Position numbers and translations under genes: made by a program | Shown here: piece by piece, positions 1-64,000 of the stretch | How positions within the stretch are numbered: the first letter of the stretch is position 1 | Layout: each line of letters begins with the position of its first letter | The notes under the pieces: model-generated | The model's database searches: none | Seen by the model: only the letters and a program-made list of their open reading frames with translations | Told to the model about the DNA's origin: nothing | NCBI GenBank assembly: GCA_045837725.1 | Contig: JBEWZL010000216.1 | Location: 372,001 to 436,000 of the forward strand | Reading direction: 5' to 3' | Source: Vermamoeba vermiformis | Lineage: Eukaryota | Length of the DNA: 64,000 nucleotides

Positions 1-1658
1 CCGAGCCAGTGACACCTGTCACACCGCGCACTCCACCCGCCAACAAGATGTACATACCGCGCTATCGATCAGGGGCCTGGGCAATACTGATCAGCATGCT
101 GACTGCTGCACGTGAGGAGGGTGAGGGCGATGACACGTGTCAAACACTGATGTCCAAGGAGGAGATTGTCATGCGCGCTCGACCCCTCAGCACTGCGAGC
201 TTTGAAGCGGAACAACAAGTCTTTGATCTCGCCAACAAATCCACCGAAGAGCTCGAGCGCGAGATCACGTGCCCTGGTGGATACACCGCGTGGAGTGCCA
301 TGACTAAATTAAGAAGTCGCGGACTCGTGGAAGTGAAGGTCATGAACAACGTGCACATGTTCCGCTTGACCAAATCGGGCAAAGACTTGGCCAAGAAGCT
401 ATTTTTAGCTGCGCAACAACTCGACGAAGACCCGCGCGAGATTGCCACGCCAAAGAGGGCACGCGAAGGTACGTGGAGGACTGTTGTTGACACTTGACTG
501 ACACTTTGACAGCTGTGGATGATGACAGAACGCCAAAAAAGCGACGCATTGACACGTGTCAAACAGAGACTTCCAACAACATCAACGTGAACAATGTCGA
601 TGTGATTGACGTCGAGTCAGGGCCTGATCCCACCACCGTGCAATCTCCGCTCAAGACAGTGACACCTGTCAAACACGCACCTCAACCGAGCCACGTGACA
701 GATGTGCGCACCATTCTCAGCAGCCCTCACGCACGAGTGGTGCTATTAATAGACAATCGCGAGCTGAACCGCGACACCACCCGTTCACTGAAAGACAAAT
801 TAACTGAACTCGGCGTGGTGTGTATCTCGCGCAATCTCGAGCTCGGTGGTACGTACCAAATTAGGCAATATGAACTAATTTTCACTGAACAGACATGATG
901 TGGGTGGTGACTGATGCCCCAGCCCTGGTAGATGGCACGCACGCACCTGAACTCGACGCGCGTCAAGTGGTGTTGAATGTCATTGTGGAGCGCAAGACCA
1001 TTGGAGATCTGCGCTCAAGCTTGGCTGACGGCAGGTACGGTGTTTGACACGTGTCATTGCGAGGTCTGTACTGACACGTCACAGGTACAAAGAACAGAAA
1101 TTCCGCTTGAAGAAAAGTGGCATCAGTCGCGTGCTGTACGTGATTGAAGGGGCAGTGGAAGATGAGACTTTCAGACCTCTGCTCAGCGCCATTCAGTGCA
1201 GCATGAGCGTTCATGAATCGATCGAGCCAGTGCGCACCAAGGGCGAGGAAGACACCGCGATATACCTGTCACACGTCACGCAGTACCTCACTCGACAACT
1301 CGACGCGTACCGTGCAGGGGATGGCAGTGCAGTGCCCGCGTGGAGCAGTGCCGTGACCCTGGCCGAGTGGTGGCACACTGCCAGCAAGTCCAAGCACCTG
1401 ACACTCAGCGATGTCTTTGCCAAACAGCTGCTCATGCTCAAACAGCTCACTCCGCAGCGCGTGGCAGCTATCGTGCAGCAGTACCCGACACCGCGCTCAC
1501 TGCTCGCTGCGTACAATGCGCGCGAGGTGGATCCACGTGGGCGCGATGAACTGCTCGCGGACCTCAAGACTGGGGCTGACAAGAAACGCATTGGACTTGC
1601 CACCAGTCAGCGCGTCAGTCTGTTCTACAACCACATCGGTGACAATCTCACGCTCTAG
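1..1658 (+). CDS. MUS81: Crossover junction endonuclease MUS81 (5' truncated; winged-helix, ERCC4 nuclease and HhH regions; introns near 469-511, 849-892, 1036-1085)
   Basis: YIPRYRSGAWAIL...YTAWSAMTKL winged helix; spliced LLIDNRE...LELGDMMWV...VERKTIGDLRSSLADGRYKEQKFRL ERCC4 motif; C-terminal YPTPRSLLAAY...KRIGLATS. Confidence 0.93.
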
Positions 1659-1807
1659 TGTCAACAGCACTGATTGGTGGTCGATCACGTGACGCGGTGC
1701 AGTTCTCGGAGAAATTTCTGACTTTGTGACCGCGACGGAGCGATTTGTTTGCGCCATGTTAAGCTCGAATTTGAGTTGAATAAGCACGACTATACAACGC
1801 AGTATAT

Positions 1808-2990
1808 ATGGAACACTTGCCTATTGATATAGTGCTTATTCGCCACGGTGAATCCGAAGGCAACCTCGCGCAGTCCAGATCCAAGAAAGGTATGCGCTTT
1901 AATTTTCCGAAAACATTGATATTTTTAATATGAATTTGGTATCACATCAATATAAAACAAATTATATGGCCTTAACCAATGAAGCTTGGTGGATTTGAAT
2001 TAATGAATCCGATAGGTGACGAAGGCGACTGGACTCAGGAATTTAAGGAGCGCCATACCTCGCGCTACCGACTCACTGACAAGGGTCGCGTGCAGGCTGA
2101 GATCGCTGGCAAATGGGTGAGTATAGATCGAGATCTGAAGAACAATTTCTTAAAACTTCCTAAAAAACACTTTGATTGACCCATTTCTCTGCGACTATAG
2201 GTGAAAGAGAATATAGCTGAGCGCTTTGATCGCTATTACTGCAGCGAGTACACGCGTGCCATGGAGACCGCAGCACTGCTCGACATGAAGGGCGCCAAGT
2301 GGTTTGTAGGTGCGTTGATTATGACTGCTTTATATACATATATGCATACATATATATAAGTGAGCCCTACTCATCGCGTGCACAGAGTTCTATCTCCGCG
2401 AGCGCGATCAAGGCATTCTGGCGCAGAAGAGTCACGAAGAGCGCAAGAAGAGCTACAGCGACGAGCTCGACAAGCGCGCACGTGACGCCTTCTACTGGTC
2501 TGCACCGGGGGGCGAGTCACTGGCCAATGCCTGTCTGCGCGTCGATCGCGTGCTGACTCAACTGCGCGAGAGCTGTTCAGGGTTCCGCGTGGTGCTGGTG
2601 TGTCACGGCAACATCATGCTCGCGTTCAGAATCAGATTGGAGCGCATGAAGCAGAGCACCTTCAGAACACTGCTCGGCAATGCGCAGGAGAAGGTGCATC
2701 ACTGTCAGATCTTGCACTACACGCGTCGCAATCCCGTCACTGGCGAGATAGCCCCGCATATTAATTGGATGCGTAGTGTCTGTCCCTGGGACGCCACACT
2801 CAGCAGCAACACGTGGCACGAGATTGAGCGGCCTGTGTGGACCAATGCAGATCTGCTCGAAGAGGTGCAGCAAATAGCGCAGCTCGTGAATAACAAGCCT
2901 GGCAAATATAGATCGAGCACGACTACTTCAGAGCTGTTGGGCGATGAGAAGGCTGAAGAGCTGAACGCGGTAGATCCGGAGTTTGTGTAG
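1808..2990 (+). CDS. Histidine phosphatase / phosphoglycerate mutase family protein (multi-exon)
   Basis: Exon 1 MEHLPIDIVLIRHGESEGN (RHG motif); later YCSEYTRAMETA, LRERDQG, APGGESL and VLVCHG second catalytic His. Confidence 0.88.
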
Positions 2991-3198
2991 CGGATGTGGC
3001 ACTGTACTGCACCATAAATCAATGTACATATCTGTAGTTCTCATTGTATTAGTAGTGTGTGTATATGATACAGTTCATAGTTCATTGTGTACCAGCAGAT
3101 TGAGTGAAAAGGCTGCAATCAGATCCAGCCATTTGTTTCTAACCCGAGCCACGCAATAACAAACACTTGCGTTGTATATAAGTATTCAATATATCACA

Positions 3199-4093
3199 AT
3201 GACATATTATCACTTCCTTAATTGCCTCGCTGTGGCCTTTTTGCCCTATTTTGTTACATACAAAGCCTCGCATCTGTAAGTCTAAAAAAATATCCTTGAA
3301 TTATCATAAAATAATTCGACAATATTTTTAAAATTATACATCATTTACGAATAATGCGTGAAAATTGTTTCCGCGAGATACAAATTTTTCTAATTTTTTT
3401 TAACCCAGATCTGAATATGGAGCTGTTAGGGCAGTATTAATCGGTGTATTTGGCTACTTAACGACGCAAATGATTCAAGTAATGCAACATAATTGTAATA
3501 ATCAAAGTAGCTAACACTATGAACTTCAGCTGGTCATTCAGTCATCAATAATTTCCACCGAATCCGCTGTGTTCAACATCACTCAGGTACGTTTCTGATG
3601 ATCACTACTAAATATCACTCCGCTCACATGCACCGCTTAGGAGGCACTCAAATTTGTGATTGGTTTGGTGTCTGTGAGTGGCATGGCAATGTCACTGACA
3701 CGTGTCAAAGACAAAGAGACACGTGTGTTGGGTGTGGGTCTGGGCTGGGGCCTCGGTGAATGCATCGCACGACGTGTTGTTCCGCTCTATCTCATGGCCT
3801 CGGGATACGATTGGTCCGTGCAACATCTCTTGGTGGCACTCGAGTCCTTGCCCGTGTTGTTGCTGTCCCTCGCCCTCGCTACCCTTGTGACACTCTCCAA
3901 CCGCCGCGTCGTGCAAGTGACACCTGTCAGACTGGGACTCGCACTGGTGCTGCTCACTGGTCCACTGTTCAGCTACCTCGCGCACGTGACTGTGTTCGCT
4001 GAATGGCAATTGACAGCTGTCAAATTGGGCTACGCACTGCTCACCGCGCTGTACACGCGCCATTTGTGGAATTCCGCACCACGCAGTCAATAA
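3199..4093 (+). CDS. TMEM147: TMEM147 (BOS complex subunit) homolog, multi-exon
   Basis: Spliced N-terminus [30 protein letters not shown] and LGWGLGECIARRVVPLYLMASGYDWS resemble TMEM147 as I recall it. Confidence 0.85.
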
Positions 4094-4250
4094 ACAACTA
4101 ACTAACTGCAATATTTCCTAATTTGGCTATTTAAATATTTCGTACTATCAGTTTATTTCCGAGCTATAAAAGTACACTGTACAAGAATTAACATTGCAGT
4201 TTTGAAGTGAAAAAAGTATTTGACACAGACGATATTACCAAATAAGGCAA

Positions 4251-6102
4251 TTACTCATCACCCTCGTCCTCGTCTTCATCGTCTGACCAATCAGACCAGT
4301 CCCCGTCACCACCACCAGGCTCAGGCATCTCCGCCATAGCTTTGCGATGTCGTTCCATGGCCATTTTGAGCACGGAAGTCACATCGGCAGGCGGCGCAGG
4401 ACTCGATGTCGATGCCTCGCGCGCCACTGGTCGCAGCACGGCACCCTTCTTGACGTCATCCAAGAACGAGCTGCGCGACCCTGAACTGCTGACACCCCCG
4501 CTGGAGGGCTGGGGAGGGGGTGGAGGAGCAGCGGCGTTGGTGTTCTTGGCAGGGGCGGGGGGTGGTGGAGGAGGAGGGGGCGGCGCTGCACCGCCTGACA
4601 CGAGGGGCGGGGGTGTCGGGGCCACAATGCCACTCGGAATGGGTGGAGGGGGCAGCGGCAAGTCCGCGACACCGGTGGTGACAGGCAGGGGCAGGGGTGC
4701 GGGCAAGAGCGCGGTGTCAATGGGCTCGGGGGGCAGGGGCAGCGAGGTGGCCGCGTTGTTCATGATCTCAAACACCTCTTTGGCCAGCGAGCTGTTCTCT
4801 TGCAGATCGTGCTTGGTGAGACCAATCGACTTGAACAGTTCCTTCCAGTCGCCAGGGATGTTCGAGATGTCAAAGCCGCCGTCTGCTGTCCAGCCCACGT
4901 GACTCTCGTGCTTGAAGTTGGTCGGGGCCGAAGTGACACCTGTCAAACACTGGTCAGCACCGTACAACTCCTTATTTGTAAGTGCTACATACGCGTGTCA
5001 ATGTACTGAATGAAGACGCGAATACGACCAGCGACCTCTTTGTTGTCGAGCAGCAGATCGTACCACTTGTACTGGTAGCTCGGCGAGTCAAAGTCGCGCA
5101 CAGCACCGCGCAGGGGGAAGGTGACCTCGCCGTAGTACTTGCCCTTTGAGGTCGTCGGCTTCTCACCGCTGCACACGCGCACTGCTACGATCTCGCTCTC
5201 CGCATCCGTCACGTCCCTGGCTGCAGATCAGTACCCTGCTATATGTGTGTGCAGCGTATATGTCACTTACAGTTGAAAGGCCTCGTTCCAGCTGGGCTCT
5301 AATGTCTTCTTCTGCTTCGCTGTAGCAAAGGCTTTGCGCCCATCCTTGTCGCCGAGCACTTCGCGCATGTAGATGAATGCTGCGGGTGAAGGTGCGTCTT
5401 TGCTAATCTCTGCTTTGAGCTCTGCAGACACCACTGCGCAACACTAGCGTCAGAATGTGCAGATCCATGGCAAATTGAATTAAAAAATATTAAATATTCT
5501 ATTAAATACTATGGTGTGCATATAAATTAAGAATACCACACCATAATTCATATCAAGCATATATTCGAATAATTGAGCCACAAACACCAACACTTACATT
5601 GAATCTTGACCGAGCAGGGAGTGGTGCCCTTTTCAGCTTTGAGTGGCTTGCTGGGCTCAGGTGGCTTCTCGAGTGCCTTCTTCTTCTTGGTGCCATTGGT
5701 GCTCTTCTTCTTCTTCTTGGTGCCGTTAGTCGCGCTCTTCTTCTTCTTGCTCTCTTTGCCCGATCCAGACCCAGTCAAGCTGCGCGCTGATTGCGGTGCT
5801 GCCAGATTGGTGTCGCTAGTGGCACTCGCTTGCAGATTGACTTGCGAGGTCTTGGTGTTGAGTACGGGGGGTGGCGGCAGTGCGGCAGGGGTGGGCTGAG
5901 ATTCAACGACCTGCACGTAGGAGGCCGGGAACCAGCCAATGCCAGAGCCGTCAGGTTTCTGTGCCTGCCACCAGACACCGCGCCCATCAGTGCCGAGCAC
6001 TTCGAGCTCCAAGCCCACTGTCAGCGAGAGCTCCGTGGCTGAACTCGCGCTGTAGGGGGCAATGGCTTTGACGTGAAAGGGAGGCTGTAACTGTTCAGTC
6101 AT
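4251..6102 (-). CDS. WASP-family actin nucleation-promoting factor with SH3-C2-CRIB-polyPro-WH2-C-A architecture (4 exons)
   Basis: SH3 VKAIAPYSASSATELSL...GWFPASYV; C2 TLEPSWNEAF...GEVTFPL...KWYDL; CRIB SAPTNFKHESHVGW; poly-Pro; WH2 RSSFLDDVKKGAVLRPV; acidic tail DGDWSDWSDDEDEDE. Confidence 0.85.
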
Positions 6103-6446
6103 GTGCTCGTGGATGTCAGTCGTGTGAGTGTTGATTGGGCGAGGTAATTAATAATATATTTTTAATTAAATATTCTCTTTTGTTAAATCCGTTAATTGCT
6201 GCACTGCTGGTGAAAGAGCTCCAATAACAACGGGGCAGTGCCTAGTATACTCCAAATAATGCACTTGAGTGAGCAGGGACTAGTGGTGAAACAGAGAATC
6301 AATGATAATAATTAAATTGCTTTTGTGCAACTTTTTTCCAGCAGATCTTGCGCCCTGATTGAAATTTGAAGGGTGTGACGTCACTCACGCACCTCGTCCT
6401 CATTAATAACACACGTTGTATATATAGACACCACAGCTCTCCACTC

Positions 6447-6971
6447 ATGGTGCATATTGATAAGAACGGTAATTTCAAGACCGCGTGAAGTGAATGTAGC
6501 GTTAATAGGTTTGATTGGACAGGACAAATTCGCGATCAGCGGCCATTCAGCATTGGTCTTATATTCTCATATATATGGGCCCTATTCAATGCGATTTATT
6601 TGTTGTAAGTGCAGATTCAATTTCGCGAGTAATAATTATTATTCTAATTCGATTTCTTTTCTCAGTTTCGCAACGTTCTTCAGAGTAAGTCACCAATCAA
6701 TATAACATATTATGCGTGCCCATGCGATTAATTCCGCCGCTAATGGTGCGTTATTAGACGGATCTCGACTATCGTGGCAATGTCAAATCCACCAAGGGTA
6801 ATTGGAGCTCAGCACCGCCCCCACGCAACACACGCCCATATGGCAGTGGTGGCAGCAACATCCGCACCACCAAGGGTATGTTAGCAGCGATACTAGTGCA
6901 TATTCAGAGCTAACGGAGCTGGAGCAGATGTGGCTGATTGCAGTGCCCCTGGAGGCGCATGAGGACGTTAG
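6447..6971 (+). CDS. SELENOK: Selenoprotein K (exons 6447-6468, 6523-6604, 6666-6684, 6758-6875, 6928-6971; Sec UGA at 6960-6962)
   Basis: Four GT-AG introns give MVHIDKNGQIRDQRPFSIGLIFSYIWALFNAIYLFFATFFRTDLDY...APPPRNTRPYGSGGSNIRTTKDVADCSAPGGA-U-GR*: single TM, G/P/R-rich tail and UGR end as in SelK; SECIS downstream. Confidence 0.9.
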
Positions 6972-7087
6972 ACAGCTCGTTCTATAGTGCTAAAATATAA
7001 GACCTAGTGTCTTCATAGCACTCACGAGCTGTCAAGTACGTCGCTAACAGTTGTGCTGCAGTTGAGTTCTTCGAGCTACATCCGCTT

Positions 7088-7158
7088 GAAGGAGGACATG
7101 ACGCGCACTGCACGAACTCTGTAATTACGAGCTGTAGTGTCGCTGAATATACCTCTTC
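7088..7158 (+). promoter_or_regulatory. SECIS element (type II) in the SELENOK 3' UTR
   Basis: Helix I GAAGGAGG/CCTCTTC; core ATGA 7098-7101 opposite TGA(A) 7144-7147; helix II GCGCACTGCA/TGTAGTGTCGC; unpaired AA followed by apical CTC/GAG mini-stem. Confidence 0.85.
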
Positions 7159-7288
7159 GTGCAGCACAATATCTCGCAGTTAATTGAACACCAGTAAGGC
7201 GAGTTCTCTGTACATAATTTTACTGGCCACATCTGGGTCAATTAATTACAATAAATTGCTGTTCATCAGTCTATAATTACAATCACTA

Positions 7289-7639
7289 TTATGCGCGCGT
7301 CTTCTTCTCTTCTGGAATGAGACTGAGCTGGATGCGCTCCAATCGCTCGACAATGCGTGTCAAGTGCGTGTTGATCGAGTTGAGTTTGAGCTTGGAGCTC
7401 GTCAGCTTGTCAATGTACGGCGCCACACTCGCACTCTGCTGCTGCTCGTTGAAGGCGCGCAGTTCACTGTGCAGCACGTCGATCTGCTGCGCGAGCTGTT
7501 CTTGACTCACGTACACGGCTTGGATGCGCTCGTCGCACGCACTCACTGCTGGCTGCAGCAAATTGAGCAGACCGCGACTGAGATAGTCACTCGCATCAGT
7601 GCTCGGTGCAGGCGTAGTGTTGCTGTTGTGTGCTTGCAT
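7289..7639 (-). CDS. SNAPIN: Snapin / BLOC-1 subunit
   Basis: 116-aa coiled coil LSRGLLNLLQPAVSACDERIQAVYVSQEQLAQQID...PYIDKL...L..I.ERL typical of Snapin/Pallidin family. Confidence 0.8.
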   Translation of the reverse strand: MQAHNSNTTPAPSTDASDYLSRGLLNLLQPAVSACDERIQAVYVSQEQLAQQIDVLHSELRAFNEQQQSASVAPYIDKLTSSKLKLNSINTHLTRIVERLERIQLSLIPEEKKTRA

Positions 7640-7708
7640 TGCGTGCGTGAATGGAAATCAGATGTGCTTAGTTGATTGAACGCAGTGCAACACGAGCAGC
7701 ACGTGAAT

Positions 7709-10475
7709 ATGAATCGATTGGGCAACAGCAGACACGAGGACGATGAGCCCGAGAGTAATCCGCACGTAAGTAACGAGCACTAGCGCTGTTGGATCCAAAT
7801 TGAACCCAATAATAATAATTATTTTAAATATTCAATTAAATGCTTAATATAGTTGTATATGATGCAATCTAACTCAGTAATACTGTGAAAATATTCAATA
7901 ATAATGAGGGAATAATCCTCGATTATTCTCAGCATCTGACAAACACTCGTCAGTGCAGCAGTCCCATAACAATAACAGAGCACAGTGCCAGTACACACCG
8001 CGCGTACTGACCATGCACAGGTCCCACAGCTCGATGCACAACAGTTGCGCACTGCCGCCACGGAGGACGCGCAGTTCTTGGCCTTTGAAGCACAACTAGC
8101 GCGCGAGAAGGAGGTGAGTCTAAATATAGCTACGTCCAATTATAGCAATCAACGCGTGACATGTGTGACAGGAGCGCAAGCGAGCCAAGCGCGACAAGAA
8201 GGCGAAGAAGAAAGAGAAGAAAGAGAAGCACAAGAAACGCAAGCGCGAGGACAAGAGTGACAAGCGCAAGAAGGTGAGTGTACTGGCGTGGCGTGTGTGG
8301 TGTTGTATTGTAGCTGCGTAGTGTAGTGGTGTATTGTGTAGTGCTGTGATGAATAGCGAGTGTTGATGAGCGTGTGACTGACTCCCCGTTGCAGAAACGA
8401 AGAAAAAAGAATTCCGGTTCGAGTGACAGCAGTGACAGCAGTGACAGCGAGCACGTGACTGACACCCCGCACGTGACAGCAGTGGAAGGTGATGATCACG
8501 TGACCATGGAGGGGCCAGCACTGCCTCCCTCGTTCACTGAACCAGGTAAGTGTCACAATGACAGGTGTCAGCGATTGACCGGCGCTTCTAACGGTGATAT
8601 GTTGACAGCTGTCAATCCCGAGTCTCTTGCACGCGAGGACTGGATGATCAGTGCACCTAAGCGCGCACAGCCAGCACGTGTCAGTGAACCAGCGCCATCA
8701 CGTGACAGCGAGGTGACAGCAAGTGTCAAAGAGCTCAATCCCGAGCTCAATCCTGACTCGGCACTCACACGCCGCGACTATCGTGTCGGGGACGGGGGAC
8801 GAGGCTGGCGAGAGCGCGCACTGCAACGACAACGCGAGCACGTGACTGACAAGCACGAATCACGTGACAGTGAGCGCTCATCGACCAGGGCTAACCAGGG
8901 CCGTGGATGGCGCAAGAACGACAGACCACGTGATGAACACGTGACACACGTGCCTGAACAGCAAGTGACACCTGTCAGTGTGAGTGTTGCACCCAAGCCA
9001 CGTGTCTCCAGTGCGGAACAACTCAGTGAGGAGGATCGCAATCTCCTAGCCCTGGACGAGAACAAACTCGCCGCGCAGTTGGTGAAAGCCGAGATGTTGG
9101 GCAATCAGGAGCACGTGACGCGTCTGCGCGGTCAACTGGCACGTGTCAGTGAACTCAAGGCACAGCTCCGAGCACGTGATAGCACTGAACAGGACGAGCA
9201 CGTGGTCCTTATTTCTCCGCTCGATTCTTACGGCCGCGCACGTGTCAGCAGCGTAGCACGTGATCAGACAGACCAATCACGTGACAGCAGCAAATCACGT
9301 GGTCTGCACGACGAGAAAGGAGAGCGCCAAGAGTACTTCACCGACGACAATATCTCGCTCGAGGAGATGGTGCGTCGCGAGGTAAGTGAGCACGTGACTG
9401 GTGGTCAGATGCAGCCTCTGACTCATTCGCGCAGAAAGAGAGTCGCACCAACGAGTACGATCAAGTCTACGCAGCCAATGTCGCGCGCAGCAGCAAGTTC
9501 CGCACGGGCATCAGCAGCGTGGCGAACACGGACAGCGAGTTCGACGAGGCACAGTACCAGCAGTGGAGTCGCAAGGGCGAGACGAGCTACAAGCACCAGG
9601 GCAAGGAGCTCGACAAGCGCGACAAGCGTGAGCGCGATAGGGCCATCAAGGGTGAGTGCTGCGATGTCTATATAAGGCGATGATGTCTAAATATGGCACT
9701 AACACTGGCCCCCCAGACACACGTGCCCAGACTCGCGAGCAACAAGAGTGCTACCACTGCTACGAGAACAAGCGCATCAGTCCGCACCTGTTGATGAGTC
9801 TCGGCGAGCACTCCTACCTCGCACTGCCCGATCGACCGATCCTGCGCACCGATCACTGTCTCATCGTGCCACTGCAGCACCAGTACGCGGTCACTATGAT
9901 GGGTACGTTACTTGCCTGATTAGGTAATGCATCTCCGAGCACTGACACGTGTCACAGATGAGACCACGTGGAATGAAATGCGCGTGTTCATGAACAGTCT
10001 GAGCAAGATGTACGCCAAGCAGGGCAAGCAAGTGATATTCACTGAAACAGTGCTCAATCTCAAGAAGCGGCGCCACACCTACATTGAGTGCTTTGCCCTC
10101 GAGACCTCGCGCGCCCAACAAGCGAGCTCGTACTTCAAGAAAGCGATCAACGAGTCCGATGCCGAGTGGAGTCAGCACAAGAAGCTGATCGACACCACCG
10201 ACAAGGGACTGCGCCGCTCCATTCCACCGCACTTTGACTACTTCTACGTGCAGTTTGGACTGCATCAGGGCCTTGCGCACGTGATTGAAGACCACAGCAA
10301 GTTTCCGTGGTACTTTGCACGCGAGGTAATAGGTGGCATGTTGAACTTGTCGCCAGACCTCTATTTGCGACCCAAACGACAACTGCCTGATGAGGAGAAG
10401 AAGCGTGCCAAAGAGTTTTTGGCCCAGTGGCTGCCGTTTGATTGGACTGCTGAGCTGGAGGGTGGACAGCTCTAA
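7709..10475 (+). CDS. CWF19L2: CWF19-like protein 2 (CwfJ C-terminal domains), multi-exon; start tentative
   Basis: VGDGGRGWR, NKLAAQLVKAEMLGN, CYHCY, HCLIVPLQH, HTYIECF, YFKKAINESDAEWSQHKKLIDT, GLAHVIED, W.PFDWT. Confidence 0.92.
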
Positions 10476-10884
10476 CCTGTAAATACGTAATTAAAAAAAC
10501 ACTGAAGTTCTTGTCTGTAGCCCTAATACGTTATCGTTATCAATTTGATTTGATAACTGTATGTTGAGTGTCTGTTTGGCTGTCCAATGGTCTCCAGCTG
10601 CGGTACATTCATTCCTCAGTTTCAACAATTACTATAGTTACTGGGACCTACCTGGAGTGACTTCTACTCCTTGGTAGTAATTAATAAAGATGAATTTGAA
10701 TGGGCGTAAGAGTAGGAGGGATTCCCAGGCCTGACCTCTTCTGGCATCCCTACATCTCGATTCAATGCCAATCCAGCTTATTCTGATATACAATAAGGAA
10801 ATATGGAATTAGGCAGCAATTAATTTCCTATCTATCTACAGCAGACATCATCCGTCTGTAGAGGCTGTGGTCATCAGGATGGCA

Positions 10885-11440
10885 CGTCCTGCGATGTTAT
10901 TAATTGACCAATTTATACCAAACTCTGCCATAAGCACCAGTGAACCCAAGAGCACTACTATTGGCATCAGGAGGATTGTCTAAACGCCGGAGGCTGAAAA
11001 TGGCAATGTTCTGCAAAGAACTTACCAGAAGAACCCAACATGTAACATTTCTAGCTTCATGAAACAAGATTTCTATATGCCATGCATATGATTAAGCATA
11101 TCCCTTCATTATAACAAGGTTTGCCACCATACTGGACAAAGTTACAACATAAAAAAGTATAGATAATTCAAAAAACTTTTCATAGCTAGGTGACAATGTA
11201 TGTAGCCAAAGTTCAGGGTTGCATAAAATACGTATAGTTGTGTCTATGTGTTTCCAAAGTTTCAATGGTATTGCAGCCAATAGAACAAAGTTCTAGTACT
11301 TAAGTTCTTTGCAGAACATTGCCATTCGCCTCTGGCGTTTAGCCCAAAGCCTCCTGATGCCAATAGTAGTCCTTCTTGGGTCCGCTGGTGCTAATGGCAA
11401 AGTTTGGTATAAATTGGTCAATTACTAACATCAGCGGACG
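10885..11440. repeat. Long imperfect inverted repeat (arms about 10885-11024 and 11301-11440; weaker similarity out to about 10693 and 11585)
   Basis: Perfect reverse-complement blocks: 10999-11024/11301-11326 (26 bp), 10901-10924/11401-11424 (24 bp), 10954-10974/11350-11370 (21 bp). Confidence 0.92.
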
Positions 11441-11649
11441 CAGCGACCCCGGACAGACGCAATGTCCACGGACGGACGAAAAATTTTTGGCGGATGGGAC
11501 GTCTGCCAATCAACAGCTTGCTTTTTGGTGTGGGATGGACAGAGGAAAGGCCAGAAAATCTCTCCCCAGGGGCATTCAAGATGTTTCGGAATTTAAGGGC
11601 CAGTTTGCCATAAATTACACTACTTTTTATTTACAAGTGATGCTAAGCA

Positions 11650-13325
11650 TTATTTCCTTGATTTCTTGTGTGGGTTAGTGCTCTTCTCAATAGTCTTCTC
11701 TTCGCCATCATCCGCATCGCGTTTGCGTTTCTTGCCAAATCCACTCTCGCGCATGTCCATCGCTGCATAGCGCTGTGCCTCAGCCACACGCTCCATCAGC
11801 ACGAGCACTTGATCCTCTTCGGTCTTGTACAGATCCAACTTCTTGCCAATGTACTCCTCAATCTTCTGATACTGCTCCACATCGTACTGCGTCACCAAGT
11901 TGAGCGCGCGGCCACTGTGTCCAGCACGCGCGGTACGACCGACACGATGAATGTAGTCCTTGGTGTGCTGCGGAATGTCGTAGTTGAGCACGAGATCGAC
12001 GAGCGGAATGTCCAAGCCACGACTCGCGACGTCAGTGGCAATCAGGATCTTGATGCCACCTGCTTTGAACTGATTCAACGCACCCAACCGCTTGGTCTGT
12101 GGCATCTTGCCGTGCAGGGGCAGTGCTTTGAAGCCCAAGTGTCGCAACACCAAGCTGCCGCAGTGTTAGTCGCATATATGGTGCATGAATCACTCTGATG
12201 ACTGTCGTGCTCACAGTCAATGACGTACCTGATCCGCTGCGCAGTGGCACATTGGGCGGTGAACACAATAGCGCTGTGGCCCGTGAATTCAGTGAGCAGA
12301 TAGGTCAAGTAGCAGTCCTTGAACTTCTCTGGCACGAACAAGTACTGCTGCACCAAGGTATCGACAGTCGCGTACTTGGATGTGCTCACTTGCACTTTGA
12401 CGGGGTTGTGTAGCGAGGCACGCTGCAGCTTGGCGACCTTGTTGGTCATAGTGGCAGAGAATAGGAAAGAGGTGCGTTCGCGCGGCATGACCTTCAATAT
12501 GGCATCAATCGCGTCCTCAAAGTCCATGTTGAGCAGTCGATCGGCCTCATCGAGCACCAAGAACTTGATCGACTTCAACGAGAAGCCGCGCGTGTTCTGC
12601 AAGTGATACAATATGCGACCTGGCGTACCGATCACAATGTGGGGCTTCTTGGCGAGGGCCACCGCTTGTGTCATGGCATCTGATCAGATCCCGTTAGTTA
12701 CTCATTTAGCGACAGTTTAGCAGTAAATGTATATAGACGTATATAAATATATATAGCTATATAACATTATGAACTCTGACGTACCAATACCACCAACGAC
12801 AACTGCACACGTCACACCAATGGCAGATCCGAGAGCTTCAAACTGTTCTGAGATTTGAAATGCTAACTCTCTATATTCAATAATTAATATTGTATTATTT
12901 GTGCATTTGTTGCTATTATTAAAAAAGTGCATCCAGATCTCAGATCGCGATTCAAAACGCAAACCGATTCAAATGTCGTACCTCGTGGGAGCCATGACGA
13001 GTGCATAGAGTTGTTGCGGATTGAGCAATAGATTGTGGAGAATAGGCAGTGCGAATGAAGCTGTCTTGCCTGAACCTGTCTGCGCCAGACCGATCACATC
13101 TTTGCCCTGTAACGCGTAGGGAATTGAAGCTGCTTGAATAGCGCTCGCGTGAGTCCAGCCCATCTTTTCGCACGTGTTGCATAATACTTCATTGAGCCCT
13201 AGTGACGCGAAAGTGACTTTCTTGGCTGCATCCGGATCCACAACGGACCCGTCAAATTGGTCTTCGCTGACTTCATCGTCATTGCTATTAGACTCTACTG
13301 TCTTCTCTTGCTTGTGTTTGCTCAT
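11650..13325 (-). CDS. DDX47: DEAD-box rRNA helicase DDX47/RRP3
   Basis: [56 protein letters not shown]. Confidence 0.93.
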
Positions 13326-13486
13326 TGCTTGGTGTTCACTATCATCTGGCAATCAAAATAACGCAGCGCTTTTTCGCAGTTTTGACCGTCAAAAAGTCCT
13401 GGGCGTAAATTTGACGGGCAAAATATAACCAGAGGACAGCGCCAAATTGAATTACACAACAAGTTACACTCATACATTAATACACA

Positions 13487-14887
13487 ATGCTCGCTTCAAA
13501 AGAAACTAGTCGCGAGGGTATTAAATCATATTACCAACAGAAAATTGAGGAGCTCGAGGTCATTATTCGAGAAAAGGAACAAAATAATAGACGTCTTGAA
13601 GCGCAGCGAAATGATTGGAACTCGAAAGGTAACAATATATTACAGCATGCTGATAATTATTGTATTTTGAGAATTTAGGGCACTTTGTAAAATTGCAAAC
13701 TCTTGATGACTAATTTTTTTTTTCAAGTGCGATTTATTAAAGAAGAATTAATGCGCTTACAAGAGCCTGGATCATATGTAGGAGAAGTTGTCAAGCCAAT
13801 GGGCAAGAAAAAAATATTAGTAAAGGTCAGTAAAATTTTTGAAAACATCTGAAAAATTTTCAGATTCACTTCTCCCTCACCTACCGGTGTTAATGTCGTA
13901 CAAATTGAATATTTATACCAACAAAATTACCAGGTCCACCCTGAAGGCAAATACGTGGTCGATCTGTCCAAGACAATTGATATCACCAAGTTGACAGCCG
14001 GTACGCGTGTAGCACTCAAAAACGACTCGTACGAACTGCACAAAATACTGCCGAACAAAGTAGACCCACTGGTATCACTGATGCGCGTAGAGAAAGTACC
14101 AGACTCCACTTACGACATGATTGGTGGGCTGGACAAGCAGATCAAGGAGATCAAAGAGGTGATTGAACTGCCCATCAAGCACCCTGAGCTGTTCGAAGCC
14201 CTCGGTATTCAACAGCCCAAGGGAGTGCTGCTGTACGGCCCTCCCGGCACTGGCAAGACACTGCTGGCCCGTGCAGTGGCGCATCACACCGACTGCCAGT
14301 TCATTCGTGTCAGTGGCAGCGAGCTCGTGCAGAAGTACATCGGTGAGGGCAGCAGAATGGTCCGCGAACTCTTCGTCATGGCCCGCGAGCACGCCCCCTC
14401 GATCATCTTCATGGACGAGATCGATTCCATTGGCTCCACGCGCACGGAGTCCTCGGGCGGTGACAGCGAAGTGCAGCGCACCATGCTCGAGTTGTTGAAT
14501 CAGCTCGACGGCTTTGAAGCGAACAAGGCCATCAAAGTGCTCATGTGCACCAATCGAATTGACATTCTCGACCCCGCGCTCTTGCGTCCTGGTCGCATTG
14601 ATCGCAAGATTGAATTCCCCAATCCCAACGAAGCAGCGCGCTTGGACATTCTCAAAATTCACTCGCGCAAGATGAACTTGACGCGCGGCATCAATTTGAA
14701 GAAGATTGCTGATGCACTGACCACCTCGTCTGGTGCCGAGATCAAAGCTGTGTGCACTGAAGCGGGCATGTTTGCATTGCGCGAACGACGAGTGCACGTG
14801 ACACAAGAGGACTTTGAAATGGCCGTGTCCAAGGTGATGGCCAAGGACACCGAGAAGAACATGTCTATACGCAAGTTGTTCAAATAA
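13487..14887 (+). CDS. PSMC5: 26S proteasome AAA-ATPase subunit Rpt6
   Basis: [57 protein letters not shown]-terminus MSIRKLFK. Confidence 0.97.
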
Positions 14888-15024
14888 GCTGCCGCTTGTG
14901 GCGCAGTTGTGTAACACTGACCGAGGGGCCAGTGCTGAAATCAATGTACATTTGACACATAAATCACTCAAAACCGCAGTGCTGAGCTTTATTTCACGTC
15001 ACACGACGATCGATGATGCATCAG

Positions 15025-15958
15025 TTAGTTGGTCAAGGTGAATGAGCCCTTAGCAGTGCTGAGCAAGTAGGTGTGCGCGTGAGAACTGCCGCACATGCCC
15101 TCGCACAGACCAGCGACCACTTGGTAAGTGCCGGGTACGAAGGGCGTGTCTTGGCTGGAGGTGTCGACTTGCACGGAGAAGCTGTATTGACCGGGAGCGA
15201 CATTCACCAACAAGTTGTCAGCCTCTGCAGGATCAAACGAGTCAGCGCGTGTTGCTGAATAGGCAAGCACGAGGTACGTACCGAGCACATCGCCTTGAGG
15301 AGGAACGAGTTCGACAACGATCTGACCAGTGCCGATGGTGTTGACCACAGTGAATTCGACGTCGATGTTGACCATAGCGCCAACAGGAGCGCTGTTGGGA
15401 TCAGCGACCACACTGGTGATGTTGCCGCGCGCATTGTCGTTCACGCTGCACAGACGCAACTCCTCGCACAAGAAGATTGGCTCGGGATCAGCCCTGCTCG
15501 GTACCCATCAGTACATCATCATCATCAGCAGCACAACAGTGCAGGACACTCACATTTGAACGAGCTTGATGAACTCTTCAATGCCGAAGACATCGCACAC
15601 CACATCGCAGACACCAGCCTCCACAGGATTGCCGAAGAAGGCGCAGAGATCAGCGCAGCCACCGATCACACCACCGTCTGTGCGAACAGTCGTATTAGTA
15701 GCGGTAATAAAGCGGGACATTGGTCGTGTACTCACTGGCAATAATATTCAACAACTGGGACAAAGCTTGGTCCATGAAGCTGACCTGTAGCCGAATGATG
15801 ATATTAATGACAATCTATTATAATTGACGAATGTAACTCACGCAGATGGAGCAGAGTTCAAATTGGGGCTTGGGGGGTTTCATGGCAATGCGAACAGGGC
15901 CAGCTTGCGCGATGGCCAGCATAGCCAGCAATACTACAGCGAATACAGAAGTGCGCAT
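15025..15958 (-). CDS. Countin-like secreted saposin-B domain protein (multi-exon)
   Basis: Signal peptide; CSICV...GVIGGCADLC...VCDVVCDVFGIEEFIKLV...DPEPIFLCEELRLC.VNDNA...VVNTIGTGQ...CEGMCGSSH closely parallels Dictyostelium countin as I recall it. Confidence 0.85.
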
Positions 15959-16125
15959 TGTGGTGATGTTATTCAGAATATGAACAGAGAGAAGAACTTT
16001 CGTTTCGGTACAAAAACTTGTTGGTGAAATAAAATTGATAAAAAAAATGAGGTTAGATCCCAGGTGCGACACTTATAACTGACTTGCCAGCTAATTGAAG
16101 AGCACGATCATTATCCAATAGCTCC

Positions 16126-16308
16126 ATGGACGCATTTGAAGACTGCACCATCACCAAATCCAAAGACATCTCCTCGTCGCGAGCCTCCAAGCAGTTGAGT
16201 CGCTTCATCGAGAGCGAAGCAGTGGCTGAGGCACTGAATCAAGAGGTCTCGTATCAGCTCACTCGTCTCGCACAACAGCTCAAGGATCCGCTCAACAACC
16301 CGAATTAA
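16126..16308 (+). CDS. Small hypothetical protein (60 aa)
   Basis: ATG-initiated intronless ORF with coding-like composition between AT-rich flanks, divergent from the countin gene; no family recognised. Confidence 0.45.
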   Translation: MDAFEDCTITKSKDISSSRASKQLSRFIESEAVAEALNQEVSYQLTRLAQQLKDPLNNPN

Positions 16309-16637
16309 TCACGATGACAGGAGCTTGGATTTGGCTTCTAATTTGTACATACCACCGCGAAATAATATAATTTAATTGCAAAAAATAATGCAATATTTTT
16401 GTAAATAAATACGGCTTGAACTGCTATCCGATCTGACCCGATCTCCATCAATACTTCTTTCTAAAGAAATATTCACACCAGGTGAGGACTCACATTAATA
16501 AGTACACACTAGTAGCTCTGCTTAGCAGATTACTAAGCTCGTCGAATGCTCTAGAAGATCCAGCACGTGCCTGGAAGAGTAAAGCAAGAATTCTGCAGTG
16601 GAGCCATTACACTTCCCAGCCCGCACCTCAACACCAC

Positions 16638-17048
16638 ATGAGTGCGATACAGAGCATACACTCAGATCATATACACGAGGTACACAACGTGCCGTTCTCA
16701 GTCATCACTAGACCTGTGCCTTCAGAGCTCGATGAGAACAAAGTGCTCAGTCTGATGAACAGCATTACTTCCGTACGTGCCACAATATAGATGTAGTAGT
16801 ATTATACACCTGTTAACCACTGCTAGTAGGAGGAAGAACGAGGCGCAGTACCGCCGATAGATGTGCTCTGGGTGCAGAAGCGCGACAGTGCGAGTGAACA
16901 GCCGCGCAATTACTACTTTGCATTCGGAGGGTGTCATCGCTACGAGGCCTATAAGCGATTGCATAAGAGTCACATTCCCTGCAAGCTGATAAAGGTCGAT
17001 GAAAGTGTACTCGCCACCCATACCGGATTCACCCTCAAAGAAGCATAG
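16638..17048 (+). CDS. SRXN1: Sulfiredoxin (one intron; start tentative)
   Basis: SIHS.HI.EVHNVPFSVITRPVPSELDENKV; VPPIDVLWV; YYFAFGGCHRYEAY catalytic motif. Confidence 0.93.
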
Positions 17049-17214
17049 AACATGTATCAAACACCTCCATATCATTGTATCATACTAGCATTCCCTCACA
17101 TGTACATAAGGAGCTATAAATAGTGAATTTCTCCGTGCCGTCAATTTCACTTTCCACTCCAACCATACAAACACAGCTCTCCTAGTCTCAATTATACAGC
17201 ACTATTAACGAAAT

Positions 17215-17690
17215 ATGAAGTTCATTTTGTTCGCACTCGTCGTCACTGCACTCGTCGCTGTGGTGTGTGCAGATCAGTCTATTGAAGATGAAGTCAAAGA
17301 CATCATCAAGAACAACAAGATTGTCGTATTCAGCAAGAGCTATTGCCCCTATTGTAAGTACAGTATATATCCACATTGCAAGAATTCAGATTTAAATATT
17401 TTTGAAATACAATTATTATTCGTCACATCCACCTGACACGTCACTCCACAGGCAAGAAAGCCAAGCTGTTGTTAGACAACATGTCGCAGACTTACCACGC
17501 CGTAGAACTCGATCAACACCCCAAGGGCAGTCAGTACCAACAAGCACTGCAAGCTATCACTGGACAGCGCACCGTGCCCAATGTGTTCATCAATGGCCAG
17601 CACATTGGCGGCAGCGACAACTTGCATCGTGCCTACAGCGATGGTACGCTCAACAACTTGTTGAAGCAGAACCAAGCTGACGAGCTCTAA
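17215..17690 (+). CDS. Dithiol glutaredoxin with signal peptide and C-terminal ADEL
   Basis: MKFILFALVVTALVAVVCA signal; VVFSKSYCPYC (spliced); TGQRTVPNVFINGQHIGGSD; ends QADEL. Confidence 0.92.
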
Positions 17691-17846
17691 TCTGCTCTAA
17701 TGTACTGTCATTCCGCTCAGTAAAAATCAGATCTGATGATTACAAAATCGCGTGTCTGTTTAACTGCATAGAGAGGTAGATTACATGAGATGCAGTGCGG
17801 GCTACACATTCAAAACAGCTCACACTGCTATACATATATATAGCGC

Positions 17847-20364
17847 TTATTTCTTCTTGAGTTGCGGCTCCAGCGCGTACAAGACATTCAGCGCCGCATC
17901 CGGTATGCGCGTACCAGGACCGAACACGAGCGTCACACCAGCATCGTAGAGTGCTTGATAGTCTGCTGGCGGAATGACCCCACCGACCACCACCAGCATG
18001 GGTCTGTCGCTCTCCTTGTTGTGTTGCTGCACCAGGGCCGTGAGTTCAGGTACCAGTGTGCGATGTGCTGCGGCCAAAGAGCTCACGCCAATCACGTGCA
18101 CGTCTGCTTCGAGGGCGAGGCGGAGCACTTCCGCAGGGGTCGAGAAGAGGGGTCCAACATCGACGTCCCAGCCCAGATCCGAGAAGCCAGTGCTGATCAC
18201 CTTGGCGCCGCGGTCGTGTCCGTCCTGACCCATCTTGCACACCAACATGCGCGGCCGACGACCGTGCAGCTGTTGGAACTGACCGACGAGCTGTTTGATG
18301 CCCTCAAGCAGCGCTTGATCGGCGTGCGAGGAGACATAGGCGCCCGAGACGAGACTGGTCTTGGGTGTGTAGCGGCCCCACACATCTTCCAGGGCCTGCG
18401 AGATCTCGCCCAGCGTGCAGCGAGCACGAGCACACACAATGCTCTGCGCGAGCAAGTTGTCGGTGGGTGTCTCGGCACTGATGTGACGTGCAATCTCGCG
18501 CAGCTTGTTGAGTTCGCGCTCGACACGTGCCTGATCACGTGACTGCTTGACCTGCGCGAGCTTGTGCAGCTGACTGTCGAGCACTTTGGTGTTGTCAATG
18601 TGCAGCACATCGACCTTCTCTTCGGTGCTGGCCTTGAACTTGTTGACACCGACGATCACCTCCACACCGCTGTCGATCATCGCTTGACGACGTGCGGCGG
18701 CCTCTTCAATGCGCAGCTTGGGCATGCCGGTCTCAATGGCCTTGGTCATGCCGCCCATCGCCTCCACCTCCTCAATGATCTGCAGTGCTTGCGTGTACAG
18801 CTGATCGGTCAGACTCTCCACGGCATACGAGCCAGCGAGGGGATCGATCAGTCCCGTGATGCCCGTCTCGTTCTGCAGAATCAGCTGCGTGTTGCGGGCA
18901 ATGCGTGCACTGAACTGCGTGGGCAGACCGAGTGCCTCGTCCATGGCATTGGTGTGCAGTGACTGCGTGCCACCCAACACCGCGCTCAGTGCCTCGAGGG
19001 CCGTGCGGATGATGTTGTTGTACGGATCTTGTTCGGTCAAACTCCACCCACTGGTCTGGCAGTGCGTGCGCAGCAATAGCGACTTGGCACTCTTGGGCTG
19101 GAACTTCTCCTTGACGAGCTTGGCCCACAATCGGCGTGCAGCGCGCAGCTTGGCGATTTCCAAGAAGAAATTCATGCCAATGCCGAAGAAGAACGAGAAG
19201 CGCGGTGCTACTTCATCGACCGTCACTCCTGCGCGCATGCCCGTGCGCACGTACTCGAGACCATCGGCGAGCGTGAAGGCGAGTTCGAGCACCGTATCTG
19301 CACCTGCTTCTTGCATGTGATAGCCCGAGATCGAGATCGAGTTGTACTTGGGCATGTGTTTGGAGGTGTAGGCCATAATGTCTTGAATGATGCGCATGGA
19401 GGGGGTAGGAGGGTAGATGTAGGTGTTGCGCACCATGAACTCCTTCAATATATCGTTCTGGATCGTACCAGCGAGTGCGCTCTGATCCACGCCTTGTTCT
19501 TCAGCAGCGACAATGTAGAATGCGAGTACTGGCAGCACGGCACCATTCATCGTCATGGAGACACTCACCTTGTCGAGTGGAATGCCGTCAAACAGCGTCT
19601 TCATGTCCTCCACGCTGTCGATCGCAACACCTGCCATGCCCACATCTCCTCGCACGCGCGGATGATCCGAGTCATAGCCGCGGTGTGTAGCGAGATCAAA
19701 GGCCACACTGAGACCTGTCTGACCTTGCTTCAAATTGGCGCGATAGAACGCATTCGACTCCTCGGCAGTGCTGAATCCGCTGTACTGACGAATAGTCCAC
19801 GGCTTGACGCTGTACATGGTGGCATATGGACCTCGCATATAAGGGAACTCACCAGGTAATGTATTGAGATCAGGCACTTGTTTAACGTCCTCAGCCGTGT
19901 AGATGGGCTTGATCTTGACACCTGCGTGTTGTTCGATGAGTGACTCAGGCTCCAAGCCTTTGACTTCTTTCTTCGCGAGTTCAATCCACTTGCTCGGCAG
20001 TGGCACCTCTGCGCGCTTGTTGTCGCTCTCATTGCTGCGCGTCACTGCTGAGCGGATGTAGCAGCGCTGTTGCACGGCCACGCGTGTCTGTGGCGCAGTC
20101 AGTTATATTGACCAGTGTTATGTGTATATAGCGAGATGTGCTGCATGTCTTAAGCAGTGATTGCAATTCAATAATAATTTACTCGTTAAATAAATTTCAA
20201 AAAATCTAGATGTGTTCCAAACCATTCAATGACACGCCACGAGTGACACAATGCATATAGTGCACTGGTACTAATTATATAAAATAGTCCGAGCAGCAGA
20301 TCTGACGTACCCCAGCTTGCAGTGCACGGTGTTGCACGATAGCAGATGCGACGTTCTTCCACAT
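17847..20364 (-). CDS. MMUT: Methylmalonyl-CoA mutase (AdoCbl-dependent), mitochondrial
   Basis: [33 protein letters not shown]12-binding GQDGHDRG; short first exon [18 protein letters not shown] splices in frame. Confidence 0.97.
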
Positions 20365-20539
20365 GTGAGACTAGTGCTGTGTATAATAAGAGACTAGTGC
20401 AGTGGTCACGAGTTGAGTGCTGTGTCTGTTCAGTGAACTGCGTGCGAGTGCTTGAGGTTCTAAAAAAGGAAGCTCTACCAGGGCGCGGTGACAGGTCAGC
20501 ACTGGGGGGCTGGTGCAGTGCGAGACCTCACAGCGAGTG

Positions 20540-21784
20540 ATGGAGCACACAAGTGATAGCAACACGACTACGAGTGTTGATAATAATAACACCAATGCGA
20601 GCACTACTGGTCTGCGGCGTAGCATGTTCGAGCGAAGAAACAGATTCACCCTCAGACTCGGTAGACGCACAGCGATACCGGTAGTATTAGCACTGCACGA
20701 CCCCAAGTCATTCAGCGAGGTCATATTTCAAGTAGGTCCTATTATCAGTGGTGGCTAGTGCATTACTCAGAATTATTTGCACTCATTCGAATTATTTTAT
20801 TGGAATAATAGCAGTGATACTCACAATAATTATACTGAGTACTGCAATTCTCTGCAATACTAACACCGCTGTCCACAGACCATATTGTCGCTGATGAAAG
20901 ACAAGATCATCAAGTACTTGCAATACGACCCCTACCACGGACAGCTGCGCGTGGTGTCAGATCTGCCCTCGCCGCACAGTGCGGTGGTGTGCACCGAACT
21001 GCAAGCTGCGCACCACTTGACGCTGCTCTATTACTTCACGCCGCACGACCCTCCTGCATTTGTAGTGCGCAACACGAGCATCACCGTGCTGCGTACTGGT
21101 CCTGCGCTGCGCACTGCATTGCCTAATAAGGAAAGTGAAAGTGAGCGTGCCAGCAGCGAGGCGGAACAACTGGACGAATCGGATGAAGACGAGCACGTGG
21201 AGGACGATGAGCGGAGCTGGCACTCACTGCACGCACGTGACGATGAGGAGGGTACAGAGGACTATGCTAGTGCGGATGTGCTCGATGAAGTGGACGAGGA
21301 GTATAATGATGATGGCAATGATGATGACCATGCGCACGAGGATGATCGAGACAATAACAACAACCACACCACCAATCACCAGGACCACACTGACGCAGCT
21401 AATGATGACGTCCATCACGTGGTCAGTGAGGTCGATGACGAGCACGTGCTGCTGTCAGATGACACGAACGAGCACGTGACAGCACAGCACGAATCACGTG
21501 ACAGCAGTGTGCATCACGTGCGCGGCTACGAGTCACTGCGACTGTTGAGTCACGTGCTCGTGTTGGAGACCGTGAGTTCCGAGCACAGTTTGACACATTT
21601 GCTGTCACAGCAGTCACGTGACACTGCTCCCGTGCATCACTTGTCGCGCTACTTTCGTAAGTACTCGTGCGTTCAGTGAAACACTTCCGATGCTAAATAT
21701 AGCGCAGAACAATCGACGCCCAGCAAGAAGCGCAAGTCCGTGGGCAGTGACAGCGCACGTGGTCGGAAAAAAGCCAAAAAGTGA
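20540..21784 (+). CDS. Hypothetical nuclear protein, tentatively Saw1/SLX4IP-like
   Basis: 3 exons; RFTLRLGRRTAIPVVL, acidic linker, GYESLRLLSHVLVL; LSRYF PIP-like motif; bipartite basic C-terminus SKKRK...RKKAKK. Family call is from memory and weak. Confidence 0.4.
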
Positions 21785-21818
21785 CACGTGTCATTCAGTG
21801 ACTCGGAACAGCGATTGT

Positions 21819-22586
21819 TTATTCATCCGAGTACAGCACAAAGCACTGACCTGTGCGCGCTAGTTGCAGGCCAGTCACGTGTTCAGGCACGTGTTCGTTG
21901 TGGTGATATATCCACACGGAGTCACGTGCTGGCCAGTGTGCGGCGATGAATTGCCTAATTTGGTCATACGAAGCATGATCTTCAGAGCTCTTCTCTCGCG
22001 CGTCAATGAACACCGTGCGCGCCTGACCAATCGCGTGATAGAGAGGCACGTGATAGCCGCTGTCCCCCGATATACCGAGCAGCGCCTCGTCGCGGTAGTA
22101 CAGCACGCAGCCGTAGCACAACTGCGAGTGACGCGCGTGGTGCACACTGATGGACAACTCGCCTGTCACTGCCGTGCGAACTCCTGTTTGACACTTGTGC
22201 CACGTGACATCTAGCGGTGCACCGACCATCTCGCTCATGCGATGTGTTTGCAACAATTCTGCGACCTGTTCCTGGAACAGCAATAAATTGAGGGGCGTGT
22301 TTGACACGTGTCACTCACTCACCTGCGCCACTACTGTCACGTGCTTTTCAACCGCAGCGCATATCGGCAGTTCAGCCGCGTGATCTCCGTGATTGTGCGT
22401 GACGTAGATGTACTTGGGTATACTTTGCGCCAGTGCACGACACTGTCTCACGACACCAAAGCCGATGTCAATCAGCAGCACGGGCACGTGATTGATGCGC
22501 AGTACAAATGCAGAACTGCAATGACCTTCGTAGACCATGGACGGACCTGCTCCGACACCGAGACACAGTACATCGATGATAGTCAT
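21819..22586 (-). CDS. Metallo-beta-lactamase-fold hydrolase (RNase Z/PhnP-like), one intron
   Basis: LGVG, LLIDIGFG, THNHGDH metal motif, HS..CYG, SGDSG, EDHAS, IYH. Confidence 0.85.
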
Positions 22587-22821
22587 CTAGGGGTAGTTAG
22601 TGCTATGTGGTGTTGTTGTGGATTCGCGAAATAACAATGAATTGTGTTCTGATCGCTGCGCCGTATTTAAAGAGCTCGCGGCTATTTTTAGACCCGCGTA
22701 CTTATTTTTAGCTGCGATAAAATTGATAATTGCTTCGTCGAAACAGCAACAAGATGCGAATCCGTGGACTGTTAAATAGGACATTATTGACTATGTACAA
22801 GGCCGGTGCTAAATATAGCGC

Positions 22822-23453
22822 TCAGAGTCCAGCCGCGACGAGCAGACTGACCTCTTTCTCAAATTTCTTGGAATCAATCTTGTCGTCCAGCGTGTAGAAC
22901 GGATTGCTGATCGCATCGACGTACAGCGCGTGGAACTTGGTGCAGAACTGCTTCACATCTGCGTCTTTGGGATTGGCGTTGTCGTCGAGCGCGAGTATGA
23001 ATTTGACACGTGTCATCGTGACGTAGCCGTAGACCTTGAACTCTTCCGTGGGATAGAGCAGCCCCAAGTACTTGTCGCCCGTGACGAGCATCTTCTTGCC
23101 CACTGCGCGGAGGTCAGTGGCTAATTACAAGGACGCGAGTACTCACCGCGCTCTTCGATCACATCCAGTGAGCTGTGCACAATGTAGTGGAATTTGAGGC
23201 CTGTGTCGGGCACAAAGGTCTTAATAAACAGCGGACTGTTCTGCGCGCCACATCCAAGGTCAGTAATTGCTAGTATTGATTGGAAAATTGCAAAAATTAA
23301 GCAAAATTATCTCAAAATGCGCATTCGCCTATTAGTCATATATACAATCGCCCTTATTGTTCGAAACAGCTGTTAAAAATGCTGCAGTAAATTGGAGTAA
23401 ATTTCTTGCAAATTACTTACAGATTTACCAACAATAGCTATCGCAGCAATCAT
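22822..23453 (-). CDS. TRAPPC2L: TRAPP subunit 2-like (sedlin family)
   Basis: MIAAIAIVGK, NSPLFI, LKFHYIVHSSLDVIEE, YLGLLYPTEEFKVYGYVT, LYVDAISNPFY. Confidence 0.93.
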
Positions 23454-23643
23454 TCGCGTGTGTTAACGATCCAAGCTATATACAACGCCCTTCTGTATCC
23501 TATTGTGGTGCCTACTGGAACGGGCAATTTATTTTGACCGAGTTTGACTGTGAAAAATTGCAAGCCGAAAAGTTTATTTGAAATGTTCAATTTATTCTGC
23601 ACAAACACAGCAACACGTCACACCAGTAAACACAAATACAGCG

Positions 23644-24252
23644 ATGGTGAAAGTAGTAGCACTCGTTATAATGCGCTTCATTGAGCGCGGCAAGCTGCCA
23701 GTCTTGTTGAGCTCATCTTTCGAACTTTCGAGTTTTGGCTTCTTTCAAAAGGGCTCAGTCAAAGAGGTCGCCACATTTGTCGCGCGTGAAGTCGTGCAGC
23801 GATCAGAGCGCGGTGAACTCGAATCAGTCAAGCACCGCGAATATGTTTGCCATTGTCAAATCTTTCAAAACAATCTCGCCATCTGTGCGCTGTCAGACGA
23901 CGAATATCCGCAGCGTGTAGCATTCTCGTTAATTCAACAGGCATCGGACTTATTTCAGCGCCAATACGAAGTGAACAAGTGGAACACAGCTGAAAAAGAT
24001 CAGAACATGACAGTCACGGGCTTGGATGCGCTCTTGTTGAAGTATCAGGACCCCAGCGAGGCTGACAAGATATTGAAGATCAAAAAGGACCTTGAAGAGA
24101 CTAAGACAATTGTATACAAGTCGATTGAACAAATGCTAGAGCGCGGTGATCGATTGGAGGATCTGGCGTCCAAATCCAACGACTTGTCCTTCCAATCCAA
24201 GGCCTTCATGAAACAAGCCGAGAAGATGAACTCGTGCTGCATCATCTTGTAA
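23644..24252 (+). CDS. YKT6: R-SNARE Ykt6
   Basis: LSSFGFFQKGSVKE longin domain, EYPQRVAF, LERGDRLEDL SNARE motif, C-terminal CCIIL. Confidence 0.96.
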   Translation: MVKVVALVIMRFIERGKLPVLLSSSFELSSFGFFQKGSVKEVATFVAREVVQRSERGELESVKHREYVCHCQIFQNNLAICALSDDEYPQRVAFSLIQQASDLFQRQYEVNKWNTAEKDQNMTVTGLDALLLKYQDPSEADKILKIKKDLEETKTIVYKSIEQMLERGDRLEDLASKSNDLSFQSKAFMKQAEKMNSCCIIL

Positions 24253-24395
24253 ATAGCCTGCATTACCTGTAACATTGTATAAAACAGCCGTTCATATCAA
24301 TCATCGTCCATTGCTTCCAATAATAATACTAACAATAATACTTATAATAATACTAGTAGTTATTAACACGAGTGCGAGTACAAAGCAGTGCAGCA

Positions 24396-25574
24396 CTAGT
24401 CGCGCTTCTGTGACTCAGACCAGCCCTTCTGATGATAGGTGCGCAGTGTCACCACGATGTTGCCCACGCCCACGGTGAGGAACACGAGTCCCAACACTGG
24501 TACCTGCCACTCTGCGACGCCGTACTGCACGACACGGAGCAGCAGCGTGTAGCCGTGATAGAGCTGGAAGCACTGCAGCGAGAGCAGGAAGGGGAAGAGG
24601 AACAGCAGCGAGGGCGTGAACTGTTCGAGTCCAAAGCCGCTGTGTTCACCGCCTGTGTCGCGATCAGTGGCTGCACACACACACATATATATATATGCTG
24701 CATCTAGTCTACGTACCCGTCACGTCCATGCGCGTGGCCTTGCCCATCGCGACGAGTTTGTACAGTCGGCCCTGCTGGTAGCGCGTCTGCAAGATCTGCA
24801 CCACGCCCTGCGCGAGAGTCATGTAGAGGTTCTGCTTGATGAAGGTTCTGAATGCCGGTCCATCGGGCCAGGTCAGTGTTACTAAGGAGACTACTGTCGA
24901 CAAGTAGTGATGGATGATCCACCACGGGCGGATGTTGCTGCCATTCACGCGCAGAATGTTCTCGCGCAAAGAGATGGAGACGTAGTAGTATAAGAGCCAT
25001 ATTTGAAATATAATCTCGAGTGCACGCACATCGGGCCAAATAACGAGCTGAATGAGCGACATGAAGACCCAGATCAGATCGGTACGCGAACGGAACTTTT
25101 GATATTCTTGCTTGAGCTTGAGCTTCTCGTCCTCGCGATAGACCTTTACATTCACTTGACCTAAGAATAGGCGCACAAACAAGCTGTTGTGGGGATTAGC
25201 ACCGTCGTCAAGATAGATGCAGCATTGTTTGTAGAAATATTGAATTGTAAATATTGCAATTAATATTACAAATATTCGAAAATATTTCAATAAATATATG
25301 GTTAATGTGTATATTACCTGCCGGTGCTGGGCACGAGGTCAGATTTAAGTCGCGTCAATCTCGCATTAATGTCTTTGAGCTTGGTTTTGTTCGCCTCATC
25401 CAGTGCACCACTCTTGTCCTTGTGCGCACGATCGTTGAGTGCTCTGTATTGTTTGCTCAAGGCATCGTGTTGTTTCAGCAGCGGCGTGATCGAGTTGAGT
25501 TGCGACAAGAACTGCTTGGTGTTCTTTTGCAGCTGTTCGAGCTCTTTGTCCAGCGCATTGATCTCACTCTCCAT
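24396..25574 (-). CDS. TMEM120: TMEM120 family membrane protein
   Basis: LFLGQVNV, LKQEYQKF, WLLYYYVSISLRENILRVNGSNIRPWWIIHHYLS, QTRYQQGRLY, FQLYHGY. Confidence 0.93.
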
Positions 25575-25853
25575 ATTGGTGTGTTATATGTACAGCTGGG
25601 CTTAGTGTTGCAAGAGCTGCGGACACAGAAAAATATCACGGCACGTGAGTTGAAATTTCACAGCCCTGGTAGAAGACCAGCAGCGATGTCAACGCCGCGC
25701 AGTTGATTTGCACGAGCAGCACTCGAGAGTGACTAGGGACTGAATGCACTATTAGCTCGTGTTTTATACACTGATTTGTATTTATTAACGGCAGCTACAT
25801 CCCACCTCTCTGACACTAAGACCCTGGTCTGATTATCTCAATATATTATCACC

Positions 25854-27189
25854 ATGGTACGATCCAACGATATTATTGCACTGCACTACGAGCGGATAAT
25901 TATCAGCGGTTTAATTGCGTTAAAAATAAATTATTGCGCTAACTTTATTTTATTGCTTTTAGGCCGATAATTTCGGAAAACAGAACGCGCAACTAGAATT
26001 AGGTAATATTAATATATATGTGGCAATTATACTAACGCGTTATTATTTCTGCAGTAATACAAAAATATTTTATTATGGAAATTATTATATTAATTAATGT
26101 AACGCTGCTACAAAGTTCACATCTCGTTATTCATTATTTACATCGTTATTATCACTAAATAATATTCTACATTATCAAACGAAAGCTAATCCAGATTTGA
26201 TCCAGATTCGACCTCCTCACAGTCTTCAGACGCTGAGCTCGGTGAGCAAGCCAATCCCGATCGTAAGTATTCATACACGCAGCACACTATACAGCACGCA
26301 CAACAGCGTACACGGGACTAACGCGCGATCTGTTGTAGCCAAGTGGAAGTTGCGCGACGGCGAGATCGTGAATGACGACGAAGAAGAGGAAGAAGAAGAG
26401 GACGAGGCCTCGCTGGACGAGAGCAGTGAGAGCGAGGGCAGTTGGATCAGCTGGTTCTGCACGCTCAAGGGCAACGAGTTCTTCATTGAAGTCGATGACA
26501 GGTGGATCCAAGACGAGTTCAACTTGCACGGCTTGCCCCAATACGTGCCGAACTATGACCTGTGTCTGGACATGATCCTCGACAGGGGCGCGAGTCGTCG
26601 CGGACAGAGCTCAGACAACGAGATGAAGGGCCCCACGCGCATGAACACCTCGATGCACGACGATGGCGCGGACAGTCCCAACGAGCTGAGCGAACAACAA
26701 GTCGAGACCATTGAAGCTGGCGCTGAGCTGCTCTACGGCCTCATTCACGCGCGCTTTGTCATCACACCGCGAGGTCTGGAACTGATGCGCGACAAGTACT
26801 TGCAGCACCACTTTGGTCGCTGTCCGCGCGTCTATTGCGAGGGTCAGCCCGTGCTGCCAGTGGGTACCAGCGATCTGCCGCGCCAGTCCACACTCAAGCT
26901 CTATTGTCCGCGCTGTCAGGACATCTTCTATCCCAAGTTCTCCAAGCACGGACAGATTGACGGCGCCTACTTTGGCACCACCTTCCCGCACTTGTTGTTG
27001 CAGGTCTATCCCGAATTAATTCCGCATCCACCACGCTACACTTATGTACCGCGCGTGTTTGGCTTCAAGATCCACTCGTCGAGTCGGCAAGTGTTGCTGA
27101 AGAGTGTCTCGTCGCAGAACAGCGTGGCACCTCCTGCACCCTCCAATACTGCGCAGTCTATTAACCCGAAGCGGAATGAGATCCGATGA
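25854..27189 (+). CDS. CSNK2B: Casein kinase II beta subunit (first coding exon appears to be ATG only)
   Basis: [70 protein letters not shown]. Confidence 0.96.
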
Positions 27190-27353
27190 AGAGATCTGCC
27201 TAGCTTCACATGTGTAATAATACCCTCGAAATCAACCCTTTTTTGCTTATTTAATTATCTCCCCAACCGAAAATAAACCTTGTAAAAAGAACAGCTCTTG
27301 CTTTAAGAGTGATTTTATAAGTAATGTACAATAATATTGGCTAAGCGCATCGA

Positions 27354-30041
27354 TTACACGCTGGGAGTGCCATCGTTGTTGAACGGCACGACAAAATCGA
27401 ATGAACTCGGTGGCGGGGGAATAGGCGGCTGTGTCTCGGGGATGGTGATGCCGACCAGATCCAAGAGCTTGACCTGCACTTCAATCTCCACCATCTTCTG
27501 CAGCTCTTGAAAGGACTCGCGCTCTTCAATCTGATGTCCGATCAACACGCGCAGTCCATCGGCCCAGCTCACCAGCTCTTGACGCGATGAGGCCAACAAC
27601 TCCAAGTGCTGTCACATGTCACCTGTCAGTACTCGTGTGACTAAAAATAGCAGCGCTGTACTTACCGAGCCATCTTTCAGCGCAATGAGCAGCAGTCTGT
27701 TGTGTGCTTCGGGCTCTAATTTCTTCGCGCGTGTGGCGGTGACAGCTGTTTGACCAGTCTTGACCGCGGTGATCTCCGCCTTGTTCAAGCGATGGGACAG
27801 CACGCGCGGCACGTCAGTCTGTGAAGTCGCTGCGCCGTACTGCAGTTCTGCATTGACAACACGCAAGTGCAGCCAAGCAGAGGTCGAGAGATCATTGGGC
27901 TCGCTGCTCTTGCCCTTGACGACGGCGGGATTGGCGAATGTCTGGCCCTGCGACAAGACAATGGCGCGCTGTGTGCCGAACATGTTCACTGCCTCGCTGC
28001 GCAGCTGTGTCTTCATGGCGCGCATGTGCGGTGCATCGCCCGTGTCATCGCTGAAGTTGCTCGGTGCATTGATGGCTGAACTGCTCGTGTTGAGGGAGGA
28101 GGAGCCGAGTGAGCCAGACAGCGATGTCCCGCCGAGATCAGGTGCGGTGAGTGCGCGGCCCAGCGACTCGAGATCTAGCGGCTGTGACTCGAGCGCCGCT
28201 TCAACTTGTGCGCGCACGGCAGCGAGTACTTTGCCAAAGTCCATGTAATTGGCTTTCATCTCGTCCCACGTGCGGTCCAAGAGGGTGAATGAGAGACAAT
28301 AGAGCTCTTCAAATATATTGGGCTGATCGAACAGCACTTTGAACAAGCGGCCATTCGCACCAGTCGGGTCAATGTTCTTGCCAATGTTGAGCAAGTCGTA
28401 CAACATTTGCGTGATGTTGATGCCAGCCACGGCGACAGGATACACGCGCTCGTGACCAGCAGGCAGGCGTGCGTGTTGGCCATTGAGCAGCTTCTTGAAC
28501 AGATCGGTGCGGTGTTCAGCCATGTACAGCAAGTTGTGCAGGCCCAGCAGTCCCATGCCGCGGAAATCAGTCGCTGGATCGCTGCCTTGAAAGCCCATCG
28601 CCTTCCACTGCTCGGAGATGCGGTTCTTGAGCGGGTCCGTGGGATAGATGACACTCCACAGCTTGAGCAGCATGGCCTCGTGCGTGGCGCTGTTCTTGTC
28701 GTAGCCCTCTTCGCGCATGTGTTGATAGCGCTTGAGTCGCAGTGCTTGGTGCACGAACAGCTGTCGCTTCAAGCTCTCGTCCTGCAAGTTCTTCACCATC
28801 ATGCGCAGCTTTCTGAACAGGCCCAGCTGCTCCAAGGTCTCTTGAAAGGTGCGGAACTCGCTGCGGATGTCACTCGCGTTGTTGGTGCCCTGCGAGGCAT
28901 TGAGTGGCGGCATGCTCTTGAGCAGCGACAGTGCGAGACTGTTGAGCAGTGCCAGGGCTGCTGTCTGCACCGTGACATCTGTCGCACCCAGCGCTTCCAC
29001 CACCACGGCATAGGGCTGAGTGGGCGCCAAGTTGTTCTCGCCAGGAGCAGCAGCGCCGCCCTGTCTGATGGCTGCGTCAATGATGCTCCAGCCCCACGTG
29101 GCCGAGGCTGCGAGTTGACTGAGCACTTGCAAGATACCGCGCTTGACGTTGATGTTCGAGCTGTTCAGATGCGCGGCAATCAATCGCTTGGCAATGAACT
29201 CGCGCGGCAGTAACTCAGCGCTCTGATTGGCCTGGGGGTATTTAAGGGCTTCATATAGCGCGGTCAGACCGTAGGCCAGGGTGTTGCCGATCGCGTTGCC
29301 ATCCAAGAACTTGACAATGCTCTGCAGACCTCCGAGCTGCAGGAATGCCACGGCAAATTCATCGTCCTATATATAATAATATGTTCTTAGTCACGTGATC
29401 GCGCACGAGTATTGTAGCGGCAGTGGTGATGCAAACTGTCAAATTGGGAATCGGATCCAGTCACATCGAATCAATTATGATAACAATCGCATCGTAGTGC
29501 CTTTAAGAAACATATTCTTCGTGTAAATATGATCGCTGTTGAAATTGCTTGATTTTGTGTTACACATCCGCGAGATTTACCTGCAAGTGATTTCTGAGCT
29601 CGAAAATGACGCGCTTAGCTTGGGCTGGATTGTTCAAGCCTGCTAGATCCTTTCTGCACCGAATTTATGCTCGGCTTTAATATCAACAAGCTACCAGGTG
29701 CTAGCTGAAAATTCGGATTTGAAATGTCCTAATTTCAACGTAGAATAAGATTCGCGTATCATCCATAATAAAGTTTGTGATATAAAATTAAAATATTAAA
29801 TTTACAGCACGATAACGTCACTAAATTATGATTTTTCAAACCTAAATTATCATTAAATTTGCCGTACCTGATCTGTCAGCGCTGCTTTGCTTGGTGAGGC
29901 CTCGTTGCGCAGTATATAATCAGAAGCGCTGCCATGAAAATTAAATTTGCTGAATAGGGACTCAATCGTCTCTTGTAACGGTTCTTTGTTCCACTCAAAG
30001 TCGATGGTGGTGGTCAAGTACTGGACTTTAATCTTTACCAT
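27354..30041 (-). CDS. ELMO/CED-12 family protein (N-terminal Ubl-like, ARM, ELMO domain, PH, proline-rich tail)
   Basis: QWKAMGFQGSDPATDFRGMGLLGL, YPVAVAGINIT, WDEMKANYMDF; WADGLRVL; IPETQPPIPPPPSSFDF. Confidence 0.92.
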
Positions 30042-30458
30042 GGCACCAACTGTTATTATATGACTACAATAGTGCTCGACTTGAGGGTGTGCATAGAGTG
30101 GCTCGAAACAAATTTAATTTGCCGTGCGCTGACCCACTTTGCCTATTTTTCGACAGTCTAAATTTGGCAAATGCTGTGCCGCTGATCACGTGCTCGGTGA
30201 TGTCGATCAAGTACCGCGTCGGTATATAGTGCGTGTATATAGAGCATAGTGATGTGATGTCCTGGCAACAACAACAGCAGAACCAATTCGATTTTCAACT
30301 TTTTATTTGACAAAATAATAATATTGTTGTTATTATTATAGCTTCTTAAATATAACACTAATCACAATTGCTAGCACTACTCCGCGCACTGCCGAGTTCA
30401 TGTTGAGGTCCCTCGACCGCTCAAACACGCGTTCAGTGCACGGAGCAGATCCAGCAGC

Positions 30459-31555
30459 TTAGAGCAGCTTGGGGAACTGATGGCCCAACAAGTTACCGCC
30501 CTTGAGCGACTGTTTGACATTGCGCTCGAACTCAGCCTTGTTTTTGATCATGAGCTCTGCTGCCTCTTTGTTGAGCGGGTCGTCAGGATTGGGCTCTAAG
30601 AACAGCGTCATCAGGCCGAAGAACACCGAGCCCAGTGTCAGCACTGGCTTCCAGTCCGCGCGCAGAATGTTCAAGCACACGCGACCATTCCAGTCAATGT
30701 TCGGGTGATAGACCTATAATCACAGGTGTTAGGCCGGTGGTACAGTAACGGCCAGCAGATCTGGCGTTGTAAATTTAACTGCAACTCCGCGCTATTAAAT
30801 TTAAAAAATAAAAGAATAGAGAAATATTGAATATTCGAGCGGATAATTATGGCACCGATAGTGATTAGCGCAATAAAAATATTGAACGGGATTGGATGTG
30901 GGGACTAAAGACTAACACTCACCAAAGTCTCGCAAGTCACTGTTGGGGCATCATAAGGATAGCTAGGAGGAATGACTAAGTTAAATAAGTATTCGGCGCC
31001 CTTGTAAAGACCATCCGAAGGCTTGATGTAAACTTTGAAGGTCATAATATTGTTGGGATCAGGAAATTCGACTTTAATGCCGGGCAGAGCGTCCAAATCC
31101 ATTTCAGAAATATCTAGGAATATTTAATTAATATACAGGGCATTTATAAACGCTTGGGGCAAATTATTAGAAAAGATGAGGAAATTAAGAAAATTAAATT
31201 TCAGTTATTGAGCTAAATAATTATACAATTAAATAGCCTAAGTGTGGCTAATATGCAATAATTATAGGTAATTCCTACCTTTCTGTGCGCGCAATTCAGC
31301 AGCATTGTTACCACCACGTCCACGTCTTCCACGACGTTTGTTGCTGCCGAACACGTTGTCCTTGGAGTTCTTCTTCTTGTTGCGCGCATCTGCGAGTTCT
31401 TTTGAGCTCTGTCTGGGCAAATTGAATTCTTCGCCTTGTTGCTCAGATTTGGGTGCGGTGCTTTCAGTGTCCATCTTGTCACCGTTGGACGGGGCAGGGG
31501 TCTCGCCCGTCTTAGCAGCTTGTTGCTTCTGCTGAAGTTCGCGCAGCTTTAACAT
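30459..31555 (-). CDS. UBE2M: NEDD8-conjugating enzyme Ubc12
   Basis: MLKL N-terminus, [50 protein letters not shown]. Confidence 0.92.
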
Positions 31556-31887
31556 GGTGTGTTGTTTGTAAAATTAAAAAAAATGAAACTGTTTGCGCTG
31601 TCGGTGAATTTTGTTGTTCGCAGATCTACCAGGGCCGAATTGAGGGCGCGTCTTGGGGGCTATAATTAGAACACTGCAATAAATGCGGCTACGGTTGCAT
31701 GTTCGTTAAAACTCAATATTATTGATAGTGCAGGAATGGGCTCGCGAACCGCAAAAGATCTGCACGTGCGGATCTACAGTCGAACAGTATGCAACGCATG
31801 TTTAAGAATAAATATGGTTTATTACTCGGACTATATTACATGTCTCGTATTTACAAAAAAGATGTTCGTCACACGCAGATGTGCTCG

Positions 31888-34800
31888 CTAATTGACGGCA
31901 ATGTCGGCCGAGAGCGCGAGTTCAGTGCTCGAGTCACTCTTGGGCACGGAGTGTTGGTGCAGCAGCGATTGGAAGTTGGGATCCGACAGACACATGTGCG
32001 AGCAGCCAGTGGGACAGGCGCGCTCAGTCTTGAACCAGTCAATCAAGTGCGCCAAGTGACCGCCGTGTCCGCAGCCCTGACACCACACCCACAGTCCCTT
32101 GCCTGGCCGGTGACACAGTGCACACAGCGAGTGCGTGCTCACTGCGGTGTACGGCGAGGGGGTGGCACTGTTCGGCACTGTGGACGCGGTGACAGGTGCC
32201 ACGCGACGACACGTGGGTCTGTCGCACCCCCACGCAGGTCTGTCGTTCGGAATTGGCTTCTGACAGTTGGCACAGCTCGTGGCGACGACTGTGGACTTCT
32301 GATTCAGTGAACGAATGGAATCTTCGCGACTCCACTGAATCACGTGATTGGCGCAGTTCCACAGGCCCAGTCGTTGCAAGAATTCAATGTACGAGTAGAA
32401 CCACTGCATGGCAATCTTGCGCTCAATCTCCACCAGGGGCTCGGGCTGCACTGCGGGGGTGCCACGTGCATCGGGTGGTCGATAGGGATTGAGCACGAGC
32501 AGCACTGTGACGCAGGTCTGCACATCACCCTGGTCCGCGTAGAATGTCAACAGTTCGCGCGTCACTTCCTGCCACTCGCGGTGATCACGTGTGGCTGCAA
32601 ATGAATTGGCGGGATTGGAGGGTGCATTGCCGTCCATGATGGAGAGCAGCGAGAGCGAGGCCGCCAAGTCACTCTTGTTGGACTCGACGGAGCTCAAGTT
32701 CTGCGGCAACAGCGGTGTAGAGCTCTCGTGGCCACTCGTCAGCTGCGCCAAGTCATCGAAGTCACTGGACTCGTTGGGTGGTGTGGCATTGGCACTGAAG
32801 GACATGGGTGTGAGGGCCATGGAGGGCGTGAGTGGGTAATTGTTGTCCAGGCCCTGCGTGGGTGTCAGCACGTTGGACGGATTGGGGGACAGCAACGCCA
32901 TGGAATTTCGCTTGGATTTCGTGCCCGTATCAGTGGCCAGTTGCGGTGCATTGCGCGACAGTGCAGGAGTGGACACTTTGGAGGACTGGCGCTCACCAGG
33001 GCCGTGGTGGATGACACCTGGCACGTGCTCCACAGTGCCGTAGAGCAGTTTGAGCATGGCCCACACTTGCGCGAGCTGTGGTCTGTTGACTTGTTCCGCG
33101 ATCGATGCGTTGTGTTCGCAGCACTCGGCAATGGACGCGCCCTGGAAGATGTAATTCTCCGCGAGGAATTGGAACACTTCGGGGTCAAAGCCGAGCACGT
33201 GATCTGCGTCCTCGGGCTCTGCGAACAGTGTTTTGTTGTTGGCACTGATCGGTGCGACAGTGGCTGATTCAACGCCGAACACTGAGAGCATGCCTTTGAC
33301 ACTTGTCACTGGTGCGACACTCGGTTTGACACGCAGCGGCGAGGAATAGTCCCCTGAACTGGCTGTGGAGAGCGAGGGTGAATTGGTGTTGGTCGCGCTG
33401 TCAGACTTGGTGGCTGTCACGCTGTTGGGACATGTGAAAAGATCCTCGCCCGTGACGCTGATGTTTCTATTTATGGCATCATTCACGACAGCGAGGTGAT
33501 TGTGACACGACCAGCCCATGGCAGTGGTCGGCAAGTGCTGCACAGGAATGTAAATGTCCTCTTCACTCGTGTCAGTCATCGCAGCACTGCCCTCGTCGGA
33601 GGTGTCGCTGCGAATCGAACTGCTCGACAGACCACGTGTCAGTGTCAGCGAGGACTGCAGTGACGAGGACGCGCTGTCAGTGGACCGAGTGCTCGCCGTC
33701 AAGTCCTCCACAGTCACATTCAAGCTGCGCTGTGCTGCGGTGTCGTCGTCATCTGCATCGGTGCCCAGTGTGCTCGCGTCACGCAGATCTGCACCGCCAC
33801 TGCCAAATGCGACACTAGCAGTCAACTTGGTGTCGTGTGGCTCAGTGACTGCAATGTCCTTGTCGAGCACTACGATCTGCACATTGCCGTCCTTGGCACT
33901 CGAGATGATGGTCGTGTCGTTGCGGATCCACTCCATGCTCGTCACGACATCGCGGTGATTGCCCAGTGTGACACGTGGCAAGTAGGGCTGCTGCACGTGC
34001 CAAATGTGGATCTTGTGGTCCATCAGCGAGGCACACGAGGCCAGGGTCGCGGTGTGATTGACAGGTGTCACTGTGCCAGGCACGTGGCTCGGTCCAGGCT
34101 TCCATTTGACACGTCCTACACCAGCAATGGTCTGAATGCGCGCATAGGGACCAGCTGCAGCCTTGGCAGTCAAGTCCCAGCACTTGATCGATCGATCGCG
34201 CCCACCCGTGGCGAGTGCATTGGGATTGGTCGGGTGCCAGTCCAGCGTGAGCACGAGGCCGTGATGGGCTTGAATGACTTGCAGGGCCTGATTGTTCTTT
34301 CGGATGTCCCACAGCTGTATGGAGCCGTTCTCAAACACACCGGCAAAGTAGTTGGGATAATAGGGACTGAACGACACGTCGCGCACTTCGCTCTTGCCCA
34401 CGAATGTCACGGAGCCATTCGGGTCTCGTATGTCCTGCATTAGCATCGTGTATTAATAATAGGTGTATAGGCCCTGAGCACTATAGTCGCACGCACCCAT
34501 AGTCGCATGGTACCGTCTTGCGAGGCACTCAGCAAGTTGTGCACTTTTTGTGGATGCCAACACACTTTGTTCACTGTGCGCGAGTGATCGGTGATCTTGC
34601 GCTCTACAACGGTCCTATTAAGCACATATATATATATATATGCGTATTAGAGGCACGTACCCATCTTCTTGCCCTTGCTCTGCAAGTTCCACAACACAAC
34701 TGCACCGTTCGTGGCCGCAGTGGCAATGTAGTGCTTGTACTCAGTGGCAGGGTGCCACTTGACGTCATTGCCGCTGAAACTCAAGTTCAATTTGCCCACG

Positions 34801-35147
34801 CGCAGATTAACGACCTCTTCTAACACAAACACGGGTCCATCTGCTTCTTCGCGTTCGAGTTGAACGACTTTGAGTACCTCGCGACCTCCGATCACGAACA
34901 TGGATTTATCGGGGCTCATGGACAGTGCATTCAACGGGCCTCCCATCCACTTGCGTATACCGCTGAATAGTAATTAAAAATTAATAAAAATATTATGAAA
35001 ATTGTAGGATAATTTTGGCAGCTGAGCCGACGAGGTATTGATCATATAAATATAATTAATAAATTATTACCGTCGTGTCACTTGAGTGCGTGCGCCATGA
35101 CCTAATTTTCCGCCCCACCGCACTTTGTTGCTTAGATCTTCCTCCAT
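31888..35147 (-). CDS. WDR24: GATOR2 subunit WDR24/Sea2 (start tentative)
   Basis: IGGREVLK, DVKWHP, IATAATNGAVVLW, SEVRDVSFSP; QGDVQTCV; C-terminal RING CALCH..GKGLWVWCQGCGHGGHL.H..DWF...CPTGCSH. Confidence 0.93.
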
Positions 35148-35233
35148 TGACGATTTAGGATCGTATTTGCCAACAATTGGCTCGAACATAACTCCAACGC
35201 CGATCTAAGCTGCCAAATTCAATATTGGGCGCA

Positions 35234-36270
35234 GATAGTCGTTCGACTTTCGGGTAAGGTAAATTTTACCTTCTTTTTTATTTACCTACCTGAAAAGTCG
35301 GAAGGTAACCAAAACCAGGTTATATTTACCAAGGTAAATTGGTAAATTACCAGTGTGTAGCCTTCCTCTTACGGGCAATATGCTTGGGTGTTGAACCAAT
35401 CCACAATGTTAAATCCATTGGGGCTCAAATTAATAATTAATAGTGGAGTCAATTTAATTAATAATTACAATTCCAATTATCGGCGAAGCAACGTACGTTG
35501 CTTATCAAATACCCGTCAATTAGTAAACAACTCTTATTGAAGGTTTAATATTCCTGCAGGTCGAAAAGATCACGGCCAAGCTGAATACTAAATTTGTTGA
35601 GGCTTTACAAAATTGTTCGTTCCAATTGGCGGATTGGATTGCAAGATCAACTTGAGCAAGTAGCGCCTCGAATAAGAACTTGCTAGTGCGGTCAAAGAAC
35701 AGGTTATTGTCCACAAAAAGATAATGCGAACAGAATTCGAGTTGCTGAAAAAGCTGATCGAGCGACTGAACCGCGAGGATTGCACAAATTGTAATACGAT
35801 GAATAACTCCCCCACGTAAGTAATGTTTCAATAGGGCTAATTAATACTAACCGACACCACAGTGCTGTTCCCGAGGTTTCGATCGAGGAAATAAAATCGC
35901 TTCTCTAGAGAAGACCTCACTACAAGCTATCGGTTCCAAATACAAATAAATCGACAAATGCAATAGTCTAATAAATTCAAAATGGCTGAAATATTGAATA
36001 TAGAGAGATTAATTGGAGAAGGGTCGCAACAGATTCAGCTTTCGAAGGCAATCCAGGACTTGTCACCTAAATAAAACCTTTTGATATACTTATCCAAGAA
36101 GCGTGGCCAATGTTACTTCTTTATAGTCAGCTTTACATCATAGATTGGCAATTGGAGGTAAATTTACCTTAACCTAAGGGAAAGGTAAATTATCCGTTTC
36201 CTACCCGAAAAGTCGGTAGGAAAAAAAAAACCAGGTAAAATTTACCTTACCCAGAAGTCGAACGACTATC
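35234..36270. mobile_element. Non-autonomous TIR DNA transposon (1037 bp, 37-bp TIRs, 8-bp TSD TGGGCGCA)
   Basis: Left GATAGTCGTTCGACTTTCGGGTAAGGTAAATTTTACC; right GGTAAAATTTACCTTACCCAGAAGTCGAACGACTATC (2 mismatches); TGGGCGCA at 35226-35233 and 36271-36278; subterminal CCTACCYGAAAAGTCGG at 35285 and 36200; no intact transposase. Confidence 0.93.
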
Positions 36271-36415
36271 TGGGCGCACGATCGGTGTTCGGTGGTGGAA
36301 AAAGTTGAAAATAATAATTCGATCCATTTTCATGCGATAACACAAGAGGAAGCGACATATGCAACAATAATACCTAAACAATCACACTATATACATCACA
36401 GCGTTGTCATAAGCA

Positions 36416-38164
36416 ATGGAAGTCCTGACTTATCTCGCGACTTTGCCGCAAGAGTTAAAATCACAGTTATTTGGCTTAGCACCCACTTGTAAAGCTATAT
36501 TTAGGTATGGCGACGCAATTTAATATTTTAGGCAATTATTGGTGCGAATGATTAAATTATTTGACGCGGATCAAGCGAGCAAGAATTTCTGAGAATTGTT
36601 CAACGACCATCGATCAGCTCAAATCAATGCGAATACTGATCAAATCATACGACGTACTAGGACATTATCGCCAGTGGGCAAGCAGCTCATTCTGCGCATG
36701 TTACACGCTAATAAAATCACATTGTCAAATCCACATGCTACAGTAAAAGAACAAATGAAGCTATTAGAGAAGTTGGAGCTCGTTGATGTTGAAGATAAGA
36801 AGTAAGTGCATTGTGTACCAATTAGACGTGCATTAACCCCTGCTAGCAATGTGACTCAGCTGCAGATCAACAGTACATTTCAAACTCGATTGAAAGAAGC
36901 GCTGTACGAGTGAGTATAGATGATTGTATATTAATAGCGTTATAATTAATATGCGTTAGAACGGCCAATAAGGACACATCAGACATGGAGGTCGATGGTC
37001 CCTCCACAGATGTGATAGACCAGTACGCGCGTGAGCAGTGGGAACAGATCTTGTTGTTCATATTGACTGCCATTCATGAACAGATCGTGCGCAGTGGTGA
37101 CAGGGGCGGAATAATTCCTAAAAATAGACCAGCTCTGTCTGCCTCACTCGTGCAGCTGTTGACGGACATTGGACTGATTGAAGACAAGGAGTACGACTAA
37201 TAGGACACTATTCATATAGAACTCTAGTATTTACAGTCATATCAATAGGGACTACCACGCAGTTACGCCACTAGGTCTGAAATTTATCTTTGACGAGCAA
37301 GCAGTGCAGATCTGGACCCTGGTGCAGTTCTACATTGACCACCTCTCGCGCACACCACGTGATCGCGTTGAAATTATCAATTTTATTTTTCAGCTCAACT
37401 TCCTCGCGCCAGGCCGCGGCTATTCATCGCGCGCACTCACTGCGGCACAACAACGAGCCCTGCGCGATCTCCACGAGCTGGGTCTGCTGTACATTGACGA
37501 ACAGTCACGTGATCAGCTCGTGACACGTGTCAGTGCGGGCAAGAAGGCGAAGAGTGTGGACATTATGTACTATCCCACGATGCTGGCTGTGGATCTGATT
37601 GGTCACCAGTCACACGGTGCCACAGAGGTCACTGAGCAGTCACGTGATCATCAACCAGGGCTCGCGGGACCAATCGCCGTGGCACGCAACAGCAGTGTAG
37701 TGAGTTCTGCCTCGCATCAACTCGTGCTCGAGTCCAATCTGCAGCTGTTCTCGCGTGACACGTGTCAATCAGCCATTCTCCGCTTGGCGCTGTTCACAAC
37801 CATTCAAGCACATCTACCAGGGCTCGTAGTGACACGTTTGACACGTGAAAGCATTCGTCGCGCACTGACACTCGGGCTCGATGTGACAGCCATCACGCAG
37901 TGGATCACTCGTCACGCACCGCGTCCTCCAGCAGCAGTGCTCGCACAACTGCATCTCTGGGCGCAAGAGAGACGACGTTTGACAGCTGTCAGTGCCGTGT
38001 CGTACGAACACTGGGCACGCGACGAAGACTTCATGACAGTGCTCAATTACGCGCGAGATCTGGGTGTGTTGTTGTGGCACCACCGAGAGAAGAGGATTCT
38101 CATCATATCTGCCACCGCGCACATCGCTATTAAGGAGTACATTAAGAACAACATTGTCTCATAA
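36416..38164 (+). CDS. GTF2H4: TFIIH subunit p52/Tfb2, multi-exon
   Basis: TCKAIFRTLSPVGKQLILRML, IDQYAREQWEQILLF, QIWTLVQFY, LRDLHELGLLY, YYPTMLA, LTRESIRRAL..G, QLHLWAQERRR, ARDLGVLLW. Confidence 0.9.
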
Positions 38165-38273
38165 TAAACTTGTATCAAAGACGAGATCTGTCGCGCATTG
38201 TACGGTACAAGGCAAAAAAGGGTTTAATTACAATTTCGAGGGTGATATTTACAGATTGACAGTCAAAATGGTA

Positions 38274-39302
38274 TTATACAAATTGCAGTGGCGTGGGTGG
38301 CATCGCTTGACAGGAGAGCAGATCCAGATGTTCGATGGGCAGTTTGAGGTCGTTCTGCTCGCGTCCTATGCGCAGTATTAAATTGACCACATCGATCACC
38401 TTCACTTGGCGCCACTGTTCGCGATCAGCTTCACTCAGCGAGTTGCTGCGTGGCGGTACAGCAGCGCTCTCAATCTCCGCAGTGTGCACCTTGCTCGCGC
38501 TCTGTTCGCGCTTCAAGTCGCTCTGTTTGTCGAGCTGTTTCTGCAGCTGTTCGCGCTTCTGTTTCTGCAGTCGTTGGGCCAGCTTCTCTGCCTCGCCATT
38601 CACTTGACTGTCATTCACGACGATCGAGGGGCCTGATTTGCTCAGCTCTCCTTGCATCGAGGTTGTTCTTCGCGCACTCTTTTCCAACGGCGAAATACTG
38701 CGACGACGAGATTTACTTAAATCCGCCGAGGTGGGACTGGGTTGTCGCGGTGATGCTTCTCCTGATGAAGCTAATGGCGTGTTGGTGCTAGAACCAGGTG
38801 CAGATCCGGAGATAGCGTTGAAATTGAGTGGAGTAAGCAGATCATCCTTGGACAAGGGTCCCACCAATGTACTGCGCTTCTTTTTCTTTTCAGCTTCGCT
38901 CAATTTTCTGCGCGGCTTAGTTGCAGGTGATATTGGTGGCGTGCGACTCGTTGAAGTTTCTTCGACCAGTTTGCGGAACTCGGTCAACAAGACTTCTCGA
39001 TCCAAACTCTGTTCGGTGCCATTAATAGTGCTTTTCGGTCTAATTTGTTTTTCAGGTGATCTGCGCACATCTCCTGCTGATGCAGCTTGGGCTAATTTTT
39101 TTTCAGTTGCGGGAGTATGATCTTCGTTATTTTGATTTGAATTATTCCCCGCAAGGCCATTTAATTCTTTGTCCTTAGATTTTTCTCTTTTATGTCCTTT
39201 CATAGCATTAAATGCTGTTTTAATAAAATTCGGGGTGTATCCGGTGCTTTTTGTTCTTCGCTTTGACGGTGGCGACGTGTCTGTTCGTTCCGATTTGCTC
39301 AT
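38274..39302 (-). CDS. Hypothetical low-complexity S/P/K-rich protein with a short coiled coil (342 aa)
   Basis: Long ATG-initiated ORF between TFB2 and TatD; no family recognised. Confidence 0.65.
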   Translation of the reverse strand: MSKSERTDTSPPSKRRTKSTGYTPNFIKTAFNAMKGHKREKSKDKELNGLAGNNSNQNNEDHTPATEKKLAQAASAGDVRRSPEKQIRPKSTINGTEQSLDREVLLTEFRKLVEETSTSRTPPISPATKPRRKLSEAEKKKKRSTLVGPLSKDDLLTPLNFNAISGSAPGSSTNTPLASSGEASPRQPSPTSADLSKSRRRSISPLEKSARRTTSMQGELSKSGPSIVVNDSQVNGEAEKLAQRLQKQKREQLQKQLDKQSDLKREQSASKVHTAEIESAAVPPRSNSLSEADREQWRQVKVIDVVNLILRIGREQNDLKLPIEHLDLLSCQAMPPTPLQFV

Positions 39303-39487
39303 AAATAAGTTTTTAAATATATTCTACGTGTTGTGGGGTGTGCTTGTGCTGTTCAATTAATAATTGTGAATAAATGCAACGAAAATAATTTACATCAAAA
39401 AAACGGCAACATTAATCTCCCCCGCGAGATTGTAATTAGACGCGGAGTCAGGCCCAGGGAATTGGCTGCAGATATTATGAAGAGTGT

Positions 39488-40944
39488 TTACTGTGGCAAA
39501 TTAAAGGCCTTAATCGTATTTTGATACACGTGCTTGCCGAGTTCAGCCACATCCATTTCGCGAACCGCCGAGATAACTTCTAAGACCTGGCGGAGATGAC
39601 CTGTGTGTATACAAATGAATACAATGCGACACTTGTGTTCCAAATTTACTTACAGGGTTCATTTCTGCCTCTAATGCACGAATTGGCGTCCCATTTCTCT
39701 TTTCTCTTGATGTCCCACTTGGTCTGGATGTGTTTGCTGCCTGGATGTGTCGGACGAATCTCACACCACGGAGCATCTATGTGCGGGTCATTACTACACC
39801 TTACAATACTTGTCAGCCCTATTTACCGGTTTCAATGAGCAATCGATCGAGCGGGATCTGTTTCACGACTTCCACGCTCTCTTCAGTGCGCAGCGAACAG
39901 CCGTTGATGCCAATGTACAGCTCGGGCAGTGACGTCAGCTGCTTCATCTCGTCCATCGTGCCTGTGAAGCTGTGCACCACGGCCTGCTTGATGGAAGTGC
40001 GGTGACGGGAGATAATTTCTGTGCATCGAGTTAAATTTAACACTTTGACACGTGTCAGAATAAGGATCACACAATGACACTTACCCATAAAATCAGTGCA
40101 CGCACTGCGCATATGGAGGAAGAGTGGCAATGGACATTCGCGTGTCATGTTGAGCTGCAAATCAAAATACCTGTCAACACAACGTGTCAAACACGAGTCT
40201 TTGCAACAATTTCATGCAGACACGCACTTAATTTGCGTCGCTTTGTCACTGTACTCCAATCTGTCGTAGTCGAGACCCATCTCACCGAGGGCCACAATCT
40301 TCTTGGCGCTCTGATTGTCAGTCACGTGCTTCACCAGGGCCTTGTAATAGTTGTCAGCCCCGTGCGTGTCAAAAAGTTTGACATGTGTCGGATGCACACC
40401 TGCAGTGGTGAAGAGGTTGTCTGTGACACGCGCAATTAGAAGAGATTGATTAGCTCTATATATTTATAGGCACTCACCGCTAGTCTTGGCGAGTTCTAGT
40501 GTTTTGGGACATTCTAAGCGGCGTTAATATGGCCCGTTATAGTCAATAACATAGTGTTCGCTATTAATAGTACCCTCTAAATAGCCAGCGGTGATAATCA
40601 TCTTTTCAACGCCAATGTCAAAAGCTCTCTTCAGCACGTGTTCCACATCAGGACTGTGCGCTTGTTTGCCGTTGTATATGCCTCCATTAATATTATTTAA
40701 TTGTTGATTGGTGATTGGACGGGCTGCGTTGCTTACCAGAAAACATTGGATCTGTTAGTTAAATTAAAACAATTAAAATAAATTCGGCAAGTTGTTCAAC
40801 GGCACATATTCATCGTACCTAATAGATTGGCGCCAATATCTATTTAATTAAAATTAATCAGTCATCAACATTGCAACTCGTCGATCCACTTGTCCTACCA
40901 ATCATAGGGACCTTTACAAAAGTTGATGCGGTGTTTGTAGCCAT
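39488..40944 (-). CDS. TATDN1: TatD family DNase, many short exons
   Basis: DIGANL, GVHPT, VALGEMGLDYDRL, LPLFLHMR, VVHSFTG, YIGINGCSLRT, ETDAPWCEIRPTH, GRNEP. Confidence 0.93.
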
Positions 40945-41040
40945 TATAGGTATGTTATTATTGCTAACTATTAACAGTTGGTGGTCCTGAAGGAGAAGAG
41001 AATAATGAAAACAATACTCACAATTTTTTAATTCTACAAC

Positions 41041-41726
41041 ATGTTGACAACAGCGCTGCACAGAATAAGTTCAATTAGAGCCATAAATCGACTAGTGACG
41101 ATCAGATCCAGCGTCAAGTTGTCTGCAGTATCGCGTCGGAGCCCTCCGCATTTTATTGATAAACTTGACGGCAGATCCTATGCTACTAAATGCACCAATA
41201 ATATTAGAAATATATTAAAAACCAACACGAGACTAAACACAGCTATATTCGGCTCTTCCGAACAATACAGAAAATATTCCAACAATAAATCGGAGGATAA
41301 TAAGCAAATTGAATCAGAACAACTAGACGAGGCTGACAACAACGAAGAAGAAATTCCATTATTGGAGATTAACGAGTCATATTTAGACACGCAGAAAAAC
41401 ACCATTGAAAAAGTACTGCGACGAGACCTGCAGGCACGTGACGTCAAAGTGTACGACTTCAGAGACCTCAATTTGACTTCTAGTACGTGAAACGTTATTA
41501 TTCATATGCATTTGTAATATATCTAACCACCCTTTGATTATTAGACTGCGGTGTGTCGTTTGAAATTGAGATCTGGTGCGACGCGTTCAAAGACAAATCA
41601 CTCCTGCAACAACATCGCCTTGTAATTGACACACTGCAGCGGTACAATAAGGCGAGCAGCAGTGCCAAAGAACAGCTGTTAGACATTGACAACTTCCACT
41701 CGATTGTCATTCGCACGCATGTCTAA
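41041..41726 (+). CDS. BolA-family protein with long N-terminal (mitochondrial-type) extension; one intron
   Basis: IEKVLRRDLQARDVKVYD...NCGVSFEIEIWCDAFKDKSLLQQHRLV...HSIVIRT. Confidence 0.85.
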
Positions 41727-42036
41727 ATTTGTACATAAACAGCACAACGTTATTCAACAGAGGTACGTCATCCTTGATGCCATGACAAATAAGACTACAA
41801 ATTCACATCGAGTCGGTGTTGAGTCCTAATGATCATCCAAAACAGCTCTGGAATATGTATGTGATTCACTATCCTAATTCGAAGCCGGCAACTTGTAATT
41901 CGCTTTTTTGAACACAAGAATCAGGAATTGATTGACGAAGCTAATCAAATGAACGACTATTCATTCAATGCTGCTGCATTGGAAAGTGATAAATTTATTG
42001 ATCGACACCACATTAGTTAATTGATTACAATGCTGT

Positions 42037-42552
42037 CTAACACGAGTAGCCGCAATTGGTTCCCAGTGACCGCGCGGATTGAGAGTTTTGAATGCAGCAC
42101 TGTGTATTACAGGCATTGTGACATGCACACGCGGCCGCGCAATAGAAACAAGCTTGTTGCGGGGCAGGTGAGTTGCAAGATGGACACGTGTATTGTGTGG
42201 CAGCACATTGCGCGGGGTTGGTAGTTGGATTGCTAGGGGAGGTAGGGGACGAAGGTGCACTAGGACTAGGACTGCCGCCACCACCGACGACTTTGGCACC
42301 GTAGACTCCGGATGCGGCGATAATGAACGCGGTACCGAAGCTGAAGAACACTGCCCCTGCTTTGCTCGATGGTTCTTGACAGCACTTGAACTTGGGATTG
42401 GTCTTCCTCTTCTTGGCCACGCAGCAACAAGCAGCGAACCACAATATGATGCCGATGGCTGTGAGTGTACCGCCCACTGCGTAGAGAGCGATGGCGATTG
42501 TAAAGTAACTCATATGATGATTGGTGATGGTGTTACTATTTCGAAGTGACAT
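42037..42552 (-). CDS. Small two-TM protein with Pro/Ser linker and Cys-rich C-terminal domain
   Basis: Intronless 171-aa ORF; two hydrophobic segments flanking CCCVAKKRK; tail CAATQYTCPSC...CFYCAAACACHNACNTQCC...CGYSC. Confidence 0.7.
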   Translation of the reverse strand: MSLRNSNTITNHHMSYFTIAIALYAVGGTLTAIGIILWFAACCCVAKKRKTNPKFKCCQEPSSKAGAVFFSFGTAFIIAASGVYGAKVVGGGGSPSPSAPSSPTSPSNPTTNPAQCAATQYTCPSCNSPAPQQACFYCAAACACHNACNTQCCIQNSQSARSLGTNCGYSC

Positions 42553-42699
42553 GATTTGTCCGACAACAAACGTTTTTTATGTGGCAGTGTGATTCGAAAA
42601 GCGAATTAATCAGAATTAATTAAAGTGTCATCATTTATCGAGTGACTCCGTTAATACGACATCTAACTATTACACTTTATTGACTGCACATTCGACTGC

Positions 42700-45367
42700 T
42701 TAATCGAGCATAATCACTTCATCGTGCCCATTCGAAGTCTGTTCAGCGGTGTTATTATTGTTGTTGTTATTATTGCCCTTCGCTTTCTTGCGCGCAGGCT
42801 CGTCTTCTTCATTCTCATCACTGCGCTTTCGTTTCTTGTTGTTCGAGCCATTGATTGCTTCGTTTTGTTTGGCCTCATCAGCCGATACAGCAGTCACAAA
42901 CACCACCTCATCGTCATCGTCGCTCTTCTCACTCGTGTTCGTGTTGGCAGCTGCAGGGGCTGTTGGCACGGAGGGTGCCTCGCCTGCAATGTCAAACTTC
43001 TTCTCGGGATCATCAAAACTCTCGCTAATTATCATATTAACAACGGCTAGGTGCAGTATTAACACAAAGCTACGTACACATGAGCGATGGATATTTGCAG
43101 CTTGAAGTTCTCAATTACAAAGTCTTCGACTTCAACAATCGCGTTGTGACTGATGCGTACTTGATCGCAGAACTTGTCGAGCTGTTTTTCATAGCGCTCT
43201 TTGTCTTCTTCGTCAATGTCCGCGCCACTCTCCAACATGATACTGTACGGTGTTAATGGGCGATCGATTACTAACTGACAAGTACTTACTCATCACCAAC
43301 CATAATCGACGGCTCTTTGAAGTTGAGGCGGTGCTTGACGACCTCTTCAACAAATGTGCGGAATGAAGTTTGACGCGTGTTGAAGCTGACGAACACTGAT
43401 TGAGCACCGCACACGTAGCACTTGGGATTGGGCTCTTCAGGCTGCATCTTGTACAGCAGTCTCTTGCGCGTGGGGAATCGATACAAATAGGTCTGAGGTC
43501 ATAGTTAGCCATCAAGTCAGTGCCAGCATTCATTGACTTGTTAAGACTTACATTCAAGCACTTGCTGTAGTCACCTTCGAGTACTTTAAATGCCTCCATA
43601 ACAATCAAACCAGCAATGATGGCATTAGTTGTTGCAATGGCAGGAATGATGTTGCCAGCATCAGCTAATGACACGCGTGTCAAACATATTTACACCATAA
43701 ATTTATATATATTACTACGCACCTTTCACTGTGAATCGCGATTGCAAAGGAATGTTGAAGATGTGCGCGCGCAAGTTGGTGGCAGCAGTCACAAAGTCCA
43801 AGTGCAAATCAACGTCTTTGTCCCACTCCAGATCAGTGCCTGTACGCACTCGCTCTTCGTTCAATTGATTGACGCTATGCAGTCCATTAGCATCTATCTC
43901 AACTAACAACCAGTGACTACTTACACATCGACGAACTTCTCGGCGCATTCACGAACACTCCACACGCGCTGATCTTCAATGATATACTCCGCGTTGTTAT
44001 TGACGTTGTTGTTGTTGCTGTCAACTGCACACGCGCGTTCAAAACTGAGAGGCACTGGCGGTTTTTTGCCCTTCCACAGATCTTTCATTGTGCTCAACTG
44101 CAATGTGTCGCTGTGATATACTTTGTGGAACATGGCGCGGCCGTGACTGATCCTCTTTTCAGCGTCGAGTTGCAATTTGTCCGCATCGATCGCTGCTTTC
44201 AACTCTATCGTGACACGCGTCAAAACATGTTTATATTGAGACTACCAGACGTACCTGGCTCAATAGGTGTTGCGTTAGTGTCTTGTTCCGCGGCTTGATC
44301 TTCCAAGTCCGTCACTGCATTGGTGTCATCTGCTTTGCCAAAGAATCGACTGTCGCGTTGTTATGATTAGCACGAGCTACAACAGTGCATTAAGGGACCT
44401 TGGTGACGTACCCGAACAACATCTTGGCCCAGACAATGCAGTGAATGGGCGTGGAGGGATTAGACCTGATCGTGCACACTGGATAGGTCTTGGGCGGGGC
44501 TTTGGGCTGACATTCAAAACACTCTGTGCGGACATTGCTGTTCTTGCCCGGATTGGGACAGTTCTTCGGATTGAAGATGAATTGCACCTGGCCCAAATAG
44601 CCCTGCGTGCCGGACTCGATCAGCGGCACTCCTGCAGTGAAGCAAAGTCGATTCACGTGACGTCGTGCGGACAAGTTGTCGAGCGCATTCATCACCATTG
44701 CGAACTGTGACACGTAGCTCAGACCATATTGCGGGGACTGGCAATGTCGATGTTAGTATTGCCTAATTAGGAAATAAGGGATGGTCGTACTTTAACGTCA
44801 GCGTGGTGTGCGGTGATATTTGCATCGGGATTGAGCAGCAGTGCTGATTCACGTGCGACCTGAGAGCCAATCGAATTAAGTCAACCAACGCGCCATAAAC
44901 GTGTTAAATAAGACTATGAGTCTCGTACCTGTGCCTTGGAGTGGCCGACATGTCGCTTTTCGAACAAAAATTGACGATTTAAGTTGCTCACGTCGATAGT
45001 GTCCAAATCGATCTGTTATGTAGGGTTATTTTTTTGAGCTCAACATTGCAAGCAACTATTAGTTCGAAAATAAAAGCGCGATCTGAGCAATATTTTCTGA
45101 ATTTCTTTAAAAACAATAATTCTTCTTGCATTATTTGATTAGAATGGCGTTACAATAATACGTGTATCATCAGAAAATTCTTAATAATTTTTTTGGAGGA
45201 CTTACAATGTCAATATTGCGAAAGCCAGAAAGTACCAAGTTTTTCAACAGCTCGCAACCAATGCCACCAGCGCCGACAACGAGAACGCGGCAATTGTGAA
45301 CTTTATCAAACAATTCCTCGCCTAGAACCTCTTTGAGGCCGCTGTATCGATCGACTTGTGCTGCCAT
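42700..45367 (-). CDS. UBA2: SUMO-activating enzyme subunit 2
   Basis: [90 protein letters not shown]. Confidence 0.96.
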
Positions 45368-45636
45368 CTCGCTTGCAACTGAACAAATTTGTTTATTTTG
45401 GCGTTTCGAGCCGAACTACACGCGCCCGAGACAAAAAAACAGCACCTGGTCATTCATTATGCTGCGGGCAGTTATTGGTAACCATATTCCCAACTCTGCT
45501 GGGAACGAAAGAAGGCTCAGAACCCTGATCTGGCTTTCTTAATTATTTCCAGCGGTGTGCGCCAAACTTTTGCTTTGAATGCCAACATTTTGAACTTAAC
45601 AACGTCGTTAAGTGGCAACAACGAACGTGTCACATC

Positions 45637-47097
45637 ATGTCTTTACCTTCGTTTCCGAGCCTATTTGGCCCGAGGGTAGAAGAGAAAAATTATCCAATAC
45701 TAGAAATTGAGGGTGTCAGTGCCGCCAAACAAAAAGCTGTAAGTCAGTTGTTGAGCAGAGTTAATTACTATTTTTCAGTTATTAAAATTTATGATTGACA
45801 GATCAGGTCGCAAATTGAACTGGGCATGGTATTTGGCCAAGATTTAACACGACCAGAACTAAAATTCTCGCTCGAGATATTAGCCCAAAACAAAGATCCA
45901 GTCAGTACTTTGGGTGTTATGTTAAATAACGACAAAGAAACAATGCAGCTGTTGGCTCAAGTGCTTATCACTACAACAACAATCCAGGCACTATTCATTG
46001 GCAGCGCGGGTGTTCAAATGCCTGTCATCGAATCTGACATTGAGGAGATTTTAGGCAACGCTCTCGCACAGAACAAGTCGATTGTCAACGTCGTGATTGG
46101 CGTGGGCTTATTTACCGCAGAACAGATTCGTCCAGTGCTCTCGATCTTGCAACGCAATCAGAACCTCAAACAACTGCAGCTGTACAGTCTGCCAGAGCAG
46201 TGCTCAGATGCGTCAAGCTTTGTGCCATTCGCAGTCTTCTTGGCCAGCAACAAAACTCCTGCATTAATCTGGCTCAGAAACTGTTTGAACTCAGCGAGTC
46301 TCATTGAAATTGCAAAGGGCTTGGTCAACAACACATCCGTCACTGCCTTAACACTCGAAGGTTGCAGCACTCAAGGAGGAATAGCGGCACTATGCGACAG
46401 TCTCAGCGCCAACACCACACTGCAGCAACTACGTATTTTAATGCAACAAATGAGTGTGGAGGAGTGCCATCATCTCAGTCACTGGCTGCAGAACAACTGC
46501 TCGCTGACTGAGCTGGAACTGGTTGGTACGCGCCTCGACGATGCGTGTGCAAACAAATTGGCCGAGATTTGGTCAAACAACACGACCTCCATCCACACGG
46601 TGAAGTTGAGTGCGAACAGAATCACAATTGAAGGTGCCAGAGTCTTGGCTGAGGTGTGGGCCAGTAGCAGTGCCCTGCGTACGATTGAACTTGTACACAA
46701 TCCAAATGCCGCATCTGACGAGTACCAGCACGTGCTCTCTGCATTAGTGCGGCGCAATCAATTCATCACGCGCGTGGCGTGTGAGGACTGGAATGATGTA
46801 GCACCTGAGCCCTCAGAACTGCTCAAGCTCTGCGAACACAACAAACAGCGCAAGATCAGTGCCATCAACACATTGATCACCGCACAGACCTTGCAGCACT
46901 CGAGCATGCGGATACTCGTGCCAGAAGATGTGTGGCCGCAACTGCTCTACTGGGCTCAGACTTGCAGCAAAGACGATGACCTTCTGTTGACTCGCGAACA
47001 GGTCACTCGCATCTGTGTCATAGCTAAGCAACAGAAAATACTAGAGCTGAACAAAGACAGTGTTTTGCGCCAAGTACTGAAGCTGGGCTCGAAATAA
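45637..47097 (+). CDS. RNI-like leucine-rich-repeat protein
   Basis: Repeats of L..N.SL..L.L (LAQNKSIVNVVI, LVNNTSVTALTL, LSANTTLQQLRI, LQNNCSLTELEL); one intron near the 5' end. Confidence 0.8.
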
Positions 47098-47315
47098 AGT
47101 GGTGTTTCGACATTGTTATTAATAAGTCATGTCTGTATCTTGATCCATTAATAGAACAAATCCCGAGGATAATTATCATTAAGGTCGCGACGTATTACAT
47201 TCGATTTCAAAATTTATTTTTCGATCGCGATCGTTATACAAAAAATTATTTCAACGATGACGCACCAATAACCGCACTATTAATGCACCATCATATTGAC
47301 AAATAAATAAGGTTC

Positions 47316-48804
47316 TTAGTTGTTCTTCTTTTCAAGAGGCTTGCGCATGACGATCAAATAGTCAGGGCTGAAGATTCCGAGCTTGCCAGAGTCGACCAAA
47401 GAGACGGCAGTCTTCATCAACATAGTGCTGGTGGCGACGGTACCCTTGGGGGCAATACCGAAGCACTCCAAAGTGCTAACCATACTGCAAAACGAATTTT
47501 AGAAATCAGATGTGCCATAAAAAATTCATGTGTAACGACTACTTACGCGTGGGTGGCCCAGTGACCGAGACGAGTGTGTCTGAAGCCAGTGAGGGTCATC
47601 TTGCCTTGCAAAGAGTCGTACCAAGGAGTCTCAGGATCACCAGTCAAAGACATATCCTCAGTCCAAACGATCTCGAAGCCAGCTTCCTAATCACGCGACT
47701 AATCGTGAGCTTGGAGTCCATAATACGGCAAATATATTATAATTATTAAATACGCACCTTGACGGCAGCCAAGACCTCGTCGACGGTTTCAATATCAGGA
47801 AGACCGTTGCCCTTCATGATACCCATCTTAATGTCGTTGTGTCGCTTGTTGTTCGGGTCGTACTTGTTGGTCATCACCCATTCAACGTCAGCGAAGCAAG
47901 CGCCAGGCTTGAGGACTCTGAACAACTCCTTGTAGACCACGACCTTTTGGGGAGCGTGTTCAATTGCCTCGAAGGAGAAACCAGCGTCGAGACTGTTGTC
48001 AGCGGCGGGGATGTGGTGGAAATCACCCTAGGAGTAACGCGTTAATTAATAAAGAATTCTAGAAATATTTTGATATTTTTTGGGACTTGATCTCCATCCA
48101 AAAAAATTGAGCACTTACTTGCAACCACTCCAAGTTGGACAAACGAGCCTCCTTAGTGATATCACGGCATCGTTGCAATTGGTAGCTGTTGTTGTTCAAA
48201 CCAATGATCTGCATCAAGCGGAATAACGTTAATACCCGGATGAATGATGCGCGTAACACAAAAGATATTGTGGAACAGAATAAACAAATGAATAGAATAA
48301 TTAAGGTAATGCATAATTGAGGCAGAAATCAAAGAATAGGAATGCTTACAGTGGCTTGAGAGAAACGAGCAATAGCGCGGGCGGGACCACCAATACCGCA
48401 ACCAACGTCCAAGACGCGCATACCCTTCTCCAACTTCAACTTGAGGGCGACGTAGAATTCGAGGCGAGCTTTAATTGGTGATTGCAAAATTAGATTGGAT
48501 TTCAAATCAACCAGATCGCACAAGATTACGTACAAACTGAGGCTTCGAAAGACTCGAATCTGTGTCTGGGAGCAAAGTGGAAAGATTGACCCCAACCGTA
48601 TTCGTAGAAGTGCGTAACGAGGTCATAAAAGTCGTTGACCATCTTCATGTATTGCTTTCGGCGCACTTCGAGGTTGCCACCCTTCTCCTCAATGAAGAGG
48701 TTGTTGTAGCTGTCGATGGTCTCCTTGACCTTATCGACGTCGATCGAATCCTTGCCCATAAAGGACGTAATTCGCTTGAAGTCACCTTCCATAGCCAAAG
48801 CCAT
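47316..48804 (-). CDS. ERG6: Sterol C24-methyltransferase (SMT/Erg6), multi-exon
   Basis: [56 protein letters not shown]. Confidence 0.95.
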
Positions 48805-50636
48805 TTTTGAGATTTGTTACGAACTAGAAATTAAAAGAGGGTGGTTAATGATTTATTCTAACGGTTAATCAATTGTTTGGGACCCGATCGGCGGCAGATC
48901 TTTTTCGGGTCGCATCCGCCCGTTACAAAGATCCACCGCGCGAAATCAAGACCTTATGTCCTGACAAGGTAGCAAGTCTGAAAATGTGCGTTAAATACTT
49001 ACAATACGATTGGTGGTCTCGTGTTCGTTTAGAAAAACAAAAATTAAGCTTGTCTCTGTTGCAGATATTTTTCTTCGGTCAAACTCTGGTCAACGGGATC
49101 TTCTATTACTCCGACGCGTTCGGGCTTCATTCTGTTCGTGCCGTTGAGCAATGCAACGCGTCCGTAAGGTTCGGAGTTCTCGGGCCGATTTAAACTGAGC
49201 GGTGCCCGAACGGATCGGATCAGATCCCAGAATCAACCACCTCTTTTTAGTTTTTACCGCGCAATATTTTATTTAATTTCACTCTTCCAATACACATGCT
49301 GCCCAGTCGGTCACAACTCAACACATTACAGAACAGTTTTTTAAAAATTGTGTTGGCGCGGATCCACAAAGCCAGCCTTACTCCCTATTTAGAACCTTGC
49401 TCATCATTGCATTGTTATGCTCAATAAAGTACAGTGCAATTCTGGACAGCAATCTCCTCAAACTCAGCACCGTTTGTGCGAAAAGGCTCACGAAATTCGG
49501 TAAATTAATTGTCCGATCAATTGGGTGTTGGGATCCATGCAGCAACCTGACTCCTCTTATCTTATGATTCAATTTTCTAATTTAGACCTTGCGGTTGATT
49601 CATACGGGGACCTTCCGAACAATATACTACACTTGTGATTGAGCTCTCATAATTGAGGGCACTGCAGCAAATGCGTATAATAGAAGTGGCTATGATGAAG
49701 CAAGCGTAATTTTGCTAACCGAGTGTTTCGGGTCGTGATCCGATCTGACCGTTAAGGTGGGGAACTATGCGGGATTGCATTAAAGTGTCTTAAAATGTTT
49801 TCTTAGTGATTCTTTTGCAATGAACTGGAATGACCAATCCTTACAATTCAAGTAAAATTAAAATTACTTGATTTTGAGTTTGTTGTCAGATTCCGCAGAG
49901 AAGTTCAATTTTGCCGCCGACGTAAGAGTAACACCGTCTCATTTGTTTGAAGGAATTTTTAAAGCACAATTGCGTAAATTTATCTGTACCTCAGCTTTTG
50001 CGATGACGGTAGGCAATGGTACCTCGGTGGCAAGTTGCTTATCACTCTATGTACGATTATTTAGGCTACGCGCTTGGCATAATTTAAGATCGGCATTATG
50101 TTGTGTTGTGGTTGGTCTGAGGCTCGCAGGGGTCACTTTGTTTGTGTTCAGAAAGTCAGGGTCTGACTTGGCGCGAGAGTATTCTGGTGATCAGAACGTG
50201 ATTGCACACAAGTTAATTATTGCGAAGGCCACTTCTAGCAAGCTGACGAATATTGATGCGGCGAGCAGGCAGTGGTCTAACAGACCCAGATACGATCAAA
50301 AACAGGCTTGATAACTATGCTCGAGTGGCGCAGCTGTATGTATAACCATTAGCGCAATAATATTTAATCTAATTAAATTAGAGCTCTTAAATGGCAGCGA
50401 TCACCGGTGCATTGGCGTGGCCTCAATCGTACGACAGAATTTTAAGATCCAGAGAGTTTGAAAAACAAATTCAATAATGCACCAATTAAGCAATTACATG
50501 CCTCAAGTGATACTGAAATAATTATTCAATTTAATAATTATTTTATTTCCACGAAATTGGTCCACAGGCAAAAATTATGAGCTTCACTTCGGCGCGTTTT
50601 GCAGATCACGCTCTAATTATATTATTGATTTTATAG

Positions 50637-51892
50637 GTGCGATTATTGCCTATTGTACGCACCATAAAGAACCAGTACCCGAATGGAAAGGCTGCGGATT
50701 CACACAACTCAAACCCTTTTTAATGCACCTCGCGAGTCAAACTCGCATCCGCTTCGTGGGTGATCATGTAGTGCACCCTGACAACGAGGACAGCACGGTG
50801 GATATTGTCGGCTACGACGAGGACGAGAATTCAAATGATGCAGAGGAACTTCCACGAACACCGCTAAATCGTTCAACGTCGAGCACGGTTGTGACGCACG
50901 CCAAGGCCATTTCATCGCCCAAACTGAACAAGTCAAACTCGTTCTCAAAGGGAGCCAACAGCGGAAAATTAGTGAACTGTCCTGTGTGTCAGACCATGAT
51001 CGCTGAAGATGAAGTCAACAGACACTTGGACGAGTGCTTGAACATGCAAATGATAAACAGCGAGCAACAGAGTGGCGCCAACAACGCGGCGAATAACTTT
51101 GGTGCAGTGGCCAACAACAACCATTCGAGGAACACTGCCGCAGTCGCTGCGGTGGCCACGGTACCGCAGATTAATTTCTCGCAAGAAGACGAAGATGAAG
51201 TTTTGAATGTACCACGACGCAGTAATAGGTAAGGGACACTAGAGTCGAGTACATATTCACCGTCACTTACACTTTATTTCAGAGGTTTTACTGGCTTGGG
51301 CAAGCGAAGGCGACCAGCAGTAAGGCCTTTCGCGCCTAATAAACGAGGTCGATTCCTTTTTGGTGCGCAAGAGGAGCACGATGAAGACGACGAAGATGAC
51401 GAAGACGAAGAGGAAGAGGAAGAAGATCAACTTGTAAATAATAACAACAACAGACTGCGCCTTATCGCCGACCAAATCCGAACCATGCATCAGCAACAAG
51501 CTGAAGTTCGTGCAGCGCAAGTTAACAATCAGCCCAATCACGTGCATTTGAGTGACGACAGTGACGACGAAGACAATGAGAACAATGCGCAGGGTGGAGG
51601 GGACTCGCGATTTGCAGAGAAGATATTGGACCGCACACTCGCGGACAAGGAGTGTATCATTTGTTATATGCCCATGGAACGAGGTACGTGCACGCATGAA
51701 AGCTTCTAAAAACACTTCAATTAACACATCAATGCAGGTCAATTAGTGGCCACGATGCCCTGCTTCTGTCAGTTCCACAAAGGTAAGTCTAGCAAGATAC
51801 TCTACAGCAGTACTGATGCAATTACAGTGTGTCTGTTGGATTGGTTTGAAAAGCGTGAAGTCTGTCCAACCCACAGCGAGATGTCAATGTAA
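50637..51892 (+). CDS. ZNRF-like E3 ligase (UBZ zinc finger and RING-H2); 5' end unresolved, probably further upstream
   Basis: CPVCQTMIAEDEVNRHLDECL; spliced CIICYMPMERGQLVATMPCFCQFHKVCLLDWFEKREVCPTH. Confidence 0.8.
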
Positions 51893-51969
51893 ATAATGAA
51901 GTTTGTTTGTGACATAACTATGTAATATAAATGCGATTGAATAGACAGCAGCGTGGTGCTTTAACTAGA

Positions 51970-53705
51970 TTACAAGAAGAGGACAACAGCAAAGAGCAAT
52001 AACGACACTACTGGCACCGCAGAGCTGACACCAGAAGTAGCGCTGTTGGGTGATCTCGACGAGGGAGATTGACTGGTTGAAGGCGCAGTGACGAGCTCAT
52101 CACCGAACACCTTGCCGCTGTTGTAGAGGTAGTTTGACACTTGAATGGTCGCATTGACAGCAAAGTCACTCTGCACATAGAGCACTTCACGGCCCTCTCT
52201 TAGCACTCTGAATTCAGGGGCAGGACCGAACTCAAGAGGCACGTAAAAGGACTGCATTCCTGCAGCGACATCGCGCGTGTGATTGACACCGTTCATTGTC
52301 ACGATGAGTGTGGCCGGTGCATCGAGGAACGCGAGCATTTCAACAAAGTCCACGCCAGGGGCACCATTCACAGCTGTAAATGTGACATTCTGCGGTGTTG
52401 GCTGCACGACCTCCGAGTCAGTGCGCTGTGAGCGGTGGAAGTAATAGACTGCCTCGCGCTTCAGTGCTGGTGGCGCACCTGTTTTGAACCAGTGCGTGTA
52501 ATAGGCAGTCAAGTCGTAGAACGAGTCCCTGGTGCCGGTGGAAGGTGAAATAATGCTGTGCTCGGAGTAGTCGTTCCACGTGATCAAATGCACGTAGTCA
52601 GCACTGCCGTTGATCGCACTCTCCCAGCCATTGCGGAATGTCACCGAGCAGTTTGCCTCAGTAAAAATACCGCTCTTTGGACGAAAATCTTGCGGGGCTA
52701 CTGGTGCGAGCCTAATCGATCGGAGGTGAGCACAACTAGAGTCCCATTGAATTTGTTCACATCACTCACCACTTCAGACCGCTGTTGTGCACTGTGGGGC
52801 CGTCATTTCTCACGTCGTAACTTCCCTGTTTAGTTCTAGCGCCCCACGTGCTGAACCCTGAGTGACACGTGTCAGCCATTAGTCGACTTTAAGACTCAAT
52901 ATTACTTGCCCATGATAGAATCCCCCCAGTTGTCAAATGAGGCAGGCATGGAGAGTGGCACGGGAATGACTGAGATGTTGATACCTTCGCGCGCCAGTTC
53001 GCTCTTGGCTTCACTCCACCACGTCACGTTGTTGGGTATGAAAGGTGTCAACAGAATCCCGTTGTTCTCTGGCGTGCGGTACACAATGGGCGAGTCTTTC
53101 CACTGTCTCACGAGGTCTTTGATCTGGTCGGGATTGTCTTGCATGTCCGTGCCTGCAAAGTCGGGCATGAACACCACGCGGAATGTTGGATCGACTTGTT
53201 CAATCACGGATATTGAACGACTGCAAGATTAGTAAGAAAATATATTAATATATTAATCATTAATAAGGGCTTACTTAATACCGGGGTCTGTAGCGGTAAA
53301 GATGTCGATAATGAATCCGTCAATGCCTAGACTGCGCGCTCGTCGCACTTCATTGGCAAAGTCGTAGTCCTTGAAATTAGGGGCATTGATTGGTGGTCTC
53401 GGCCACGGTCTAGAGCGCAAAAATCCGCCGTACTTGTTCCACTTGGCTTCTACACCACCGGCATACGGATTCAGATAGCCAGTCGTGTAGTAATCGTTAT
53501 CTGGGTCCTTGTTGTCGATGGATAATGGAAAGTTGAACATATATAATGCAAAAACTTTTTTAGGTGAGGCACGCAGCTGATCTACAGGGGCTGTGTCGAA
53601 AAAGAATGTGGGTTGAAAGGCATCTGGCGATTCAAGAGCGGCCCCGACGCGCATGACATGAATCAATGCAAGTACCGCGAGCACGAGCAATATTCTGTAC
53701 CTCAT
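51970..53705 (-). CDS. GH71 alpha-1,3-glucanase-like protein, secreted, putative GPI anchor
   Basis: Signal peptide; KKVFALY, EVRRARSLGIDGF, LITWNDYSE, YYFHR; Ser/Thr-rich linker then hydrophobic C-terminus. Confidence 0.82.
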
Positions 53706-53806
53706 GGCTTGTGTTCGTGTTCGAGAGTGATTAGTTAAAGATTCAGCTGACAGCTCGTTAATTTTTGGCAGTTCGAGCTGACCGGTCAGTTTGAATCCGT
53801 CACAAA

Positions 53807-56110
53807 ATGAAAGTACCTCTAAAGTCATTAATAGTACTTGTCTTCGCTATAGTGCTATTCAAGTTTGTGTCCTTTGAATACACTTCAGAGGTAAGCAAAG
53901 TCATCGCGCTATGAAAATTTAAAAAATAAAGACTTGTTTGCGCATTTAATATAATCGCTCGTTAATAATAGTAAAAATCGTAATAATATTATGCTGACGT
54001 TTTTTAAAGCCCATCTCGCCTGCCAACGTGTACCGCTTTGATCCGCCGAAAGCCCCGGAGTTGTCAGGTCTTGCTTACCAAATCTTGACCAATGTGGCGG
54101 AATCGCCTTTAATTGGTGATTTTTTGATGACAAAAATCAAGTTTGACTCGAAGATCCCGCTCGTAAGAAAGTTTGCCAATGACCGTCCTCACACTGCCCC
54201 TACTGTCATGCCTCTCGTGGCATCAAGCGCTGAGGAGCATCAGCAGGCAACTAAGGATGCTGAGACATATAATGTGGATTATTTAGTCCAAGCTGAAGGT
54301 GACTTGAAGCGCAGTGCGGATCCGAAGAACTTCAAGTACTGGACCATTGAAGACTATGCTGCTGCTTATAGAAAGAAGCTCACTACACCCCTCGATGTCG
54401 CGAAGAGTGCCATTAATGCTATCCGTGCCTCAGAGTCAATGACAGTACGTTACTTTGCAACGTTTTGTTTTCACTGAAACTGATCACTTGCACGTGTTCA
54501 GCCCGCCATGAATATTTTCATCGAGTGGCGCGAACAAGAAATTCTCGCTCAAGCCGAGGCCTCTGCCAAGAGATTTGCTGCCGGCAAACCATTGAGTGTA
54601 TTGGACGGTGTGCCAGTCGCTGTGAAAGATGAGTTCCACATGGCTGGTTATGTCACCACTGGCGGCACTTCATTCTTGAAGAGTGTTCAAGAGCACGACG
54701 CTACTATTGGTAAGCACGTGGTGTATTTATGTGGTCCAAACTGACACGTGTCACTAGTCCGCCGCTTGAAAGAACTTGGTGCCATCATTCTCGGCAAGAC
54801 CAACATGCACGAGATTGGCATTGGCACGACTGGTGAGAACTGGAGCTGGGGTCACGCGCGCAATCCTTACAACGCCTCGCATCATACTGGTGGCTCTTCT
54901 GCTGGCTCTGCTGCCGCGGTTGCTAGTAAGTACTTTGTGTCATTCAATCACTGCTTGCAATAACACGTTGAACAGGTGGATTGGTTCCTGTTGCAGTATC
55001 TGCTGACGGTAAGCAGTAGATTATTATACACCTATTTCTAATGCCATGGTAGGTGGCGGAAGCATTCGTATCCCTGCCTGTTTGACTGGTCAGTACGGCG
55101 TCAAGGGCACATTCGGACGATTCTCTGAGCACGGAGCACTGTCATTGTGTCACAGGTAGAGTGCTTGTCGTTATTATCCCTCTTTTGCTAATTGCATGCC
55201 CGTGCAGTGTTGCTCATGCTGGTCCTATTGCTGCCACTCCTAAAGACGCAGGTGAGTCATAGTCTAACGGTTATTGAGAACAGCTTACTGAACATTGCAT
55301 TGCCAGCCATCTTCTACGCGCTGATCGCTGGTCCTGATGACCACGACAAGAACACGCAAATTCAACCTGCAGTGCACGTCAAGGACTACGACAAGACCAA
55401 GGACTTGAGTGATTTGACACTCGGTGTTTATCCCGCCTACTTTGAAGACGCCGATGCTGAAGTCGTTGCTGCGTGCTACAAAATGGTCAAAGAGTTTGAA
55501 CGCCGCGGCGCACGTGTTGTGAACATCACTCTGCCGCACATCAATCTCATTTACACCTCGCACGTGATCACCATTACTTCTGAGATGGCCACTAACTTTG
55601 GTAATTATCACAATCTGATTTGCATTGGTGCTAGACTAACACGCGACAGACACGTATTACCAACACCACCGCCAAGACTTCTCGTTGGACACGCGCACTA
55701 AGCTGGCCTTGGCTCGTGCCATGTCTGCACGCGATTACTACGCCGCACAACAGACGCGCACGTGGGCGATGGAGATGTTCGAAGACATTTTCACGCGTCA
55801 GAAGGTCGATGTCATCGTGTCACCTGTCACTGCTGCCACTGCCCCGCGCATCAAGGACGCGCCCAGCACGGACATTGCTTCCGTCGCCAAGTTGATGCGC
55901 TATGCTAACCCGTACAACATGATTGGTGCCCCGGCTGTCAGTGTGCCCGTTGGTTACGACGAGTTCAATCTGCCCATCGGCTTGCAATTGGCTGCCGATC
56001 ACTGGCAAGAGCACAAATTGTTGCGCTTGTCGAACGTCGCTGAACAAGTGGTCGCTCGTCGTGCCCCGAGTGTGTTCTTCGATGTGTTGGGCAATGCGCT
56101 CAAGAAATAA
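53807..56110 (+). CDS. Amidase-signature enzyme, fatty acid amide hydrolase-like, multi-exon
   Basis: LDGVPVAVKD, GKTNMHEIG, TGGSSAGSAAAVA, ADGGGSIRIPA, PAVSVPVGYD..LPIGLQ; N-terminal hydrophobic anchor. Confidence 0.92.
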
Positions 56111-56629
56111 GATCTATGTAAGTTGGATCGTAAACCTGATCTGATTAACCTATTACACAACCGCATAATTCTATTTAATATAATAATATATATTTTACCT
56201 TTTTTAAGATTTTACTGAACGAAATTTACCAGCGTAAATTAAAATTCGGTCTGCAGATGGTGAAGAAAAATTGTTAATCCACATCCACCGCTCGCCTTCA
56301 AGCTAAATATTGAAATAATTTTGCTCGCAAATATACGCCGGAATATTTGATAAGACCGAATTAACGCAGCGTTTTCATACAACACAAATCCGTTGCACAA
56401 TTTTACGTGGCACCCTGCAACCTCTTGCGCAATATTACACAAACCTGCTATATATGGAGCTGATTTAGGTCTTTAATCTGTTTGTGGTTGGTTGTTGTTG
56501 ATTTTCACGCCAGAAATGACAAAAATAATAGAGGTGTGATTTATTCCTCCTGGGATTGCAACCACGAACCAACAGCATTTTTCAATACCAATTTACCTTA
56601 GATAGCATAGACTATATCTCCGCTGGTGA

Positions 56630-59417
56630 ATGGAGCGAGACGACTGGCAAGGAAAGTGGTCTAAGATCACGCCGACGAACGAAGGTCCGCGGCCTCGGAG
56701 AGGTCACGTTGTTCGCAAGGTAAAGATTAATCATCATGATAATCAAAGGCGTATTAGTATTTACTTCTTTCAAGACTATTCAACCCTTTAATTTCGATAA
56801 TTTGACTTAAAACGCGAAAATAATCCAGTATTAACAAATTTCCAAAATTAATATCATTCTGAAGCAAATGTTGCATTCTATTATATCCCCTAACGATATG
56901 TTTTTTCCGATCAGATCGACAATAGCACGGTTTTAGTGTTTGGTGGATACCAATTCGGCAAAGATTTCGATTGGAGCGTGCAAACAAAGCTCTTCTACCT
57001 CGATTTAGGTGCGCATTCATACATGACGCTTTGATGCAACAGCGGAGAAATACTAACGCGAATTCATTAAAGATACGTTGCAATGGCGCTTAGAGACCGC
57101 TATTGGCGCACCAACACCGACCGATGGCCCCGGCATTAGCGTCGTAGGAGACAAAATAGCTTCGACTGGTGGATCTGTATTCACTGGCGGTGTATTTGAA
57201 ACAGCAAACACGACAGAAGTGCTTGATTTAGGTCCGACTTTCCATATTTAGACATGAATCGTTTTGCTGACATGACGCGCGTTCCTAGGCAAGCACCTCT
57301 TCCTGCCTGCCATCGAGTGCAACAACGGTGATGTCCTCGAGGCGCGCTGCTGGCACATGGCTGCAACTGTGAGAGTCAAGCATCGCAATCTCCGGCCAGT
57401 TATTTCAGCGCGAGTACATCCAGTCGCGCAGCAGTTGTATACTGATCCTCAACGCGAACAAGATTTTTGCATGGTGTTTGGAGGGCGCTGCAATGTGCTG
57501 AATAACGATGGCAGTTCTGTGGTTGGATTTCGTTATTACAATGACGTGATGTTATTAGATATAGGTAAGCACTCCATATACTCGTTATAATGACCATCGC
57601 ATTGCGCTTTAAACAGTTTATACCGGTTTCGGGTCCCATACAGCTTTTTTAGCCCCTTGCCATATTAGGATTATTTCAGATCCAGATCAGATCCACTAAC
57701 CGCTTCATTAATGCAGAACTAGGGCGCTGGGTACGCGTTCAAACAGGTCCCGGTCCGACACCACGCGCAGCAGTGGCCTTTTGGGTGGTGGCAAATCGCG
57801 TGTACATCTTTGGTGGCCGATACCGAGATCAAGACGAAAACAACTACTTCTACAACGACATGTGGTGCTTTGACGCGAATACATTAAAGTGGGAGCCAGT
57901 CGTCTGTTTTGGAGATATTCCGTCGATGTGTGCCGGAGCCACCGCCGAAGTCTTGACGCCGACCAAAGTATTGGTGACAGGTGGCTTTGTGATATACGAG
58001 AGCGAGAACGACTTTGAATATTACAATCGCGTGCACCTGTTTGATTTAGGTACGTTGTCGGCTAACACCCGATGAATAGCGTGTTAATTATTTTATGACA
58101 TGTTGACACGTGTCACCGAGATGTAACTGCATTGCATTTTTAATACAGAGACCAACACCTGGACCGAACTCAAATGCGGGGGTGAAGTGCCTGCGCCGCT
58201 GACAGCACACGCGTTGACTTTGATTGACCGCGAGACGATAATGGTGTACGGAGGTGACAATCGCGTGCAAACACGCCTCGTCACGCACAACTTGGGCTAT
58301 TTCCTGCACCTCGAGCCTGGTACGTGTTGTTTATGTCTCAATATCACTTTGGTAATTAATAATATTATTACCAGACTTGTTCTTGTCGCACTTGCAACGC
58401 GACTACTTGCGCATGATGCGAGTACATGACTCACACAACGATCACGTGATCCAAGTCGAGTCACGTGAGCTGCCAGTGCACTCAGAACTGCTCAGAAAAC
58501 GCTGTCCGAAACTGCTGGCAACGGCACAACAAGGAGTGATTCGCATTGACGACGGAAAGTTGAACTTCCACGTGATGAGTCTGTTTTTAGACTACCTCTA
58601 CGCCAATCACGTGACTATTCAGCGCGACATGCGTGTTTTGGCGCAGCTGCAGCACTGTGCCGAGAAGTACCAACAAACCCAACTCGTCTCTGAACTGCGG
58701 CAACAAGTCTCAGATTTGACACGTGTCAAGTACGAAGAGTACAGTTGCGCACTGGCCGAGTTAGGCTTGATCGATCACGTGATCACTCCCGAGCCATTTA
58801 ACAACGCACCACGCGAAGTGATCGGCAATCAGGAGTGGCAGCTCAATTTGGAGGCTATGTTATTCTATCCCAACACTACGGACTTTGCATTACACGTGAC
58901 AGATGAAGGTGGAGAACAGTTGCAATCTCCCGTCGAGATTTTCAATGTGCATCGATTCGTACTGGCAAGCAGATCTGAATTCTTCGCCGCTGCGATCAGA
59001 ATGGCACTACAGAGGAACCTTACTCATATTTTCGTGGAAGATATTAGCATCAGAGGAGCTAGAGCACTATTACTATATTTGTACAGCGACAACATGGTAT
59101 TGTTAGAGTCGATTGAGATCTGCCTCGAGGTGCTTCATTTTGCGACGTTCTCAGCGATGATAGCTGAGCCTAGACACGATAAAGTCATCAAACACTGCCG
59201 AGGGCTAGTAATTCAAGCACTGAGCCTCGACAACTGTTTGGATGTGTACGAGGCTGCACTGACGGTGAGCGATCCAGTGCTGCGGGAACAAATTAAGACA
59301 TGGATTGCGCAACGAGCGAAACTAATATTGAAGAAGAGTCACGAAGAAGGTCTGAAACTGCGCGATGAAATATTGCATGTATTATCGCCCGAAAAACCTC
59401 AGGTGGAAAGTCAATGA
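56630..59417 (+). CDS. Kelch-repeat plus tandem BTB protein (LZTR1-like architecture)
   Basis: Kelch motifs PRPRRGH, VFGG, YIFGG...YNDMWCFD; BTB motifs VHSELLRKRCP...FLDYLY and VHRFVLASRSEFF...LLYLYSD. Confidence 0.82.
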
Positions 59418-59654
59418 ACCGGAGCTTAGCTTCAACTGTACATATAATCGCGTCTTAGCATTGTAATAAAGTAGGCATAGCACATTGTAGTGATATTGAA
59501 TCGTTTTCAGAACTTTTCTATATTTGGCAATGTTACCCTGGTACCGTAACATTTTTAAAACCTCTACGTTATTAACATTAAATTCTGCACAGTTTATATA
59601 ACGAACACAATACGACACCGCAGTTAAAATCTTATTTTATATCAATTGATTACA

Positions 59655-60805
59655 ATGGGCAGCTTTGGGAGCAAGAACAAATCCAACAGAAAGAGTACGA
59701 TTATAAAAAGAAAAAGTGGAGCTACTACTAACAGTGGACCATCGTCTACTCGCCCAAGCGAAGTTTCAGTCAAAATATTGGTGATCGGAGATGTGGCCGT
59801 GGGCAAGACGAGGTAATTTTATTTTGTCCACGAACAATTCTTTTATGATTAAATTATAATACTATTATTTAATCCCGATATTTTTTTGATTGTTTATTTT
59901 TAACGCGTATTTTTGGCGCTTTAATGGATTTCAATTATTTTGGAGCCACATCCTTTACCGCGGGATCAGCGGCATTTATTCAACAATAAATTACCTTAAA
60001 TATATAATGAATAGAATGGATACTGATTAGATTATGTGCGTATCCCGTGTAACGTGCTAAATCTGTCAAACGTCATACCTCCCTCGAGGTTGAATTCAGA
60101 TATAATCAATGGATCTAACAACGCTTCTTTCTATAGTCTTGTACTACGTTATACTGAGAACAAATTCGACGAGAACCAAATCCCTACACTGGTTGGAGAT
60201 TATTGCTCGCGCTCGTTGGATGTCGATGGAAAAGTAATCAAAATGCAATTGTGGGATACTAACGGCCGTGAAAGGTATGAACAAAATATTGTAACATAAT
60301 AATAAAGCGATTTAATGACGATTTTTCTCTTCTTAGGTTCAACGCCTTAACATCCAGTTTCTACAGAGGTAATAGCCGTTACATCAATAGCAATATGATA
60401 GAGTGCCAGACATAACGAAATTATATAATTTAGGAGCCCATGGCATTCTATTTGCATTTTCAGTTTCAGATTCGGAGTCGTTTGCGAGCATAGAGAACTG
60501 GATGAACAGCGTTGAACAATTTGCGCGCGAAAAAGTCGTGCGATTTATTGTAGGCTTGAAGAACGATCTCACGACGGCGAGGACCGTGCAATATGAGACT
60601 GCTGAGGCCTTCGCTCAAAAACACAATATGACTTACATGGTACAGATCCCTCCACAATTACCAATTATCCAATATTTCTTGCGCAATATAATGTACTAGT
60701 GTTAATCATATTTTATAGGAATGCTCAGCGAAGAACAACAACGGCGTGGAAGAAGTTTTTTCAAAAATGGCGAATGTTATCAAAGACGGCCTTGAGGACG
60801 CGTAA
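59655..60805 (+). CDS. Atypical Rab-family GTPase (Rab1-like core), 5 exons
   Basis: KILVIGDVAVGKTS, KVIKMQLWDTNGRERF, TSSFYRGAHGI, VGLKNDL, ECSAK; N-terminus MGSFGS; ends KDGLEDA with no Cys. Confidence 0.9.
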
Positions 60806-61421
60806 TAGTGATCAGCGACTAGAATAAGATAGTCATAGCAACAATACCCTTATTTATTAATATAATCATAGTACCATCGCGTAATAATCCATAACAGACA
60901 ATAATAATCAACAACGAAAATCAATTGTGGGCTTAATTGGCTCGCAAATTTTGTATATTAAGTGACGAGAAGCTGCATAATACCGGTTGTATGCTATTAA
61001 TACGACGGGCATATTATTGGTCGTCGTAGTAGTTGTACAGTTCAGCTGGTCACATCTGGATCTAACGCTCTTTCTGATCCAATCAATTGTAGATACGCGG
61101 CATTGTTTTTGTTGTTTTATAATCGTATATGTTATGCTTGTATAATAAATTCTTAGTTTTAATATACCAAGTTTGAATACTTGTTTCGCGATCTAAGTCA
61201 ATCGGCCTACAAAATGCTTTTATTCGGATCACATGCCTCGTCCAGTATCGTTCATACTTAATTGTATCCTTTTCTTGGCCAAAATATCCGTTTGGTCAAC
61301 TCTTGGTGCTTTCCCAAAAATACACGCGCTAGGAATCATAAGAAGTTTCGACGAGAAATGATATTTATTCAAAGCAAAGGCGGAATACCACAAATCTACC
61401 TTAATATACCATTAATATATA

Positions 61422-64000
61422 ATGCAACCGGTTGCACTCAGAGCGCCGCGGGTGGATGTCCCGACGTGTAAGTAAATTGAATCGTGCCAGCTTATATTTC
61501 GAGAGCACTTCTGATAAAAATTATAGAAAAATATTAGCTAATTCAATGCACGTCTAATTTCGCATTTTTAACGCAGTCTGTTGAGTTTGAATACTTTCCG
61601 AAAATTGGAGTTGCATCTCTTCTTTTTGCTTACTAACTTGCAATAATAGATTCTCTGGAATGGAGCGAGAATATTAAAAATATTAACTACGTACCAGAAG
61701 CTAGACATAGGTAAGCAAAAGTTGTTTCTCAAGTTTCCTTTATTTTGAGGAACCAATTTATCATCTTTTGCTCACATATATGCATTATTTCATATTTTTA
61801 TCTGCTCGATTTTGTTATACTAGTGGAATTCCAAGCCATTACAGTTGTCAGAAAATTAATAATTTTTTTCTTAGTCATGGCGCGTGTGTCATAGCGAACA
61901 AGATGTATGCATTCGCAGGACATCATTCGAATGAAATGAGCTTGTCAAATACAATCTGCTTAGATCTAGGTACGTCCGTTCGCAAATCAATTAATATTCT
62001 TTTCATCGGGTTAATGTCATGCCTTAGAGCTGATGGTCTGGACTGAAATCAAGAGTGCGGTGGCTAGTCCTCGCAAGGGCGTGCCACTGACGAGTTGGAG
62101 CAACAGATTGTATTCATATGGAGGCTGGTGCATGGGTCCTAACATGAGCGCGATCTATTCAAATGAACTGTTGACACTCAACTTGGACATGCCTCATCCG
62201 AACAACAATTTGTTGAATAGTAATTTGAGCAATCTCAGTCCCATGAACTCGAACAGATTTGACGCTGTGCCGCAGTGGTTCACGACACGCACGACAGGCA
62301 CACCTCCTTCAGCACGCTGGGGCCACACATTGACAGCTGTCGGCAATCAACTCTATTTGTTCGGTGGCTGTGTGGACAAGGGTCCTACGAATGAATTTTA
62401 CGCGTATGATATTAGTAAGTGGTCTCGATTATTATTATTATTCAAATCTAACCGTGCGATCAGCTTCAAATATGTGGAATACAGTTCACGTGCGAGGACC
62501 GAGTCCCAATCCTCGTTACAATCATTCAGCCATTGCTTATGACCACTATCTCGTTATATTCGGTGGTGTAGCTATTTTCGACGATAAGAATGTGGCGTAC
62601 TATAATGACGTGTGGATATTTGACACGAGTAAGTGACTGTTGGTAAATTGTGAAAATTAACAGATAAGTAACAAAATGTTGCAGAAACAAGTGAATGGTG
62701 GAATGCACGCGTGAATGGCAGTCCTCCGTCACAGCGCTGTGGTCACTCAATGACTACTCTCGACCTCTCCACTGTCAATTGTAATCTTCCCGCGAACAAC
62801 GTCTCACTCATCATCTTCGGTGGTTTTGAACGAACAAATATTTGCAATGATCTTCACATTATGATTCTCGGTATGTCAAGCAAGTGTCGAACTATGCAGT
62901 ACTAATGCTGTATTAGACCTGAATAGCAAAGAAGTCAAGTGGTTGCCTGGCGAAATATCCCCGCACGCTGTGGGCATGAAGTTCTATCGCGCAGACAATT
63001 TTCAGATAATACTGCGCGAGGATTGGAAGACACCCACACCCCGATATGGCCACACGATGTGCACGTATCAGGTAAGTTCAACATTCATTGCTGATTTAGA
63101 GCGACACTAACGACCTCAGAACAAAATGATCTTGTTTGGCGGCGGTGACAACGCGCAGTCTCTGTTCGACACCAAAGTGCTGACACTGAGTACGTACTAG
63201 TTCCATTGGCACGTGACCACGTCGCTTATGCACTTGTATTTAGAACGCTCTCGTTCTCCCAAACTAATCATTCACCCGATAGCTACATTCAATCCCGTAG
63301 TCAACAATAACAATGCCAATCCTTTGATTAACAAAATACCTGGCGTGCCTCAATGGTCCCCACCACCCATTAAGAAGTCCAATTCATTGCCCGAGTCATT
63401 GGATCCTGAAGAAGACATCGCCTTGCATCAGCGTGTCGTGTCCTTGGCTGCTTCACTGCCAGCGCAAATTCAACCACCTGCAGCCAGCAATGCAGATAAG
63501 CCTCGTGTGCAAGTGGTTGACAAGCCCAATGTTTTCGATGGCATTCAATTCCACGACCTCGGCGAAGACCGTCCGGTGAACAACAATAACAACCTTAGAG
63601 AGCCCATGGAGATCGACAGAAATCCATTGGCGCAATCACTGGTAGCTTCCAAGCACCCTGAGCTGTATCGCGACTTGAACACGCTGCTCAGTGATTTCCA
63701 AACGAGACTGGTCAATTCATTGGACCGTCAATTGTTGGAGAAGTCAGCGGTGGAACAAGACAACACGGCTGAACGTCTAAAAGAGCTTGAAATGTCCTTG
63801 AGCGAGAGCGAGCTCGTGAAGAAACAGTTGTTGACCGAGAAGGTCGAGTGGCACGAGTCACTGCAAATGGCACAAAAAGCGCGTGATGAGCTCGAGCAGA
63901 GCGCGAAACAGTTGTCCGAAGAGCGCGAAATACTGAACGAGAAATGCAAGCAACTCGAGTTCGAGAAGTCACAACTGGAGGAACAAGTCAAAAATGCTAT
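61422..64000 (+). CDS. Kelch-repeat protein with C-terminal coiled coil (3' truncated; start tentative)
   Basis: PSARWGHTL..LYLFGG, PRYNHSA..VIFGG, PSQRCGHSM..IIFGG, PRYGHTM..ILFGG; coiled-coil frame open to window end. Confidence 0.82.

Follow-up and report, generated by a model that had tools for sequence, protein, structure and literature searches.

Islands of a 12-bp palindrome and CACGTG across protein-coding sequence of an amoeba: possible recognition sites for dimeric DNA-binding proteins

What could keep a 12-bp palindrome recurring through the exons and introns of unrelated genes? We analysed a window of 64 kb, the whole stretch of Vermamoeba vermiformis DNA considered here, to which all counts refer, with hints from contigs of other loci. 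The palindrome TGACACGTGTCA occurs 15 times exactly, whereas 100 dinucleotide-preserving shuffles averaged 0.02 copies and contained 1 at most, none reaching 15. The first-pass annotation had claimed at least 15 copies, and all 15 were confirmed where it had placed them. With the centre relaxed to TGACANNTGTCA (the dyad TGACA-NN-TGTCA) there are 26 sites, or about 0.4 per kb (shuffle mean 0.17, maximum 2), having CG (15), CC (5), GC (3), GG (2) or CT (1) at the centre. Most of the centre variants already listed stand; the one given as 4935 starts at 4934, and three had been missed (8559 and 34059, centre GG; 33297, centre CT). The description of the motif as often extended by TT...AA was overstated, as T...A is present on both sides at only 4 of the 26 sites, the base 3' of the TGTCA half-sites being A at 21/52 and the next two AA at 13/52. 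The sites are not an assembly artefact, since contigs derived from the reads of run X1, which may be the source sample, match all 13 dyads of positions 1-20000 with no differences; runs from other studies also contain the stretch.

The 12-mer belongs to a wider system built on CACGTG. All 26 dyads are instances of CANNTG, with centres CACGTG, CACCTG/CAGGTG and CAGCTG, and CACGTG itself is found 116 times in the window, 8.1 times expectation (observed/expected 10.2 within ORFs and 4.6 in non-ORF sequence). The 101 sites beyond the dyads are common to the same islands as the dyads. The median distance from a dyad to the nearest other CACGTG is 48.5 bp, where randomly placed positions give about 374 bp (0/1000), and the two motifs co-localise in 1-kb bins (Spearman rho 0.61). 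This setting was missed at first pass, although two parts of that interpretation, a DNA-level feature overriding coding constraints and its resemblance to TALE and E-box sites, were upheld; the genome-wide extent suggested there, and the mechanisms offered (methylation-coupled repair, a nucleosome organiser, drive), are to be read as proposals.

The dyad is a discrete unit with nearly invariant arms, a C/G-tolerant centre and a strict 2-bp spacer. Inverted TGACA/TGTCA pairs number 26 at a spacing of 2 bp; no other spacing between 0 and 12 has more than one, and everted pairs number 0-2. CACGTG carries a TGA flank on both sides in 15 cases, against 2.8 expected for independent sides, and 15 of the 17 copies of ACACGTGT are the full 12-mer. 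Among 11 one-mismatch variants, eight fall in the two centre positions and three in the ten arm positions, with none at the outermost base and no CpG-to-TpG/CpA products. CpG observed/expected is 1.05 both within and outside islands, with no depletion; the most that this tells us is that decay by deamination is absent. The base following TGACA is C in 38 of the 52 half-sites, G in 13 and A in one. No helical phasing of sites was found in the 64-kb window.

The great part of the system lies in coding sequence, with 20/26 dyads and 93/116 CACGTG in ORFs. In a set of 52 codon-scored ORFs, compared with 300 synonymous-codon and 300 codon-order shuffles, there are 9 exact dyads (0.30 and 0.00 in the respective shuffles), 20 NN dyads (1.15 and 0.06) and 93 CACGTG (32.6 and 15.3), so that enrichment persists over the synonymous-codon null. 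As proposed at first pass, the copies lie in unrelated CDSs and in different frames: 16 of the 20 dyads in ORFs read x-T-x-V-x and four D-T-C-Q, the third frame being a TGA stop on both strands. CACGTG occupies all three frames (41/39/13) rather than one, and it encodes 41 of the 49 His-Val dipeptides. Most asymmetric forms show no strand bias (sense:antisense 15:16 for CACGTGAT, 8:7 for CACGTGACT, 14:11 for CACGTGTCA). Since all usable frames are occupied with little strand bias, this is a feature of double-stranded DNA, neither of peptide nor of RNA. It alters codon choice, and even amino acids. Introns also carry the motif, with at least two dyads intronic (1045, 22302) and one (4934) lying across an RNA-confirmed 3' splice site. 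That a dyad supplies a stop codon (21782) is plausible under a predicted gene model with a putative 51-nt GTAAGT...CAG intron; its last exon would read ...KKRKSVGSDSARGRKKAKK and end on the dyad's TGA.

The sites originated as substitutions, and not as insertions, at ordinary positions of the protein alignments. All three Tfb2 dyads and both WD40 dyads fall at ungapped aligned positions when compared with homologues; fungal ...SSPLQIA..., for example, aligns with ...RDTCQSA... of Tfb2 in the window. In orthologous DNA of 83-87% identity (L001), the dyad is kept at 12/12 bases and CACGTG at 3/4 sites. Motif bases there are identical at 29/30 positions, against 86.2% of other coding bases (small n), and at third codon positions 9/10 against 66.7%, a comparison of only 10 bases with p roughly 0.1. 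RNA reads of a relative at 90-95% identity differ on both flanks of the dyad at 3696, with no change listed within it. The CWF19-like protein was compared with five relatives: the central Arg of xCA-CGT-Gxx does not vary at any of 13 sites (13/13), and the first residue is A, T, S or P only (NCA codons). Across that protein, motif-encoded residues are 0.78 identical and other residues 0.80, and 156/246 circular shifts do equally well or better; outside conserved blocks, which were picked by eye, the values are 0.77 and 0.64. In the WD40/RING gene, relatives of 91% identity retain 8/10 CACGTG peptides, roughly as many as the background identity would give. At the 33297 dyad, some of the 91% relatives have Gly for the window's Ser, and a canonical GG centre could encode Gly. 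A distant WD40 homologue (44% identity) has 1/10 CACGTG peptides in common, which suggests that the sites are lineage-specific. These few comparisons lean towards conservation of the nucleotides, though not clearly in excess of background.

The sites are gathered in islands (Table 1). Eight islands covering 4834 bases (7.6% of the window) contain 76/127 sites (60%), crossing exons, introns and a spacer. In 2-kb bins the variance/mean ratio is 6.15 for CACGTG (reached in 0/2000 simulations) and 1.96 for dyads (5/2000). ORFs of similar GC can be nearly empty: CK2-beta has no site in 1089 bp, 38277-39323 none in 1047 bp, and 45799-47094 one in 1296 bp. Such strong clustering, together with absence from many genes of similar composition, speaks against a uniform genome-wide process. 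The marked genes are Mus81, a DUF2053 membrane protein, CWF19-like, Tfb2, WD40/RING, BTB and a weak MBL-like gene, among which no common function is evident.

Table 1. Islands and dyads in the window
Feature	Position	Context
E-box island	13..697	7 sites, Mus81
E-box island	3699..4019	5 sites, DUF2053 gene
E-box island	8452..9396	23 sites, CWF19-like gene, 24 sites per kb
E-box island	21194..22490	19 sites, over two convergent genes and the spacer between
E-box island	32210..32591	4 sites, WD40/RING gene
E-box island	33972..34086	4 sites, WD40/RING gene
E-box island	37356..37988	7 sites, Tfb2/p52 gene
E-box island	58443..58898	7 sites, BTB gene
exact TGACACGTGTCA	131..142	Mus81 exon, D-T-C-Q
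exact TGACACGTGTCA	550..561	Mus81 exon, D-T-C-Q
exact TGACACGTGTCA	1045..1056	~50-nt Mus81 intron, inferred from reading frame
exact TGACACGTGTCA	3696..3707	DUF2053 gene, L-T-R-V
exact TGACACGTGTCA	9943..9954	CwfJ/CWF19-like gene
exact TGACACGTGTCA	21782..21793	acidic-protein gene, TGA is inferred stop codon
exact TGACACGTGTCA	22302..22313	inferred 51-nt intron 22272-22322, minus-strand gene weakly MBL-fold-like
exact TGACACGTGTCA	23004..23015	minus-strand ORF, M-T-R-V-K
exact TGACACGTGTCA	37521..37532	Tfb2/p52 conserved domain, V-T-R-V, ungapped aligned position
exact TGACACGTGTCA	37756..37767	Tfb2/p52 domain, D-T-C-Q, ungapped aligned position
exact TGACACGTGTCA	40046..40057	without coding support
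exact TGACACGTGTCA	52863..52874	coding support ambiguous
exact TGACACGTGTCA	54742..54753	without coding support
exact TGACACGTGTCA	58104..58115	without coding support, upstream of BTB gene ORF
exact TGACACGTGTCA	58717..58728	within BTB gene ORF
variant TGACACCTGTCA	10..21	Mus81 exon
variant TGACACCTGTCA	660..671	Mus81 exon, V-T-P-V
variant TGACACCTGTCA	3918..3929	DUF2053 gene
variant TGACAGCTGTCA	4011..4022	DUF2053 gene
dyad variant	4934..4945	straddles 3' splice site (TGACAG/GTGTCA) of RNA-confirmed minus-strand intron 4940-4992
variant TGACAGGTGTCA	8559..8570	CWF19-like gene
variant TGACAGCTGTCA	8603..8614	CWF19-like gene
variant TGACACCTGTCA	8966..8977	CWF19-like gene, V-T-P-V invariant in 5/5 relatives, flanks vary
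variant TGACACTTGTCA	33297..33308	WD40/RING gene
variant TGACAGGTGTCA	34059..34070	WD40/RING gene, 12/12 bases kept in L001
variant TGACAGCTGTCA	37980..37991	Tfb2/p52 C-terminal domain

The explanation that we prefer, tentatively and at somewhat less than an even chance, is that the 12-mer and CACGTG are clustered putative recognition sites for one or more dimeric DNA-binding proteins, combining a TALE-type dyad with an E-box/G-box core and kept by selection on the DNA. It builds on the observed DNA-level nature of the sites, the geometry of the dyad, its origin by substitution, the clustering and the co-localisation of the two motifs. Dimeric sequence-specific protein(s) would read both words on double-stranded DNA. 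The arms, inversion and 2-bp spacing of TGACA-SS-TGTCA are those of a site for two TALE homeodomains, and the favoured CG centre turns the dyad into a CACGTG E-box/G-box as well, the filler word of the islands themselves. Selection on nucleotides, which we infer in preference to mutational drive, would keep the sites, dictating codon choice and some amino acids, in islands of 0.1-1.3 kb that, at some loci but not others, extend over exons, introns and spacers alike. As for the output, our guess is locus-specific transcriptional or chromatin control. Several observations count against this explanation: the ORF location of most sites, which is unusual for transcription-factor sites; a density of up to 24 sites per kb; marked genes without evident common function; conservation not clearly above background; no helical phasing; and the preference for C over the TALE-canonical G as sixth base (38:13). 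The evidence comes, moreover, from a single window of 64 kb.

A less probable account, but the most serious rival, is a drive resembling that of the cyanobacterial HIP1 word, in which CACGTG or the 12-mer is made out of near-cognate sequence by a repair, gene-conversion or methylation-linked process; sites would then accumulate where they are tolerated and need no function individually. In the same doubtful category we place its fuller form, a self-reinforcing word (CACGTG plus the 12-bp dyad) that would be the eukaryotic counterpart of HIP, spread by sequence-specific repair or gene-conversion bias, perhaps in recombination-prone islands of a polyploid amoeba. Such a drive fits with the overwriting of conserved protein positions, as in Tfb2, with the lineage-specific sites of the WD40 comparison, with the use of every frame and the enrichment of non-ORF sequence, and with the functional incoherence of the marked genes. 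It fits also with the excess of exact copies (15) over arm variants (3), when as many as 30 different one-base changes could occur in the arms, and it has a precedent in the methylation-dependent mismatch-repair model for cyanobacteria given in PMC4390886. In contrast, island clustering is strong and ORFs of similar GC have zero or one site, CpG observed/expected is the same within and outside islands, and one-base deviations gather at the centre, opposite to the outer-position bias of HIP1. If true, it would mean a HIP-like word with the power to change both codons and conserved residues in many unrelated genes.

It is improbable that the words act at the RNA level, whether as sites bound in the transcript, as small hairpins or through pairing of self-complementary copies. 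The majority of sites are in transcribed sequence, the 12-mer could fold into a stem of 4 bp whose 4-nt loop would carry the variable centre, and sense exceeds antisense for CACGTGAC (24:9, p=0.0135) and CACGTGACA (11:1). However, amino-acid constraints can produce this bias, the nine antisense copies of CACGTGAC are themselves well over the nulls (0.96-1.49), and the remaining asymmetric forms are strand-neutral. Moreover, the arms are invariant in sequence and do not covary, and sites lie also in introns and where coding support is lacking.

Still less likely is an artefact in which peptides recurring in low-complexity regions (EHVT, SRDS), multiplied by local tandem duplication, yield the word counts. 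Short tandem arrays bearing the motif do exist (8442-8477, 9239-9301, 21872-21896), a block between two EHVTD copies is present in relatives and missing from the window, and islands coincide in part with disordered segments that are acidic or rich in Ser. Yet several frames are used within one ORF at spacings of 22, 11, 28 and 26 nt, and sites occur also in conserved domains (Tfb2) and introns. The synonymous-codon shuffle, which preserves every peptide and still falls far below the observed counts of CACGTG and exact dyads, largely refutes this idea. Least likely of all are relics of a mobile element: a transposon ending in TGACA... would have left 12-bp in-frame insertions or footprints of its excision. 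The length is divisible by three, the palindrome resembles joined inverted-repeat ends and the genome has a very high-copy foldback element, but this origin is contradicted by the ungapped Tfb2 and WD40 alignments, by flanks unrelated between copies, by the lack of target-site duplications, by a variant spectrum unlike even decay and by the absence of CACGTG from the foldback element.

How does the system compare with known ones? HIP1 (GCGATCGC) is described, in PMC4390886 and PMC13756078, as a short GC-rich cyanobacterial palindrome, evolutionarily conserved and of a frequency far above expectation, for which a methyltransferase link and a role in transformation have been proposed. The window palindrome is alike in far exceeding expectation, and does so in coding sequence against codon-aware nulls. 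HIP1 has a quasi-periodic distribution along the genome (PMC13756078) and one-base deviations biased to its first and last positions (PMC4390886), whereas our sites are clustered (variance/mean 6.15 and 1.96) and their deviations central (8/11). The host here is a eukaryote, and the motif has 12 bp where HIP1 has 8.

Bacterial parS and matS are palindromic protein-binding sites of 13-16 bp within coding sequence that act on the chromosome, not on the host gene; they number a few to a few dozen per chromosome, are read by ParB or MatP and, in Bacillus-type parS, have a CACGTG centre. The likeness is that of gene-internal palindromes, and nothing in the window points to ParB- or MatP-like proteins. 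In the literature searched we found no description of islands of this kind, with a 12-base palindrome across protein-coding sequence, from any eukaryote.

For the sites of dimeric proteins that we favour, the comparison is with E-boxes and TALE dimer sites. CACGTG, the E-box/G-box, is a bHLH or bZIP site, and known examples are promoter or enhancer elements. The CANNTG/CACGTG core is common to all 26 dyads and 101 further CACGTG; the window sites differ in being over-represented 8-fold over 64 kb, in exons and in all frames. To our knowledge, it would be unusual for one dimer to take CG, CC and GC at the centre equally. Two monomers, one on each arm, fit the combination of invariant arms and a permissive centre. 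The canonical TALE half-site is TGACAG, from which the window differs in its sixth base (C not G, 38:13), and its sites are mostly coding and clustered with CACGTG. The half-site TGACA, the inverted arrangement and the 2-bp centre are nevertheless those of ATTGACAGCTGTCAAT, the DNA crystallised with two TGIF1 homeodomains according to PMC6158717. The resemblance to TALE-homeodomain dyads and E-boxes noted at first pass is sound: the core of that crystal DNA, TGACAGCTGTCA, is identical to three window sites (4011, 8603, 37980).

The 12-bp palindrome TGACACGTGTCA (the exact dyad) occurs 15 times in the window, position for position as reported in the first-pass annotation, compared with a mean of 0.02 and a maximum of 1 in 100 dinucleotide-preserving shuffles. 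Its relaxed form TGACANNTGTCA (the NN dyad, TGACA-NN-TGTCA) is found 26 times, compared with 0.17 in shuffles. Contigs derived from the reads of X1, a sequencing run that may come from the source sample, span each of the 13 dyads in the first 20 kb and show no difference there. Since the stretch is present both in these contigs and in sequencing runs of other studies, the assembly artefact that the annotation had considered is excluded. The E-box/G-box core CACGTG (116 copies in the window) is the most extreme palindromic hexamer, at 8.1 times the base-composition expectation and 4.8 times that of a first-order Markov model. A general compositional trend is ruled out, as ACGT is at an ordinary level (observed/expected 1.08; CpG 1.05) and no other palindromic hexamer exceeds 3.4 times expectation. 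Nor is there an alternating purine-pyrimidine trend, such hexamers being unenriched (5290 vs 5638 under the Markov model). The sequences flanking the 12-mer are unrelated and different at each copy, and a longer repeat or MITE enclosing it is therefore ruled out. Scanning the window for Rfam families and for tRNAs gave no matches. Several words unrelated to the palindrome are also enriched, namely GCAGTG/CACTGC and GCACTG/CAGTGC (4.2-4.5 times), TGCGCG/CGCGCA (4.4 times) and CAGCACTG (11 times), and others are strongly depleted (CCGG, 0.25; CCCGGG, no copies).

The 12-mer is a discrete unit. The form ACACGTGT makes up 17 of the 116 CACGTG sites, 15 of these 17 being the full 12-mer, and CACGTG carries a TGA flank on both sides 15 times compared with 2.8 expected from independent halves. 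Inverted TGACA pairs occur 26 times with a 2-bp spacer and at most once at each other spacing from 0 to 12, and everted (0-2) and direct (0-4) pairs are rare at each spacing. The centres of the 26 dyads are CG (15), CC/GG (7), GC (3) and CT (1). Among the 11 one-mismatch variants of the exact 12-mer, eight have their mismatch in the two-base centre and three in the ten arm positions, and none is a CpG deamination product. Such a pattern characterises a recognition site in which two arms are read, as opposed to copies in decay. C is preferred over G as the sixth base, directly after TGACA (38:13 half-sites). The TT...AA extension noted in the annotation survives only as a weak outward bias: 21 of 52 half-sites are followed by A at +1, and 4 of 26 dyads are bracketed by T...A. 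Many of the non-dyad CACGTG sites fit GA[GT]CACGTGA[CT].

Enrichment at the DNA level persisted against codon-based nulls, computed on 52 self-trained ORFs (32.6 kb) with 300 shuffles of each type. The ORFs contain 9 exact dyads (0.30 after synonymous-codon and 0.00 after codon-order shuffling), 20 NN dyads (1.15 and 0.06) and 93 CACGTG (32.6 and 15.3). Within this set, CACGTG encodes 41 of the 49 His-Val dipeptides. Copies had been said to lie in different frames, and they do: CACGTG occupies all three (41/39/13) and the dyad both of those that avoid a TGA stop (16 and 4). In a single ORF, successive sites are 22, 11, 28 and 26 nt apart, and thus in different frames. Most asymmetric forms are strand-neutral (sense:antisense 15:16, 8:7 and 14:11); CACGTGAC is sense-biased (24:9), with an antisense count still far above the null. 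Taken together, the codon nulls, the frames and the strand neutrality mean that the counts are not explained by a peptide motif or by an RNA element. Protein and codon usage are the normal shapers of protein-coding sequence; here, both are demonstrably overridden by a DNA word of 6-12 bp in certain genes but not in adjacent ones.

The sites (CACGTG plus dyads) are strongly clustered. In 2-kb bins the variance/mean ratio is 6.15 for CACGTG, a value reached in none of 2000 uniform and none of 2000 ORF-stratified simulations, and 1.96 for dyads (5 and 11 of 2000, respectively). Chaining sites at gaps of up to 300 bp gives eight islands, which in 4834 bp hold 76 of the 127 sites, at 10-35 per kb. 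Dyads and other CACGTG co-localise (rho 0.61), with a median distance of 48.5 bp vs about 374 bp for random positions (0/1000). CpG islands are ruled out, as CpG observed/expected is 1.05 inside and 1.04 outside, and the hexamers that set the islands apart are all fragments of the two motifs. The islands cover exons, introns and one convergent-gene spacer, without a fixed place in genes. They mark the genes for Mus81, the DUF2053 protein, the CWF19-like protein, an acidic protein, a weak MBL-like protein, the WD40/RING protein, Tfb2 and a BTB protein, among which no shared function was seen. Sites are few or absent in CK2-beta, ELMO, the mutase and the proteasomal ATPase, and likewise in several ORFs without annotation whose GC is similar. 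Helical phasing was not found (10-bp period, nominal p 0.026 among 11 periods tried), and the only periodicity of the sites is 3 bp (67/38/38).

Protein-coding genes of the window
Gene product	Position	Strand	Evidence
Mus81	1-1658	+	Pfam
DUF2053 protein	3641-4090	+	Pfam
PBD protein	4251-4967	-	Pfam
CwfJ/CWF19-like protein	8374-10475	+	Pfam
Proteasomal AAA ATPase	13955-14887	+	Pfam
Methylmalonyl-CoA mutase	17847-20081	-	Pfam
CK2-beta	26197-27189	+	Pfam
ELMO	27612-29351	-	Pfam
WD40/RING protein	31888-34446	-	Pfam
TFIIH subunit Tfb2/p52	37304-38164	+	Pfam
GH71, BTB and Kelch proteins	within window		Pfam

The DNA of the window is eukaryotic. The mutase shares 96% identity with a EukProt protein labelled Vermamoeba vermiformis and 62-70% with the other 119 proteins among the matches listed, the named ones being mostly amoebozoan, fungal and oomycete. 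On this basis the window derives from that species or one closely related to it. The MBL-like gene, modelled from exons read in the sequence and an exon-by-exon Pfam scan, has a weak match below Pfam's cut-off (E=0.0018). RNA reads confirm introns of 53-108 nt; the four confirmed introns end in TGACAG, TTCAAG, TACCAG and CCACAG. One confirmed 3' splice site lies inside a dyad, but given these endings the splice signal is rejected as a general source of TGACAG. Two intron styles may exist in 1-23000, on a small sample: GC-richer introns of about 50 nt (GTACGT/GTATGT...CTGAC...CAG) in the motif-marked Mus81, PBD (4940-4992) and MBL-like (22272-22322) genes, and AT-rich introns of 98-108 nt (13629-13727, 13826-13933 and 17354-17451) in unmarked, better-expressed genes, the RNA run being from a 90-95% identical relative, so that divergence confounds read depth as a measure of expression. 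Past about 40 kb, GC drops to 0.42-0.46 from about 0.50, long ORFs are sparser and E-box sites fewer; the last 24 kb hold 5 of the 26 dyads. Runs carrying the labels of several other organisms, and metagenomes from water, roots and biofilms, contain DNA or RNA nearly identical to 1-10000, the part queried; this fits a ubiquitous free-living amoeba accompanying cultures and samples.

At 10885-11440 lies a foldback (MITE-like) element, about 560 bp long, with inverted arms of about 140 bp (10885-11024 and 11301-11440) whose segments are 83-100% complementary. It contains no CACGTG. Its word depth in the DNA run exceeds that of its neighbours by factors of tens to hundreds (33,408 and 21,019 vs about 400; 152,094 at one position), and a water metagenome of independent origin likewise shows elevated depth; RNA depth is zero across 10673-11339.

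Judged by protein alignment, the sites arose by substitution. All three Tfb2 dyads align without gaps to the yeast, Chaetomium and human p52 structures, FPTRLA corresponding to LVTRVS in the window and SSPLQIA to RDTCQSA, and both WD40 dyads are ungapped against relatives at 91% identity. These ungapped positions rule out 12-bp insertions and excision footprints. Against a WD40 homologue at 44% identity, one of the two dyads is aligned without gaps and the other coincides with a gap; only one of ten CACGTG-encoded peptides is in common, and the sites are therefore lineage-specific. Some extra copies stem from local tandem duplication of motif-bearing units. In the CWF19-like protein (8374-9675; columns ~158-170 of its alignment with five relatives), all five relatives have a block of about 12 residues that is missing from the window; two E-H-V-T-D (CACGTGAC) copies flank it, consistent with deletion through recombination or slippage between motif copies.

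Evidence for conservation is limited and mixed. A metagenome scan yielded a single close fragment (L001; 2.6 kb, 83-87% identity, over the WD40/RING gene), the only orthologous DNA; scans of genome and viral contigs with the CWF19-like alignment found no relative. In this fragment the dyad at 34059 keeps all 12 bases with both flanks changed, and three of four CACGTG are kept, the fourth being CACATG. Motif bases are identical at 29 of 30 positions vs 86.2% in the remaining coding sequence, and at 9 of 10 vs 66.7% when third codon positions alone are compared, which, on 30 bases, is suggestive. RNA of the 90-95% relative differs at 3694, 3715 and 3724-3733, with none of the changes listed inside the dyad at 3696. 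Among five CWF19-like relatives (74-98% identity), conservation of motif-encoded residues is 0.78 vs 0.80 for the rest, and 0.77 vs 0.64 outside three conserved blocks delimited by eye. At these sites the central Arg is invariant (13/13), the first residue is limited to A/T/S/P (NCA codons) and the third is mostly V/A/D/E/G (GNN codons; exceptions V-to-I/N); the V-T-P-V peptide of dyad 8966 is invariant. This is the variation that nucleotide conservation would predict. The WD40 gene retains 8 of 10 peptides at 91% identity, about background.

What could account for such a word? We tentatively rank as most likely that the islands are clustered recognition sites of dimeric DNA-binding proteins, maintained by selection on the DNA. 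Invariant arms and a tolerant centre fit two monomers, each reading TGACA. A CG centre also turns the dyad into CACGTG, which populates the same islands, and both motifs could be explained by one reader with two modes or by two cooperating readers (TALE plus bZIP or bHLH, which we take to be the candidate classes). The main rival, which we consider unlikely, is a repair or conversion drive like that of HIP1, the cyanobacterial highly iterated palindrome. Such a drive accounts for overwritten conserved residues and for the lack of functional coherence among marked genes, but matches poorly with the islands, the motif-free genes of similar GC and the centre-biased deviations. The remaining readings are minor: an RNA-level one is opposed by the strand neutrality of most asymmetric forms, a peptide or slippage one by the excess over synonymous-codon shuffles, and a mobile element by the ungapped Tfb2 dyads.

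Because all data come from one 64-kb window, we can only infer genome-wide occurrence, for which the sole support is that contigs from other loci attach at motif positions. Among the literature titles listed (subscription journals and supplementary files being outside the scope), none presents the word as a genomic feature or reports a HIP-like element in a eukaryote; the exact 12-mer retrieved Ebola-related titles only, and for the 10-mer core only plant regulatory-motif titles concern sequence motifs. If the islands are protein-binding platforms, a dense regulatory or chromatin layer lies inside this amoeba's exons, offering a tractable system for dual-use codons and site birth through nonsynonymous change. 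If instead repair or conversion bias drives the word, it would be the first eukaryotic HIP1-type analogue in the literature searched and a new source of non-adaptive protein evolution. Vermamoeba-like amoebae, common inhabitants of water systems, host giant viruses and Legionella. Under either reading the word provides a strong genomic signature for these amoebae, which could aid metagenome binning of their DNA and bear on viral mimicry or avoidance.

Among known systems, the dyad shares the geometry of ATTGACAGCTGTCAAT, the DNA to which two TGIF1 homeodomains bind (PMC6158717), and three window sites are identical to its 12-mer core; unlike the canonical TALE site, the window prefers C at the sixth base. 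HIP1 differs in two respects: its deviations are outer-biased (PMC4390886) and its spread quasi-periodic (PMC13756078), whereas in the window deviations are centre-biased and sites are clustered.

Follow-up and report, generated by a model that had tools for sequence, protein, structure and literature searches.

A gene of Vermamoeba vermiformis encodes a probable WH1-less WASP-family Arp2/3 activator with SH3 and C2 domains ahead of the CRIB

We analysed a window of 64,000 nucleotides of Vermamoeba vermiformis DNA and found on its minus strand (6102..4251) a four-exon gene encoding a 526-aa protein. Our main reading, to which we assign a probability of about 0.7, is that this protein is a WASP-family, Rac-regulated Arp2/3 activator without WH1 that would act at membranes through a Ca2+-independent C2 domain, and that it is part of a subfamily for which every named member found comes from a tubulinean amoeba. 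A sequence-only reading of the locus had proposed the order SH3, Lys tract, C2, CRIB/GBD, poly-Pro, WH2, C and acidic Trp tail, and Pfam, a fold model and alignments placed these domains where they had been claimed (Table 1). Its assignment of the protein to the WASP type was likewise borne out, by a Pfam PBD match at 3.5e-14 together with a proline-rich region (PRR) and a VCA that align with those of WH1-containing WASPs.

Table 1. Features of the SH3-C2-CRIB-VCA gene, with positions in the window and residues of the encoded protein.
Feature	Position	Strand	Residues (aa)	Details
5' untranslated region	6103..6292, at least	-		X1 record 2 colinear with the window to 6292; without ATG
Exon 1	5598..6102	-	1-168 plus one base	SH3, disordered linker, Lys tract, first C2 strand; 5598/5433 junction in contigs of 4/4 runs
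SH3 domain	5905..6078	-	9-66	Pfam SH3_1 3.3e-8 (aa 12-60), SH3_2 7.5e-6; model pLDDT ~90
Lys-rich tract	5665..5760	-	115-146	Based on a 30-nt tandem repeat (5677-5749, 2.4 copies)
C2 domain	4938..5616	-	163-298	Split by introns 1 and 2, last codon by intron 3
Intron 1	5434..5597	-		164 nt, GT..AG, AT-rich; skipped by one contig each in X1, X2, X3 and X5 (ends CT..AC on the + strand)
Exon 2	5271..5433	-		C2, first half; Pfam C2 E 1.5e-3 from exon 2 alone
Intron 2	5217..5270	-		54 nt, GT..AG; skipped in 4/4 runs (cut placement +1)
Exon 3	4993..5216	-		C2, second half; aligns with the C2 of P0001 and P0005
Intron 3	4940..4992	-		53 nt, GT..AG; between last C2 strand and CRIB; skipped in 4/4 runs (cut placement +2)
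Exon 4	4251..4939	-		CRIB/GBD, poly-Pro, WH2, C, A, stop 4253..4251; PBD E 3.5e-14
CRIB motif and GBD helices	4755..4934	-	300-359	Pfam PBD 3.5e-14
Proline-rich region	4491..4742	-	364-447	Read from sequence; run of nine Pro; low pLDDT
WH2 (V) motif	4425..4472	-	454-469	Aligned with Pfam-positive WH2s of relatives and with WH1-WASPs
C (connector) helix	4332..4385	-	483-500	Aligned with WH1-WASPs; model helix 482-498
Acidic tail, two Trp	4254..4307	-	509-526	Aligned with the WASP acidic-Trp tail
3' untranslated region	4131..4250, at least	-		X5 record 8 extends to 4131

The coding sequence corresponds exactly to 4251-6102, opens with a start codon at 6102..6100 and has a GC content of 0.603, compared with 0.373 for its introns. 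Splicing was examined in four public sequencing runs, presumably of RNA (X1, X2, X3 and X5, from four studies), out of the 20 with matches, and contigs in all four skip the three introns exactly. One X1 contig (record 2, 6292..4573) joins the 5' untranslated region (UTR), SH3, C2, CRIB and part of the PRR, while one from X5 (record 8, 5889..4131) joins the linker, Lys tract, C2, CRIB, PRR, VCA and 3' UTR. For the window's own strain, SH3-to-VCA coverage comes from two contigs that overlap across ~1.3 kb of the locus, with no single spanning contig. Two database proteins, P0157 (527 aa) and P0161 (524 aa), which were each called on a single contig (≤6990 and ≤1912 nt, respectively), are 88.1% and 89.1% identical to the window protein from end to end and read through all three junctions. 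In addition, on the 430-444 kb contigs of an 88-89% relative, exon-sized fragments end at identical boundaries. Because contigs skip the three introns in all four runs and P0157 and P0161 read through the junctions, the SH3-C2 and CRIB-VCA exons belong to one transcript and not to two genes, in keeping with the sequence-only reading. A Gly-rich open reading frame of 218 aa on the + strand (4246..4902) was rejected as a gene: its sequence mirrors the codons of the poly-Pro stretch, and splicing signals are found on the minus strand.

The same data bear on whether the architecture is a gene-model artefact, in which two neighbouring genes, SH3-C2 and CRIB-VCA, have been fused in error or a WH1 exon further upstream has been overlooked. 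Intron 3 coincides with the C2/CRIB boundary, and in the window's own strain the whole coding sequence is not covered by any one contig, as such an artefact would allow. However, splicing across intron 3 is in frame in contigs of all four runs, and the same domain order recurs in at least 16 full-length relatives found on transcript-sized contigs or in transcriptomes. Against a missed WH1 exon, the stop-to-stop frame of exon 1 starts at 6147, placing an in-frame stop just upstream of the ATG; the 190-nt 5' UTR (6103..6292), where X1 record 2 runs colinear with the genome, contains no ATG on the minus strand; and the orthologues start at the same Met. We consider an artefact of either kind close to negligible.

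At the N-terminus, the SH3 domain (E 3.3e-8, above the Pfam cut-off) has PDB sequence matches to the SH3 domains of p47phox, Abl, intersectin and myosin-IB, with 43 PDB SH3 sequences at E≤1e-3. Its aromatic ligand-binding residues (Tyr, Trp-Trp and Pro-x-x-Tyr) are kept when the sequence is read against the SH3 consensus. Pfam returned no WH1 match at E≤1 in the four exon translations or at E≤0.01 in P0157, in a scan that readily detects WH1 in other database matches. Where the WASP/N-WASP subfamily has an N-terminal WH1/EVH1, the window protein has SH3, and the proposal that SH3 and C2 (1.6e-8 in P0157) replace WH1 held up. The Lys-rich tract, which had been counted as part of the design, is another matter. 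While aa 101-160 contain 18 Lys, the tract is restricted to the rows of the window protein, P0157 and P0161 in the family alignment, and one run has an in-frame 3-nt insertion within it, after 5716. Since other family members are without the tract, we rejected it as a conserved family feature; it is a recent, lineage-specific 30-nt tandem repeat and could equally be a nuclear localisation signal.

The C2 domain is predicted with confidence to be an eight-stranded β-sandwich. Pfam C2 applied to single exons gave a match below the cut-off for exon 2 and no match for exon 3, and gave E 1.6e-8 on the intact domain of P0157, which is 88% identical. An AF2 model of P0157 shows eight strands with pLDDT 81-94 across most of aa 150-297, and a Foldseek search with the modelled domain (best E 2.3e-10, TM 0.79) returned, among the matches listed, almost exclusively C2 domains or C2-containing proteins, the highest-ranking ones all being C2 domains. 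The five-Asp Ca2+ site of loops 1 and 3 was located by its canonical positions, anchored on the family member P0033. The five ligand columns read V, S, S, D and K in P0157 and P0161, with Glu at the fourth in the window protein; 27 of the 28 aligned rows have at most one Asp there, and only P0033 has all five. As the ligand columns lack the five Asp, we rejected a Ca2+-dependent C2 for the Vermamoeba lineage, and membrane binding by this domain, if any, would be Ca2+-independent.

Loop 3 of the C2 is Lys-rich across the family alignment, and the median net charge of the domain is +4 (19 members). In the Vermamoeba lineage the charge is only +1, the lowest among Asp-less members, which weakens the case for a purely electrostatic role at membranes; the domain could instead be a protein-binding module. 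The most conserved motif on its surface is a FPLRGAVRDFD-type loop without known meaning. About three residues separate the last C2 strand from the CRIB, and the C2 thus occupies the place of the basic region that in WASP/N-WASP lies directly N-terminal to the CRIB. The window protein has no basic region at that position, its Lys tract lying ~155 residues upstream.

The closest solved GBDs to that of the window protein are WASP in its Cdc42-bound form (1cee_B, 4.1e-8) and its autoinhibited form (1ej5_A, 1.3e-6), together with 2k42_A and N-WASP; PAK is a weaker match (1.1e-4). Identity to the GBD of a WH1-WASP reaches 48%, and the CRIB hairpin is followed by three helices that family members share; the GBD is modelled in P0157 with moderate confidence (AF2, pLDDT ~68-75). 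On this homology, the protein appears to have the CRIB and autoinhibitory-type GBD of WASP/N-WASP, autoinhibition itself being putative. A complex prediction for the GBD (298-366) and VCA (445-527) of P0157, run without the family alignment, scored 0.16 against a mark of 0.34, which counts neither for nor against contact between the two.

Further downstream, the WH2 motif keeps the invariant Leu of the LKKV-type motif and the spacing seen in WH1-WASPs, namely a helix, four residues and L(K/R)xV, although the window protein ends the motif in LRPV, not LKKV (model helix 454-459). The Pfam WH2 model does not reach E 1 with the window sequence or 0.01 with P0157; it matches the relative P0007 at 1.8e-6, and N-WASP 2vcp_D matches the whole sequence at E 8e-4. 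The Arg of the C helix does not vary among 10 aligned rows that include WH1-WASPs, and in the acidic tail a DWSDW motif precedes an acidic run. The sequence features expected of the WASP family (class I nucleation-promoting factors, NPFs), namely a WH2, a C helix followed by an acidic stretch with Trp and a proline-rich region before the VCA, are all present.

The sequence-only reading had not recognised this architecture, and we found no description of it in the literature searched. The window protein does not stand alone, however, as SH3, C2 and PBD are combined in at least 15 database proteins, comprising 8 of 41 and 5 of 12 scanned as well as P0001 and P0005. A phmmer search with P0005 as query gave 27 representatives at E≤1e-30, and the four named members (Nolandella, Pyxidicula, Difflugia and Rhizamoeba) are all Tubulinea. 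The layout therefore appears to represent a family in lobose amoebae, outside which the nearest matches include WH1-WASPs. Four apparently SH3-less paralogues (P0018, P0168, P0170 and P0179) were set aside, as their N-termini start with V and look partial. An ESM Atlas search with P0157 gave no usable match. A tree built from the GBD only (95 rows and 65 columns, after exclusion of 24 N-truncated rows, with domain labels from purpose-built HMMs) was poorly resolved, with 47 of 88 forks open. C2-linked GBDs nonetheless cluster in it, requiring 5 label changes against a mean of 32.1 in shuffled data (none of 500 shuffles was as low). One branch (SH-aLRT 91) unites all 39 WH1 rows with 10 distant C2-linked rows, the other 37 of the 47 C2-linked rows falling outside it.

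These features suggest how the protein might work. At rest, the C helix would be held by the GBD helices, as in WASP autoinhibition, and binding of a GTP-loaded Rac-type GTPase on the membrane to the CRIB would release the VCA. The WH2 would then deliver an actin monomer, the poly-Pro region would feed in profilin-actin, and the C helix and acidic Trp tail would engage and activate Arp2/3. The C2, aided in this lineage by the Lys tract, may hold the CRIB at an acidic membrane without Ca2+, in which case activation would need lipid and Rac-GTP together. The SH3 may recruit or cluster the protein through PxxP ligands, either in its own poly-Pro region or in other proteins. In Amoebozoa the expected GTPase partner is Rac rather than Cdc42; of the Rac/Cdc42 regulation proposed earlier we accordingly retain Rac as the probable partner, and not Cdc42.

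A different use of the CRIB/GBD has to be weighed here. The protein might be an NPF in which this region is a Rac-binding localisation or Rac-sequestering module, with activity set by C2- and SH3-mediated clustering at membranes and not by freeing the C helix. With a Pfam PBD match that stops at aa 355 and a poly-Pro region that starts at 364, the GBD is short and may lack a WASP-like fourth helix; the model confidence for the GBD and C helix is moderate; and in Dictyostelium the WASP CRIB is reportedly dispensable for much of WASP localisation, acting instead on active Rac levels. We nevertheless think this rather unlikely, given that the three post-hairpin helices are conserved across the family and align with the autoinhibited WASP structure 1ej5, and that the C helix with its invariant Arg is conserved too. 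Still less probable, in our judgement, is a Rac effector or actin-monomer-binding scaffold that does not activate Arp2/3 and whose tail is a degenerate VCA. The WH2 does fall under the Pfam threshold in this lineage, but the family retains the C helix with its Arg, as well as the acidic Trp tail, at only 25-45% overall identity, which argues for selection on Arp2/3 binding.

Whether such an activator has already been described turns on WAWH ('WASP without WH1'), a GBD-PRR-VCA protein reported from Amoebozoa (Kollmar et al. 2012, PMC3298513). As far as the accessible text of that paper goes, in type I a basic region is all that precedes the GBD, type II carries N-terminal CxxC pairs and a coiled coil after the GBD, and type III features a charged region of ~800 residues; the sources are Dictyostelids, Acanthamoeba, Entamoeba, Thecamonas and Anolis, not Tubulinea. 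'C2 domain' is absent from this text and 'SH3' occurs once, in another context (PMC3298513). The window protein shares with WAWH a GBD, PRR and VCA without WH1, as it would if it were simply an amoebozoan WAWH and nothing new. That is unlikely, as none of the three types is described with SH3 or C2, a separation that compares descriptions and not sequences; in the window protein, SH3 and C2 precede the GBD and poly-Pro follows it directly, and the features of types I, II and III are absent. The accessible part of a 2022 inventory of CRIB proteins from Dictyostelium, Acanthamoeba and Entamoeba likewise contains no 'C2 domain', and neither C2 nor SH3 appears in the figure keys given there for Dictyostelium and Acanthamoeba, Tubulinea apparently being unsampled.

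Our search for the SH3-C2-CRIB-VCA layout, confined to openly accessible literature, found no description of it. For C2 combined with VCA and WASP in amoebae, this literature yielded work on EhC2PK/EhAK1, which we judged irrelevant from the abstract; the papers listed for C2 with other domains of the layout were irrelevant by title and opening of the abstract, and searches for WASP/SCAR in Tubulinea found nothing on NPF architecture. We raise, as a tentative proposal that we hold possible but would not yet bet on, that this gene is the first example from a genome of a separate WASP class not described before, 'C2-WASP'. Such a class would be the characteristic Rac-effector NPF of tubulinean amoebae, in which a cationic, Ca2+-independent C2 is fused directly to the CRIB and takes over from WH1 as well as from the basic region. 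This would tie Arp2/3 activation to the coincidence of an acidic membrane, Rac-GTP and SH3 clustering, without a WIP-type partner, and the distant member P0033, with its Asp pentad, would represent an ancestral or sister form gated by Ca2+.

The N-terminal targeting module is what distinguishes the groups of WASP-family proteins (WH1, WHD, WAHD, the WHAMM/JMY N-terminus, or the IMD in WAML), and an SH3-C2 front would add a further targeting solution. Lobose amoebae are the lineage behind classical models of amoeboid movement, and to our knowledge their NPFs are essentially unstudied. The fusion of C2 to CRIB would offer a compact natural experiment on how lipid and GTPase signals are integrated in Arp2/3 switching, in which the Asp-bearing P0033 would let Ca2+-dependent and Ca2+-independent versions be set side by side. 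Protists commonly carry domain-shuffled variants of signalling proteins, and the results here reveal no new biochemical principle.

Compared with WASP/N-WASP (WH1-B-GBD-PRR-VCA), the window protein has the same WASP-type CRIB/GBD and poly-Pro region, and its WH2, C helix and acidic Trp tail align column for column. It differs in lacking WH1/EVH1, so that no WIP-type partner is expected, in carrying an N-terminal SH3 and a C2 directly before the CRIB in place of the basic region, and in having two Trp in its acidic tail. Its C2 shares the β-sandwich of the C2 domains of novel PKC epsilon/eta, Nedd4-type proteins and intersectin (Foldseek matches include 3jzy, 2fk9, 1gmi, 2nsq and 3b7y), which we take to be Ca2+-independent and in which the Asp pentad is likewise missing. 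Identity to these domains is only 13-24%, however, and they have neither the conserved loop nor the direct fusion to a CRIB. WAML of Entamoeba (IMD-WAID-PRR-VCA) differs in that, as described in the accessible text, its membrane module is an IMD/I-BAR and not a C2, and it has only a WAID without CRIB and no SH3; in both proteins, a lipid-binding module, putative in the case of the C2, is joined in cis to the regulatory region and VCA of WASP type and takes the place of WH1 (PMC3298513 for WAML).

The minus-strand gene 6102..4251 encodes a WASP-like protein of 526 aa with the layout SH3-C2-CRIB-PRR-VCA, a WH1-less WASP-family subfamily of lobose amoebae. The coordinates proposed in a sequence-only reading coincide exactly with one coding sequence, in a window of eukaryotic type with GC-rich exons and AT-rich, short introns and spacers (GC content 0.603 in the CDS versus 0.373 in the introns). 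We positioned three introns using reading frames and GT..AG signals. The start codon is secure because the stop-to-stop frame of exon 1 opens at 6147, ATG is absent from the upstream stretch scanned (6103..6292), one contig is colinear with the genome as far as 6292 and orthologues share the same initial Met.

Coordinates of the WASP-like gene and of neighbouring features in the window
Feature	Position	Strand	Length	Evidence or content
Exon 1	6102..5598	minus		reading frame, GT..AG
Intron 1	5597..5434	minus	164 nt	GT..AG
Exon 2	5433..5271	minus		reading frame, GT..AG
Intron 2	5270..5217	minus	54 nt	GT..AG
Exon 3	5216..4993	minus		reading frame, GT..AG
Intron 3	4992..4940	minus	53 nt	GT..AG
Exon 4	4939..4251	minus		reading frame, GT..AG
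Lys-tract repeat	5677-5749	minus (CDS)		30-nt tandem repeat, 2.4 copies, 88% matches
Acidic tail with two Trp	4254-4307	minus
DUF2053-type membrane protein, last exon	3641-4093	plus		Pfam 4.5e-13
Methylmalonyl-CoA mutase with B12-binding domain	17847-20102	minus	751 aa	unbroken ORF, 6.1e-235
ELMO/CED-12 and ELMO-ARM domains	27612-29366	minus		long ORF, 3.5e-53
Glycosyl hydrolase family 71 (alpha-1,3-glucanase type)	51970-52761	minus		ORF, 8e-17

The stretch is contained in 20 of the 24 listed public sequencing runs (10 studies), and we compared contigs for 4 of these 20, from four studies; run type is a software guess, no run being registered as RNA. Each of the four has a contig that omits exactly the three introns, with CT..AC ends on the plus strand (GT..AG on the minus). 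Given intron-less contigs and an intron-bearing genome, cDNA is the best explanation. Record 2 of run X1 (1449 nt) spans 6292 to 4573, covering the 5'UTR, SH3, C2, CRIB and part of the poly-Pro region, and record 8 of run X5 (1488 nt) spans 5889 to 4131, covering the linker, Lys tract, C2, CRIB, poly-Pro, VCA and 3'UTR. In the window's strain the full span needs more than one contig, the breaks sitting in the poly-Pro and Lys-codon repeats. A near relative's 90%-identity cluster contains P0157, a 527-aa protein called on contigs of up to 6990 nt, and P0161, a 524-aa protein from a 1912-nt contig. Each is continuous across all three exon junctions, and end-to-end identity to the gene model is 88.1% (457/519) for P0157 and 89.1% (460/516) for P0161. 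Their cluster also includes exon-sized fragments on 430-444 kb contigs that end at the same exon borders, indicating that intron positions are conserved in the near relative's genome. The sequence-only reading had staked its proposal on a single transcript, and the intron-less contigs together with the read-through of P0157 and P0161 establish one.

Two 3' ends lie within ~40 nt of each other downstream, since the convergent DUF2053 frame ends at 4093 and the contig of the WASP-like transcript reaches 4131. ELMO/CED-12 proteins act together with Rac exchange factors of the DOCK type, and the presence of this second Rac-pathway gene ~21 kb away is probably a coincidence. Judging from the methylmalonyl-CoA mutase ORF, the organism seems to use cobalamin.

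Scanning each exon translation with Pfam, we found SH3_1 in exon 1 (3.3e-8) and PBD, the CRIB-containing GTPase-binding domain (GBD), in exon 4 (3.5e-14). C2 fell below the cut-off on exon 2 alone (1.5e-3) and was matched at 1.6e-8 in the intact orthologue P0157; exon 3 gave no match, and neither WH1 nor WH2 was matched at E<=1 in any exon translation. In an alignment with six WH1-WASPs the C-terminal tail has a WH2 of usual spacing with terminal LRPV instead of LKKV, a C helix with the invariant Arg, and an acidic stretch with the Trp, present in two copies in the window's protein. The domain order claimed from sequence is borne out. WASP acidic tails usually carry a single Trp; the two Trp recur in several other rows of the family alignment, among them P0007, P0001, P0171, P0017 and P0032.

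An AlphaFold2 model of P0157, built with a 28-row family alignment, shows a confident SH3 and eight-stranded sandwich (~150-297), a hairpin and three helices at moderate confidence (314-359), and short helices at WH2 (454-459) and the C region (482-498), the remainder being disordered. Nearly all Foldseek matches listed with this model are C2 domains or C2-containing proteins, the top one among them being 9zk1_D (E 2.3e-10, TM 0.79), with Munc13 C2B, intersectin-2, dysferlin, Nedd4, PLC-delta, cPLA2 and PKC eta/epsilon further down. The structures nearest to the GBD are WASP and N-WASP (1cee_B, 4.1e-8; 1ej5_A, 1.3e-6), with PAK weaker (1.1e-4), and its identity to the GBD of a WH1-bearing WASP is 48%.

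On uniqueness the sequence-only reading needs amending, as the layout is shared by a family. With exon 4 as query, a word-based search retrieved a single SH3+PBD+C2 protein, P0001, and three WH1-WASPs; P0005 came from a second search. Using P0005 as query, exhaustive phmmer against 1.84 billion representatives gave 853 matches at E<=1e-3, of which 175 reached 1e-10 and 27 reached 1e-30. Among 41 matches scanned, 8 carried SH3+C2+PBD; 14 C2+PBD (mostly N-terminal fragments) and 11 PBD alone, in both cases with or without WH2; 3 WH1+PBD; 2 C2 only; and one each SH3+PBD, SH3+C2 and SH3 only. Another 12 proteins comprised SH3+C2+PBD (5/12), SH3+PBD whose C2 has diverged beyond Pfam recognition (3/12) and C2+PBD+WH2 with partial N-termini (4/12); another 54 matches included canonical WH1-PBD proteins (12/54), multi-SH3 adaptors and C2 proteins. 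EukProt transcriptomes supply the four named members, from Nolandella sp., Pyxidicula operculata, Difflugia compressa and Rhizamoeba saxonica, each of them in Tubulinea, class Elardia. Judged by this one gene, the source of the window is probably a tubulinean amoeba or a near neighbour of that group. All other clusters looked up came from JGI/IMG, Logan, ENA or MetaClust; NCBI or UniRef was the source of 0 of 22 clusters looked up and of none of the architecture-bearing matches checked. In a GBD tree, too short to place the family, C2-linked GBDs group apart from most WH1-linked GBDs. Related C2 domains also occur in P0049 (973 aa, from Pyxidicula), at the C-terminus, and in P0090 (757 aa), where two SH3 domains precede the C2. 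In this group of amoebae, SH3 paired with C2 may be a module that recurs.

The C2-to-CRIB junction is of invariant length (~three residues) across the family alignment, and by sequence position C2 takes the place of WASP's basic region. The C2 fold proposed earlier stands on Pfam and Foldseek, with the correction that the canonical Ca2+ ligands have been lost: the five Asp-pentad columns, mapped from the classical C2 site and anchored on P0033, hold 0-1 Asp in the other 27 rows, and loop 3 is Lys-rich. P0033 itself, a 477-aa protein from ENA on a 9726-nt contig, is distantly related (25% identity) and has the same SH3-C2-CRIB-PRR-VCA order. It retains all five Ca2+-ligand Asp, has a net charge of -3 and may represent a version of the design that is gated by Ca2+. 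The most conserved C2 stretch is a loop of FPLRGAVRDFD-x-P type (P0157 residues ~256-270), for which we know of no counterpart in other C2 domains and which could be a binding surface.

The Lys-rich tract, earlier counted as part of the design, is confined to the lineage of the window's protein, P0157 and P0161. Its length differs in P0157 and P0161, and in run X3 three nucleotides are inserted in frame after 5716, within the tract; on these sequence features it is a young, fast-changing, length-polymorphic low-complexity insert. C2 net charge has a median of +4 over 19 members and is only +1 in this lineage, the sole one to have gained the tract. Speculatively, the tract may compensate for the low charge.

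From established WASP biology, GBD-C autoinhibition would be lifted by a GTP-bound Rho-family GTPase; as Amoebozoa are not known to have Cdc42, the GTPase would be a Rac. Delivery of actin would fall to WH2 and the poly-Pro region, and activation of Arp2/3 to the C helix and acidic tail. C2 would appose the protein to membrane independently of Ca2+, and SH3 might recruit or cluster it.

Targeted full-text searches of open-access papers and bioRxiv turned up no description of the SH3-C2-CRIB-PRR-VCA layout. The accessible text of a 2022 survey of the CRIB proteins of Dictyostelium, Acanthamoeba and Entamoeba contains 'C2 domain' zero times (PMC8847673). 'WASP without WH1' (WAWH) is a class described from amoebozoan genomes, and in Kollmar's nomenclature, so far as its accessible portion goes, the window's protein would belong under it (PMC3298513). 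Compared by description in that portion, all three WAWH types lack both SH3 and C2, which the window's protein has; WAML, in which an IMD is fused to a WASP tail, offers a conceptual parallel to the C2 fusion (PMC3298513).
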